Positions 1-64,000 are shown, counted from the stretch's first letter. The stretch: DNA of 64,000 nucleotides from Macrostomum hystrix (GCA_950097015.1 CATNEN010000026.1:1178001-1242000); one strand, 5' to 3'. Made by a program: numbers and translations. Notes: generated by a model not told the origin, from the letters alone.

Positions 1-2255
1 AGCGCCGCTGTGACGAGCTGTCGGACGAGCTGGCCGAACTGGCCGAACGTCGCGAATGCGAGTCTACTGAGGCGTCCGCCTCGGCCGAGTTGCGCATTCG
101 CGAGGCTCAGCTGCTCGGCGAACGGCGCGTTCAGCAGTTGGAGTCGGAGCGGGACGCTCTAGTTGCTAAGCAACGCCAGCAGCTTCAGTCGGTTATAGAC
201 GAGACGCGGCAGAGTCTTCAGGAGGCGGAGACGCGGCACAGTGAGCAGGTATTTTTCATCAAACTTATCAGTCTATAACAGTAGGTGGGAAACGAGGTTC
301 ACGAAGTGCGTCTGCACTGCTTTGATTAATATCATTCTTGCCACACACAGGTCGCGGAACTGCAGCGATCGCTGGCTCAGCTACGCGAAGACTTGGCCGG
401 AACAAGCGAAGCAGCCGCCGAAGCAGCAGCCGCAGCGACAAAAGAACGCCGTTCACTGGAGGCTCGACTTGAACGCTCGGAATCTGAGCGTGAGAGACTA
501 GAAACTGAGTATCAGCAGTGCCTAGCAGAGCACGAGTCTGAGTTAGGCGCACTGCGCTCAAAACACGAGGCCGCTCTTGCGTTCGCTCGACATGAGGCCC
601 GCCTCGAGGCCGAGCGAAGCGCCGAACTGCTGACTGATCAGCGCGACCAGCTGGCCGAACTGAGGCGCGCTCTATCGGCGTCCGAGTCAGCGCGCCTTCG
701 CGAAGCGCGCGAAGCCGAATCGCGACTCGAGTCGGAGCGCGCCGCCGAACGAGAACGCGCCGAAGCGCGCAGCGTTGAAGCAAATCGGCGCACGACAGAT
801 GAGTTGACGCGACGAGCCGAAGCAATCCGACGGCTCGAGGAGGCCCTTGCCGAGTCGGAGCGCCGAGTTGAACGGGCGAACGCGGAGGCGGCTCAGTCTG
901 CTGAGTCAGCTGCGGCGGAGATGCGTCGCCAATGCGAGCGTCAGCTGGGCGACCTGCGACGCCGGGCGGAAGCGGCTGACGCTGATTTGGAATCGGCTGG
1001 GCAGCTGCGCGAGCGTCAGGCGCAGGAGTTCAAGGCCCGCCTGGAAGCGGCACGTGCCGAGGCTGACGAGCGTCTTCGACAGTCGGAGGCCGATTCGAAG
1101 CGACGTGCAGCTGAGGCCCGGTCTGAGTGGGACCGGACGGCGCGACGAATGCGGGAGGAGGCTCAGGCAGCGGCCAACGCGGCAAAGGAGCGACTCGCAG
1201 CGGCTGAGGCTGCAGCAGCGAAGCGCTCGGAGGAGGCAGCCGAAGAGGCGGCTGGCCTTCGCCGGGAGGTGAAGCGGCTTAAAGCGGAGCTATTGTCCGA
1301 GCGTCAGGCCCGTCAGCAGCAGCTGCTGGAGCTGGGTCTGCTTAGGCAGGAAGAGACCGCCCGGCTGCAGCGACAGATGGAGCAGCAGGTGGGCAAATAG
1401 AAGCTTTAGCTTAGTTTGGTATTTACCAGTGTGCAATTCTATTCACACACGGTGTATAGAAGCCGCGGATGTAAAATGTTAAATATGCAGCTAAATACCG
1501 CTTGTTCAAAGACCAATAAAGCGTTGAGATAAAATTAAATGCTCAAAATTCGAAGTAACACTTACGGTCAAAGTAACATTTAAGGTCAAAGTAACATTTA
1601 AGGTCAAAAAAAATTCTTGACGAAAAACCCTTATACATTGTAGGCAGCTGATGCTCGCGTCGAAGCTGAAGCCGAGCGCGTCCGTCTGGCTCGCGAAGCC
1701 TCTGAGTCAGCGGAGCGCGCTCTGCGCGCCACAGACGCCCGTCTGGCCGAGCTGGAGGCCGATTGGCGTCGGCGAGTCGAACAGGCGGCTGCCGGACTGT
1801 CCGAAGCGCGCGCCGAGGCCGACGAATTGCGAGCCGAACGTCGCCGCCTACTTGCGGCGCTGGCCAGCGGCACCGAGGCGGCCGAGAACGCGCTGGCCGC
1901 TGAGCGGAGCCGCTGCGAGCAGCGCCGCCGTCGACTGGCCGAGAAACTCAGCATCAGGCTGGAGACGGAGCGTCAGGCGCGTCGCCTCGCTGAGGAACGG
2001 CTGGCCGAGGCGCAGCTGACCGCGGAACGAACGCTCCTGGAAGCAGAGGCCGGGTACCAGCGCCAGCTGCAGGGCCTCCTGCCGGCCGAGCTGCAGCAGC
2101 AGCTGGAGGCCACCATCGCCAGCCTGCGCCAGCAGGTGACGGCCCTGCGTCAGCGCTGTCGCCAACTGGCCGAGGCGGAAGCCTCTAGGCGCGGCAGGCC
2201 GACTGGCAGCGCGAACGAAAGTTTTGAACCGGTTGAGGCCGATTTGAATTCTTGA
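1..2255 (+). CDS. CEP112: 3' part of a long coiled-coil protein, CEP112-like (exons <1-248, 351-1388, 1644-2255)
   Basis: The exons splice in frame at GT-AG sites. The protein is Glu/Arg/Ala-rich and heptad-like. Its C-terminus YQRQLQGLLPAELQQQLEATIASLRQQVTALRQR resembles my recollection of the CEP112 C-terminus (LMPASLRQELEDTISSLKSQV). The symbol is from recall, not from a search. Confidence 0.6.
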
Positions 2256-2869
2256 GAAAAACCTGAGAATTTAAAGTTCTGCTGTTTTAGAGAGGTCAGG
2301 AGTTCGAATCTCAGTCCACTCCAAAATGCATATAAATGGCCGAATCAACGTTAAGTAGAACTGCTATTAATCTATTCTGTTGGGTTGCTAGCTGCCTCTG
2401 ATCAGTAGCTAGGATTGATCGATAGCTCTGCATTTTTCATTCACTCTGAAAGCCACTCCGTCCAGTTTCAATGCTTGGCCTTTTCATTTTAGCGCTCAAA
2501 TTGTTATTGTTTTTTTAAATAAAAGTAAGGAACCTCAGGCACATTTAGGTGGATATTTAAAAAAAGCTATGCACATTTTAATTGGTTTCAAACCAGTAAA
2601 CGCTTGTTGGTCTACTCATAGTAGCCTAGAAGACTATTCCGCGATTTTTTTCTTGCGTTGCGAATTATCAAAGCAAGCCAGTGCTACCCCAGCATGCGCG
2701 AGTATTCAAACTGTGCTTTTGATTTTTTTACGTTTTTCGTTTGTTAATAAAATTGTATAACAATATGCTTGACTGACTACTTACCAGGGCACTGGTTGCG
2801 CTGCAGTAAAATCACTGATTTCGAAACACATTTCCCATTCTTGTCTTTAAGAGCGTATCTTGAACTGGT

Positions 2870-3240
2870 ATCGCAGCTTGAATAACAACGGGAATCGTAG
2901 CTATAATCGTAACTAAAACTCTAGCTACAATTATGGTGGGAATCGCAGCGGGAATCGCAGCTGGAATCGCAGCTGGAATCGTAGCCATAGTCACAGCGGA
3001 AGTCGTAGGATTATTCGCTGCAGGAATCGAGGCTAGAATCGAAGCGGGAATCGAAGCTAGAACCGCAGCAGGAATCGAAGTTGGAATCGCAGCTGGAATC
3101 GAAGCTGGAATCGAAGCTAGAATCGCAGCTGGAATCGAAGCTAGAATCGCAGCAGGAATCGAATCTATAATTGCAGCAAGAATCGAAGCTAGAATCGCAG
3201 CTAGAAACACTGCGTGAGTCGAAGTTGGAATCGCAAATAT
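2870..3240. repeat. 12-bp minisatellite (GGAATCGCAGCT / AGAATCGAAGCT)
   Basis: Degenerate tandem units are directly visible and explain the IPAA / GIEA ORFs. Confidence 0.9.
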
Positions 3241-3770
3241 AATCATAGCTAGGTGCAATAATGTTTCAAGAATTTCAGCTTTTAGTTTTCATTGGCAGTT
3301 GCTAGGTCTCGTCTTCAGATATTGTAAGCGCCATCAAGGCCATCAGACTGCTGGCGCCACTGCCGGAAAGACGGAATGCGACCAGAAGTTTGGCAAACTG
3401 CAAGCGCTTGGGAAATCCCGTCGGATAGCGGATAGTTTGAGGATAGAAAGGGTGGGGGAGAAAGCAAGGGTGAGATGCTGTGAGCACACTTGCCTATGTG
3501 CTCACGTGTTTGCGCCGGCTTCCTCTGTAGCCATTTTATTGGTTTCCTTGACAGCAAGCGGAGTGGGGTGGCTGGCTGCTCAGCTGCCACATTCCGAAGC
3601 AGAATTTAATCCAAGCAGTTGAGAGAAGTCTTGCTTGCTATGGCAAAGAGAAGCTGAGCAGGCCTCTGAGCAGATTTGAGTGCTCATTCAAATTTAAATT
3701 TGACAGTCAATATTTTTGACAAGCTAGCTGTCGCAGCTAACTGAACTTGTTCGAGGCAGGCGTCGATGCG

Positions 3771-3784
3771 GTTACCATGGAAAC
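3771..3784. promoter_or_regulatory. RFX X-box-like palindrome GTTACCATGGAAAC
   Basis: Matches the X-box consensus GTNRCCATGGNAAC and overlaps the predicted EML start ATG at 3777. A weaker copy (CTTGCTATGGCAAAG) lies at ~3634. Confidence 0.6.
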
Positions 3785-6700
3785 GAAAGGCAATCATCTT
3801 CGTAGTCATCGGAGGCAGCGCGAAATCTGTCCGTTCGGCCTCACTAATGAGGGCTCCCCGCCACCGCTGACTGGGCCTCTGGGAGCTCACAATGGCTGCG
3901 CCGGTGAGTGAAGAGACTGAGAGCGTATGAGGGAGGGTGAGAGTGAATGAGGGAGTGTAAGAGTAAATGAAGTAGGGTGAGAGTGAATAAGGGAGGGTGA
4001 GAGTGAATGATGGAGTGTAAGAGTAAATGAAGTAGGGTGAGAGTGAATAAGGGAGGGTGAGAGTGAAGGATGGAGGTTGAGAGTGAATGATGGAGGGTGA
4101 GAGTGAAGGAGGCAGGGTGAGAGTAAATGAGGGAGGGTGAGAGTGAATGAGGAAGGGTGAGAGTGAATGAGGGAGGGTGAGAGTGAATGAGGGAGGGTGA
4201 GAGTGAATGAGGGAGGGTGAGAGTGAATGAGGGAGGTTGAGAGTGAATGAAGGAGGGTGAGAGTGAATGAGGGAGGTTGAGAGTGAATAAGGGAGGGTGA
4301 GAGTGAAGGATGGAGGTTGAGAGTGAATGATGGAGGGTGAGAGTGAAGGAGGCAGGGTGAGAGTAAATGAGGGAGGGTGAGAGTGAATGAGGAAGGGTGA
4401 GAGTGAATGAGGGAGGGTGAGAGTGAATGAGGGAGGGTGAGAGTGAATGAGGGAGGGTGAGAGTGAATGAGGGAGGGTGAGAGTGAATGAGGGAGGGTGA
4501 GAGTGAATGAGGGAGGGTGAGAATGAATGAGGGAGGGTGAAAGTGAATGAAGTAAGTTGCTGTTGCCTATATTTAACCAGAATTATTTTGAAGTTATGCA
4601 TGTTTGCATTGATTAGTCAGGTACTTTTCATAAGCTTCTAGATCTGAAGTCTTCAATTCGCTTTAGAAGTATTTGGTCATACAAAATACAAATTTGTAGG
4701 TCTCGGCTTGCCAATCAGAGTCGTATTCAGAAGGACGCCAAACTGGTCTTGTTACTCGTAATTCCCACCCGTAACTCTTGACCAACCCTCACGCAGTTCT
4801 GAGGAAATAATCTCAACGGCCATAGAAGCCTTTGTTAGTCCTGTGGGATTTCTGGGGATGGGGGGTCGGTTGGCAGAGCAGGGATAAAAATTGGTCCACT
4901 TCCCACCGACCCGGGACGGGAAGCGCGGTTTGGCGCCATTGTTGTTCAACTCTAAGGCAGAGCAATTCAAATTTTATGAGGAGGCAGACAGAGAACATTG
5001 ATGGAGAGCCGAGGAGGCTGGGTGAATGGCTTAGATTTTGGACTTGACGGTTGGTTGACTTCTTCATCTTCTCTTCTTAGTTTTCCAAAGGCTGCTTCGT
5101 TGGTGAAAATTCTGGCTTTAACTTTTTCATTCATTGAATAAAGAGGGTAAAAATATTTTTATTAGAGCGAAACCTGCTATCTGTGCAAGACCGAAGTTTT
5201 ACTATGTCAAAACTGCCTTTGGACCAAAGCAGCTATCCTCAGAGCAAATCCATTTGGTGCTTAAACAATTGAACACATGTATTTATGAAACGCTAAAATA
5301 GTTAAATACGTATTCCGACTGACAACCGACGGGGTTGATACTCGTATACTGATTGGATCATTCATTGCATCATCGATTGGATCATTGGTTGCATCATGGT
5401 TGCATCATTGGTTGCATCATGGTGGCATCATTGGTTGCATCATTGGTTGCATCATTGGTTGCATCATGGTTGCATCATTGGTTGCATCATTGGTTGCATC
5501 ATTGGTTGCATCATTGGTTGCATCATTGGTTGCATCATGGTTGCATCATTGGTTGCATCATTGGTTGCATCATTGGTTGCATCATTGGTTGCATCATTTG
5601 TTGCATGATTGTTGCATCATTGGTTGCATCATTGATTGCATCATTGGTTGCATCATGGTTGCATCATTGGTTGCATCATGGTGGCATCATTGGTTGCATC
5701 ATTGGTTGCATCATGGTTGCATCATTGGTTGCATCATGGTTGCATCATTGGTTGCATCATTGGTTGCATCATTGGTTGCATCATTGGTTGCATCATGGTT
5801 GCATCATTGGTTGCATCATTGGTTGCATCATTGGTTGCATCATGGTGGCATCATTGGTTGCATCATTGGTTGCATGATTGTTGCATCATTGGTTGCATCA
5901 TTGATTGCATCATTGGTTGCATGTTTGTTGCATCATTTGTTGCATCATTGATTGCATCATTGGTTGCATGATTGATTGCATCATTGGTTGCATCATTGGT
6001 TGCATGATTAATTGCATCATTGGTTGCATCATTGGTAGCATCATTTGTTGCATGATTGATTGCATCATTGGTTGCATCATTAGTTGCATCATTGGTTGCA
6101 TCATTGGTTGCATCATTGGTTGCATCATTGGTTGCATCATTGGTTGCATCATGGTTGCATCATTGGTTGCATCATTGGTTGCATCATTCGTTGCATCAAT
6201 CCTCAGAGCCAGCTGAAGGCGGTCACCACTCGGAGCCGCTGCAGCGCCAGCTCACCAGCAGCCTGGAGTCCGTCAGCCGGTTGAAGCTGCGTGCATTCGT
6301 TGCTGCTTTGATCGCCGCTGCCACCGCCGAGGGCGCCCTGCCAGCCAAGGAGCTCAGCAAGCTTGCTGCCGAGCATCAGATGCCGCTGTCGCAACGCCTA
6401 CTCGACCGTCTGGCGATAGCGTGCGTCGCTGAAACTGACGCTGAACAAGATAACGGCGGCGGCGGTTCTGACAGAGCGGCTGCGTCCGGATGGGTCGACA
6501 GCGACGCTGCGGCCCTCCGCCTGATGAGCGCCCACTCCCAGACCAGGCGAGAGAGCGTCCAACTTTCGAGCACTGCCACTCGGCATGAAGTCGAATCTGC
6601 TGCCACCGCTGGCGCCGTCTGGTCCTCGGAGCTGACGAGGCGAGTGGTGGAACAGCTGACGCTGCACCGGCGCTACGTCAACTTGGACGCCATCCGGAGG

Positions 6701-9700
6701 GACCTGCGCAAGCGGGACTCCAGCCGAAGCGGCCTTCTGCCTAAGCGGGCGGTAAGGATCAAAGCAACTGACTGAACTGTCCTGACTGAACTGTCCTGAC
6801 TGAACCGTCCTGACTGAACTGTCCTGACTGAACTGTCCTGACTGAACTGTCCTGACTGAACTGTCCTGACTGAACTGTCATGACTGAACTGTCCTGACTG
6901 AACTGTCCTGACTGAACTGTCCTGACTGAACTGTCCTGACTGAACTGTCCTGACTGAACTGTCCTGACTGAACCGTCCTGACTGAACTGTCCTGACTGAG
7001 CTGTCCTGACTGAACTGTCCTGACTGAACCGTCCTGACTGAACTGTCCTGACTGAGCTGTCCTGACTGAACTGTCCTGACTGAACTGTCCTGACTGAACT
7101 GTCCTGACTGAACCGTCCTGACTAAACTGTCCTGACTGAGCTGTCCTGACTGAACTGTCCTAACTGAACTGTCCTCAATGGGGGGATGAGTGGGCAGAGG
7201 GCTTAATGCGCTTGCCACTCGCACCAATGTCCCTGAGCTCGATTCTGTGGCGAGGCTGCCTTCACTTGTTACATAGCCGTGGAGAGAAGGCATGGGGGCT
7301 TGTTGTGCAATTTATGCTCTTGAGGGTCAACCTGTAATGCACAGTGATAGTGTACACTACCTGACAATGAGGGCAGATGTACACACCTGTGTGAGTATCT
7401 GTGTACACAGTATCTGTGTGCGTGTGTGCTCAGGAGTCAGCGAAACGTGCAAATTGCCTCCTCGCTGGCTGCTGGTCACCAAATAATGTGCCTTTGCCCG
7501 CAGCCCTCCTGCAGTATTATTATAATTATTATCGCTGTCCTGACTGTTTCGTTCACCACAATTCGCAGGTAGCCGATGTCTGCGCCAGGCACGACAATCC
7601 AGTCTACGGCTCAGTGCTGGCAGCTGTTCTGAGACGCTTCAAAGATAGCGCCTCAGGAACAGTGCGGTGAGAGCCACATTTGTTAATTGATTTCTTCATA
7701 GATATTTTGCCAGTGTAACATGGTGTTTGATGTAATTACTGTCTATCTATCTTGTCCCAGCTGGCAGAAGTTCGTCAAGTTCCTGCAGCAGTCCCAGCAG
7801 GCCTACTTTGACTCGCATCCGGAGGCGCCACGGCAGGAATCGGCGAGGACTGTCAACACCGCCGTCAATACCAGCCTGCAGTCACTGGGTGGCAACAGCT
7901 CGGTAACTGCCTCTTGCTACTATCAACCCTTCATGGGGTTGTAGACTAGTGGTTAGAGCGTCGGACTCACGACTTGAAGGTCGGGGGTTCGATTCCGACT
8001 ACACAGGAAAAAATTGTCACCATTAGCAAGACAATTACGCTCGTAACTCTGCATTGCTTCAGTTCACACAGCTCTAAAAAGGGTACGAGCATGAGCTGGG
8101 GCAATTGAGAGTGGGTGCGACGTCCCCCCAGTCCATGGACTGAACAGCTGTACACAGCTTTCTGATGCGCCGCGCAACAGCTGCGGGTGTACTGTCGGCT
8201 GCACATCTTGCCCAATCGGGGCAGGTGTAATCACTTATTATCATTACAAATAACAAATGAAAGGCAAGGGGCAGAAGAAGTTAAAAGCCAGTTTAACAAC
8301 TCCTAGACGCAAGCCCGTGAACTGATCCTTCGGATTCGCAGGCAGCCAGCAGCGCCACCTTGTCCACGGTGACCCTGGCTTCCACTGAGAGCGGCGAAGA
8401 GCTCTTTGAAGAAGAAGTGAACAATGCTCACAAAGCACCAGAACCACAAGCGAGCACGAAGCAGCAGCAGCAGCAGCAGCAGAAGCAGCCAAGAAGTGCT
8501 TCAATCACTGCTGTACACTCTACTCCAACTCATCCAGTAGTGTATCGTCATCCAGGAAGTCAATCTCAAAACCGGCTGTCAGTTCCACCTGTCGCCCCAG
8601 CTACCAAGCTCCTGTCACCTTCGCCAGTGTCCCAATCCACAGCAATAGGCATCAGGCAACTGAGTATCAGCTGTCGATTTGGTGATCGCAAAGTCACATG
8701 CCCGGACGATCTCGACTGGACTGACGAAGAGGCTGTAGCTGCGGAGGAACGAGAAGCACCTGATGCTCGACTGGAGCTCGACTGGGTGTAAGCCCGTGGG
8801 CTCTGATTGGCTAGGAAATGATTGCTTGTTCTCTCAAATCCGATTGGTTGCTGATAATGGACGGGTTGCTTGTTCTCTCAAATCCGATTGGTTGCTGATA
8901 ATGGACGGGTTGCTTGTTCTATCAAATCTGATTGGTTGCTGATAATTGATGGGTTGCTTGCTCTCTCAAATCCGATTGGTTGCTGATAATGGATGGGTTG
9001 CTTGTTCTCTCAAATCTGATTGGTTGCTGATAATGGATGGGTTGCTTGTTCTCTCAAATCTGATTGGTTGCTGATAATGGATGGGTTGCTTGTTCTCTCA
9101 AATCTGATTGGTTGCTTGTTCTCTCAAATCTGATTGGTTGCTGATAATGGATGGGTTGCTTGTTCTTTCAAATCCGATTGGTTGCTGATAATGGACGAGA
9201 TGCTGGTTCTCTAAGATTTGTGATTCTTCCAATGGGATGGACTGATGTTTTCCAATCTTTCTATTCTATTCCTTAGCTACGGTTACCGTGGCAACGACTG
9301 TCGACGAAATCTGGTGTCAGTGCCGGGCAGCGGGCAGCTGGCCTACCCCATCGGTTGGGTAGTTGTCCTGCTTCGCTGCATCGCTAACATGGTCGGCAAT
9401 AGACAGCGGCATTATCGAGAGCACAAGGCCGATGTCAAATGGTGTGAATTGAAATTTTTCAAGATCATTTGGACATTGACAAGTCATTCGTGATCTATTG
9501 ACAAGTCATTCATTCAACCAGGAACCTTTAACAACAAGTTTTGCGTGATGAAATATATTTATGAAGGCTTGGGGGCTTGTCACGCAATTTACGCCCTTGA
9601 GGGCCAACTTCTAAGGCGCTGTGAAAGTGTACACTGCCCGACGATGAGAAAGTCTGGGCAGATGTACACACCTGTGTGGGTGTGTGCTCATGTGTTCAGG

Positions 9701-12700
9701 AGTCAGCGGAATGGGCAGCTATCTAGCCAACTGATGTACTCGTACCTGATTACCTATCTTCCTTCGTGCATGCGACTCTTAACATGTTTATTTAATAATA
9801 TTACCTTAATACTGACCTTTATTCACGCCGCACAACCTCCTGCCACAGTGTCTGCGTGCACCCCGACGGACTGACGATGGCCAGCGGCGGCTGCGGCAAC
9901 GGCTTCCGAATTCGGGTATGGAATTCGGTCACTTTAGAAACTGCAGCCGAGCTAGATCAGCACTCATCAGTATCTCCAACAGTTGTCGGCCTCGCCTTTC
10001 TGAACTCCGAGGTGAGCTGCTGTTTTTACTGGGAAAATCAATGTCTAGTTTAGGGATTTTGGGAGAACTGGAGTTCGGAGAATCTGTGATTCAAATTACA
10101 GAATCACAGGTTTGGGAGAATCACAGGTTTGGGAGAATCACAGGTTTCGGAGAATCACAGGTTTGGGAGAATCACAGGTTTGGGAGAATCACAGGTTTGG
10201 GAGAATCACAGGTTTGGGAGAATCACAGGTGTGGGAGAATCACAGGTGTGGGAGAATCACAGGTTTGGGCGAATCATGGGTTTGGGAGAATCACAGGTTT
10301 GGGAGAATCACAGGTTTGGGAGAATCACAGGTTTGTGAGAATCACAGGTTTGTGAGAATCACAGGTTTGGGAGAATCACAGGTTTGGGAAAATCACAGGT
10401 GTGGGAGAATCACAGGTTTGGGCGAATCATGAGTTTGGGAGAATCACAGGTTTGGGCGAATCACAGGTTTGGGCGAATCATGGGTTTGGGAGAATCACAG
10501 GTTTGGGCGAATCATGGGTTTGGGAGAATCACGAGTTTTGAAGTCTGGAATAGATTGGTTTCATCGACTATTTCGATGCTTTCGTTAGACATTTTATTAC
10601 GAGCAATTTATTACGTAATATAGCTAATAAGACGATAAACGCTCCGATTTCAAAGAACAATTTCTGCTGTATTAGCTCGAACTTATCTGTTGAAGAGGTC
10701 TTGACGCGTAGTAAAATTTCATTCCTTATGTAGCCATAACACGCATGCTTTAAAGGGCGTTCGTTAATGAAAACTCGGAGAGCGCTGTCAGCACGCGAGA
10801 ATGTTTCAATAAAAGTCCCTGATTAATTAGGGTGCAGCCCCGTAGAGAAGGCTTGGGGGCTTGTCGTGCAATTTACGCCCTTGAGAGCCAACTTCCAAGG
10901 TACAGTGAAATTTTAACCTGTCTCACGATGAGAAAGTCAGGGCAGATGTATGCACGGGCGTGTGCCTGCATACGGTATCTGTGAGCGTGTGTGCTCAGGA
11001 GTCAGCGGAAATGGGGCAGAATTGCCTCCTGGCTGGCTGCGGGTCTAGTGTCACTAAATGCTGTGCCATTGCCTGCAATTATGATTTTTATTGAAGGGCG
11101 TGATCTCTTACGACCGTCGGACAGAAAAGGTCATGTTAAAATGGAAACATCGCGCCTTATTGGTTTAACATTCGCATCGTCTTTTCAGTGTCTGATATCA
11201 GTTGACGACTCCGCTCCGCAGCCGCAGCTGAAGCTCTGGCAGCTGAAATCCCGCTCCGCCCCGCTGGTCGTGGCTCGACCCGCTGCGGCTGTCGTCTGCG
11301 ACATCGCAGTGCGCCCCGGAGGCGGTGGGGAGTTTGTGACTGTTGGTAGGGGTCACATCGCCTGGTGGCGATACCAAAGAACTCAGGATGCCGACTATTC
11401 CGTCGCTGACAGCAGCCAAAGCCTCCAGCTGGTTCGAGAGAGCGGCTCAACAGCACTGTCGGCGAGGTACATCGTCAGCGCCGTCTACTGCTCTATCGGC
11501 CAAATTGTTACCGGTGACTCGAGCGGTGGTATTGCCGTCTGGAGCGATATCAACGATGACTGTAGGCTTCTACGAATTCAAACGCACGCTCATCAGGTGT
11601 GAATAACAATTCAAAAATAAAAAATTGAAGGAGGGCTGTTGGCACTGTCACATCATTTGGTGACACTAGACCCGCAGCCTACGAGGCGGCAGTTTTGCCC
11701 TTTCCGCTGACTGCTGAGCACACACGCACAACAGTCTGTAAATCTGCTCTGACTTTCTGATGGTCAGGCAGTGTACACTGAACTGTGTCTTGCAGGTTGG
11801 CCCTCAAGGGCGTAAGTTACACGACAAGTGCCCAAGCCTTCTCTCCCCGGCTTCACCCCAAATGAATGTGGTCTCGCCACGAGCTCAGTTGATCTTAGTT
11901 AACCACTCAGCCACTCCCCCTCCATCAGATGTGAAACTGTCAAACCATTTCTCTGATCTGCTCCAAGATTGCACTTAATCTCTTTTGAAAATGACCTTAA
12001 AATGCACACTTTCATGGTTCATCTAAGGGCCCTGTGTTCGCCTTGCTCGAACTTTCTCTCAACGATCATTGCTGGGTGCTCAGTGGCGGTCGCGATGGAC
12101 GTCTAGCTGCATGGCGCATACCCGACGACATTCCCGAGACTACGACGGCGGCAGCTTCCGAAGAGAGCGACCAGAAACTGAGAAAGTCGCCGGCTGCCAA
12201 AAGCTGCCAGGCTTTGCCCGACGAAGCTGCTGGCGGTGCCGGCATTCGCTGCATCTGCGCAGTATGGGTCGACGGTGCCGATCAAGGAGACAATGTCGAG
12301 GCTGGCCACCAGGACGAAGATGGCGGTGGCACTTCGCTCGCGCTGGGCACCACCGCAAACGCCATCTTCCTGTGCCGTCTGCCAGCTGCGGTGGCTGGCA
12401 AGGACTCGCTCGAAGAGGATCCTCTAGCCGGCGCCAAACTGCTGGCCGAGCCGCTGACGGCCGGTCACTACGATCGGCTCCGCTGCATGGCCGGCCTCCC
12501 CAGCCACCAGTCGGTGTTCGTCACAGCTGGCTACGACAGCCAGGTGCGAATGCACAGCGCTGAGACGCATCGGTGTCTGCACACAGCTGTACTGCAGGTG
12601 AGCTTCATGTACAACAGGCTTTTCGCTTCCACAATAACCATCTCTTACCTCGGAGATAAACTTTTAAACTACAATCTGGCAGAGGAAGTGCATCTCCAGT

Positions 12701-13940
12701 GTGCTGTGGCACAGCAGCGGAACTCTGGTATTCGGCAGTCGCACCGGACAACTTATCATTCTGGAGCGATCTGGTGCGGTGCTCTGCCAGATCTTCAAGA
12801 GAAGAGTAGCTAGGCATAAGATTACCGCCATCGCGACATCACATTGTAAGTTTTCATTCGAGCAACGCATTAATACACTTTGAATTGTAAATCGTACTCC
12901 GTGAAGGTGCGGGTAATTGAAGCCTCCAATTTCATCCAATTTTTAAGCCGGAGAAATGCTTGCCATCGGCGATGCCCGCGGCAGGATCTACTTCGTACAG
13001 CAGCGAAGACGGCAGCAACAGCACCAAAATAATCAGCTGCAGTCACAGCAGCCTCCCGTTGATCAAAAGGAATCCATCGACCAATCTCAAACAGCAGCAG
13101 CCGAAACTCCACGATTCTCCTGGACGATCGTTGGAGAAGTCCGCACACTTCGACGCGCCATTGAGGCGATAGATTTTGCCAGCGATCGATTCGAAGGCTC
13201 CTTGTTGCTGCGAGCAAGCAACCGTGTCGCTGAACTGGCATTTTGTGAGGCCGCAAGCTTCTTTGTGTGATTCTGCGATTTCGGTTTTACAATTTTTTTA
13301 ATACAAATATTGAACCTAAGCTCGGCGTTAAAAAAGTTAGAAACCGACGCTTCACCTTCCTGCAAGGTGACGCGACCAACTTTCATTTGAGCACTGATGA
13401 AGAGCGATTTCGAAATGTCACCTGGAGCACTCATACCTGCATGTGCTGCCATTATTCAGTTGGTGAGTGACTGCTTGCGTTTAATGGTGTTTTAAAACCT
13501 GATAATTTTCGGCTAAAAATGGTTGTAGTTTGTTTAGTTTCTGGCCTCATTATGACTTAGAGTTAATAACATGCTTATAATCTTGAAAAAACATTTTCAG
13601 GCGTGTGGAACTCCGAGGTGGCCGCCAAAAGGAACATCACTGCGATGGACGCTTGCCCATCGAGAGGCCTACTTGCTGTAGGGCTGGACACTGGCCAGGT
13701 GCTGCTGTACCACCTGCCGTGCCTCAACCCGAAGGTATTGGAAGGCGTGAGTTCATATTTAGCAGTCTAAACATGTTGAAAGCTGACTCCGGGTCCCCAT
13801 TCCATATCGCCAAGCAGAATGGCTACCGAGTCTATCACGGGCCTGCACGCATAGCTGCACTGAAGTTCCTGTCTGATGGCGCGCGCCTCGTTGCCGTTGG
13901 CGGATCTGAGGCCTGCATTATGCAGTGGAGCGTGCTGTGA
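3777..13940 (+). CDS. EML/EMAP-like protein (EF-hand-like N-terminus + HELP motif + WD40 repeats). 14 predicted exons: 3777-3903, 6207-6751, 7569-7666, 7761-7902, 8342-8787, 9277-9441, 9849-10011, 11189-11596, 12028-12597, 12683-12845, 12948-13244, 13367-13462, 13601-13734, ~13818-13940
   Basis: Splicing 8787 to 9277 reconstructs LELDWVYGYRGNDCRRNL, the HELP motif. WD repeats follow (QRHYREHKADVKCVCVHPDG, IVTGDSSGGIAVW, VFVTAGYDSQVRM), and the C-terminus LVAVGGSEACIMQWSVL is EML-type. Exon phases are consistent throughout. Confidence 0.88.
3925..4550. repeat. 20-bp minisatellite GAGAGTGAATGAGGGAGGGT in EML intron 1
   Basis: About 30 tandem units visible. Confidence 0.95.
5350..6200. repeat. 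11/12-bp minisatellite (T)GGTTGCATCAT running up to the acceptor of EML exon 2
   Basis: Tandem units visible; source of the WLHH / GCII / VASL ORFs. Confidence 0.95.
6768..7175. repeat. 14-bp minisatellite ACTGAACTGTCCTG
   Basis: Tandem units visible in an EML intron. Confidence 0.95.
7187..7525 (+). mobile_element. tRNA-derived SINE-like family B copy
   Basis: Head ...GTCCCTGAGCTCGATTC and body GGGGGCTTG..GCAATTTA.GC.CTTGAGGG. Other copies: ~9560-9725(+), 10830-11080(+), 11625-11880(-), 14462-14645(+), 16190-16460(-), 20640-20820(-), 34420-34690(+), 41705-42045(-), 48265-48390(-). Confidence 0.75.
7935..8250 (+). mobile_element. tRNA-derived SINE-like family A copy
   Basis: A-box-like TAGTGGTTAGAGCG and B-box GGTTCGATTCC, then a non-tRNA body and a TTA-rich tail. 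Other copies: 17030-17124(-), 25385-25480 (partial), 37020-37285(+), 55485-55795(+). Confidence 0.8.
8815..9200. repeat. ~43-bp minisatellite GGGTTGCTTGTTCTCTCAAATC(C/T)GATTGGTTGCTGATAATGGAT
   Basis: About 8 tandem units in the intron that splits the HELP motif. Confidence 0.9.
10090..10535. repeat. 17-bp minisatellite GGGAGAATCACAGGTTT
   Basis: Tandem units visible; source of the GESQVWENHRFGRITGL ORFs. Confidence 0.95.
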
Positions 13941-14311
13941 ATGAGCAGCCTGTACACCTTAGCCTCAAGGTGTGCAGCTTTCGTACAGTTATGTAGCCTT
14001 TGAAAATAGTTGCTATTAATAGTCTACTGGTTACACTTTTACCTCGAGCGTATTCTCAGAAGCAACGGTTTGTTTCACATAAACGAATAAATGCATAAGT
14101 TAATTCACGATTTGAAGATCGTTTCTACGAGTACTTGATAAAAAGCATAACAAGTTAAGCTTCCACTTAATCTCAAGACTTGCAATTCGTTTTGGTTCGG
14201 AGTCCAAAAAGCGGAAATAACTATCAAGTAAGTCCTCGTGGGTTCACAAAATTGCACAAAAGAGGCAAAAATTACAAATCTTTAAAAAGCTACATTCATC
14301 AAAAAAATATG

Positions 14312-14405
14312 AACATCAAGGATGTCGCTGGCGCCGGCGCCGGTCGCTAACTGGCGATTTGAGCGCTGACCTGAGACTGACCAACACACAATAGACTTAC
14401 AATGG
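14312..14405 (+). pseudogene. 5'-truncated remnant of a type A prepropeptide gene
   Basis: AAC ATC AAG GAT GTC GCT GGC GCC GGC GCC GGT CGC TAA encodes NIKDVAGAGAGR*. It is followed by the type A 3' flank CTG.CGAT.TGAGCGCTGACCTGAGACTGACC. No signal peptide or promoter lies upstream. Confidence 0.8.
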
Positions 14406-15197
14406 ACTTGTGAAAAATACTCATGCAATAGGCTGCTCAATAAATGTTTTATTTGGTGTCTCTCGTACCAAGGTCCCTGAGCTCGATTCTGCGGCGAGGT
14501 CCTACTCATTTGGGAAATTCAGGGCAGGTGTACACACCTGTGTGAGCATGTGCCTGCAACGGTATCTGTGTGCATGTGTCCAGAATTGCCTCCTCGCTGG
14601 CTGTGGATCCAGTGTCACCAAATGGCGTGCCATTGCCCTGTAGCAAAAATATGTATTATATTTCATTTCCTTTGAATTGTGAGTCACAGATTGCATCGCA
14701 TATAGACAGTATCAGAAAACTTGACGATATCTTAAAAGGAGCTATCTATCTGTCCGTATTGCTGAATTTTCGAAAAGAACGAAAGTACTGCCCCTAGGAC
14801 TCGCCAGGACTAGCAGAACTTGATGCCTACGGCGGGTCAAAATGAGCTGTTCCATTAGATTAGGATATACATGTATAAATTCAGCTGATCATTCCTCACC
14901 ATTACTCACAACCGTATTCCGACCAGCCTTTCCTTGAGCTACTCGTACAACTCAACAACTGTTCCAATAATTCTATATAATTACGTCGCGAAAAAACAAA
15001 GAACCGCACAAAAATGTTTTCTTGGGAAAAATACTCATACGTTTACGATAGGCTGCTCACTAGAGGTTTTATTTGATGTCCAAGTTATTACATAACTGTA
15101 CGGAGCTGTAAGACTGATAAGAGTAGTACATTATGGGGAGTATAGAGTAAAGTCCATTGTGTGTCGGTCAGTCTCAGGTCAGCGCTCAAATCGTCAG

Positions 15198-15431
15198 TTA
15201 GCGACCGGCGACGGCGCCAGCGACGTCCTTGACGTTCCTGATGATGCGGATGACCTTCCTGATGCGGATGCCCTTCTTGGCCAGGTGCACGGCTCCCTCG
15301 TCCGACAGACCCTCGATGTTGGACAGGGCCTCCAGGGCGGCCAGGGTGTCCGCCTCATCCGACTGCTGGCTGGGGCTGGCGGCGGCCAGGGCGGCGCACA
15401 GCAGGAGTCCGAGAGCGAGCTGCCACTTCAT
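15198..15431 (-). CDS. Secreted cationic prepropeptide type A, copy A1 (I57 variant)
   Basis: Intronless 77 aa: signal MKWQLALGLLLCAALAAA, acidic pro-region, KK, GIRIRKVIRIIRNVKDVAGAVAGR. TATA and conserved box upstream. Confidence 0.9.
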   Translation of the reverse strand: MKWQLALGLLLCAALAAASPSQQSDEADTLAALEALSNIEGLSDEGAVHLAKKGIRIRKVIRIIRNVKDVAGAVAGR

Positions 15432-15529
15432 GATTGAGTCGGGTCTGAGCTGTCTCTTGATGAGGCTGAGAGTCTGAGTTTGACTGTTAGTCGTTGAATT
15501 GTCCTCCTTGCACAGTCGAGGGCTCCGAA

Positions 15530-15558
15530 TTTATAGCCGAGTTTTCGCACGTGTTTCC
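15530..15558 (-). promoter_or_regulatory. GGAAACACGTG box + TATA of A1
   Basis: The box lies 117 nt upstream of the ATG; CTATAAA follows it. Confidence 0.75.
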
Positions 15559-17029
15559 GGTCAGGCATCGAACTGCACTGTCAGGTGACATTGAGCTCAC
15601 AGTGCTGGAATTCCCTTCCCCATGTACTATGACTAGGCGGTTTATGTACTAGGCGGTTTAATCCTTCTTGAAGTCTAACTGCATTTTTTGTTTAGTCAGT
15701 GCACAGCGTGCTTGTAGTATTAAATGTTTCTGTTCTTGAATGGACGAACATTTGTTTGCTCTAAGAAAATGTTTCCTTAATGCAACAATTTCTTTTACGA
15801 GATTATCATTATCATTACCTGATTGCAGATGCGAGCTAGAAAGTGGCCACGCAAAGATTGTGTGCAGTTTGCGGGCATTAAATATTTGCTCTGAAGACAA
15901 AGTTGTTTCATCTATTAGGCAAACCTTTCACAGCTCGCTTCGAACTTTCAAGCTCAAAGTTTCCAGTGCTCTTGCTAGATTTCCTTTTGGTATGCATCAG
16001 ATATGTCAATCGATTTCGTCCTTAACGTAATGGCATTATGCTTCCTTTCACTTAAATTTGAACAATTTCGTTTGCAGATCTAAGGCTAGAATTACGATTT
16101 TAACTTACTCCTGTTGAAGGAGAATGGTGAGAATCGAATTAAGCGATCTTGTATATGAAATTCGAATTCAAAAGCAATTTTGATTTGTATATTGCAGGAG
16201 GGCTGTGGGTACTAGAACATAGTTTGGTGACACTAGACCCGCTGTCAGCGAGGAGGCAATTCTGCCCATTTCGCTGACTCCTGAGCACACACGCACACAG
16301 ATACCGTTCGCAGGCTCACACTCAAACAGCTGTGAACACCTGTCTTGACTTTCTCATCGTCAGGCGGTGTACACTCTCACTGTGCCTTGGAGGTTGGCCC
16401 TCAATGGCGCAAATTGCACGACAAGCCCCCAAACCTTCTCTACGCGGCTGCGCCCCAAAAAAATAATAATTTGGCAAAAGAGCGTGTTAAAAATAAAAAT
16501 ATCGCGTCACAGCTACACATGTCGGATTATTCATCAATCAAATCTCTTTTTTGATCCTCCGTAGTTGAATCTTCGTTGAATCTTGTCATTGGTTTAGTCA
16601 CGAAAGTGCAGTTTTTGCAGTAGTTTGAAAAGTAGGTAAATTAAAATATTTGCAGGTCATTTTAATAGTTTTAATTTATTTTAATAGCTCTAAATCAGTC
16701 GTTTTTGCTACCCTAAAGTTTTTTGAGTCTCCGCGGCAAAATTTAGTCTTTGAAACACCGAGAAGCACCTGGGAAAAAGAAGTCCACGCTTCGTCCCTAC
16801 CACAAATCACTCAGACATCTGTCAGTCATTCCGAGCAATTTTCCGTGTTCCATTAACACGGAACAGCCGCAGCTATCGCGCGGACCATTTGAAGGCTGCG
16901 TACGGCTGTTCAGTCCGTGGACCGGAGGGACGCCACACCCACCCTCAATTGCCCTAGCTGATGCTGGTACACATTTCATAGTTTTTGGGTGAACTGAAGC
17001 AATGTAGAGTTAAGTGTTCTACAATGTAG

Positions 17030-17124
17030 AGTTAAAGGACTCAAGTTGTTCCAGTCGATTCGAGATTCGAACCCCCGACCTTCAACTCATGAGTCTGACG
17101 CTCTAGCCGCTAGTCTAAAACCCC
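17030..17124 (-). mobile_element. SINE-like family A head fragment
   Basis: Reverse complement reads TAGCGGCTAGAGCGTCAGACTCATGAGTTGAAGGTCGGGGGTTCGAATC. Confidence 0.7.
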
Positions 17125-17883
17125 TTAAGGACAAAGGATATACTCGTATGAGCTAAAAAGTTCGTCAAATAAAAGTAGACGTAGATTGGACATGCGCAGG
17201 ATTAATGTAAGAATATATACCGGCTATTGAGGGTGTAATAACTAAGGCCGGGGCTATCTTTAGTGTGCAGACAAAACTTTCACCTTTACCGCCACACTGA
17301 GCGCGCGTCTATATTATTTGCTAGAACTGGGGTGGCGACACCCACCCCGCTCCGCAACCAATCAAACGACCCAGGTGTACACCTGGGCCTGGCTCACGTG
17401 CGTACACACTACAGAGGGTATCAATGTAATAATAAAGACTGGTGATTGAGGGCATCAATGGCTGTGTCATCAAAGTCATAGACATTGACGCCGGAAATAG
17501 CCAGTCTCTATTGACATTGAAAACCGCAGTGAACCAGTAGTCCATTAATGTCTGCTGCCAGTGCCACCCATTTGAGACGCGGCAAAATTGGCGGTCAATA
17601 ATTTAGACCATTAATGACCGCTGCTGATGTCTATGGCAAGCACCATGACAGACGAATCCTAGAGGTGGGAGAGAGAAAAAGTGCAGAGTGTGGAAAGAGG
17701 GCAAGCACCATGACAGACGAATCCTGTCGAATGCAGAGTGTGGAAAGAGAGCCCTCTTTGTCTATGGTCAAAATCAACACAACTCGAATCAGAGTGATAT
17801 AAAGACTGTTTTCCGCCCAGAGCGAATGGAATTTCATCTGATTTTGAACGAACCGTTTTTGAGCCTACGTACGACAGATTAAG

Positions 17884-18317
17884 ATGGACGAGACATGCCC
17901 ATATCCGACTGGTCTGCTTCATTTATTTAGGCAGCGTCTGTGACGTCTGTGGCCTGATGATGGAACAGATTCAACAGAGAATGGAACGAGAGGCCGAGAT
18001 GGAAAGAATGACGATGGAAACCCTGCCCGAGCTAGGAATGGAGGACGTGGATGAACTTCTGAAGGTATGCGAAGACTCCAAAACGTAGTGCAGATATGGC
18101 CAGATTATCCGATGTCATCAGCAGTATTGGTTCTGACGTCGACGAAGTTCAGGCACTGTCCGTAGCGGCACCGTTGCAAAAACTGGTGCCGAATCAAGTG
18201 ACGGCACCGGGCGACAGTGAGCGACCGGTGAATAGGCAAATGGTGGCCTCCGCAATCAGTGGCACTTTCCAAAACTGCACCTTCAATTTGTACATGGGCA
18301 ATGCCGATCAGCAGTAA
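17884..18317 (+). pseudogene. Broken small ORF with a C-terminal SGTFQNCTFNL tail, possibly a Crypton/DUF3504-type element remnant
   Basis: An acidic coding-like stretch (MEQIQQRMEREAEMERMTMETLPELGMEDVDELLK) is out of frame with 18096-18317. The FxNCTFN tail recalls Crypton-derived KCTD1/ZMYM/DUF3504 proteins (recall only). Confidence 0.3.
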
Positions 18318-19902
18318 AAAGATAATCGACACGTAGAAAACTGTCTATCTGACTATCTACCTATTGCGACGTTATTCCTGTTACTGTAATACATTTTCAT
18401 GCCGAGAGTATCCGTAATGGTGGTCCTCATTTGCCACCTATATTTGTCTGTGTTTATGCCATGTTTGTTACTCAATCAAAAGTGCAAATATATATGTCAG
18501 AAACGCGTGACTGCTACCTCACGCAGAGAAAAGACAACCTTGTGCCATAGACAAAACGTGAGTCGCAGAATTCATTAATGACAGCTGAGAGCGATTTTCA
18601 ATGGCGGGAATCCCAGCGTTGCTCAATGAAAATGCACACTTAACGTTTGAAGTACGGGAATCCAAAGGGAATTCCCACGGAATTCCCCATAGACATAGTT
18701 TAACGATGTTCGTTAAAACCCTTGCTCAGCGTTGTTCAATGCAGGTATATGTTAGCTCTCATTTTCTTTCGACAGTCAAAAGCATAGTCCCATGTCAATG
18801 GTCCCAATCAAGCATAGACCTGACCTACTATTCTGACAAAAAAAATATAAATAGAAATAACTTTGAATTTGACGACTACAGTAGCTAATCCCACTGCAAT
18901 ACTCGTATAGATTCGACACCAACTCGCCGACAGTCCCTGATATTGTAAGGCAGTTTCTTCTGGCTGCTGAAAACACCGTCAGGTTCGTCTGAATTCCGGT
19001 CTCTGGAAATGAGCTTCCAGACAGCTTTGCCAAAAATATGCAGCAGCCCCCTTGAGAACGAAAATGCCTGCCATTGCCGGGGCCTTACCAGCAGAAAAAG
19101 ACAATGCTATTTTCTCCCCTGGGGAAGACCACAATACCCCCCCTGTCTGCTTCACGACAGCTCCCAAACTAAATGACGGAATTTCGTGAAATGTCAAATA
19201 CCCTGGTAATAAGGACAACTTACTCTCTGTATGAACCTCTTTGGCATATTTATATTCGTTGAGAAGTGTATGAATTAACAATATAATCAATACAAAATAG
19301 TCAAAAATGGTAGCCGACATGATTACATAATAAAAGTTTGAAAGCGAAAACTTTTTGTCTTTTTTGTGGCTTCTTGCCACCTACCTCTGTTGTTTTTCTA
19401 CTGTTAGCAGAGGCCGCGGCCCAAATGCATCCTTTGATGATGTCTTCAGATTCGAGAAAATCCCACATCCGGCTCGTCCGATTACCTGCCGGGCGAGCTG
19501 ATTTATTCTCTGGCGAAGATCACGCTGCAGAGAGGAGCAGCTGACCTCCCAGACGGGCCAGCGCTCTTCGTAACGCGCTGCAGCAAGTCAAGTAAGGCAA
19601 TAATTAAAATCCATGCTACTCGAAAAGCTACAGAGTTGTTTACTCATCCGCTGACAATTTCAACCATAAGCGTGTGCAGTGACATCAAAATGGCAGGGAG
19701 AACGACTCGACTGTGTAAGTTGTAAAGCCAAGCGTGCGATCTCAAAGTAAACTAAACACAGGTTAAGTAAATAAACTCCAACTAAGTGGATGAAGTTCTA
19801 CTCGAAGGACTTTTTGCACAACTCGAAGTTCAACCGGCTCTTGGTTCGGGTCAGCAACTGTGTACTCAACCCACGGGTCGGTGTGAAGCTTAAAAGCTCA
19901 CC

Positions 19903-19933
19903 GGAAACACGTGGCAAAAAAACAAGCATAAAT
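19903..19933 (+). promoter_or_regulatory. GGAAACACGTG box + CATAAA of B1
   Basis: The box lies 118 nt upstream of the ATG at 20031. Confidence 0.7.
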
Positions 19934-20030
19934 GCGAAGCCCCCGGCTGGGCAAGGAGGACAATTCAACGACCAACAGTCAAACTCAGACTCTCAGCCTC
20001 ATCAAGAGACAGCTCAGACCCGACTCAAAC

Positions 20031-20270
20031 ATGAAGTGGCAGCTCGTTCTCGGACTCCTGCTGTGCGCCGCCCTGGCCGCCGCCCTGCCCAGCCAGCAGA
20101 TGTCGAGCGAGGAGGCGGAGACCTTGTCGGCGCTGGAGGCCCTGTCCAACATTGACGAGTCCAGCCTGACGGAGGAGTCAGCTGCGCACCTGAGCAAGAA
20201 GTTCCGCCTGATCCGCGCCGTCAGGACCGCCGTCACGATCGCCAAGGTGGCTGGCATGGTGATGGGCTGA
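20031..20270 (+). CDS. Secreted cationic prepropeptide type B, copy B1 (79 aa)
   Basis: Signal MKWQLVLGLLLCAALAAA, pro-region with 8 D/E, KK, FRLIRAVRTAVTIAKVAGMVMG. The ORF-track start at 19932 lies in the TATA region; the homologous ATG is at 20031. Confidence 0.9.
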   Translation: MKWQLVLGLLLCAALAAALPSQQMSSEEAETLSALEALSNIDESSLTEESAAHLSKKFRLIRAVRTAVTIAKVAGMVMG

Positions 20271-21283
20271 GTGCTTTTGACAAGTACACCAGTTTCTGAC
20301 CGGACAAAGACCTAATATCGGCTTATAACGTATAATAAATGTGTATCTTACTAGTAAAACAAAGCGGAGCTGCTGTAGGTTGTATTTCGATTGTAATAGT
20401 AATCAACAGCTCTTTCTTGGAGCTGCAATAAAATACACTAGATAGTACCCGTCAGCCCCAAAGCATCGGTTCTTTTGATTTTTTTCGTTGAAAACTAATT
20501 TCTGGAATATTTCAGAACTTATAAGTAATATGCGAACTAGTTCGCGACAGAGATCTGAGAGTCTGAGAAGTCAGATAAAATAACAGGTAATTAAAAATGT
20601 ATTAAATAAAAACAAGAAAAAAATGCAATAATACGAGCGTAATATCTGTGGAGGTCTGCGGACACTGGTACATCATTTCGTGACACTAGTCCAGCAGCCA
20701 GCGTGGAGGCAATTCTGACCATTGCGCTGCCTCCTGAACACAGACGCACACGGACACCGTACACAGGCACACACACGCTTGTGTGTACATCTGCCCTCAA
20801 TTTCTTATTGTTAGGTATTGTCCAATTCCATTGTGACTCGGGGTAGTGCCTGAAGGGTATGTACTGTTTAGTCGTCTAATCATTAAGTTGCAATTGTGCT
20901 CTTTATTTTGTCGATTTAATCGAATCGACTCTTACTCATTAAACCTAAATTACAATAAGAAAATAGCGAGTTTGATAAGAAATTCTATTTAAGCCAATCG
21001 GCGAGTACAGTAAAAGTGTTCACTCTTCCCCAGCAGGCATGAGTCCTATCGTCGATCGTCCTTAAATGTGATCGTCCGCATACAAGAGAATGTAACAAGA
21101 ACCAAATTGCGGGGGGGCAATAAAGTCGGAATTTATTTGATCGATGTTGAAATTTATTTTAAGCAAACAGTTAGTAAATCTAAGCAGAGCTCTTTAGTAA
21201 CTGATACAGATATTTTTTATCGGAGGTTGAGAGTAAAGTCCATTGTGTGTCGGTCAGTCTCAGGTCAGCGCTCAAATCGTCAG

Positions 21284-21517
21284 TTAGCGACCGGCGACGG
21301 CGCCAGCGACGTCCTTGACGTTCCTGATGATGCGGATGACCTTCCTGACGCGGATGCCCTTCTTGGCCAGGTGCACGGCTCCCTCGTCCGACAGACCCTC
21401 GATGTTGGACAGGGCCTCCAGGGCGGCCAGGGTGTCCGCCTCATCCGACTGCTGGCTGGGGCTGGCGGCGGCCAGGGCGGCGCATAGGAGGAGTCCGAGA
21501 GCGAGCTGCCACTTCAT
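21284..21517 (-). CDS. Prepropeptide type A, copy A2
   Basis: 77 aa, consensus protein; two synonymous Leu codon changes in the signal peptide. Box at 21634-21644. Confidence 0.9.
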   Translation of the reverse strand: MKWQLALGLLLCAALAAASPSQQSDEADTLAALEALSNIEGLSDEGAVHLAKKGIRVRKVIRIIRNVKDVAGAVAGR

Positions 21518-22969
21518 GATTGAGTCGGATCTGAGCTGTCTCTTGATGAGGCTGAGAGTCTGAGTTTGACTGTTAGTCGTTGAATTGTCCTCCTTGCACA
21601 GTCGAGGGCTCTGAACTTATAGCCGAGTTTTTGCACGTGTTTCCGATTAGTGATCAGTCTGCAGACTGACAGGCAGGTGAGTCTGAGCACACAACGTGGT
21701 TTGATTGAGCTTGCATTTTCCTGTCCGACCATATCCTAATCTGTGATCAAATCTCAGTTTAGTCGCCAATATCGTCTAAGATCAGCCATGCAGAGACATT
21801 TCTTCCAACCCTTGCAAACCATGCAGTCAGCGCATATTTACTTTGCTAAATGTTAACCAACACTTGGAAACAATACATGTTGAGAACACATTACATGCTT
21901 TAAACACGCGGGCATATAGACTCACATGGAAACTGAAGAGAAAACTCTCTAACAGAAGTATAGACTGACTGGTTGTCCACATGTACACTGGCCTTTTTGG
22001 TACTGGTATATTTCTTCGAAAAACTTCATCGATAACTCTAACACATTTTTCTAATATTTTCAACATCAACTTCGCTTGAATAAACGGGCACTATTTTCTT
22101 CAAAGAGCAAAACATTTTACGATAAAGATCTTCACAATCACGTTTTGGCTTTAAAATCAGCATTTTGATATTATTAAATTTCTCTTACGCTATTTTTCGC
22201 CCAAGGCATGACCATGGGACGTTTTTAAACACCCACTGCCACTGCCGATAGCTCAGAAACCGAATGACGATTTCGTGAAAGTGCAACATTTGAATATAAT
22301 AATTTTTATAAATTATTGAACAAATATGGATTCGCCATAGTGGATTATACAGAGCTGTCGAGATAAACATCTCTCCATAATATTTATAATTTAATGTCTT
22401 AATTTTTCAGTTGCTCACCCAGATTTATTCTACATTTGTTTGTTCCCGCAATGCTGCACTCCAGCTCACTTAACATTCTGATTCCCATAGAATTTCACAC
22501 CGCAGTGTAATATAAAATCCGATTTCGTCGTTAATGGACGTTTAATGGGCGCATTCTGAGCCACGAATCTATCGTCTATGGAAATGCGAAGTCTTGAACC
22601 AGTGTGCCATATAATGGTCCCGAAAACGGGGCCCATTAAACCATATAATGGGCGCCAAACCAAATCGAATTTCATATAAAATAGTGGCTGCTCAATTTGC
22701 AGTCTATGGTTAAAAAGTCCTCGGCCACGCTCAATAGTCCTCGGCTCGCTTCGCTCACCTCGGACCATTAAACGCAGCCTCAGACTTTCTAACCACAGAA
22801 TGCCAATTAAGCAGCCACTATCATATACTTAATCCCCAGCTTGGCCCGGCCTATTGGCTATTAATTCTGTGCATTTATTATTTAATCGACATATAGTCTA
22901 TGGTCACAGTTGCTGTAAACCGTTTTAGGTTTGCAATCTCGTGAGCCGGGCCAAGCTTTAGGATTAAAT

Positions 22970-23024
22970 CAAGGACAACTTAATAACTCCTTGTTATTAA
23001 CAAGGAGTTATTAAGTTGTCCTTG
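22970..23024. mobile_element. 55-bp perfect palindrome (27-bp arms, 1-nt loop) flanked by an 8-bp direct repeat GATTAAAT
   Basis: CAAGGACAACTTAATAACTCCTTGTTA-T-TAACAAGGAGTTATTAAGTTGTCCTTG, with GATTAAAT at 22962-22969 and 23025-23032. Confidence 0.75.
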
Positions 23025-23595
23025 GATTAAATACTATAATACCCCCCTGATTTCGTTTCTTTGGCCTAGGAAAGGCTGAGCAGGGACTTCTATATTTAGC
23101 AATCTATTCCGTATATATATATAGATTGCTATATATAGAAGTCCCTGGGCTGAGGACCATGGATGAATGAGTAGAAAATTAAAATTGTCTATGGCAATCA
23201 TCAACCAATGAAAAGGCACGGGGGGAACCGGATGCAAAAGAGTCAAAAACGAAAATAGCCAGAGCCAGAATAGCAATCCATTCTATTCATTCATCCATGC
23301 TGAGGTGGCGTTTCTTGGCCGAGGCGAAGCCGAGGCTCAGAAGCGCAGTCTGAAGCCGTTCATAGAATGTATTATTCTATACATATCACTTTAATTTTAC
23401 GTTCGTACTTCTCTCAGCATTCGCTCCTCCCGTAGACACCCCGTACTGTACCCTCCATCGTTTTAGCTACACTTAAATATACTAAGCAAAGATCTTTCTC
23501 AGTCTTACGTCTCATAATTCAACCACAGCATAAATAACAATAAACATTCTTTCCTTAACGGAAATCTTACATTATTTCCTAAACGGAAAAGAGCA

Positions 23596-23760
23596 ATGCT
23601 AGTTGTCCTTGTCACCAGGGTCTCCAATAAGAATCGCTAAATATCTCAATGAAGCTGACGTCGGACGGCTTTGAAAGTTAGTTCATCGTATAGGGCGGAA
23701 AGTTTTGATCCGAATGGTGCGCCTTCACGAATATCGGTCATTCAGTTTGGGAGCTATCGT
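23596..23760. mobile_element. Interspersed non-coding repeat family C (probable non-autonomous DNA transposon)
   Basis: TGCTAGTTGTCCTTGTCACCAGGGTCTCCAATAAGAATCGCT recurs at ~52715-52880. Related segments occur at ~19140-19330, 22245-22370, 26745-27060, 30000-30090 and 52540-52640. Confidence 0.55.
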
Positions 23761-24393
23761 ACATTACGAGCTTCAGCTTTAACGCACAGAATTTGCGCAG
23801 CTTAATCAAAGAAATATTTAGAACATTTTCTCTAAAGTTAATCAGGGCCTCCAGGGTGCAAGCCGCCAACTCAATGAAGCCCTACTTTGGTATCATCGCG
23901 ACTCAACATGTGAGAAAATTAGCTCGTACATTTAGCTGCGATTTGTATTACAGGCTAATTTCAATGATCTCCTAATTACTTGACTATTAAATGGGCGAAT
24001 TGCGCAGATTAGTTTAGATTCTTAAGCTATTCTGTTGGCATAGTACAAGTGGAAAATGTGCAGAGTTCATTGCTTTGCAAACAGATTCTGAGATGAATGT
24101 GAGAAAGAAGCTCATGTAGCGACATTCTTGCTCAAACATTGAGCGCTTGGCTGATGTGAGGTCGTGAGATCTTTCTTACCTAAACCAACTGAAGACCCTG
24201 ACTGCCAAGGGACGGGTCGCGCATGCCCTCAAAGCCACTTACTTTTGTGCAACTTAAACACAAACTGGAAACACGTGCCAATCACTATACATAAAATTGG
24301 ATCTACTGCTGACTGTGCAAGGCGAACAGTCCAACGACAAGTCAAGCGCAGATTCTCAGCCTCATCAAGAGACAGCTCAGACCCGACTCAAAC

Positions 24394-24642
24394 ATGAAGT
24401 GGCAGCTCGTTCTCGGACTCCTGCTGTGCGCCGCCCTGGCCGCCGCAATGCCCAGCCAGCAGATGTCGAGCGAGGAGGCGGAGACCTTGTCGGCGCTGGA
24501 GGCCCTGTCCAACATTGACGAGTCCGGCCTGACGGAGGAGTCAGCTGCGCACCTGAGCAAGAAGTTCCGCCTGATCCGCGCAGTCAGGACCGCCGCCACG
24601 ATCGCCAAGGTGGCTGGCATGGCTGCCATGGTGATGGGCTGA
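24394..24642 (+). CDS. Prepropeptide type B, copy B2 (82 aa)
   Basis: KK followed by FRLIRAVRTAATIAKVAGMAAMVMG. Box GGAAACACGTG at 24267-24277. Confidence 0.9.
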   Translation: MKWQLVLGLLLCAALAAAMPSQQMSSEEAETLSALEALSNIDESGLTEESAAHLSKKFRLIRAVRTAATIAKVAGMAAMVMG

Positions 24643-26027
24643 GTAAGTGATCAGCTATGACTCGGACTCCTGCTTCGTAATTGGACTCTAACCTGAATCT
24701 AACCTGAAAATCTTATTTATTATTTACTTTAGATAACTATTGAACACGAATTGGGGTGCAATTATACATTTACAGTTCAAAATACAACCCAGCTTTACTG
24801 CTCTGTTGCAGCCGATTGCGAATACACATTTTAGTCTTGAAGCCTGTTGTTTTAAAAGATGGCCAACATCATTGAAAGTGGCATAGCCGCTGGTTGCTTT
24901 TCTGGGTGTTAACTGGCCATAGACAGTTTCACAGGTGAGACAGGCTCCAAAAGGCAATCAGGGTCTCCCATAATCTAAAGATGTAAGGGTAACTAAGAGC
25001 TTCGTCAATTAATCAACCTGCTCTGATTTGCTGAATTGCGTTTTACTCTGCGGCTCGAAATTCTGCTGTTTGTAACATTTTTGCGGCTCTTGTCTACGGC
25101 TCTTCAGCTTATACTAAAGTTCATAGGACTCATAGAAACGAGAGATCAGGAGTTAGCCCAAGGAGTACCAGGACTGTGATAGATTGAGTACATTGAGTCC
25201 AATTCTTTTTAAGTACAGCATAAATATGTTAGCAGAACTGATTGGCTTTTCCCTAATAAATAAAGGGCAGGTGGAACTGGGACTGCCGCTCTTGATTGTC
25301 AGCATTTCGTGACGTCCCTCCATACGAGAAAATGAACTTTTATTAAACTAACTCACAAAGATTAGCTGGGGTAAAATGTAAGCGGATGGAGCGGCGCCCT
25401 AGTCCATGGACTGAACAGCTGTACATAGTCTTTGGATGCGCCAGATGTACCACTGGCTGTGATCAATCACATCTTGGCTGAATGTCATTCCTATGTCTAT
25501 CTTATTCTATCAAAAGCGAAGGTTAATGTTGTATTGTACTGCCTTTGGCAACGACTGTTTCATTTCGAACTGTACTTACACAGTACTCTCGTAAATCTAA
25601 ATGGTCTATGCGATTGATTGATATTTCATTGGCTCATAACAATTTTTTACTCTTAATCTGAACAATGATATACCAAATAATCGTTGTCTATAAGTTATTC
25701 GAAATTTCCAACGTTTTTAGCAGCGAAAATGACGACAAAAACGACGGACATATATGTTCTTAGTACAATAGTTATTTTGCGTAACCGACCGATACGAACG
25801 ATATTACTGAAACCAGTTCGCAGATGAAGGAAATGAAAACTAACACTCCAACAAAAACTGTTGCAGTTAGAAGAAGTTTGGACGTCTATATTTTAATTTT
25901 GTTGCTATTGGATATAATTTAACATTATGTGCGTGTTCACAGGTCTCTATGGCCAGAACATTATGGGAGGCTTAATGTAAAGTTCATTGTGTGTCGGTCA
26001 GTCTCAGGTCAGCGCTCAAATCGTCAG

Positions 26028-26261
26028 TTAGCGACCGGCGACGGCGCCAGCGACGTCCTTGACGTTCCTGATGATGCGGATGACCTTCCTGACGCGGATG
26101 CCCTTCTTGGCCAGGTGCACGGCTCCCTCGTCCGACAGACCCTCGATGTTGGACAGGGCCTCCAGGGCGGCCAGGGTGTCCGCCTCATCCGACTGCTGGC
26201 TGGGGCTGGCGGCGGCCAGGGCGGCGCACAGCAGGAGTCCGAGAGCGAGCTGCCACTTCAT
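26028..26261 (-). CDS. Prepropeptide type A, copy A3
   Basis: 77 aa consensus. Box at 26378-26388. Confidence 0.9.
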   Translation of the reverse strand: MKWQLALGLLLCAALAAASPSQQSDEADTLAALEALSNIEGLSDEGAVHLAKKGIRVRKVIRIIRNVKDVAGAVAGR

Positions 26262-29085
26262 GATTGAGTCGGATCTGAGCTGTCTCTTGATGAGGCTGAG
26301 AATCTGAGTTTGACTGTTAGTCGTTGAATTGTCCTCCTTGCACAGTCGAGGGCTCCGAATTTATAGCCGAGTTTTTGCACGTGTTTCCGATAAGTGATGA
26401 AGCTGCAGACTGACAGGCGACTTAAGCACTCATTGGGCTGAGCTTAACGGCCGATGGCCAACACAGTTTAACGTACTGCGGTGAATATTTAGCTAGTCCG
26501 AATTTACGCACACATTTAGTTCGGCTTTTACAATGCCGCAAGGGTACATTCTGTAAACTGAATTGTTTCCCGGTCTCTAGAGTTGGTTTTGTTTGCTCTG
26601 TCAAAAAATTTCCGGTTTCAGACACTGTCTAACAATTTGAGGCGTACTTTTAGACAGTAGGACTATTGCTCTATTAAAAATGAGCATTGATTCTTGAATT
26701 GAGACGGTAGAATAGGGGGTATTTTTAATACCCACTGTCTTCGTCACGATAGCTCAGAAACCGAATGAATGATTTCGTGAAAGTGCAACATGTGAATCTA
26801 AATTTTCCGCTCAATACGATGAACTAACTTTCAAAGCCGTCCGACTTCAACATCGTCAAGATATCCGGCCAGCGACTCTTGTCGAAGACCCTGGTGACCA
26901 GAACAAGTAACGAGTAATGATAGCCGACATGATTACATTAAAAAATGCCCAAATTGGTGGTTCTTGCTACCAGACACTCTGACTAGAATCGTTAAATATC
27001 TCGACGATGCCGATGTTTTGTGATTCTAGAAGTTGATTTATCGGATAGAGCGGAAAATTTTAGCCCGTGTTCTGGATTTTTATGGCGATCGGTTGAATAT
27101 ATTTGGAGATACAGAAAGAAGAAAAATATTGGTATTTGAAATACCCTATCCACATTGCACTGTACATGACAATGGGATTTTACCTTTTTAGATCATTGAA
27201 GTGACTGGTGCAATAGGCTGTAGGATGTTGGCATCAAAATTTATTCGCAAGCGACTCGCAAGTAGCTTTGAAGTCAGCTAAAAAAACGAAACTTTGTAGC
27301 GAAAGCTCGTACTGCTCTCAACGAAAGCACGTCTACTACATAACGTCTACTAAGATTCCCCGTAGCTTTGTCTCGATCGGCTCCTAACGGATTCTCTTGG
27401 CTGCCGAGCCCAGCGGGAGGCTCATCCTGCAGTGCTGCCTTTTGCCTGCATGGCGCTGGCTGACAAGGGCGGTTTGATGAAGCTCAGCCTCAGTCACCTG
27501 ATCGCAAGGCTTGCTTCCGTGGTAGCTTTTTCGTATCGTTCTCGCTGCTTCATCTTTGTCTTCACATTCATTGGCGTGGCAACTCGCAATAACGAATGCC
27601 GCGAGTGGTGACGGCTGGGGATTGTAATCCTGAGCATTGTCGCCCGGATTCATGTCGCCGGCGTTGTGCGGTTGTACCAACGCTCAAATAATTTTCTAGG
27701 TTTTGCTTAGTCCCTTGCCTTCGCTCCCACCGCGCTTTGGTCGTTTTCTCTAAAACGGACGACAAGGATTAGGGGGCTGGCTGAGAAAGAATCTGAAACT
27801 TTGCGCTATTGCTTGTTTGGTGAAGCCTAGCATAGAGAGTCGAGGCATTTTTAGGTGCCTCGAGGATGATGAGGTGGTCTCGTAGGAGCTTCAGACAGCC
27901 TTTAGTCACTGGCCATGCTCCTCGATGGCTCAAGATGAGAATTAATCATGCCATGCTCACCTCGTGCGATTTAGCACGAATTGCTGTGGTCGATAACATT
28001 AGTAGTTATAATGTTTGCAGGAGGGCTGTGGACACTGGCACATGCTTTGGTGACAGCCGACCCGCTGCCATCAAAAATGATCAGGAAATATTTTGACTTT
28101 CAGGCCGCGTCGAATTTTTGGAAGGCCATGACGCCTTTAAACTCTGAGAAGCTTGCTGATCCGGTCATGTCTTTCGTTACTTTCTCGAATGTGAGAATCG
28201 TTTGCCCCGTCGAAGTCACGAACTAGTTCACCTCGACTAGAACCTGTTTGATGCGGTGCGTTATCATCCTATAGCGCAACACCAACTTTGAGCACAAATT
28301 GGTAAGCCGGTAGATGCGCTCAGTAACGGCATTGGCAAGCAACTGCAACTCGTTTTGGAATTGCGGCTCAGAGACGTGAACTGCTACAGCTACTTTTCTA
28401 ATGGTTGTGTTTACCACACAATTTATTCAATCGAATAGAAGATACGAAAGCTTGTGTACCTTTTCGTTGTGATTTCATTTAGAATCATTTAGTATATCTT
28501 CAGGCCAGCAAATCTGCTGCATCACAAAGCTCACTGACTACATGGGGGTCGTACAATGAAGCGTTCGTAAGATAAGTTTGATCTTAGCTCCTATCTCAGC
28601 AGTCAATTTCAGTCCTTGAGTTCGAAGTTAGGGATACTCAAGCTTCACTCATGCGAGAATAATGGCTAGAGCAACAGTTGAACAGTGCTGCCAACGACAG
28701 TCATGCATAACCTTTGGAAAATTGATGGAATCGCTCAGAGTAGGAAGAGGTTAACTTGCGAAACCAGAATGTAACTTTTCGTGTCGATCAGAGGAATACA
28801 TGAATATGAATATTAATAAGGAGTCTCATTAGGTGAAATTACTTGCTTATTATTCAGTCAGTTCACTAACACGAGTATACGAATATGCTCGTATAATAAG
28901 CATAACTAAAAGATGCTCTTTATGAATAACAACTCTTGAAGAAATGTTTTAAACAGCATTTATTTACTTATTTATTTAACTCTTTATTCTCTTTTTTAGA
29001 GAAGCACTCATCTTGTAAATATTCCGAGAAAAGCGTAAAGTCCATTGTGTGTCGGTCAGTCTCAGGTCAGCACTCAGATCGTCAG

Positions 29086-29319
29086 TTAGCGACCGGCGAC
29101 GGCGCCAGCAACGTCCTTGACGTTCCTGATGATGCGGATGACCTTCCTGACGCGGATGCCCTTCTTGGCCAGGTGCACGGCTCCCTCGTCCGACAGACCC
29201 TCGATGTTGGACAGGGCCTCCAGGGCGGCCAGGGTGTCCGCCTCATCCGACTGCTGGCTGGGGCTGGCGGCGGCCAGGGCGGCGCACAGCAGGAGTCCGA
29301 GAGCGAGCTGCCACTTCAT
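29086..29319 (-). CDS. Prepropeptide type A, copy A4
   Basis: 77 aa consensus. Box at 29436-29446. Confidence 0.9.
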   Translation of the reverse strand: MKWQLALGLLLCAALAAASPSQQSDEADTLAALEALSNIEGLSDEGAVHLAKKGIRVRKVIRIIRNVKDVAGAVAGR

Positions 29320-31004
29320 GATTGAGTCGGATCTGAGCTGTCTCTTGATGAGGCTGAGAATCTGAGTTTGACTGTTAGTCGTTGAATTGTCCTCCTTGCA
29401 CAGTCGAGGGCTTCTAATTTATAGCCGAGTTTTTGCACGTGTTTCCAGGTCGTGTTCAGTCTGCAGACTGACAGGCGACTTAAGCACTCATTGGACTGAA
29501 CTTAAATGGCTAACTATTTAAATAGTTAATACTATAGTGCATATTAAGTGCATTCTAATCTACACAGACTTGGTCATTTTCACAAGCCTTTAATGGTACA
29601 TTCTGTAAACTGAATTGTTACCCAGTCTCTAGGTTGGTTTTGTTTGCTCTCACAAAAAATTCCGTCTTTAAACACTTTCATATTAGGCGTAATTTTGTAC
29701 TTTTGGACCTTTGGACTAAACTGTAGACTGTTTGACAGTTTGCACTCTACAACTTTTTAGACTGAGTATCCCTGAAATTCTTGAATGTTTACGACAGAAT
29801 CTATGGACTAATTTGGTAACGCTTTTCGACAATAGTTCGTGGTTAAAGCAAGGCACAGTAGAGGACAAATAGCATTGCTTATGTATAAACCACAGAGTAT
29901 TACATCTAAATGTAACATGCAAAGGCATAAACCACTTTGGCGAATCCGTATTGGTACAAAAAGGAAGACATTTAGAAGTTAATCAATCGAAAATAGTCAA
30001 CAATGATAGCCGACATGGATTCATGATGAAATTTTGTGAGCAGAAAGATTTTGTGATTCTGGAAGTTGTTTAATCGGATAGAGCAGAATTTTTTCCAGTG
30101 GATTTTCATGGCAGTTGGTTTAAACAGTTAGGGAGATACAGAAAAAAAGTAAAATGTGGGCATTTGAAATACCCCCATGGTCTTTCAACTGTTAGGTGCC
30201 GCTTCTATCGTTTCATTCGTCTAAAGCTAGAATTCTAAAAGTCGTCATCCAGGACTTAAAAGTGTTATTAATGTAGATACCACGTTATTTTATGAATAGA
30301 TCACTTCAGTGCCAGCACCTGTTCGCGTGGATCGGAAGTGGTCCAGGCTAATGCGAGTTGTCTGGCAAGGCCGTTGCACGAAGCAATGTCGATGTCGTTC
30401 TAATGTGGCCATCAGCTTCCACGTCTCAGCTAATGTACTTGAGTACGCTGTGCTTTGAAATAGAAGACAGCCAAAAATGACCAGTAGGCTGCCAAGGTGA
30501 CTCCAAAGGCCGCCTTGTATTATTTTCAACAAAGAACACCGAATTGCCAAGTGCAAGAAACCTGCAGCATCGTCTGACCAACTGTGCTGCTGCATGTGAG
30601 TTCATTTACCTTGTGAAATGTCATTAGTATTCCCAGCAGTCTCTATGGATCCCAAAACGTATAGACTAAGCGCGATAATCAGACATTTTTCTCTGCATAA
30701 CAACACAAATGTTTCCCCTGATGAGCATCGCAAGTGCCTCCCAAGCGATTCTGCTATAAAAACAATAAAAAACTGGCATTAAGCTCGTCTGACTATAAAG
30801 AAGATAGGTGAATAAATAGAATCCGACCCCGAAAAGATCTGGGTGAGACAATGCCCGCCTATCTGATGGCATATTTAAACAGTGACGAAGTCTTTTTACG
30901 ACGTAGAAAGACTTTTTAGTAACTTTTAGGTTTTTATCAAGTAGAGGCATCCAAAATGTTGAGAATTCAAAGCTAACTGCCAGACTGCAGACTGAACACG
31001 AACC

Positions 31005-31032
31005 GGAAACACGTGTTAAACTCGGCTATAAA
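31005..31032 (+). promoter_or_regulatory. GGAAACACGTG box + CTATAAA of A5
   Basis: The box lies 116 nt upstream of the ATG at 31131. Confidence 0.75.
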
Positions 31033-31130
31033 TTAGAAGCCCTCGACTGTGCAGGAAGGACAATTCAACTACTAACAGTCAAGCGCAGACTCTCAGCCTC
31101 ATCAAGAGACAGCTCAGACCCGACTCAATC

Positions 31131-31364
31131 ATGAAGTGGCAGCTCGCTCTCGGACTCCTGCTGTGCGCCGCCCTGGCCGCCGCCAGCCCCAGCCAGCAGT
31201 CGGATGAGGCGGACACCCTGGCCGCCCTGGAGGCCCTGTCCAACATCGAGGGTTTGTCGGACGAGGGAGCCGTGCACCTGGCCAAGAAGGGCATCCGCGT
31301 CAGGAAGGTCATCCGCATCATCAGGAACGTTAAGGACGTCGCTGGCGCCGTCGCCGGTCGCTAA
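31131..31364 (+). CDS. Prepropeptide type A, copy A5
   Basis: 77 aa consensus, with synonymous TTG and GTT variants. Confidence 0.9.
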   Translation: MKWQLALGLLLCAALAAASPSQQSDEADTLAALEALSNIEGLSDEGAVHLAKKGIRVRKVIRIIRNVKDVAGAVAGR

Positions 31365-33132
31365 CTGACGATCTGAGCGCTGACCTGAGACTGACCGACA
31401 CACAATGGACTCTACGCTTTTCTCGGAATATTTACAATATGAGTGCTTCTCTAAAGAGTAGTAAATAGATAAGCACAAATAATTCAACCATCACTGCTTT
31501 AGCAACATATATTTTCTCTAGATATTTATTTTTTTTAGACATTTTAATTTCTGTCCCAGAGATGTAATAAAGCGTCTCTATACTGAAGAAAAACGAATTA
31601 GCAAACTGAAAGTTGTATGCAGAGGTATCGGCAAATACGTACTATGAAGCAAATTTAACATAATATAAGGTCTTTAAAATATTAATGTCGATGTCTTCCT
31701 ATAATCGACTTGAAGAGTTACAGTTTGAAATCGCGACTTCATGTAGAATTACAAGTTACGAGTCATGTTGCATCAGTGGTTATGCATGACTGTTGTTAGC
31801 AACAGTTCGTTAAACTGTTGCTCTATTGACATTGTCAGCTAGTGAAAGTCGAGATGCAGCAGATTTGCTAAATGATAAAAAATGATAAAAAATGAAATCG
31901 CAACGAAAAGTACGCAGGCTCTCGTCTCTCTTATGAGTCGATGGATTAAAATGCAGGGCAATGGACGACTAACGACCAATACAAAAGTATGAGTGTACAC
32001 CTAATACAGACAATACAAACAGCAATGGGGCCGGCTCCGATCTAGGCATATTGCATTTGCTCCACAACATCCGGAAGATAAGCATTTCATACTGCGAGCC
32101 TCCATAACAAGCTGCCCAGGTTCCATAATTTCGGAATTATTTGGGAACCCAACATACTAGCTCGTATTCCCTGTCCGTAGGGAACGATACGACCACAGGT
32201 GCAAGCCATGCAATCAGGCGACTGAGGCTGAGCTTCATCAAATCGCCCTTGCCAGCCAGCGGCACGCAGGCAAAAAGGCAGCACTGCAGGATAAGCCTCC
32301 CGCTGGGCTCGGCAGCCAAGAGACTGCCGTTAGGAGCCGATCGAGACAAAGCTACGGGGAATCTTAGTAGATGTTATGCCCAGTGCTTTCGTTGAGAGCA
32401 GTACGAGCTTTCGCTACAAAGTTTCGTTTTTTTAGCTGACTTCAAAGCTACTTGCGAGTCGCTTGCGAATATATTTCTATCAGCCCCTTGGCAGCGCCAA
32501 ATTTAGATGCCATTTTCGATACCCTATCGTCTTTCGAACAAGCCAGTACAATGAAAAAAAGCATAGTTTCCCATGGTGCTATTAAAAACTCAATAACAAG
32601 CCTAGAAAATAAAGGCTCGTCATTCAGAGAACAAGCGTATCAAAAGCTGCTGGCGTGCCTAGGTTGAACAACGATCTACTTAAGGAGAACTAAAATAGTC
32701 CATCGATTCTGCCGTCTAAACTCAGTAACAGTTTATGCTCATTCTTAAGAGAGCAGTAGTCCGACTGGCTAAAAATTACGTCTGAAGACTGTTTGAAAAC
32801 GGAAATCTTTTGACAGAGCACACAAAACCAACTCGCGAGACTGGGTAACATATTTAGCACCCCACACAGGCTTGTAAAAGCTAAATTAATGACCAAGTCT
32901 GTGTAGTTAATGCACTACAGTATTAACTAGTTAAATAGTTAGCCATTAAAGTTCAGCCCAATGAGTGCTTAAGTCGCCTGTCAGTCTGCAGACTGAACAC
33001 GACCCGGAAACACGTGCAAAAACTCGGCTATAAATTTGGAGCCCTCGACTGTGCAAGAAGGACAATTCAACGACTAACAGTCAAACTCAGACTCTCAGCC
33101 TCATCAAGAGACAGCTCAGACCCGACTCAATC

Positions 33133-33366
33133 ATGAAGTGGCAGCTCGCTCTCGGACTCCTGCTGTGCGCCGCCCTGGCCGCCGCCAGCCCCAGCCAGCA
33201 GTCGGATGAGGCGGACACCCTGGCCGCCCTGGAGGCCCTGTCCAACATCGAGGGTCTGTCGGACGAGGGAGCCGTGCACCTGGCCAAGAAGGGCATCCGC
33301 GTCAGGAAGGTCATCCGCATCATCAGGAACGTCAAGGACGTTGCTGGCGCCGTCGCCGGTCGCTAA
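33133..33366 (+). CDS. Prepropeptide type A, copy A6
   Basis: 77 aa consensus. Box at 33006-33016. Confidence 0.9.
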   Translation: MKWQLALGLLLCAALAAASPSQQSDEADTLAALEALSNIEGLSDEGAVHLAKKGIRVRKVIRIIRNVKDVAGAVAGR

Positions 33367-33759
33367 CTGATATTTTTAGCTCCTGCCTGACACAGATCGA
33401 CACGAAATAGACTTGACACTATGCCTCCCGAAATTTACTCTCGAAATTCTCTCAGTCTGCTGCGCGTACAACCACCTAACTACTAACATATTTTTCCAGC
33501 CACTATTAATCTAGCAGTTGTCAGTAACTACCTGTGATAGAATTCGATATAATATTGGTGAAATCTTAATAGAAACCTAAATTAATAGAATAACGTGATG
33601 TTAGACACAATGAGCAAATAAAAAATATATATTTATTTTTTAACTATTTCATCTAAACATGGGAAGTAACATACGTACACAAAAGCTTTTTTTTTATTTT
33701 CTTATCTTTTTGCCTTAGAAACTGCGCAGGATGTCTGAAGTGAACAGAATTAGCGCCAG

Positions 33760-34330
33760 CGGGTCGTCAAGGTGGTGGAAGGTGTGCTGTGTGCTGTGTC
33801 CCGCTGTCTCGAAGCGGTCTTCGACGTCGGTGTTTAGGCCAGGCGGTGAAACCTGAAAGAAACCTGAAAGAAGCTGTCGACTTCCACGTTGCTGACGTTG
33901 AAATAGTCCCCGATCACCTGGGGAGTGGTTGCCGCGAATCTCTTGTCGAATCGCTTCCGCGTCGAGCCGACTCTCCTGCCTGGTCCCAGCGATCGTCTTG
34001 GTGACGCCTGCTAAACACCGTCAGCTTCAGCGGGCGTCGAAAAGGAGGCTGCTGCGTTAGGTTGTGGCACGAATGTCCCGGGTGCCTAGATGTGGTGAGG
34101 AATTTCATTGAGTGCAGGCTAGACCAGTATGATTCGGCCTGGATCGGCGCCCAGACCGGGGCGGCATTCTCCATCACAAATCGGGAAATCGGTCTGTAGG
34201 ATTCCGGCAGCGTCTCCTTGCTGCTTCCCCAGGAGGTAGCTAGGGCGCGAAGAACTTTGCAGTGTAAAGCTCAGTCCTTAGGTTTAAATACTTCGGGACA
34301 AGCGAGATTTATAGAACGGGCTCATTTCTG
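33760..34330 (-). mobile_element. Decayed non-LTR retrotransposon fragment (C-terminal RT region)
   Basis: The minus strand reads KVLRALATSWGSSKETLPESYRPISRFVMENAAPVWAP, resembling the LxxLAGTSWG..KETL..TY......LEYAAPVW segment that follows LINE RT domains. Reading frame is broken. Confidence 0.7.
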
Positions 34331-35471
34331 CGATGATGGACCGCTAGCCAGACACACAGCAGTCTTGAGTGCGTCTTGTGTGCGGGATAGCCAGCGAACT
34401 GACTCGGTTGTCTCTCACACAAAGGTCCCTGAGTTCGATTCCGTGGCGAGGCTATCGTTCATTTGGGGCGCAGCCGCGGAGTGAAGCCTTGGGAGATTTT
34501 TGTTCGATTCACGCCCTTGAAGGCGAACTTCTATGACACAGTGGACGTGTTCACTGCCAAACAATGAGGAATTTAGGGTGTGTGTACACACCTGTTTAAG
34601 CGTGTCTGCGTACGGTATCTGTGTGCATGTGTGCTGGCTACGAGGTGTGTCACCAAATGATGTGCAATCGCCCACAGGCCTTCTGAAATTTTCCCTATTA
34701 TTATCATAAACATGCCTAAAGCTTACTGCACAATACTCTTCTCGTCAGGAGTAAGTAAAAGCGCTCAACCAAAGATGAAAAAGCAGTCGAGCTTGTAAAA
34801 AAATAATCTAGATAGTCTTGCGATGAACGCTATGGCAATGGGTTAAGTCTGATACATCAATATGCTGACACCAAATAAATGCTCAGTCGTCAACTTCGCT
34901 GCTTCATAGCGTTCCACCGAGGGGGAATTTCCATGGATCAGACATGTGCGCTTATAAATATACACGTGTGCGATAATTTCATGCACATCAGGTAATAATA
35001 ATATTCATATCGGGTCAACTCCTGACACGAATGTCAGCCCTGACATTAGCATCAGCTGATCGAATGTTCAGATGTTTATTTGTTAAATCAGTGACAATTA
35101 TTTATCGTACTTCAGGACGTTCCGTGTTCTAATACTATACAAGAACGACCAAGAAAGTTGACAAAACTCATCTGGCCCAGTTCGGTAAGAAATAATTTCT
35201 CTTAAGTTTTGCTTCCCATAAGTTCTGGGACTTGTTGAGAAGCTTAGGCATTATGACTAGCAAAAGCATTAAAAATAATAACGAAAAGTAAATGCTGGGA
35301 AGAATTTTCGTACTGTTTTATTTGAATAAACTTCTGATGATAGAAACTCAGCCCGCACATGCACGCATAGTTCTTAGCATTGATAGCAACTTGCCAGAGG
35401 AGCATTAAGGGGAGTATAGAGGAAAGTCCATTGTGTGTCGGTCAGTCTCAAGTCAGCGCTCAGATCGTCAG

Positions 35472-35705
35472 TTAGCGACCGGCGACGGCGCCAGCGACGT
35501 CCTTAACGTTCCTGATGATGCGGATGACCTTCCTGACGCGGATGCCCTTCTTGGCCAGGTGCACGGCTCCCTCGTCCGACAGACCCTCGATGTTGGACAG
35601 GGCCTCCAGGGCGGCCAGGGTGTCCGCCTCATCCGACTGCTGGCTGGGGCTGGCGGCGGCCAGGGCGGCGCACAGCAGGAGTCCGAGAGCGAGCTGCCAC
35701 TTCAT
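35472..35705 (-). CDS. Prepropeptide type A, copy A7
   Basis: 77 aa consensus. Box at 35822-35832. Confidence 0.9.
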   Translation of the reverse strand: MKWQLALGLLLCAALAAASPSQQSDEADTLAALEALSNIEGLSDEGAVHLAKKGIRVRKVIRIIRNVKDVAGAVAGR

Positions 35706-36490
35706 GATTGAGTCGGGTCAGAGCTGTCTCTTGATGAGGCTGAGAGTCTGAGTTTGACTGTTAGTCGTTGAATTGTCCTCCTTGCACAGTCGAGGGCTTC
35801 TAATTTATAGCCGAGTTTTTGCACGTGTTTCCGATAAGTGATCAGTCTGCAGACTGACAGGTGACTCAAGTGCACATAGAATCTCTGGCGTAATTCAGAA
35901 AGTTTGTCTTGATTTTTCGAGAACAATCCCAGAGCGTCTAATATTGGACCGCTAATATTTAGTGTCCTAATTTATTTTTTTGGGGTTGCTCTTCCTTTGC
36001 TTAGCAAATATTTCTTTAATCATTTTGTTGAGTCGAGTTGCACTTTGGCTTGAGTTATGTTGGTCTTTGATTCCAAAAACGTAGGTCTAATTTTATGCCT
36101 CTCAAATATACTCGGGCATATGGACACTTCAATGATGTTTTGGTCACAATTATTAGTCCCATTTAAAAATTAATCAGGGCACTAGAGCGAATGAATCTGC
36201 AAGTACGCACTGCTTTGAATTTTATATTTTAGTCGGCCACTCAAAGTAGTTTTCTGGGTTTACTTTCTGATGAAAGCTTGAGACAACACAAAAAACTCGA
36301 GTTCTTGGCTGCTCTGCTGCTCTGTGTGATTAATTTCACCGAGTTGCGTGAAGCTTAAACAAAAACTGGAAACACGTGCCGAAAACTTGGCTATAAGTTT
36401 TGAGCCCCGATGGTGCAAGGAAGACAATCCAACCACCAAAGTCAAACGCAGACTCGCAGCTTCAGAGACAGCTCAGAACCTAACTCAAAC

Positions 36491-36733
36491 ATGAAGTGGC
36501 AGCTCGTTCTCGGACTCCTGCTGTGCGCCGCCCTGGCCGCCGCCCTGCCCAGCCAGCAGATGTCGAGCGAGGAGGCGGAGACTTTGTCGGCGCTGGAGGC
36601 CCTGTCCAACATCGACCAGTCCAGCTTGGCCGAGGAGGGAGCCGTGCACCTGGCCAAGAAGCGCTTCCGCCTGATCCGTGCCGTCAGGACCGCCGCCACG
36701 ATCGCCAAGGTGGCTGGCATGGTGATGGGCTGA
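36491..36733 (+). CDS. Prepropeptide type B, copy B3 (80 aa, with an A-like GAVHLAKK junction)
   Basis: KK followed by RFRLIRAVRTAATIAKVAGMVMG. Box at 36368-36378 and CTATAAG at ~36391. Confidence 0.9.
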   Translation: MKWQLVLGLLLCAALAAALPSQQMSSEEAETLSALEALSNIDQSSLAEEGAVHLAKKRFRLIRAVRTAATIAKVAGMVMG

Positions 36734-37019
36734 TCTTGACGTTGTCACGGACACCAGCAATGACCGAACTCTGATCCTGACTCTATGATTTTAATTGTCC
36801 TTTTAATGTCAGTTTATATTACGATCGATGATTTTAACAACAGAGCTCTATTAGGCAAATAAAAAACGAAGTCCCAAGCAAAGCTGCAAAAAACCCGTGT
36901 TGTTTTCGATTCTGTCCTTCGAATTGTGAATTATTCATGACGACAATTCGTCTGTTGGACAACTAACTGTTTCGAAATTCTGTAGCTTTCATGCTAACGG
37001 TGCTTTTTTGAGCCTTCGG

Positions 37020-37285
37020 AGGTGTAGCCTGCTGGTTTAGAGCGTCGGACTTATGGTTTGTAGGTCGGGGTTCGATTCCTGACTCCACTGGAACAAGTTT
37101 TGTCATTCAGTAAGAAACTTTACTCTGCATTGCTTCAGTTCACCCCAGTTGTTAAATGGGTATCAGCATCAGCAAGGATAACTGAGGGTGGATGTGGTGG
37201 CCCACAGCAATACCTGCGGGTTTGCTGTCGGCTGTACATCCGACCTTTCTAGAGGCAGGTGAAATCAATTATTATTATTATTGAA
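37020..37285 (+). mobile_element. SINE-like family A copy
   Basis: TGGTTTAGAGCG...GGTTCGATTCC head, shared body, ATT tail. Confidence 0.75.
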
Positions 37286-38073
37286 GGCACTACTCGGATA
37301 AAGGCGTTTAGCTTGCATTGCTATATACTAGAATATTATTGTATCAGGGCTTGGTTTATGTTCATCAACAATAGAATTTGGCCTGCGTTCAAAAATAGTT
37401 TTCGTAAAATTAGTCAAAACTATTTTCTGCATAGTATACTTGAGAACATCTATTTACAGAGATTTGGTTTATTTACAGTGTTGACAAGGAGTGACAGTTA
37501 GAGCAATTTTTTTTGTGCAGCAGAAAGTTCAAGAAAAATGCAATTAATGCGTCACGGCATATGGACATCTTATATTCACAACGATTGTTTAAAAGAATCT
37601 CAATGCAACGGTCGCACAAATGTTAACATGCTCTTTGTCAGATGAACACCTCCTAGAATTCAGTCAAGTCAGCGCTAAAAACTTATTTGGAAAATGGTAA
37701 ATGGACTGTTTAGTTCTACTAGCATTGTTTGAATTGCACTGATGGAATTCGGGCCATGGGAGTTTCATCCCCTCAATCTCCTCCGGAAGAGAAGTTGCGC
37801 TCGTAATTCGAAAACGTATTCGAAGGCTTGGATAAAGAATAAAGATGTAGCCTATTAGTCCCATTCAGAACAACGGACTTTTAGGTCTTCCCATGAGTCA
37901 GTTGGGTGAGTGAAACAGTAATCGAAGTCTACCTTAACTGTCAGTAAGGCATTTACACCTGTTCGACATGTTACCTAGGCAGATGCGTACGTTGGTACTG
38001 ACTTGCTGATCGTCAGGAAAAGTGCACCCTAAAAGAGGTATCACATCTCCTGCGTCAAAAATGAAAGCCTCTA

Positions 38074-39080
38074 TCATGCTTCTATCAGAAATGTGTGTCT
38101 GAGCAATTCATTGGCTGTTGGCCTCTCAACTGGATCGTGCCGAGTACAAAGATTGTAGAGGTCGGCGAGCTGCTGGTTGCAGCAGGCGGGCATCCGCGGC
38201 ATCGGGCAGTACATGACTGCGTAGCAGACGGCCATCACGTTGGAATGGTCAGAGTGGGGCGGCCGGCCACACAGAAGCTCGAACACTGCGCAGCCCAGCG
38301 CAAATACGTCCGACTTAGCTGAGTACGCCTGCGATTCGTACACCTCGGGAGCCATGAAACGATGCGTACCAGCCAGAGAGTGCTTGACTTCAGGCGCACC
38401 TGCGGCGTTGTTGGACTGCACCGCCAGGCCGAGGTCTACCAGCTTTACCACGCTGCCCCGGCTAGTGATCATGATGTTCGAGCCTTTTACGTCACGATGA
38501 ATTATTGACGGGTCGCGGCTGTGCAGGTAGTGAAGGCCGTGGCATGCCTGGTGGAAAATCCATAATGTCAAAGCTGGGTTCATGACCTGATAACTTCTTT
38601 CGACTGTTATGAAAGATACGATTTTCCAGCAATACCCTTGCTTACTTGTGTGATAATGGACCGCATGTCGTCCTCGCTAAAAGGGCCGTCACGGCGCAGC
38701 TCGCACAGATTCCGGCCGTCGATGAGCTCCATGACCACGTAGAGCAGTCCGGGCTCGCTAGAACTGTCAAAGTGCAGATAGCGAACCACATTTTCGTGCC
38801 GCAGTCTCAGGAGGAATTCGGCGCCTCGAATCTCCCGCTTATAATCGTGATCCGGACTGTCGCCCTGTCCACGTCGACGGATATTTGGGCTTCTGCCGAC
38901 TTCCTTGATGGCGGCTGGCTGGCCTTTGAAGGTGCCGCGCAGCACCCGGCCGAAGGCACCCTCGCCGATGACATCAGGCTTCTGGTTGGGTGGACCGATG
39001 GTCCAGACGCGGCTTGGCGGCTGACGGCTGAGTCGCGAAACGGAGCCTGCTAGGCTTGGCAGTCTGGTCCGACTGCTCAT
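38074..39080 (-). CDS. Compact Ser/Thr protein kinase, STE/MAP3K-like (exons 39080-38646 and 38547-38074, ~302 aa)
   Basis: Motifs GEGAFGRV, AAIK, HRDVKGSN, DLG and GTHRFMAPEV are present. The splice gives SIITQ|ACHGLHYLH. TATAAAA lies at ~39150 on the minus strand. Confidence 0.9.
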
Positions 39081-39179
39081 GGGATTGGTGAAGGATGATA
39101 ATGTACTCGTAGTTTAACAGTAGGACTACCAATCCATTTGGCCGCCCGTTTTTATACCAAGGGGGGAATCCCCCTGACA

Positions 39180-39668
39180 ATTATTTGTGCTGCACCCGAG
39201 CAGAGCAATGCAAGCCAACGAAACTCAAGAACACGGGCCAACTTTTTGTTGCGCATCTTCTGGAACAATAATCAAGTCGCCAGCCCTTCATAACGTTGAA
39301 ATATTCAATGATTCTGGTCAAGAGTCAGATTTTTCCCACAAGAGTGTAGTGCAGCAGCTCCATCTTGATCAATGTCGGTGACCACCGAAGTTGGAAATGA
39401 TGCAGGCACATTCGGGGGACTTGCCGAAAAAAATTGAAGGCTTGGCAAGGCCGCACTGAGGAGCAGTGCAAACTCGTGTTTGGGGTGTATGAAGTACACT
39501 AGCTCTTATGGGAAAATCAGACCTTCGCCAGAACCATTGAATATCTCGACGGTCTAACTAAAGGGCTCGCGACTTGATTCTTGTTTCAGAAGATGCGCAA
39601 CAAAAAGTTGGCCCGTGTTCTTGAGTTTCGTGTGCTTGCGTTGCTCCGTTCGGGTGCAGCAAAAATAA
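39180..39668. mobile_element. MITE with ~88-bp terminal inverted repeats
   Basis: TTATTTGTGCTGCACCCGAG...GAAACTCAAGAACACGGGCCAACTTTTTGTTGCGCATCTTCTG is mirrored at 39581-39668. Confidence 0.85.
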
Positions 39669-41704
39669 TTTTCAGCGGGGACTTCCACCCCTTGGTATTT
39701 TTACTGTCAACTGAATCTGGCTGAACTGAAATCTTAATAGAGACTATTAAAGTTTGATAAATATGCATTAAAGCTACCTGCTTGAAGCCTGATTGGCGGC
39801 GTCAAATCCTACTGACAAACTACCGGCTCGTGTAGGCAGCCCAGCGGAAGACTTTGGTCGATGGATCAACGGGAATAGAGTTGACATTAGCTAGGTAGCT
39901 CTTTGGGTTGCAAAATACAATGCTGACATTTGATTGCGTGCCGACAGTGACTGTCGTGCTGCTATATACATTTACAATGGTATAGTGTAGACTTGCAGCA
40001 GTGCTAAATACAGAAACGTAGAAGCGTGTCGTCATCTACCTATAGATAATTTTAGCTTCCATTATGTTAGTCTACGTCACGCACAAGAACTTTTCTCCGA
40101 AAATAGCAGGTGAACCCGAAATTCCGTCTCTGTGCTGAGACGGCAAAGCTGGCGAGGATTTAGGCGAAGCATAGTGCTACTTTTCATAATTTTTTTCTCT
40201 CGCCATTCCCGTTCCTGAGCTGTCAAAAAAACACTGAAAAAACGGAACGTCAGTCACCTGACCATGAAAAGGTGCTCAAAGCAGCTGTGGACCTCTAACG
40301 GGGTGAGCCCTCACCATTCGCTCTATTGTCTGTGACGCCAGGTCAAGCCCTAACTCAAAACTCCAGGCTCTCCCTTTGCTCTCTCTCTCTCTACGAGGGG
40401 TGGAGTGAGGAAGCCCAAAAGATTTCTATGTTTTGAAGCAACAATTGCATAAAACACTCCGAAAAGGTACATTATGACCCTTGAATACTACTCTCAAAGG
40501 CAGTAGATGCAAACTAGGACGCTAAAGTGTATAAAAAGTTGTGGTTCCAAGTCAGCTTCATCTTACAAAGACCTCCTATTTCAGTTTGCCGAATGATTAC
40601 CAGGATGAGGCCAAGAGTAAGCTGGACTTGGGTTTATCACTTCTGCGTTGCCAATCTAAAGGGAACAGAATGCCTTCGTATTCGTAGATAAGCACTGAAA
40701 AGTGTGAGACCGGAGCAGTCAGAGTAACTATGAATGATCATATTTTAATGAGCCATACTTGTATGCATTTTAGTTTTATGCAAAAAGCGAGGTAAAAACT
40801 GTCATTTGAAACAGCGAGCCATGAGGTAAATTTAACGCTTTAATATTAGCTCCAGAAAAATGGAAATCACTAAAGCAGGAAGGGGCCTCTAATTCATTCG
40901 TCTTTCTGCGCGTGTGCTGTGTAGGTTTCCGAGGCTCAAAGTGGTTGGACTGAGGTGATGCGGAGAGACAGACATCAGATATAGAACAGATCTAAATGCC
41001 GAGTTGCAGATTCAAGCGACTCAACTGTTGCAATGGCAAGTGTTAGAGGGTTTTAGACTGCATTTAAGTATCCGCGCACTAAACTTAGGTTTTATGTCCG
41101 ACCAACCATCACCTCTCTCTCTACCTTCAAAGTCTCTCCATATGCTGACGTTATTTTGGAGCCTGCAACAATGCTCAGAAACTCAGAAGATAAAACCCAA
41201 GAGAGAAAAAAAGAAGAAAATTTTTCAGTCAATAGTAAAACAGATAATTCCACTACCCCGACTTTCTACAATGAGCAGTTCGAAGCATTGCATTGAGTAG
41301 CTCCACTCTGCGCGGTGTGTAATTGTTATTGTCAGAAGTGTGTCAGAGCTAAGTGCGACTGCTGCTGTTTGTTGAGAATTCTAAGCATTTAACTATTGCA
41401 TTTATTTTCGCATTTTTGCAGCCAAACCTTTGCACCTCCTTGCTTTGCTATTCTCTCTCTGCCTTAGATACGACAGCATTAGATAATTTATCATTTTCCT
41501 CTACGCTCGTATGTACATAGTAGCTGTAACTGTTGAAGCATCAAGCCAGGTCTACCACCAGATTCCTGATTAGATCTCTATCCATGTGTTTCACAAGACC
41601 TCTATTCTATTTTTCGCTGGGACCTTGAAAATTACCTTCAAAAGTTTTGCTTACCACCGTCATAAATAGTCTTATCCATTAGTATAGATAATAATAATAA
41701 TAAT

Positions 41705-42045
41705 AATTGCAGGAGGGCTGCGGGCAATGGCACATAATTTGGTGACACTAGACCCGTAGCCAGCGAGGAGGCAGTTCTGCTCATCTCGCTGACTCCTGAG
41801 CACGCAGGTACACAGATACCGTACGCAGGCACACACTCACACATCTGCCATGACTTTCTCATCGTCAGGCAGTGTACACTCTCACTGTGCCTTGGAGGTT
41901 GGCCCTCAAGGGCGTAAGTTGCACGACAAGTCCCCAAGCCTTCTCTCCGCGGCTGCGCCTAAAAAAATGTGACCTCGCCGCGGAATCGAGCTCAGGGACA
42001 TCGTTGCGAGAGCCAAACGCGTTGACTACTCTGCCACTGTCCCAT
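41705..42045 (-). mobile_element. Near full-length SINE-like family B copy
   Basis: Reverse complement begins GGGACAGTGGCAGAGTAGTCAACGCG...GAGCTCGATTCC (tRNA-like A/B boxes) and ends in an (ATT)n tail. Confidence 0.8.
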
Positions 42046-42712
42046 TACTGATCAATTAGTACTATAAGTCGGGCATGCTATTTCACTAGATATCCAACCA
42101 CATGTAAAGTAATTTTAACATTAGCACAAAAGTGCAACGGGGAGTCACGAGTAAGTTTTGTTCTCTTTAATTTTCTGTTATGTATTGAGGTAAGCGTGCA
42201 TATCGCAACAGTGCAAAGATTGGATTACTTTCTATGAATACTTCTCGATAAAGGAAAATACGAGTTGTAATAACTATCATATCTAACGGCAAAAGTTAGT
42301 AATAGATAACAGCAGTGAATACAATCAAATAGTTCTGTAACTTTACTGTACTAAAATGCCGCGTCGATAATTTAAACGTGTCCGAAAGTTAGTTTTGTTT
42401 GGCTAATCTTGTCAATCGTTGACTTCAGATTCCTGCATAGATTTTGCAAACAACTTAACTGTTACCAATATAATAATAATATTTTTACATAATACGTACG
42501 TTTATATGCTACACAATAGTGTACATTATCCATGGGAAATGACTTGATAATGGGAATAATGAGGATGAGAATTGTGAATGAAATTATTCATGCCTAGACG
42601 AGCCCTACTTTCCTGCCGTCAGTCTTTCGGATAGTTGGAACTATTGAAAATTAAATATCCAATTGAAAGATAATTAGCGAAAAGGTGAATGTCATTTGGC
42701 CAGCAGGAGCCT

Positions 42713-44060
42713 CTAGCTTCTGTGGTTGCTAGGTGGTCTCCGGGGCTGGTCCGCCTGCGGCGGCGGCTGCTGCCACGGGAGCGAGTGCCGCAGCTGCGCC
42801 TGAGCTCGACGTCGGCGCCACGTTGAAAATCCCCTGGCCGGATCAGCCGAGTGGTCGCTGATGGAGGAGCGGCCGCTGCTGGACATAAACGACGCTTCCA
42901 GCCGTGATGCGGAGTCCAACGTGCCAGTGCTGGCACCTCCGTCATCTTCCTCGCCTTCGCTGTCATAGTCGGGTGGCGGATCGTACTCTTCGTCAACAGC
43001 GGTATCGTCGGCAGCAATGGCGGACGCGGTTGCAGCGACGATGACGTTGTCTCGATTGCCACCGTTGACAGCTGTGAATTTTGCTCCATTGGCGTCGGCA
43101 GTAGCTGCATCGCGAATCTCTGAGCGGCGAATGTAGGCTCCACTGGGCGCTTTCGAGTCTGAGCGCAACGGCTGTTCGGTCCTACGCAGCAGCACATTGC
43201 CGTGGCTGCGGCTCAGCGTATCGTAGTCTCGCGGCGGATGAAGCAGCGGAGCGCCGCTATTGTCGCGAAGTTTCTGCTTCAATTCCTCCGTGACTTGAGC
43301 GCCGACAACCTGCGGCGGCTGTTGCGGAGGCGGCGGAGGCGGCGGAGGCGGCGGAGGCGGCGGCGGTGGAGGAGGAGGTGGTGGAGCTGGGGCAGGCAGA
43401 TGTGGCGAGTGTAGCTGAGAAGATGGACGGCTGCCGCTGCTGCGACTGCCACCACCTCCACCGGCTGTCGATTCCGAGGTCACCGGCTCGAAGTAGCCAC
43501 TTGGCCTGGCCTCACCCCTCCGGACTAGCTCCAGCTCCAGCTGCCGCACTCCGTGCAGATGCTGCGGACTGCTCAGGCAGCGGACCATCCGACCCGCGAA
43601 TTCTGACACCTCCTCGAGCGAGTTGCCACGCCACACATGAACGTGAACAGATCGATTAGACTCTTCGTTGTAGCCTGCGGAAGACAAAAGCTTCATTTAT
43701 TCATTCAAGTGTTTTAATGAGGTGGGTTAGTCTTAAAGCAGCTCACCAAACAGGATGAGCGAAAACACCAATGGGTCGGAGCCGCCATCCTCCTGCTGCG
43801 CAAATGTAATGTCCTGCACTGGCACTGATGGGTAGCGACCGCCGGTTCGCAATCCCGTCCTGGGATCCATCTCCCAGATGCGCAGCTTGCGCTTGTCGAA
43901 CTCCAGCACGTGACGCTTGAGCTGGAAGCGCTGACTGCTGCGTCTGCTGAGCAGGTCGCGCACAACTGGCTGCACAAACTGCCTGCCGCAGAGGCCTTCC
44001 GTGGGCTTCCAGCCCAGGTACTCGGCACCCAGGCTGAACGAAGAGGCCGACATTCGATTT
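42713..44060 (-). CDS. PTB/PH-like domain + polyproline + acidic tail protein (exons ~44060-43747 and 43674-42713; 5' end not resolved)
   Basis: The spliced product AEYLGWKPTEGLCG...ITFA...VFSLILF|GYNEESNRSVHVHVWR has a PTB-like pattern, followed by a long Pro run. The GT-AG intron keeps phase. Confidence 0.65.
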
Positions 44061-45104
44061 CTGGTATTCTAAAGATTAATTCTGCAATCTATGAAATGGC
44101 AACACACTGACGCATCAATGAGAATACCGATCGATTCAAAACGCAGATCACATTTGGATGCGCCAATGAAAATGGTCGGCAAATTCAGCCAGAAACTTTG
44201 TTTTCTAGGCGAACTTGCTCTCTGCCACAGCCTCTCCGTTGGCTATATTCTTGAGTATTATTGTTCTGAGTTTGTTAGTTTATTGGATTCTACTGCTCTC
44301 GCTACTGGCTGAGGTCTACTCAGTGTTCAGGGGACAAGGTTTTGAATGAGTGAGATATAGAGAGAAGCTGTGGAGTTTGCCGCTTGGGTTGCAATGTCTC
44401 ATTCCAACTACAGAGAGCTCCTCGCTGCACCTTCTCTGCCATTCACGGAGCGCGCATTCTCTGTCCATCTACCTATTACCTTTGTCTTCATTATCCATGG
44501 CCAGATTTTTAATTGTGCGCCTGGGTAGAGGGGGCCAGTAGAACTGGGCAAGTACAGCACACTGCGGCGTCTCAGCTGTGGGCTTTCATTTCTCTCTGTT
44601 TTTCCTGGTCAGCCGCCCACACTGCCACCCAGCCAAGGTCTTAAAATGGCTGGCTGCCTGAAGGTTGCAAAAATACTCAAAAGGTTTTTGTCGTTGAAAA
44701 AAAAATATTCTACTTTACTGGCCTCTCGCCTGTGGGCTCGCCTTGGAATGAGGTTGGTAGGAGCGGAATGGGCAAGTGCTTCTTCTTGCATTTCTCTGCA
44801 CTTAGTTTTGTATGGAGCAAAGTCAGAGCTTTCTTAATTCTTTGTTTCCTTCTCACTGTTTGTGATACGGCTAAAGCAATGGTTGACCACAGATTTAGCA
44901 AATTTTTTAACTCGTTAAAGTCTGAAGCTTAAATTTATCTCTACATAATTTATCGTTGTAGCGACTCTCGTCAGTACTTCAGCATCAAAGCAATCGAAAC
45001 GTGGCTAATCAGATGTTTCTTAGAATTAAGAAGAACTAGACGCTAAACTACTTGCATTTCTGAATTACCTTGCTATTATAAAGTTATTCAAATTGCTAGT
45101 TCGT

Positions 45105-46302
45105 CGAATTTCTAAGTTCATCGAATTCCCAGTTCATCGAACTCCCAGTTCATCGAATTTCCAGTTCATCGAATTTCCAGTTCATCGAATTTCCAGTTCA
45201 TCGAATTCCCAGTTCATCGAACTCCCAGTTCATCGAACTCCCAGTTCATCGAATTCCCAGTAAATCGAATTCCCAGTTAATCGAATTCCCAGTTCATCGA
45301 ACTCCCAGTTCATCGTATTTCCAGTTCATCGAATTTCCAGTTCATCGAATTTCCAGTTCATCGAATTCCCAGTTCATCGAACTCCCAGTTCATCGAACTC
45401 CCAGTTCATCGAATTCCCAGTTAATCGAATTCCCAGTTAATCGAATTCCCAGTTCATCGAACTCCCAGTTCATCGAATTCCCAGTTAATCGAATTCCCAG
45501 TTAATCGAATTCCCAGTTAATCGAATTCCCAGTTAATCGAATTTCCAGTTCATCGAATTTCCAGTTCATCGAATTCCCAGTTCATCGAACTCCCAGTTCA
45601 TCGAATTTCCAGTTCATCGAATTTCCACTTCATCGAATTTCCAGTTCATCGAATTTCCAGTTCATCGAACTCCCAGTTCATCGAATTTCCAGTTCATCGA
45701 ATTTCCAGTTCATCGAATTTCCAGTTCATCGAATTTCCAGTTCATCGAATTCCCAGTTCATCGAACTCCCAGTTCATCGAACTCCCAGTTCATCGAATTC
45801 CCAGTTCATCGAATTCCCAGTTAATCGAATTCCCAGTTCATCGAACTCCCAGTTCATCGAATTCCCAGTTAATCGAATTCCCAGTTCATCGAATTCCCAG
45901 TTAATCGAATTCCCAGTTCATCGAATTTCCAGTTCATCGAATTTCCAGTTCATCGAATTTCCAGTTCATCGAATTTCCAGTTCATCGAATTCCCAGTTCA
46001 TCGAATTTCCAGTTAATCGAATTTCCAGTTCATCGAATTTCCAGTTCATCGAATTTCCAGTTCATCGAATTTCCAGTTCGTCGAATTCCTAGTTCATCGA
46101 ATTTCCAGTTCATCGAATTTCCAGTTCATCGAATTTCCAGTTCATCGAATTTCCAGTTCATAGAATTTCCAGTTCATCGAATTTCCAGTTCATCGAATTC
46201 CCAGTTCATCGAACTCCCAGTTCGTCGAATTTCCAGTTCGTCGAATTCCCAGTTCATCGAACTCCCAGTTCGTCGAATTTCCAGTTCATCGAATTCCCAG
46301 TC
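45105..46302. repeat. 16-bp minisatellite CCAGTTCATCGAATT(T/C)
   Basis: About 75 tandem units visible. Confidence 0.95.
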
Positions 46303-46739
46303 CAACAGTTAGTATGTAGAATTCACTCTTTTACTATATTACCCGATTTGATGTGTTTGCACAGCTATAGACTGAAATACAAGCGTAGCCAGGTGAGAAG
46401 TTATTTTGACAAAATTCAACCTCTGAACCTCTCGAATTTATTGCTCTTTTTATTACGTTGAAAACCGGTTCAATTTAGCACAGCTCCACATGCCACAATT
46501 AAGGCCAATTATTTATCAAGTAAATATTACCCTCAACTTTGTCCAAGCCTTTGTTCGTCACGCACAAAGAATTGAAAATTTCTCAGTGCAGGTGTTATAA
46601 ATCTCATTGACTTGCGGCTTCACAGAATGGTATAACACAACTGTATTATTTGAAATATCAAGCTACGCAAGAGAGTTGGTACACTCTACTTACAGTAATC
46701 AGGCTCGAGTTGGGACAAGTTCAGCGTTCCGCGTTTAGT

Positions 46740-47105
46740 GTTCCACTGCTTCCACTGTTTCCACTGCTTCCACTGTTTCCACTGCTGCCACTGTTTCCAC
46801 TGCTTCCACTGTTTCCACTGCTGCCACTGTTTCCACTGCTTCCACTGTTTCCACTGCTTCCACTGTTTCCACTGCTTCCACTGTTCCACTGCTTCCACTG
46901 TTTCCACTGCTTCCACTGCTTCTACTGTGTCCACTGCTTCCACTGTTTCCACTGCTTCCACTGCTTCTACTGTGTCCACTGCTTCCACTGCTTCCACTGC
47001 TTCCACTGTTTCCACTGCTTCCACTGTTCCACTGCTTCCACTGTTTCCACTGCTTCCACTGCTTCTACTGTGTCCACTGCTTCCACTGCTTCCACTGCTT
47101 CCAGT
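46740..47105. repeat. 9-bp minisatellite TTCCACTG(C/T)
   Basis: Tandem units visible. Confidence 0.95.
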
Positions 47106-48429
47106 TCCATTCCAATCTTTGCACTAGGCTTTCATTGCATCCTCTATCTACCTTTGATGCCTCTACCTCTACCTCTATATTTAAGATCACTTGCTCTGTT
47201 GAACAATTACCCTCTATCTACAGTGCTCAGGGCTCATTGATCGATCACAAAGCCTTTGAATTTGTCAATATTAATGTGGGCTCATTACAAAACTGCTAGC
47301 CGCACGCATCACAGGAACACACCCCCTAGCAACCAGCGATGCATTCCTTCAACACCGGGTGCTCACACTCTCATGGCGGCTTATCAGCTGGGCACCGTCG
47401 GATTGAATCCGCCCGCATGTTCTCTCATCCCCTCGGGGGGCAAAAGCGACTCACGTAACGCGTGGCTGGGCTCCCATGGCTCATCTGGAGTAGTCTCCCT
47501 GGCGCGAGCTTCTGAGAACTGCCGCCTCCTAACAGAGTCGTGTAATTTTAAATTAATCCCAATCGAACATATCTGACAAGCACTAGGGGAGGGCGAGAGT
47601 GGGAAGAGAGCTCTCTAAAGACGAGAGAGATCCCGCTTTACTCTCGCTATAGTACTTATCTCGGCATGAGTTGCTTCTTCCCTAAGCCTGGCAAAACATC
47701 TTCAAACAGCAGCTTGCAACATCCTGCTTCTGGTGGCTACCAATGGGACGCACCGCACGGAGGACGCACCGAGGGCCTCAGTCCTTCATTGGATGCCTTT
47801 CCTCGGCAGGATTTCATGCTAACCTCAGATTTCTACCCCTCTCTGGGACTTCCTTTTTCTGATTATGCCTTTGAAAAAGGCCAACATCAGCCGGAGATAT
47901 CCTCTTTCATTCATTCTAACTGACTAGGATTCCAGTGTTTTGTTGATGCTGCTGTGGCGGCAACTTGCTTGCCTTCATCACTGCAGCTGCTGTAAGTAGA
48001 ATCTTACACTTCTGTTAGTGCTTAGTGCTGTTTTTGAAGGGACTGCTTGCATTTGGTTCTCGGGGCTCGAGCTCACTCAGGAATCACTTAGTGGGTATCG
48101 AAGGTAAGCCGCCGTTGCGTCCCAGCCTATGGGTCTATCGGTCAGTTTTTATTACTACGAGAGCGAGTTGATTCTCGTCAAAAGGATTGGACAAGTAATT
48201 AGCTCTCTTGTGCTCACCAACAATTCAATTCTCTGTGAGACCGATTGTATCGTCTATTTGTGAGCACTTTTACGCCCTCAAGGGTGTAAATTTCACGATA
48301 AACCCTTAAGCCTTCTTTTCTCGTCTGCGTCCCGAGCGATAGCGGTCTCGCCATGGATTCGAGTTCAGGGGCCTTGCTACGAGAGTCGAGTTTTTGGTAT
48401 CGAGAAATGGGGGAAAGGTCAAAACGTGC

Positions 48430-49200
48430 GCTTCAGTAAAAAGTCGATCAATGTAGCGGGTCGACCGTTGGTGTCCGCGTATGCGGTCCTTGCGGAGTCC
48501 ACAGAAGCACGTCCTGCAGCAGCCGTAGGCGGTAGGCTTCAGCCCTGATCACGCCTACAGCCAGCCGCAGGCGACGCTGTCTCAGTAAGTCGGAAGGCAA
48601 GCTCGTTCGTACAAGGATTATTTTCCTGGACCAAACGCAGCACGAAGCAGGGCCGCTAGCGCCGCGTTGAGTTGCCCCTCGAGCGCCTCGAGACCTAGCG
48701 TCCAGGTTTCCTTTCCGCATTGCAAAGTAGAACGTTCTCATCGACCGAATAGCGCTGTCCATCAGAGCGTCTAAGACCAACACGGTCCGCACAGATAGAA
48801 TGGCGGCCAACCAGACTTACCAAGTCGTCGCCCACGTCCGGCACTAGTCCGCCAGGAGCGTCCGCTGTCGTCTCGAAGCATCGAAGAATCTCAGCTGGCA
48901 GATCATGCAGCACCATCATCACCTCGGTTTTCTACGCGTTTACTAAAAGACCGACCTTTTCTGCCGCCGTTGTCAGGCCGTCCAGCTGTCTTTGGGCGCC
49001 TTCGGCTATCGAAGACAGCAGTGCGAGGTCGTCTGCATAGTCGAGAGCGCAAAGCCTCTTCTTGGGGTGCCGCGGATGGCGGGCCAGTCCGGAGCACCCA
49101 GTCCATGCGTAAATTCAAACATAAGAGTAGAAACTTCATTGCCGAGCTAGGGCCTAAGATCGGACTTATCTTTCAAAAGCTTTACAGTACCACCCCATCG
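48430..49200 (-). mobile_element. Decayed RTE-like LINE reverse transcriptase fragment
   Basis: The minus strand reads LDYADDLALLSSIAEGAQRQLDGLTTAAEKVGLLVNA*KTEVM (YADD motif at ~49021-49045). Stops and frameshifts are present. Confidence 0.85.
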
Positions 49201-51509
49201 TTGATAAAAAAAGCAACGCCAAATGTTTAACGGGAGTGTGAAGCGGCCATCTTTGAATCCTTGAAAGGCAGTCATCCTGGCAGCACAGTAGTTGCCTGCA
49301 CTGCCTTGTCGAAAGCTTCGCTTCTAAGATAAATAAAGCCAGCAGTTCATCAAATCAATTACCTTCGGCATTCTTACCTCACCTAATTTGCTAGAAAATT
49401 CTCTGCCCTGCCCAACCCAGTACAGGCCATGTGGCTGACCATGACGAGTTTACAGAATGCCCCTGCAGTTTTGCTATCGCCCTGCGGTTCATTTGAAGGC
49501 TGCTATCGGAAAGCATTCTTCCCACGCAGAATTGGACCCGCTGCAAAGCCATTGTGTATTCCCGCAGCCTGGATAAATATTGGCTTGCTTAATAGCCAGC
49601 CAGTGGCAACGAAGGGCAAGAAATGGGCAAGACGTTCAGCGTTGCTGCATCAGCAACAGGTTCAGGCCTTCCTGCGTCCTGCAGTCTCTCTACCTTTTTG
49701 AGAAGTGAATGCAACAGCAGAGCGGGAACGGAAATCAGAAATCTGACTAGGATAAGGAAAAAAGAAAAGAAACAAATTAGAAAATGGGATCTTAACGTGG
49801 TTCTTTCCGCATTCTGGTGCGTAGTTAGCAAATTAAATTTTGGTAAGAATTTGAGACAAACTTCGCAGTTTATAATTCGGCTCTCAAAAAGCGAAACCGT
49901 AAAGGTTAGATTTGTCGACAGAATCTGGAACTTTTTCCCACTTATCATTAACTTTCAAGTCTATTTGTTGCATTATCAGAACTGTTGAATTGACACGCAC
50001 ACATCTGCTCAATCATTTTCATATGTGATAGAAGTTAGACATTAGATACGTATTTTCTACGCTCGTATAAAAGTTCTTCATCATCCCAGATTTCAAACGA
50101 CTGAAGCTGGATTCGCTAGCCCAGTCACTTGCGATCCAATGCCAGCCTCTCAAAAATAATTATTCGAAGCAAAATTTCAGGCGCTCCACTAGGGCCTTTC
50201 TTTGCCGGGCCAGTTCTCAGTGCTCAATCCATCGTGCGCGCTCCTTCACACGTTCCGGCCGGCCTCCAGTGCTCCATCTGCATTTAATTGCCTATAATGG
50301 TTGGGGAGAGAGAGCTTAGGTCTGCGGATTGAGCTGGGAGGGTCAATCCGAAAGCTATTCTTGATCCTGTATGCCTAAATCAGAGAGAGAGAGAAAAGGA
50401 ATGCGTTTTTTCCTGTTTACTGTCTACTTCTCCGATCCGCGCGTCCCGCGTCCGACCTTTTTTCCAATTAATTATGTTAGTCTCAGTAAATAACTGCTCC
50501 TATGGAATAGGCTTCTGACTAAAGCCGCTGCCCATGCTTATTGCATTTCCGGCTAGCAATAGGTTGCTCCAACTGGACTACCAGTACAGTCTGGCTAATA
50601 ATGGGTCCAATTAGTCTATAGCTACGAGTTTGGAATCTCTCCAGGTGTGCGACTTGCGATTCACCATTAACATTCATGCAAGATGTCCCATGGCAACTAA
50701 AGCAACCCAAGCTGTGCCTATCTGTACTCGGTGTTGTATGCACTGGAAAATTATCATTTTATTGCTGTTAACGAATTTCTATTAGTACAATCTCATCAAT
50801 AGGACCTTAGTGTGGAGGAGCAAGCTAGCTCAAACCGGACATTAGATGTACTTACGAGACTGCAATTTTAGCAGCCATTCGCAACTGATTTGGACTTCGA
50901 AATTCTATAAGTTACAGAAGATTTCGAATCGCAAAAAAGACAAGGCTGGTAACAACTAAAGTAAAAAAATTACCTTCACAAGTTGGACCAGATGTACAGG
51001 CAATAGCAACGCCGCTCTTATGGGGCAGCGGTTTAATTTTCTATTATATTTCTTTATACCTCATCTTGATTGACAGATTGACCGTCTTGGTCCAGCAGAT
51101 TCGCTAGTGAAGCTATTCAATTTACAATCTGCTAGAGTTCAAGTGACTGGAGAATTGCGTTTTTATAAGATCCGCGATTCCCACTGCAGGCTTTCTGTCT
51201 GTTTTCTGTCAGTAAGCAAACTTTGTTTACAGGCTCTGACCTCGAATGTTGAACTTCGCGCTCAGTTTTTTATTGAAGAGCTAACTGTCTGGCCTGTTTC
51301 CTAATCAATCAATGGTAAAACATTATTATTCCCGAATCTGATGTTGGACTCCTTGAACGGAAATCTTTCTAGACTTGATGGATTTATTCCACTTAAAGCT
51401 ACTACTTAAGCATAAAAACTCGGTAAAGCAACTGGCAATTATCTGATCGATTTCCTCATTTTTATTCAATAATCTGCAGAAATGCTGACTGATGCCCAAC
51501 GCAGCTAAA

Positions 51510-54500
51510 ATGAAGCTCATTCAGTCGTCGATTGCTTTCGGATTCATCATTAGCGGCTTGCTCTTTGGCTGTGGAAGAGCCGACAGAGTGTGAGTGAATC
51601 GAATCACTTTACAATGCGATCGAGGCTAAGTAATTAATTGAATTTGAAGTTTAGAACGTTCAGGGCCATTATTATCAGACCTCGGTTGCACTACAGGGTA
51701 ATTAGTGTTGAAGGTGAAGCTACTATTATTTTGTTCCTGTGTGTTCCAGCTTGCCATATAACGAGCACAATCATTCGGACCACATGGCAGCGGCTATGCA
51801 ACAGTCGCTGCGGGTGTAAGCTCGTAGATAGTTTTTACATTTTCATGGTGCTGCTTGGTTTTGTTTCTGCCTGTTGTCGTTCATATACTTAGCTAGTTTG
51901 CCGACTTACGCCTACTAACAGTAGTTGCGAGTAACGTTTGAGTCAATAAGGAGCATCAGTTTTAATTACGACTTGTGAAAGAGAGACCAACAAAACAAAT
52001 TAGATTGAATGAATAAAAAAATACTTATTTAATTGACTAATAAACTAATCAAAAAATGCTAGTCCATACCAGTTGGTTTTTGTGTACTTTTGTGGACAAA
52101 ATAATGTAAATGTGACTTAAAAAGCAACCAGCATACCATCTTACAGTGAGACTGCAAGCGCTTTGAAAAGTTATTTATTATTAATTTATGTTCATGCATT
52201 GCCAGCGCATGCTTAAGCTGAGGGCGCTTCTGTTGTCCGCCATCAGCGACTCACTCTTTTTTGTTGAAATTTATCTCGTCGCAGAGCTGCATAAATGGGT
52301 AGTATTTTATTTTTAATAGAAATTTACTCACATTCCTAACTAAATCATGTAAGTATAATCTGTCTGGTCTACCAAGCACAAATTTAGTTTCAATAATAAT
52401 TAAGTTAGACCACTTCAATGCCGCCTTAACAGAGAAAGACCACGGAGAATTTCAAATGCTCACAGTTTTCTTTTTTTCTTTTTTCTGTATCTCCCTAAAG
52501 TATTCAACCAATCGGCATGAAAATCCTGAACACGGGCTTAAATTTTCCGCTCTATCCGATGAAACAACTTCCAGAATCACAGAAATCGGCTGAGAAATTG
52601 TCTTCATGTAACCATTTCGGCTATCATTGTTGACTATATTGTTTTGATAATATTGTAAATTCTTTTATTATTGAAGCAATGTGGATTCGCCATATATAGT
52701 GGATTATACAGAGTAATGCTAGTTGTCCTTGTCACCAGGGTCTCCAATAAGAATCGCTGATTATCTCGACGATGCACACGTCGGACGGCTTTGAAAGTCA
52801 GTTCAGCGTATAGGGCGGAGAATGTTGATCCAAATCGTGTGTTTTCACGGAAATCGGTCATTCAGCTTGGGTGCTGTCGTGAAGTAGGCAGTAGGTATTT
52901 GAAATACACTGTGTTCTTTCTCCGGGGGTGAATAGCGTGGTTTTTCTACTGTTAAGGAAGACTGCAAGAGCATTTTTATAACAGTTTTTACCTTCACCAT
53001 TCGCTGTCATTTCAGGAAGAGCATCATTGACAAGCTTCTGGTGAACTACACAAGACAAAACAGTCCTCACGGCGGTGGGTAGGAAATTTGCAACCAAAAA
53101 CCAAACTCGAAAACGAACTCGTAACTTCATTATCTCCTGATTACAATCTGCAGACAAACCAACAACTGTTCACCTGGGAATTTACATCAACAGCTTCTAT
53201 TCTATCAGTGAACAGACTATGGTAGCATCTGATTTCACAATGTACTTTATTACATTCACGTTCCTGTCACAAACGAAAATATACTGCTCGGAAAAACTCC
53301 AGGACTATTCAGTGAACATCTACCTCAGACAGCAGTGGTACGACCCGAGGCTTCAGTTTAACAAGAGCGAAGGTCTGGATGCCAAGGACTGCGTCAAATT
53401 GGAAGACAAGATCTGGGAGAAGCTCTGGGTTCCCGATGTGTTTTTTAGGTTCATTACTCGTTTAAGAAATACATTTTTATGGTTAATAAAAAAAAATTTT
53501 TTAACCACGACTTTCCACCTTTTAGAAACGAGAAGAAGGCAGATTTTCATCACGTTACAATACCAAATCGGTTCATAAATCTTTACCCAGATGGAAAGCT
53601 GTGGTATGTGATGAAGTAAGTCTCTGGGTGGAAGGAACAAAGAGCAGAAAACTCAGGGTGGAGCGGACCGAACTTTTAGTCAAGTAATTGATCTGTCACT
53701 CTCACTCCCGCACCACCTCACTCCCGCACCAACCTCACTCCTCCACCCACCTCACTCAGCCACCCACCTCACTTCTCCACCCACCTCACTCGTCAACCCA
53801 CCTCACACCCCACCCACCTCACTCCTCAACCCACCTCACACCCCACCCACCTCAATCCTCAACCCACCTCACACCCCACCCACCTGACTCACGCACCAAC
53901 CATACTGCTGAATCCACCTCGAAACTTTACACTATTTTAGAACCAAACATTTTACGCAAATCTCTAGTTCAACAGCTGTTAAAAAGCATTTATTTTCTCG
54001 CAAAAAAAACTTGTAAAAAGGATTTCAGCGACTCTCTCCTGCATGATGCAACTCCAAAAGTACCCATTGGACACGCAGATCTGCCCAATGATGCTTGAAA
54101 GCTGTAAGTCCAAATTATTTGTCTGTATCCCAGTTTGTCGTCAAAACTTTCAAAACTTCGTAAAACATGCCCGAATGCGCCAGTTGGTCATACAATGCAC
54201 ACCGTCGTATTCAAATGGCTGCCGAACAAGTCAGTTGAAGCCACAGACGATCTAAGCATGCCGCAGTTCATACTGAAAGGCTATCCGACTAAGGAGTGTT
54301 CAAAGAACTATACCACTGGTAGCTATCCATGCCTTCAAGTGGACTTCATTCTGCAGAGAGATATTGGCTACTTCATCATTCAGGTGAGCGACTCAATTGA
54401 GAATAGGACAGTGTGAGGTGGGAACTTGACTGAAGTAACATCGAAATGGTTGGGTTAGATTTTTGCGCCTTTTTGAGACCGATCCCATGCCTGATCTCAA

Positions 54501-57002
54501 ACTGTTTCTCCTACTGGAACAGGTGTACGTCCCCACCATTCTGATTGTCATTCTCAGCTGGGTGGCCTTCTGGATCAACACTGAGGCCATTCCGGCACGC
54601 GTCAGTCTCGGCCTGCTGACAGGTTCGTGCGAATCGGAATGCATCTTTCAATCATTAAAGGTCTGAAAAATGTACAGTTATGACGCTATAGAAACATATT
54701 TTACAGTCCAGTATTGATATTAACTTTAATCTATATCCGGCGCGTCAATTGGTGGCCCACAGCCAGCGTGTTGGCAATTCGAAGTGCAGCGAAGGGCAGT
54801 AGAGGGACAAGGAACAGCAGCGCGAGACTGCCGACAATCGGCGGTATTGATCCACCTGTCCTTGTGCTTTGAGGCCACCACCCACTGGTTAATCCGAGTG
54901 TTAACGATGGCGGTAGGGGTGGAGACCGCAGGTACGGGGCCCGTCGAACCGGCCTTGGCGAGGCTGTCGGCCAATTCGTTACCGGGGTGGCCAGAGTGCC
55001 CTGGAATCTACCTTAGGGACACCTTGTTGTGGGTCCCTAAGCGGTTGAGTTGCGCGACGCAGTCGAGGACTGTGCACGAGTAGGTGTGCGTGCGTCCAAG
55101 TGCATGGATCGCCGCCTGGCTGTCCGAGAGGAGGACAATTTCGACACTGTGATCGTTTTGATTGATCAGTTCCAGGGCGCAGGAGCTGATGGCGAGAACT
55201 TCGTTCTGGAAAACGGTAGAGTTTATGCCGGTGTGCTCGGAGAAGAAGGTCGCCACAGTTTACCCTCCGGACATAATGCAGTAGCCGAAACCAGAGACCG
55301 AGTTGATTTGCGAACCGTCAGTGAAGCAGTGAATTTCACGGGGTTGGCCGTGGTCACGAACTTCCTGGCGAGGCGGAATGCTGGTTTCTAGTAGGGTTTT
55401 GAGAACCCTACTAGAAATTGTTTTGAGAACTCATTGTGTGATTGATTGAGGCTAACGTTTAGGGCCTTTTACCCCTACTACTATGCAGGGTAGAAGCCAA
55501 GTCGTAATAGCGTCGGACTCGCGACTTAAAGGTCGGGGGTTCGATTCTCGACTCACTGGAACAGTTTATGTTCTTTAGAAAAAAACTTAACTCTGGATTG
55601 CTTCAGTTAACTCAGCTGTAAAATGGGTGCCAGCATTAGCGGGGGTGGGTGTGGCATCCCCTCTGTCCATAGACTGTGGAGCTGTTCACAGCCTTCAGAT
55701 GCGCCGCAAAATAGCTGAGGCTGTGCTGACGGTTGCACATCTTACCCAATCGGGGCAGGTGAAATTAACTGTTAGTATTATTATTATTTTTTTATATTTA
55801 TGGCCATCTATTTAGTTATCTAATATCCAGATAAAAAAAACCAAAAACTAATCATGAACAAAGGAAAACCTATAAAATAACCTAGGAATGTATCTTCATC
55901 AACTAATAAAATTTCATTTTTTCTGCTTCAAAATTGGCAGTGCTCACAATGACGACTCAGTCATCAGGGGCTGGCCAGTCATTGCCCAGAGTCTCTTACA
56001 TCAAAGCCATAGACGTCTGGATGAGCGTCTGTCTGGTATTCGTGTTCGCTTCGCTGCTAGAATTTGCCGTCGTCAACGTCTACAGCCGGCATGACCCGAG
56101 CCCGGGACCAAAGCCCTCGCCCAGAGTTCGCAGCGATTCCACCTCGATTCCTCGACGTTCGCTGGTATCGAATTCGCCAGCACTGGTGGAGTCGGGCGCT
56201 GGTTTTGGAGCCGACTGTAGTGTGAGTTTGTGCTGCGACTGACTGTTGAAATCTGGGCAGGTTGCTTTCACAACGTCAAGACCAGAATCTTTCATGAAAC
56301 CTACTTCAAGGGCCCAAATTTTCACAACATGGAAAAAAAGCAATGCAGAAGATTTCAAAATACCGAAATTTCACAAGCCCTAAATTTCGCACTTCTAACC
56401 CTAAATATCATAACGTCAAAATTTTAGACGTCGCGAAATTTAGGACCTGTTAATTTTCAGTGAACGGCTTTTCGATGCAGTGACATTTAGCGTTTATTAA
56501 ACTGAGTGCTTATGAAGGTTTGTCTTGCGACGTTGTGAAATTTAGGGTTTGTGAAACGACACCCAGTTTAGAAACTAAATTAATTACTAATTAACCTTAT
56601 TTGAATACTATTCCGAATATTTTAAGCCCAATCGTATTCAGAGAGCAAAAACAACGGACAAGGCCGACCGCATAGAAATCAAACACCCGTTCATAAAAAC
56701 AGGAACATTTTTATTGCCCATTGGCCAGATAAAATTTGTAGGCCTTAGGGACTGGGAATAAAACAGAGTTATTCATCATAATATGAGTACGAGCTATTTT
56801 GAACCATCTCAAAGTAAACCTCTCGGACTTCCAGCGACTGCCGTCAATATGTCTGTCGACGGGCGCCGAGCTGCTGCCATCGCAGCCCGCAGCAATGAAC
56901 AATACGGCTCGAAAGATTGACAAGATATCAAGGAGACTTTTCCCGCTCACCTTCATCATTTTTAACGTTGTCTACTGGGTCATGTACGGAGTTGTGAAGT
57001 GA
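51510..57002 (+). CDS. Cys-loop ligand-gated anion channel subunit (GluCl/glycine receptor-like). Exons ~51510-51589, 51750-51815, 53016-53074, 53154-53221, 53303-53448, 53526-53615, 54021-54103, 54184-54383, 54523-54622, 55941-~56221, ~56815-57002
   Basis: Signal peptide [22 protein letters not shown]; [17 protein letters not shown]; [12 protein letters not shown]; Cys-loop [15 protein letters not shown]; M2 with PAR ([19 protein letters not shown]); M3 KAIDVW; M4 [10 protein letters not shown]. The 5' exons are less certain. Confidence 0.93.
53697..53900. repeat. Degenerate CCACCTCAC-type minisatellite in an intron
   Basis: Tandem low-complexity units. Confidence 0.85.
54736..55390 (-). 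mobile_element. Non-LTR retrotransposon RNase H domain fragment in the intron splitting the M2 region
   Basis: CFTDGSQ...[10 protein letters not shown]...[11 protein letters not shown]...[22 protein letters not shown] is a LINE-type RNase HI, with an in-frame stop at the conserved W. Confidence 0.85.
55485..55795 (+). mobile_element. SINE-like family A copy
   Basis: GGTCGGGGGTTCGATTC head plus the shared body and TTA tail. Confidence 0.75.
56251..56567. mobile_element. MITE-like element with imperfect inverted ends
   Basis: CTGGG..TTTCACAACGTCAAGAC pairs with GTCTTGCGACGTTGTGAAA..CCCAG; internal AAATTTC repeats. Confidence 0.5.
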
Positions 57003-57974
57003 CTCAGAAACTTAATAACTGACTCCTTGTAAACATGTAATGCGAAAGATGAATGACGACATTTTGAACCTGATTTTGCCTAGCTTTCAAAACTCATTGA
57101 AGTCTAGATTACACTAACACATAGCAATACGTACTTAATTAAGGCGGCTCACGTTAACAATATAAAAATCTATAAGCCATCGATCTTTTCATTCGAATTT
57201 TTTAGAGCAAAACAAAGGTAAACGTTTTATTTTTTGTTAGTACTCGTAACAATTTAGCTCAAAATACACAATAGCAGGTGTCAATAACATATTGACGCAT
57301 TCAAAACTCAATTTTTAACTTTGATGGGTTATTTAGTGGTTGTGGAAAATTTTGGTAAAAATTGATATAAAGTTACACACAAAAAAGTACTTTTTGTTAA
57401 ATTATAGTACTTTGCTAAAGAAAATATTTTCCAAACAACTTGCATCAGAACAATTGTTAATCGCTTTAACCTCAGGGTAATCAAGCCGTATCACAGACAT
57501 TGCCTTAATTTATTCCCTAAGTTGCAGTGATTTCCCTTTTTATCTTATGTCATTGAGCAGTTAACTTCTTCTGGTGTTTGAAACATAAAATTGTGAATTT
57601 TCACGGAAAATTTCATTTTAAAATTTACACGTGTGGTACTAAATCTATTCCAGCTTCAAGGTCCACTTCAATAAAAAGGGGACCTTATTTTAAACTTCTA
57701 TTTTAAATTTACTGCTCCCATATGGAATTTTCAATGCGTCGGTGTTTCGGTCTAAGGAAAGTTTCGCTAGCTAGCTTAGGATCTCTTAGCCATGCAAATT
57801 GATGGTCGAGAGTATGTTTACACTCGAGGTCGGATAATCTTGTTCAAAATGTTTGACTGAAAATTACACCTTAAATGAACTGTGTCTACGCACTCTATAT
57901 TACACTGAGGTTAAAGCGATCGATTCAATCAGCATTGCATGTATTGCTAAGAAGACTGTTTACGCGTATATGGA

Positions 57975-59585
57975 TCATTTCGCTCGCGAGATGGCGCGTT
58001 TCACAGCCGCCTCACCAGTGCTGGAACTGTCCAAGATTCGGGCCAGACAGCCGGCGCTCTGTCGTAGCTTGTGGCGCAGTACAAAAGTACCTTCGCCGCC
58101 ACTGTGCGTCAGGCTTCGCTGCATCGGCTGGTGCTGCACCGCTCTGATTGTCTGAGCAGCTCGTTGAGATTCGCTCAGATTCGGGTAGACTATTCGACTA
58201 AAGGGGTAGTGGCCGTGCACTGATGCCGCGGTGATCGCAGCTGCTCCATTTTTATCGCTGCTGCTTGTGTAGAAATGGCCAGTCAGGTCAGGGCTTGGAC
58301 CCAGGACTAGCAGAGGCTGTCAGGCAGGAGGGCAGGCAGAAGGTGAGCTTTAGTAAAATAAATCATTAGGACAGTTATTTACTATGCAGTGCCTAAGGCG
58401 GTTGGGCAGTGTCGTCTGCCCGCCAGCCAGTTATTATTATTGGCTCGGCCTTTGTCTCGCCCTCTCACCCTCCTCACCGGTCCCTGCTCTGTGTGCCCTG
58501 AGCCGCCAACTGATTGGCTGGACGCGGGCGTCCAGTTGAGTTGTCTGTCTGTTGCTTTTCCCCTCCCGCCAATCAGCTTTGCCCGTCCAACAAGCCAGCG
58601 CGTTCAACCCTACACTTCCCTGCATGCTGTTGGCTTGTCCTTGATGGTTTTTGCACCGCTTCCCTACCGTTCTGCACCGTACCGACTGGTAAGCGCTGCA
58701 TCAGTGTCTTTCTCCTTTCGGAGTGCCAGGCCCGTACTGTACGATCGTACTTAGGAGTACTGCGTGAGCGTCCTAACGCCTGGTTCAGTGTTTACCCGTA
58801 GTTCACTTAATGGTATTGTAGCCCGGGGATCCCGAACCGACCACAGGCACTTTAACTATTTAACTAATACTCACCTGTCCGACTGGTTCATGACTGGACC
58901 ACAGGTCGACGGCTCGACCCGGAGCTCTTCCACGTACTCTTCCGTAGTAACCTATGCCCGGCTGTGATTGGCGCAGCCTTGGCAGCAGTTGGTTAGCTTC
59001 CAACTGCACCCGGTTGGGAGACAGCTGCTGTTGCTGCTGCTTGCTGCTCCTCTTCATCAGCAAGTAGCTGCGCATGGGTGCCAGCTTCTGCTGTGATGGC
59101 CGCTGTGACGATTGAGAATTGGATTTTTCTGTTTCGGAAGACCTTTGGTTATCCGATGCAGTTTTATTCTGAGCTTTTTCTTCTGGAATTATAACATCTA
59201 CCTTCAACTGTTTCATATTTTCTTCCTCTGTGTGTTTCATTACACTTTCGTTTGAATTTTCCAGATCATCTTCGTCCGCTTTTTCATGAACGTCTCCCTC
59301 CAGACGTTCTTGGTCGTCGAAATCCGAACGTTCTTGATCGTCATCATCGAGACGTCCTTGGTCGTCGAAATCCGAACGTTCTTGATCGTCATCATCGAGA
59401 CGTCCTTGGTCATCATCTTCTGGATGCTCTTGGTCGTCGCTAACCAGATTTTCTTGATCGCCTTCTGTCTGTTGTTTTTCGTTTTTCTGCTCTTGTTGAT
59501 CGTAGCTCTCATAATCGGCTGCAGCTTGATAATACTCACCGGTCTGTTCGCTCGCACCTGCTTCTCGGTCTTTATTGATTGACAT
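57975..59585 (-). CDS. Uncharacterised protein with an acidic repeat N-terminus (exon 59585-~58875, exon from ~58781, probable last exon ~58265-57975)
   Basis: 241-aa ORF with D/E-rich DDQGRLDDDDQERSDF repeats. A CAG|GTGAGT donor and an in-frame acceptor continue as ALGRSRSTPKYDRTVRAWHS. Downstream exon structure is uncertain. Confidence 0.55.
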
Positions 59586-60124
59586 GTCTAATTCTCAGTC
59601 AGAATTGCTCAAGTCAGCTCTGCTGAAGGTCTTGTTTCAGACTAAGAACGGGTTTTTAGTTTAGACTTTAGTTTTTATACAACTCGCCAGCTAGCACGGG
59701 TGCTGCAGGTTGCTAGGGCTTGGGCCAGGTGTGCTGGGGTGGTCTTTGCTCCTTTCACTCTGTAAGCCTTGGCTATAAAGGCTTTTAATGACGAAGAGTA
59801 GGTTTCATCGTTGAGTTTTACAATATAGGGTCGCTGCACTGTCCATTTTCGGTCTCTTTATTAAACAATGTTTCTTTTGGACTTAGCACTGGCAACACAC
59901 CTAAGGTCTCACGCTGAGTGAGCTGACCCCGCGAGTCTTAGCATTTCATCCAACAAAACAGAGCGACTGGTCACCCCCTGCCGAGTGATTCTGTGGGTGT
60001 CATAGTCTCTGGACTCCGCTAGGGGAATGTTGAAGGGCCTCTTTTAGCTGCCATATTTCAACCATCTACTTCTATTGTGCTAGACTGCATGGTCTACACG
60101 ATGTCTAACTTATGCACTCTGTTG

Positions 60125-60665
60125 ACAGAACACAACAGAACACACCAGAACACAACAGTACACAACAGAACACAACAGAACACAACAGAACACAACAGAA
60201 CACAACAGAACACAACAGAACACAACAGAACACAACAGAACACACCAGAACACAACAGAACACAACAGAATACAACAGAACACACCAGAACACAACAGAA
60301 CACAACAGAACACAACAGAACACAACAGAACACAACAGAACACAACAGAACACAACAGAACACAACAGAACACAACAGAACACAACAGAACACACCAGAA
60401 CACAACAGTACACAACAGAACACAACAGAACACAACAGAACACAACAGAACACAACAGAACACAACAGAACACAACAGAACACAACAGAACACACCAGAA
60501 CACAACAGAACACAACAGAATACAACAGAACACACCAGAACACAACAGAACACAACAGAACACAACAGAACACAACAGAACACAACAGAACACAACAGAA
60601 CACAACAGAACACAACAGAACACAACAGAACACAACAGAACACAACAGAACACAACAGAACAGAA
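60125..60665. repeat. 10-bp minisatellite AACACAACAG
   Basis: More than 50 tandem units. Confidence 0.95.
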
Positions 60666-61008
60666 TAGATCAAAACAGAAAAGAACAGAAAAAATGGTAA
60701 TAAAGATCTTGTATAACTTAGCAAAGAAGCGTTTGAGAACGAGGTAGCTTGCAGGGGGAGTTATAAATTATCCCTCTTGCTCTACTTCTAGTACGAGTAG
60801 TTGAAACTGAGATATGCAAATATTAACTCACCGACAAGTGATGCAGATAATTTAGCATAAAATTTGCGTTTGTCCAATGATCGAAGCTCAGAGGGGTGGT
60901 GCATATTTGACTTTCCTATTCAAGCATTCGATTAAAAACAGCTTGAAATAAGCACTCAGCAGTGAGCTGCTCAATATCGTACCAGGAGAGACAGTCAGCT
61001 GAGGTACC

Positions 61009-64000
61009 ATGCTTCTGTTATACATTCTACTGGCAGCCCAGCTGCCTTGCGTTGAGCCGCTGAATGAGACAGCAGTCAGTTGTGAGAACTGGTCTTGCGA
61101 TGACAGGCCGAGAGTTCACGTGCTCTGCATCACAGCTGTCGACGCCTTGTTTCCGATTGATTCAGACTATCTCAACTACTCTTTCGACTATGTCAACTAC
61201 AACATGACTGGCTCGTTTCCTGCGTTTCAGCTGAAGCATACCACTCTGCGAACAGACGGAGTGAGTTGCTGGTGTTGCTGGTGTTGCTGTTGTTGTTGTT
61301 GTTGTTCTTCTTCTTCTTCTTGTTGCCGGTCATAACCCCAGAAAACTCCCGCCTCGGGAAGCTGACACTGGAGCGGCAGTCAGGGGTTGCTAGCTAGGCT
61401 TGCGCACGAGTCCACTGGTTCACCGGTCCGACCGGTACTCCGGCTTTCGTGTCTGTGGGAAAACGACCTTCCGGATCAGCCGGAAGTCGGTCTGATAAAT
61501 GAACTAGCTTATGATTTCAGTTCTCACATCAAAGCATTTTGCACTTCAGTCGACAGCCAGCAGCGCTCTGAAGGCATTTATTGATGGCTATCTTCAGCCG
61601 CCCAACAAAGCTCTAATTCTGGGTGCAAGTTATTCTGAGCAGTCTCAAGTTATAGCCGACATTGCCAAGCTCTACTATGTGACTCAGGTAAGCTGATGAC
61701 CTATTGTAGGATTTTAGAATTCTATATACATATATATAGATAGTTTTGATTTTAGTATATATAGGGATAATTGTTTATTAACTTCTGATCCGAAAGTACG
61801 CTTGTAGTAGTAGGTTTCATAGTAGTATATGGAACTTTTTTTGTATATGATGAATTATCTTACAAGCGTCGGTGCCACCTCTATAAAAAAAGAACTAAAA
61901 AGTATTAAATTTCAGATCGGATATTCTAATGCGTCACCGTCGCTAAGCGACACAACGCTGTATCCATTTTACGTCCGCATGTCAGCCAGTCTGCTGTTGT
62001 ACATCAAGCCTACAATTAGCATCATTCAAAAATTTGGTTGGAGAAAAGTAGGCATCGTGTCGAATGATGTAGCTGCGAACTATGCGGTATGGAATTAAAA
62101 TTCACCAAATTTTTTAAACTAATGAATGCGAAGTTGTCGTGGATTATTTGCTAAGGTAAAAGAAAGACAAAAGAACGACAAATTTTTATTTCAGATTGCG
62201 TCTAAATTTGTAGCTGCTCTCGAAGCGATTAATATGACGTTTTACCAGAAAGTGACATTTTCCGATGATCCAACCGATGCTATAGTATCATTGTTGGTTA
62301 GTAAATGTAACCTAGTGATCAGGATGTCATTGAAAATTTGCAACATAAGAAGTATATTTACACTGAAAACTGAAACAAAAATTTTAGAAGGATGACTTCC
62401 GCATTTTCGTTGTATTCCGACAAGCAAGTCTCGAGAAGCCTGGAAAGCGCTTCGATTGCGTGGTGAGTTGTGAGTTGAGCAGTCACGATTCTTGACTAGA
62501 TCCTAAGTCTTAAAACAACAGCCCGACAAGCGTGCGGAAATTTTCAAAATAAAACACGAATTTATCTTCTTCCTCTTGATTGAGCAGGAATTCTTTGATC
62601 AAAACTGTAGGTAATTATAGTGTGCTCCCATTCAGTGTTAAATTTTTCGCTCTGTCTGTCATCTGTCTATTCAAATTTTAACGTTGGATCATCTTACTAA
62701 AATTGGCAAGCGTCATAAACCAAGCGCATGCTTTAAATCAATGATACATCGAAGAGGGGATTAAGTATCACTGAATTTGTTGTCAGCACGCACGCTCGGC
62801 TAAGAACGTGAAGTTCTTTCTCTGGTCGAAAAGTAGTCATGCTAAACCTAGAGCGTGACTACTCGGGGGGAACTGAGCTCGTCCTTGTGTAACTTTGCAG
62901 TTGATGTGAGCCGAACGCTGTGCTCCTGTAACTTTTTCGTTGCCTTGCCTGACAGCTTCGCTTGATACAAACAATCTTAGACTACTCTGAAGACTTGTTC
63001 AGAGCAAAATATACTTCCTAACTCTGTTTTTCTCTGCTCACATAATTTAATGACCTTCTTTCTTATTTTAGCTGAAGAGCCTCGGAGCCTACGGACCAAA
63101 GTACATGTGGTTTCAAATCGGACTGCCTCAGACCAACGCAGCCATTGTCGGCTCGTGTCCAGACTCGGACAGAGCCGAAAGTCTGGAAGGCTCCATCGAA
63201 TTCGACGACTATGTGTCGGATCCCACTATACTCGAGTCAGAGATTGGTCCTGCCGGGAAGGTATTCGAGAATTCCGAAAATTAATCAAGCATTTTTAGTA
63301 ATTTCTGGAACAGTGTAAACACAAGCGCAAGACCTCGACTATGTCACTCGCAGAAAAATCTGTCTAACATGCAAATGTTTTTATCTTTTATGTTTTCTTT
63401 TAGCTACGCATGAAATGTCTAAATCCATGGCGCTTTGTGCAATTTTTTCCCGCTTGCGGGTTTGAATCGAGGGCTGGAGGGACAAGCAGTAGAGTGATTG
63501 TGGCGCAAGCAAAAGTATGTGAATAAAAGTACTTGTCTGAGTGGCTTGAAAGCATGTTAAATTCAACATAGTGACTTCCAGTATCACACGGTTGTGTGGT
63601 TCAACATGATTCTGATTATTCTTACATTTTACTTTCAGAATGTATCGGAAATCTTTGATGACTATCTCACAAAATATCCGACAAGCAGTGCGTGGGCATT
63701 GCCGAACACTCTCCTCGGATTTGGTCTCCGTTTTGATTCCGTACTGGCTGCCGCAATCGCTTTAAATACTACCTTGAGTCAGTTTAACTATACAGAGACT
63801 TCAGTTCAGCTTCAAAATTCATCCTTCAAGATGGCACTGCTGAATAACTTCGGTCTTTTAGATTTCGTCGGACTGTCAGTGAGTCCCGTTCGCTGCAAAT
63901 TTGAAGCTCGACAAACCACTAACTGGTGCTAGCTTATTTACTCGTAACTTTGTAACCTTTGCAGGGAAAAGTTTCCTTTAATGAAAATGGAGACAGGTTC
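61009..64000 (+). CDS. 5' part of a GABA-B-like class C GPCR / ANF-receptor Venus-flytrap protein (continues beyond the window)
   Basis: Signal peptide MLLLYILLAAQLPC; LILGASYSEQSQVIADIA; IGYSNASPSLSDTTLYPFYVR; QKFGWRKVGIV; SLYGPKYMW; FDSVLAAAIALNTT; GKVSFNENGDR. Confidence 0.8.

Follow-up and report, generated by a model that had tools for sequence, protein, structure and literature searches.

Does a cluster of small, nearly identical open reading frames in a Macrostomum genome amount to a working set of peptide genes, and if it does, what would the peptides do? The first-pass annotation read the cluster as seven type A genes, three type B genes and one remnant, together forming a candidate undescribed locus for cationic, probably amidated, amphipathic host-defence peptides. 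We address both questions in a window of M. hystrix DNA, by which we mean the whole 64,000-nucleotide stretch analysed.

The gene array and its repeat unit

The count of ten genes and one remnant was reproduced by ORF listing, regex scan, HMM and BLASTN. ORF listing and the regex scan place seven type A genes of 77 aa each and three type B genes of 79-82 aa in tandem, confined to 14.3-36.7 kb of the window (ten genes in 22 kb), and when every stop-to-stop ORF of the window was searched with a family HMM, these ten matched and no others did. All ten coding sequences are uninterrupted, "intronless" here referring to the coding part only. Scans of the window for tRNA and Rfam families gave zero matches.

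Each gene occupies a self-contained unit of ~460 bp, in which the GGAAACACGTG element is followed by an ATAAAT box, a putative 5' UTR of ~75-100 nt, an ORF of 77-82 codons and a short 3' UTR; coding sequences were located by ORF listing and regex scan, units by BLASTN and the GGAAACACGTG element by a motif scan. On the minus strand lie the type A units A1 (15131..15585; CDS 15198-15431; motif 15548-15558), A2 (21210..21680; CDS 21284-21517; motif 21634-21644), A3 (25961..26418; CDS 26028-26261; motif 26378-26388), A4 (29032..29476; CDS 29086-29319; motif 29436-29446) and A7 (35418..35861; CDS 35472-35705; motif 35822-35832), and on the plus strand A5 (30977..31418; CDS 31131-31364; motif 31005-31015) and A6 (32976..33428; CDS 33133-33366; motif 33006-33016). 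The type B units, all on the plus strand, are B1 (19902..20350; CDS 20031-20270, 79 aa; motif 19903-19913), B2 (24267..24644; CDS 24394-24642, 82 aa, its tail lengthened by a 3-residue insertion; motif 24267-24277) and B3 (36348..36733; CDS 36491-36733, 80 aa, with a KKR site; motif 36368-36378), the last forming a head-to-head pair with A7. The end of the B3 pro-region is type-A-like, and B3 is therefore a recombinant. The remnant (14311..14398, plus strand) derives from the 3' end of a type A unit, is 88 nt long and matches the A2 unit at positions 358-445 with 93% BLASTN identity; it comprises the CDS end and 3' UTR, lacks the promoter and prepro part, and gave zero match to the family HMM in the window ORF search.

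Type A coding sequences are 98.3-100% identical in pairwise comparison, six type A genes encode the same protein and the seventh (A1) differs from it by V57I, and the 11-mer GGAAACACGTG occurs ten times in the window, once upstream of each gene, against 0.05 occurrences expected by chance; the identity of the copies and the excess of the element place the array far beyond chance. The fuller upstream module, GGAAA[A/C]ACGTG followed after ~10 nt by (C/T)ATAAAT, precedes 10/10 window genes and 16/16 family ORFs in eight M. lignano or Logan loci (L001-L008). The transcription start site, and the reading of ATAAAT as a TATA box, are putative, some M. lignano transcript-derived ORFs beginning upstream of that box. 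An AATAAA is found at differing distances 3' of the stop codons, and within 200 nt of the stop A6 and B2 have neither an AATAAA-type signal nor a one-base variant.

The type A copies evolve in concert: their identity falls from 99% in the CDS and 96% in the 5' UTR to 81% in both promoter and 3' UTR, and in the flanks it is about 47%, the random level. A weaker likeness of about 70% persists in the upstream flanks of A3, A4 and A6, which fits an old duplication at the DNA level followed by conversion of the gene core. The locus is a clean natural case of concerted evolution that stays within a gene unit of 460 bp. Six nucleotide columns vary among the type A copies, five of them synonymously, and we count purifying selection on the genes, as read from these sequences, as shown.

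These observations bear directly on whether the ORFs are non-functional, as untranscribed duplicates or the cargo of a repeat element. A collection of about 15 billion proteins contains none of the exact type A and type B proteins of the window, the array includes a truncated remnant, and the syntenic copies in M. lignano appear degenerate, all of which would suit such an origin. However, 10/10 ORFs are intact, variation among type A copies is mostly synonymous, GC3 in the window genes is 0.89, and the promoter module is kept across species and paralogues. Gene models of M. lignano were built on a transcriptome guided by RNA-seq, with ORFs called by TransDecoder (PMC5730564), from which it follows that the M. 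lignano paralogues are transcribed. A retrocopy origin of the 460-bp units is rejected, as the unit takes in the promoter module upstream of the gene and its 3' boundary is not A-rich. We therefore regard non-functional ORFs as very improbable.

A Macrostomum prepropeptide family

Relatives of the window genes were found among uncharacterised M. lignano proteins and on one unassigned Logan contig, and nowhere else: a profile search of 1.84 billion representatives returned Macrostomum-type proteins only. The M. lignano homologues reach E values of 1e-15 in single-sequence searches and 1e-37 with the profile. They include the named BOX15_Mlig024774g1-3 (fAMP-LP-142) and BOX15_Mlig026130g1-3 (fAMP-LP-71), together with BOX15_Mlig022076g3, Mlig010792g3, Mlig014625g1/g3 and others, and the family runs to dozens of tandem paralogues. 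In a 16-sequence alignment the signal peptide MKWQL[AV]LGLLLCAAL... is invariant or nearly so from M1 to L15, and E34, S37, E45, K52 and K53 are invariant. The M. lignano proteins resemble those of the window almost residue for residue in the signal peptide and share the acidic pro-region (with an EALSN-type motif in the relatives) and the KK pair, and their genes share the single cationic tail, the intronless coding part, the tandem grouping and the upstream module. Judged by these sequences, the window genes belong to a large, unnamed, Macrostomum-restricted prepropeptide family.

The species differ in tails and copy number. None of the annotated M. lignano proteins carries the type A or type B tail, and most M. 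lignano tails are short and either period-2 (V/I-R)n or His-rich, whereas those of the window are 21-24 residues long and predicted to be helical; the tandem groups of M. lignano are small compared with the window array. Among paralogues the tails range from 7 to 33 residues and fall into (V/I-R)n 8-10-mers, GFHVHFH, Trp/Arg-rich, Pro/Arg-repeat and two-Cys classes, and of 25 distinct tails 20 have G, GK, GR or GKR at the C-terminus. The charge of the pro-region, which runs from -2 to -12 across 34 precursors, is anticorrelated with that of the tail (Spearman -0.64), the most cationic tail in the family reaching +14.

Dibasic cleavage and amidation are equally typical of neuropeptides and venom peptides, and the products might be neuropeptides or hormone-like signalling peptides acting on receptors. 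The dibasic site, the C-terminal Gly signal and the neuropeptide-sized M. lignano tails (8-10 residues, with RL-, RI- or RF-amide ends) agree with that role, yet each precursor holds one tail, the tails of paralogues are hypervariable in length and type, tail charge is extreme and balanced by the pro-region, and relatives are confined to one genus. To our knowledge, neuropeptide precursors are normally low-copy and conserved, in contrast to dozens of tandem paralogues and the identical copies in the window, and we consider a signalling role improbable.

The array is bounded on the left by the 3' exons of an EML-like beta-propeller gene (10991..13952, plus strand; Pfam PF23409, E=5e-15) and on the right by a protein kinase gene in two coding blocks (38074..39113, minus strand; Pfam Pkinase, E=2e-35), both collinear with locus L009. 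These neighbours stand outside the peptide system and mark the boundaries of synteny; the closest M. lignano match to the kinase (P0033) shares 73% identity with it, and collinear coding DNA of the kinase and of a gene with a 327-aa ORF is about 70-72% identical to M. lignano. On these identities, and given the absence of the type A and B proteins from the protein collection, we rejected M. lignano itself as the source of the window, which belongs to another Macrostomum species; the first-pass guess of a flatworm was correct. Because the syntenic interval of M. lignano holds only two degenerate family pieces, the window array is a lineage-specific expansion. Between types A and B, dN is 0.03 in the signal, 0.17-0.25 in the pro-region and about 1.0 in the tail, where omega is about 1.3-1.5, a value based on about 22 codons with dN/dS saturated.

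Such hypervariable tails, and copy numbers that differ between species, might also be expected of reproductive peptides, for example of the prostate or seminal fluid, evolving fast under sexual selection or conflict; reproduction-related genes of Macrostomum do evolve fast and turn over (PMC7336406, PMC5977470). Against this, the type A tail is conserved at 15/23 residues between species, similar to the 73% of the kinase, the charge-neutralising pro-region and AMP-like tail classes are untypical of the seminal proteins described so far, and a search of the gene identifiers listed from the M. lignano germline and neoblast supplement did not recover the family. The M. lignano paper supplements searched held no usable entry on tissue or induction for the relatives. 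A reproductive role is in our view quite unlikely.

Predicted processing and role of the peptides

The translations contain the precursor parts that the first-pass annotation had described: a hydrophobic 18-residue leader, an acidic pro-region free of Lys and Arg with 7 (type A) or 8 (type B) Asp/Glu, a KK pair, and Cys-free C-terminal tails with 5R, 2K and 1D in type A and 3R and 1K in type B. The prepropeptide layout as a whole (signal, acidic spacer, KK, cationic tail, amidation signal) holds, and is strengthened by the relatives. A signal, an acidic spacer, a dibasic site and a cationic helix ending in G or GR make up the layout of frog dermaseptin-type AMP precursors. If amidated, the tails would carry net charges of about +6 (type A) and about +5 (type B), and in charge and hydrophobic content they lie within the range of linear cationic AMPs, which are net positive with about 40-60% hydrophobic residues.

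As an alpha helix the tail is modestly amphipathic. At 100 degrees the hydrophobic moment is 0.46 (p=0.12 versus shuffles), a value that leaves a perfect alpha-helical amphipath unsupported, and we substitute a period-3 description: the basic residues of the tails recur with period 3, and the moment peaks at 110 degrees, at 0.67 for type A (p=0.03) and 0.64 for type B (p=0.005). AlphaFold2 models one helix at residues 47-75 with low confidence (pLDDT 61), within an overall low-confidence all-helix hairpin.

From these features we infer secretion, processing, amidation, membrane activity and antimicrobial function. The 18-residue signal peptide would be removed after AAA, and the acidic pro-region would neutralise the cationic tail in transport until a prohormone-convertase-type enzyme cleaved after the invariant KK. 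A carboxypeptidase would then remove the C-terminal Arg of type A, and the exposed Gly would be converted to a C-terminal amide, giving a type A peptide of 22 residues (net about +6) and type B peptides of 21-24 residues (about +5); both would be prone to form helices and would carry their basic residues in a stripe of period 3. The seven type A genes, held identical by gene conversion, would serve as dosage amplification of one peptide. We read the locus, with moderate confidence, as an expanded tandem array of prepropeptides whose most likely role is secreted, membrane-active host defence. The earlier proposal of membrane-active antimicrobial or cytolytic peptides accordingly keeps its structural footing, the function being deduced from the layout.

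A neighbouring possibility is that the peptides are cytolytic toxins directed at predators or prey and stored in epidermal, rhabdite or pharyngeal glands. The precursor layout matches that of linear venom cytolysins, an array of identical genes would supply a high dosage, and hypervariable tails with lineage-specific expansions recur in venom families. Sequence by itself does not tell such toxins apart from antimicrobial peptides. Some relatives have very short tails, (V/I-R)n or His-rich and of 7-10 residues, which are atypical of pore-forming cytolysins. We judge toxins unlikely, and prefer host defence.

A wider hypothesis, which we hold tentatively and at somewhat less than even odds, is that Macrostomum independently evolved a "one cassette, many tails" superfamily of host-defence peptides. 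Promoter module, signal peptide and acidic propiece would stay constant, partly through gene conversion, as the tails diversified into helical, beta-strand (V/I-R)n, Pro/Arg-repeat, Trp/Arg-rich and His-rich effectors, and different members would be amplified by different species, in this one the type A genes, present as seven identical copies.

Prior surveys and known peptide systems

In agreement with the earlier statement that no named family could be recognised, Pfam, PDB sequence and PDB profile searches gave no meaningful match, and none of 16 family members matched Pfam, PF03032 and cathelin included. Scores for PF22991 (Lock_Gag1-like) and PF17609 (HCMV_UL124) were 12-18 bits against a cut-off of 27, and we rejected both because the matches cover a 17-residue acidic stretch or the signal peptide; P0004 alone, with a duplicated pro-region, sums to 27.1 bits, and no window protein matches PF22991. 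In full-text literature searches, neither the sequences of the peptides and signal peptides nor the gene identifiers of M. lignano led to any paper.

The description of the locus as undescribed needs qualification: the family has no name, but two M. lignano subgroups had already been listed in silico as "AMP-like peptides" (PMC10414684). In file S5 of that survey (Irvine et al., 2023), BOX15_Mlig024774 and BOX15_Mlig026130 are SignalP positive, with 91-100% of AMP predictors positive; both subgroups were filtered out because the filters discarded single-genome groups, and they were neither discussed nor recognised as one family. The survey, the broadest so far, concluded that flatworms lack traditional lophotrochozoan AMP groups (PMC10414684). 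Flatworm innate-immune effectors are almost unknown, and the S5 fragments, the short-tailed M. lignano genes and the ten-gene array, taken as one family, offer a candidate for the missing effector repertoire. Should the superfamily hypothesis be true, it would be the first real AMP superfamily of free-living flatworms, and the dermaseptin/cathelicidin design would have arisen a third time, independently. Transgenesis, RNAi and gnotobiotic culture are in place in Macrostomum. Further resources include a microbiome model, single-cell multiome atlases and positional RNA-seq (PMC10024726, 10.1101/2024.09.03.611027, PMC10468722).

Other flatworm cationic peptides are known, among them trematode helminth defence molecules and mesco-1 to -3 of the tapeworm Mesocestoides corti, genome-mined peptides with intronless genes, of which mesco-2 is helical on anionic membranes (PMC11546468). 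They are cationic like the window peptides, but since none was recovered by our homology searches we assign them to a different family. Flatworm NPP/FLP neuropeptide precursors share the dibasic site (here the invariant KK) and the frequent Gly terminus, and differ from the window family in that its tails are unconserved, with unrelated classes and the high A-to-B divergence noted above, and its paralogues many. Hydra arminins and other taxonomically restricted AMP families combine a signal peptide with an anionic N-terminal and a cationic C-terminal part, as does the Macrostomum family, which is itself confined to one genus; homology is lacking, the profile search having returned only Macrostomum-type proteins.

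Preprodermaseptins (the FSAP family, PF03032) resemble the family in architecture: a conserved signal and acidic propiece lead to a dibasic site, and the cationic tail, in many cases amidated, is hypervariable. They too form multigene families with accelerated divergence of the tail. The relation is one of analogy rather than membership: sequence homology is absent, the phylum is another, and cleavage is at KR rather than KK. Frog preprodermaseptin genes contain an intron, whereas the Macrostomum coding sequences are intronless. Cathelicidins likewise join a conserved pro-part to widely differing tails (helical, Pro/Arg-rich, Trp-rich), but the Macrostomum precursors have neither the cathelin domain nor its four-Cys pattern, and their pro-region is Cys-free and about 35 residues long. 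A conserved cassette with a variable tail is the layout of dermaseptin- and cathelicidin-type AMP families alike, and the locus offers a natural case of convergent "conserved prepro cassette, hypervariable tail" design.

Gene inventory and family membership

ORF listing and a pattern scan of the whole window yielded ten ORFs, seven of type A, each 77 aa long, and three of type B, with lengths of 79, 82 and 80 aa. Together they span 15.2-36.7 kb and use both strands. BLASTN with one whole gene unit as query added an 88-nt remnant at 14311-14398, equivalent to the 3'-terminal part of a type A unit. The same seven, three and one had been proposed in the first-pass annotation, whose description of the precursors also holds: a leader, an acidic pro-region (7 or 8 Asp/Glu and no Lys/Arg), a KK pair and a cationic C-terminal peptide, or tail, of the stated composition in each type. 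A family profile HMM found no match beyond these ten among the window's stop-to-stop ORFs. Six of the seven type A proteins are identical, and the remaining one differs by V57I. On the strand opposite every family gene lie long overlapping ORFs of 78-139 aa (15159-15437 and 21068-21487, both on the plus strand, are examples), a consequence of the very high sense-frame GC3 (0.89); since this accounts for them, we do not regard these ORFs as evidence for antisense genes.

All homologues recovered were M. lignano "hypothetical proteins", apart from one on a Logan contig, and the window's own peptides were absent from the protein collection searched. No Pfam or other named-family match was obtained for family members, and on sequence grounds the membership of the window genes in an unnamed Macrostomum prepropeptide family (MKWQL-type) is solid. 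The M. lignano genes also occur in small tandem groups, such as five in 20 kb at one locus (L006).

A conserved unit and exchange between its copies

When the genes, each taken with 1.5 kb of sequence on either side, were compared pairwise by BLASTN, similarity between gene units was restricted to ~460 bp, beginning ~155 nt before the ATG and ending ~70 nt beyond the stop. In the unit alignment, GGAAACACGTG is invariant ~127 nt upstream of the ATG and is followed ~10 nt downstream by (C/T)ATAAAT. The first of these elements, an 11-mer, has 10 occurrences across the window, a single one for each gene, where 0.05 were expected; this upstream module also stands before 16 of 16 family ORFs in the eight loci fetched, the most divergent ones included. 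We consider ATAAAT a candidate TATA box at most, as some M. lignano 5'-partial ORFs begin upstream of it. The transcript-derived 5'-partial ORFs of four M. lignano family proteins (P0006, P0009, P0012 and P0014) reach 75-150 nt ahead of the ATG, up to or past the box, which would reflect either a transcription start further upstream than the TATA model predicts or read-through of tandem genes. At the other end of the unit, a canonical AATAAA lies 64-150 nt past the stop in six of the ten genes; A3 and A5 have one-base variants only, and A6 and B2 have no AATAAA-type signal within 200 nt past the stop.

Mean identity among type A copies is 99.1% in the CDS, 96.4% in the 75 nt before the ATG, and 81% both in the promoter block and in the first 66 nt after the stop, falling to about 47% in the flanks outside the unit, where unrelated sequence aligns at 43%; the upstream flanks of A3, A4 and A6 retain ~70% identity. 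Five of the six variable nucleotide columns in the type A CDS are synonymous, and GC3 is 0.89 in family CDS within a genome region of ~45% GC. Judged from the sequences, this profile fits duplication at the DNA level long ago and, after it, gene conversion together with purifying selection centred on the transcribed core; GC-biased conversion may possibly contribute. Direct evidence for exchange between types A and B comes from B3 (36491-36733, plus strand), which combines a type B signal peptide and tail with a pro-region whose last ~10 residues match type A, and whose cleavage site is KKR; this mosaic indicates that the two types have exchanged sequence by recombination or gene conversion. 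Divergence between types A and B rises along the precursor, from the signal peptide (dN 0.03, dS 0.15-0.24) through the pro-region (dN 0.17-0.25, dS 0.32-0.42) to the tail, where dN of about 1.0 and dS of about 0.7 are saturated, derive from few codons and are indicative only.

Synteny with M. lignano and expansion of the array

M. lignano contig NIVC01001632 (L009) is collinear with the window: both run from an EML-like gene through family-gene similarity and a kinase to a conserved gene with a 327-aa ORF. Long alignments over the kinase and the 327-aa-ORF gene show 70-72% identity, shorter EML exon pieces 72-79%, and the window's neighbouring kinase shares 73% identity with the best match in M. 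lignano. The window thus belongs to a Macrostomum species other than M. lignano and, at such divergence, probably not to the sibling species of M. lignano. The 327-aa ORF, which adjoins the kinase at 42713-44053 on the minus strand, had no Pfam match; its counterpart is an annotated 438-aa M. lignano gene at ~70-72% nucleotide identity.

The kinase-to-EML interval in L009 measures only ~6 kb and contains a satellite with a 41-bp period and two family-derived pieces. The first piece is type-B-like, with a single break in its reading frame that a long-read indel error could explain; the second is a type-A-like 3' piece lacking the prepro part (signal peptide and pro-region). Over 23 positions, the tail of this second piece agrees with that of type A in the window at 15, and V/I swaps make up five of the eight mismatches; the type A tail is therefore older than the divergence of the two species. 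The array of ten genes represents a lineage-specific expansion.

Repeats are a further feature of both regions. The 41-bp-period satellite (~2.7 kb, L009 about 15400-18100) fills most of the interval matching the window's cluster. A dispersed ~300-bp repeat with 75-81% identity, probably an interspersed element common to Macrostomum species, is present in at least four copies in the window (7935-8245, 16864-17125, 37019-37279 and 55488-55779), one of them within the peptide cluster, and in three in L009 (171-376, 18771-19035 and 19568-19868). Many long minisatellites with periods of 9-20 and up to 75 copies flank the cluster on both sides, with none inside it (3918-4550, 5353-6198, 6768-7175, 10100-10532, 45098-46301, 46741-47103 and 60125-60690), and account for the spikes of GC skew and AT skew that the composition profile shows locally.

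Tail diversity and the predicted role of the peptides

Tabulating 34 distinct precursors gave 25 distinct tails, comprising (V/I-R)n tails that are 8-10 residues long once the terminal Gly is removed, GFHVHFH, FHLHLP, a Pro/Arg repeat of 33 residues, Trp/Arg-rich tails of 24-33 residues, a two-Cys type and the window's types A and B at 21-24 residues. The Pro/Arg-repeat tail belongs to a family member with the same upstream module on the 929-bp Logan contig SRR31628392 (L007), which may come from another Macrostomum species. A C-terminal G, GK, GR or GKR, the substrate motif of carboxypeptidase and peptidylglycine alpha-amidating monooxygenase, ends 20 of the 25 distinct tails. Pro-region net charge is negative in every precursor tabulated (-2 to -12) and is anticorrelated with tail charge (Spearman -0.64, across data points that are not independent).

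If amidated, types A and B would carry computed net charges of about +6 and +5. Type A has basic residues at positions 3, 6, 9, 12 and 15, type B at 2, 5, 8 and 15, and the hydrophobic moment is maximal at 110 degrees (0.67, p=0.03, and 0.64, p=0.005, respectively). At 100 degrees the helical hydrophobic moment is an unremarkable 0.46 (p=0.12). AlphaFold2 on the family alignment predicted helices at 4-18, 26-37 and 47-75 with a mean pLDDT of 61, and the short tails of M. lignano show a strand-like amphipathicity of period 2. Type A contains an internal RVRK, making a shorter product, from cleavage at the RK, possible.

In the literature library searched, peptide strings, signal-peptide strings and gene identifiers returned no match. 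In Irvine et al. (2023; PMC10414684), supplementary file S5 includes BOX15_Mlig024774g1/g2 as fAMP-LP-142 and BOX15_Mlig026130g1-3 as fAMP-LP-71, both SignalP-positive and called antimicrobial by 100% and 91% of predictors, respectively; the "same genome" filter removed both, neither was synthesised, and Macrostomum is unmentioned in the main text. That pipeline discarded peptides of <10 residues, thereby excluding most M. lignano family members, and the study describes flatworms as being without big defensins, CS-alpha-beta peptides and myticalins (PMC10414684). Because the M. lignano annotation is transcriptome-guided (PMC5730564), the relatives in that species are transcribed.

Together, the best-supported reading is that the family encodes secreted, convertase-processed and mostly amidated cationic peptides with a putative host-defence function, and that the window locus amplifies one predicted-helical member, type A, sevenfold. 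Of the rival readings, a defensive or predatory cytolysin appears unlikely, a reproductive peptide less probable again, and a signalling peptide the most doubtful of the three. As secreted and processed cationic peptides, the members of this Macrostomum family would parallel in design the dermaseptin and cathelicidin-type families of host defence.
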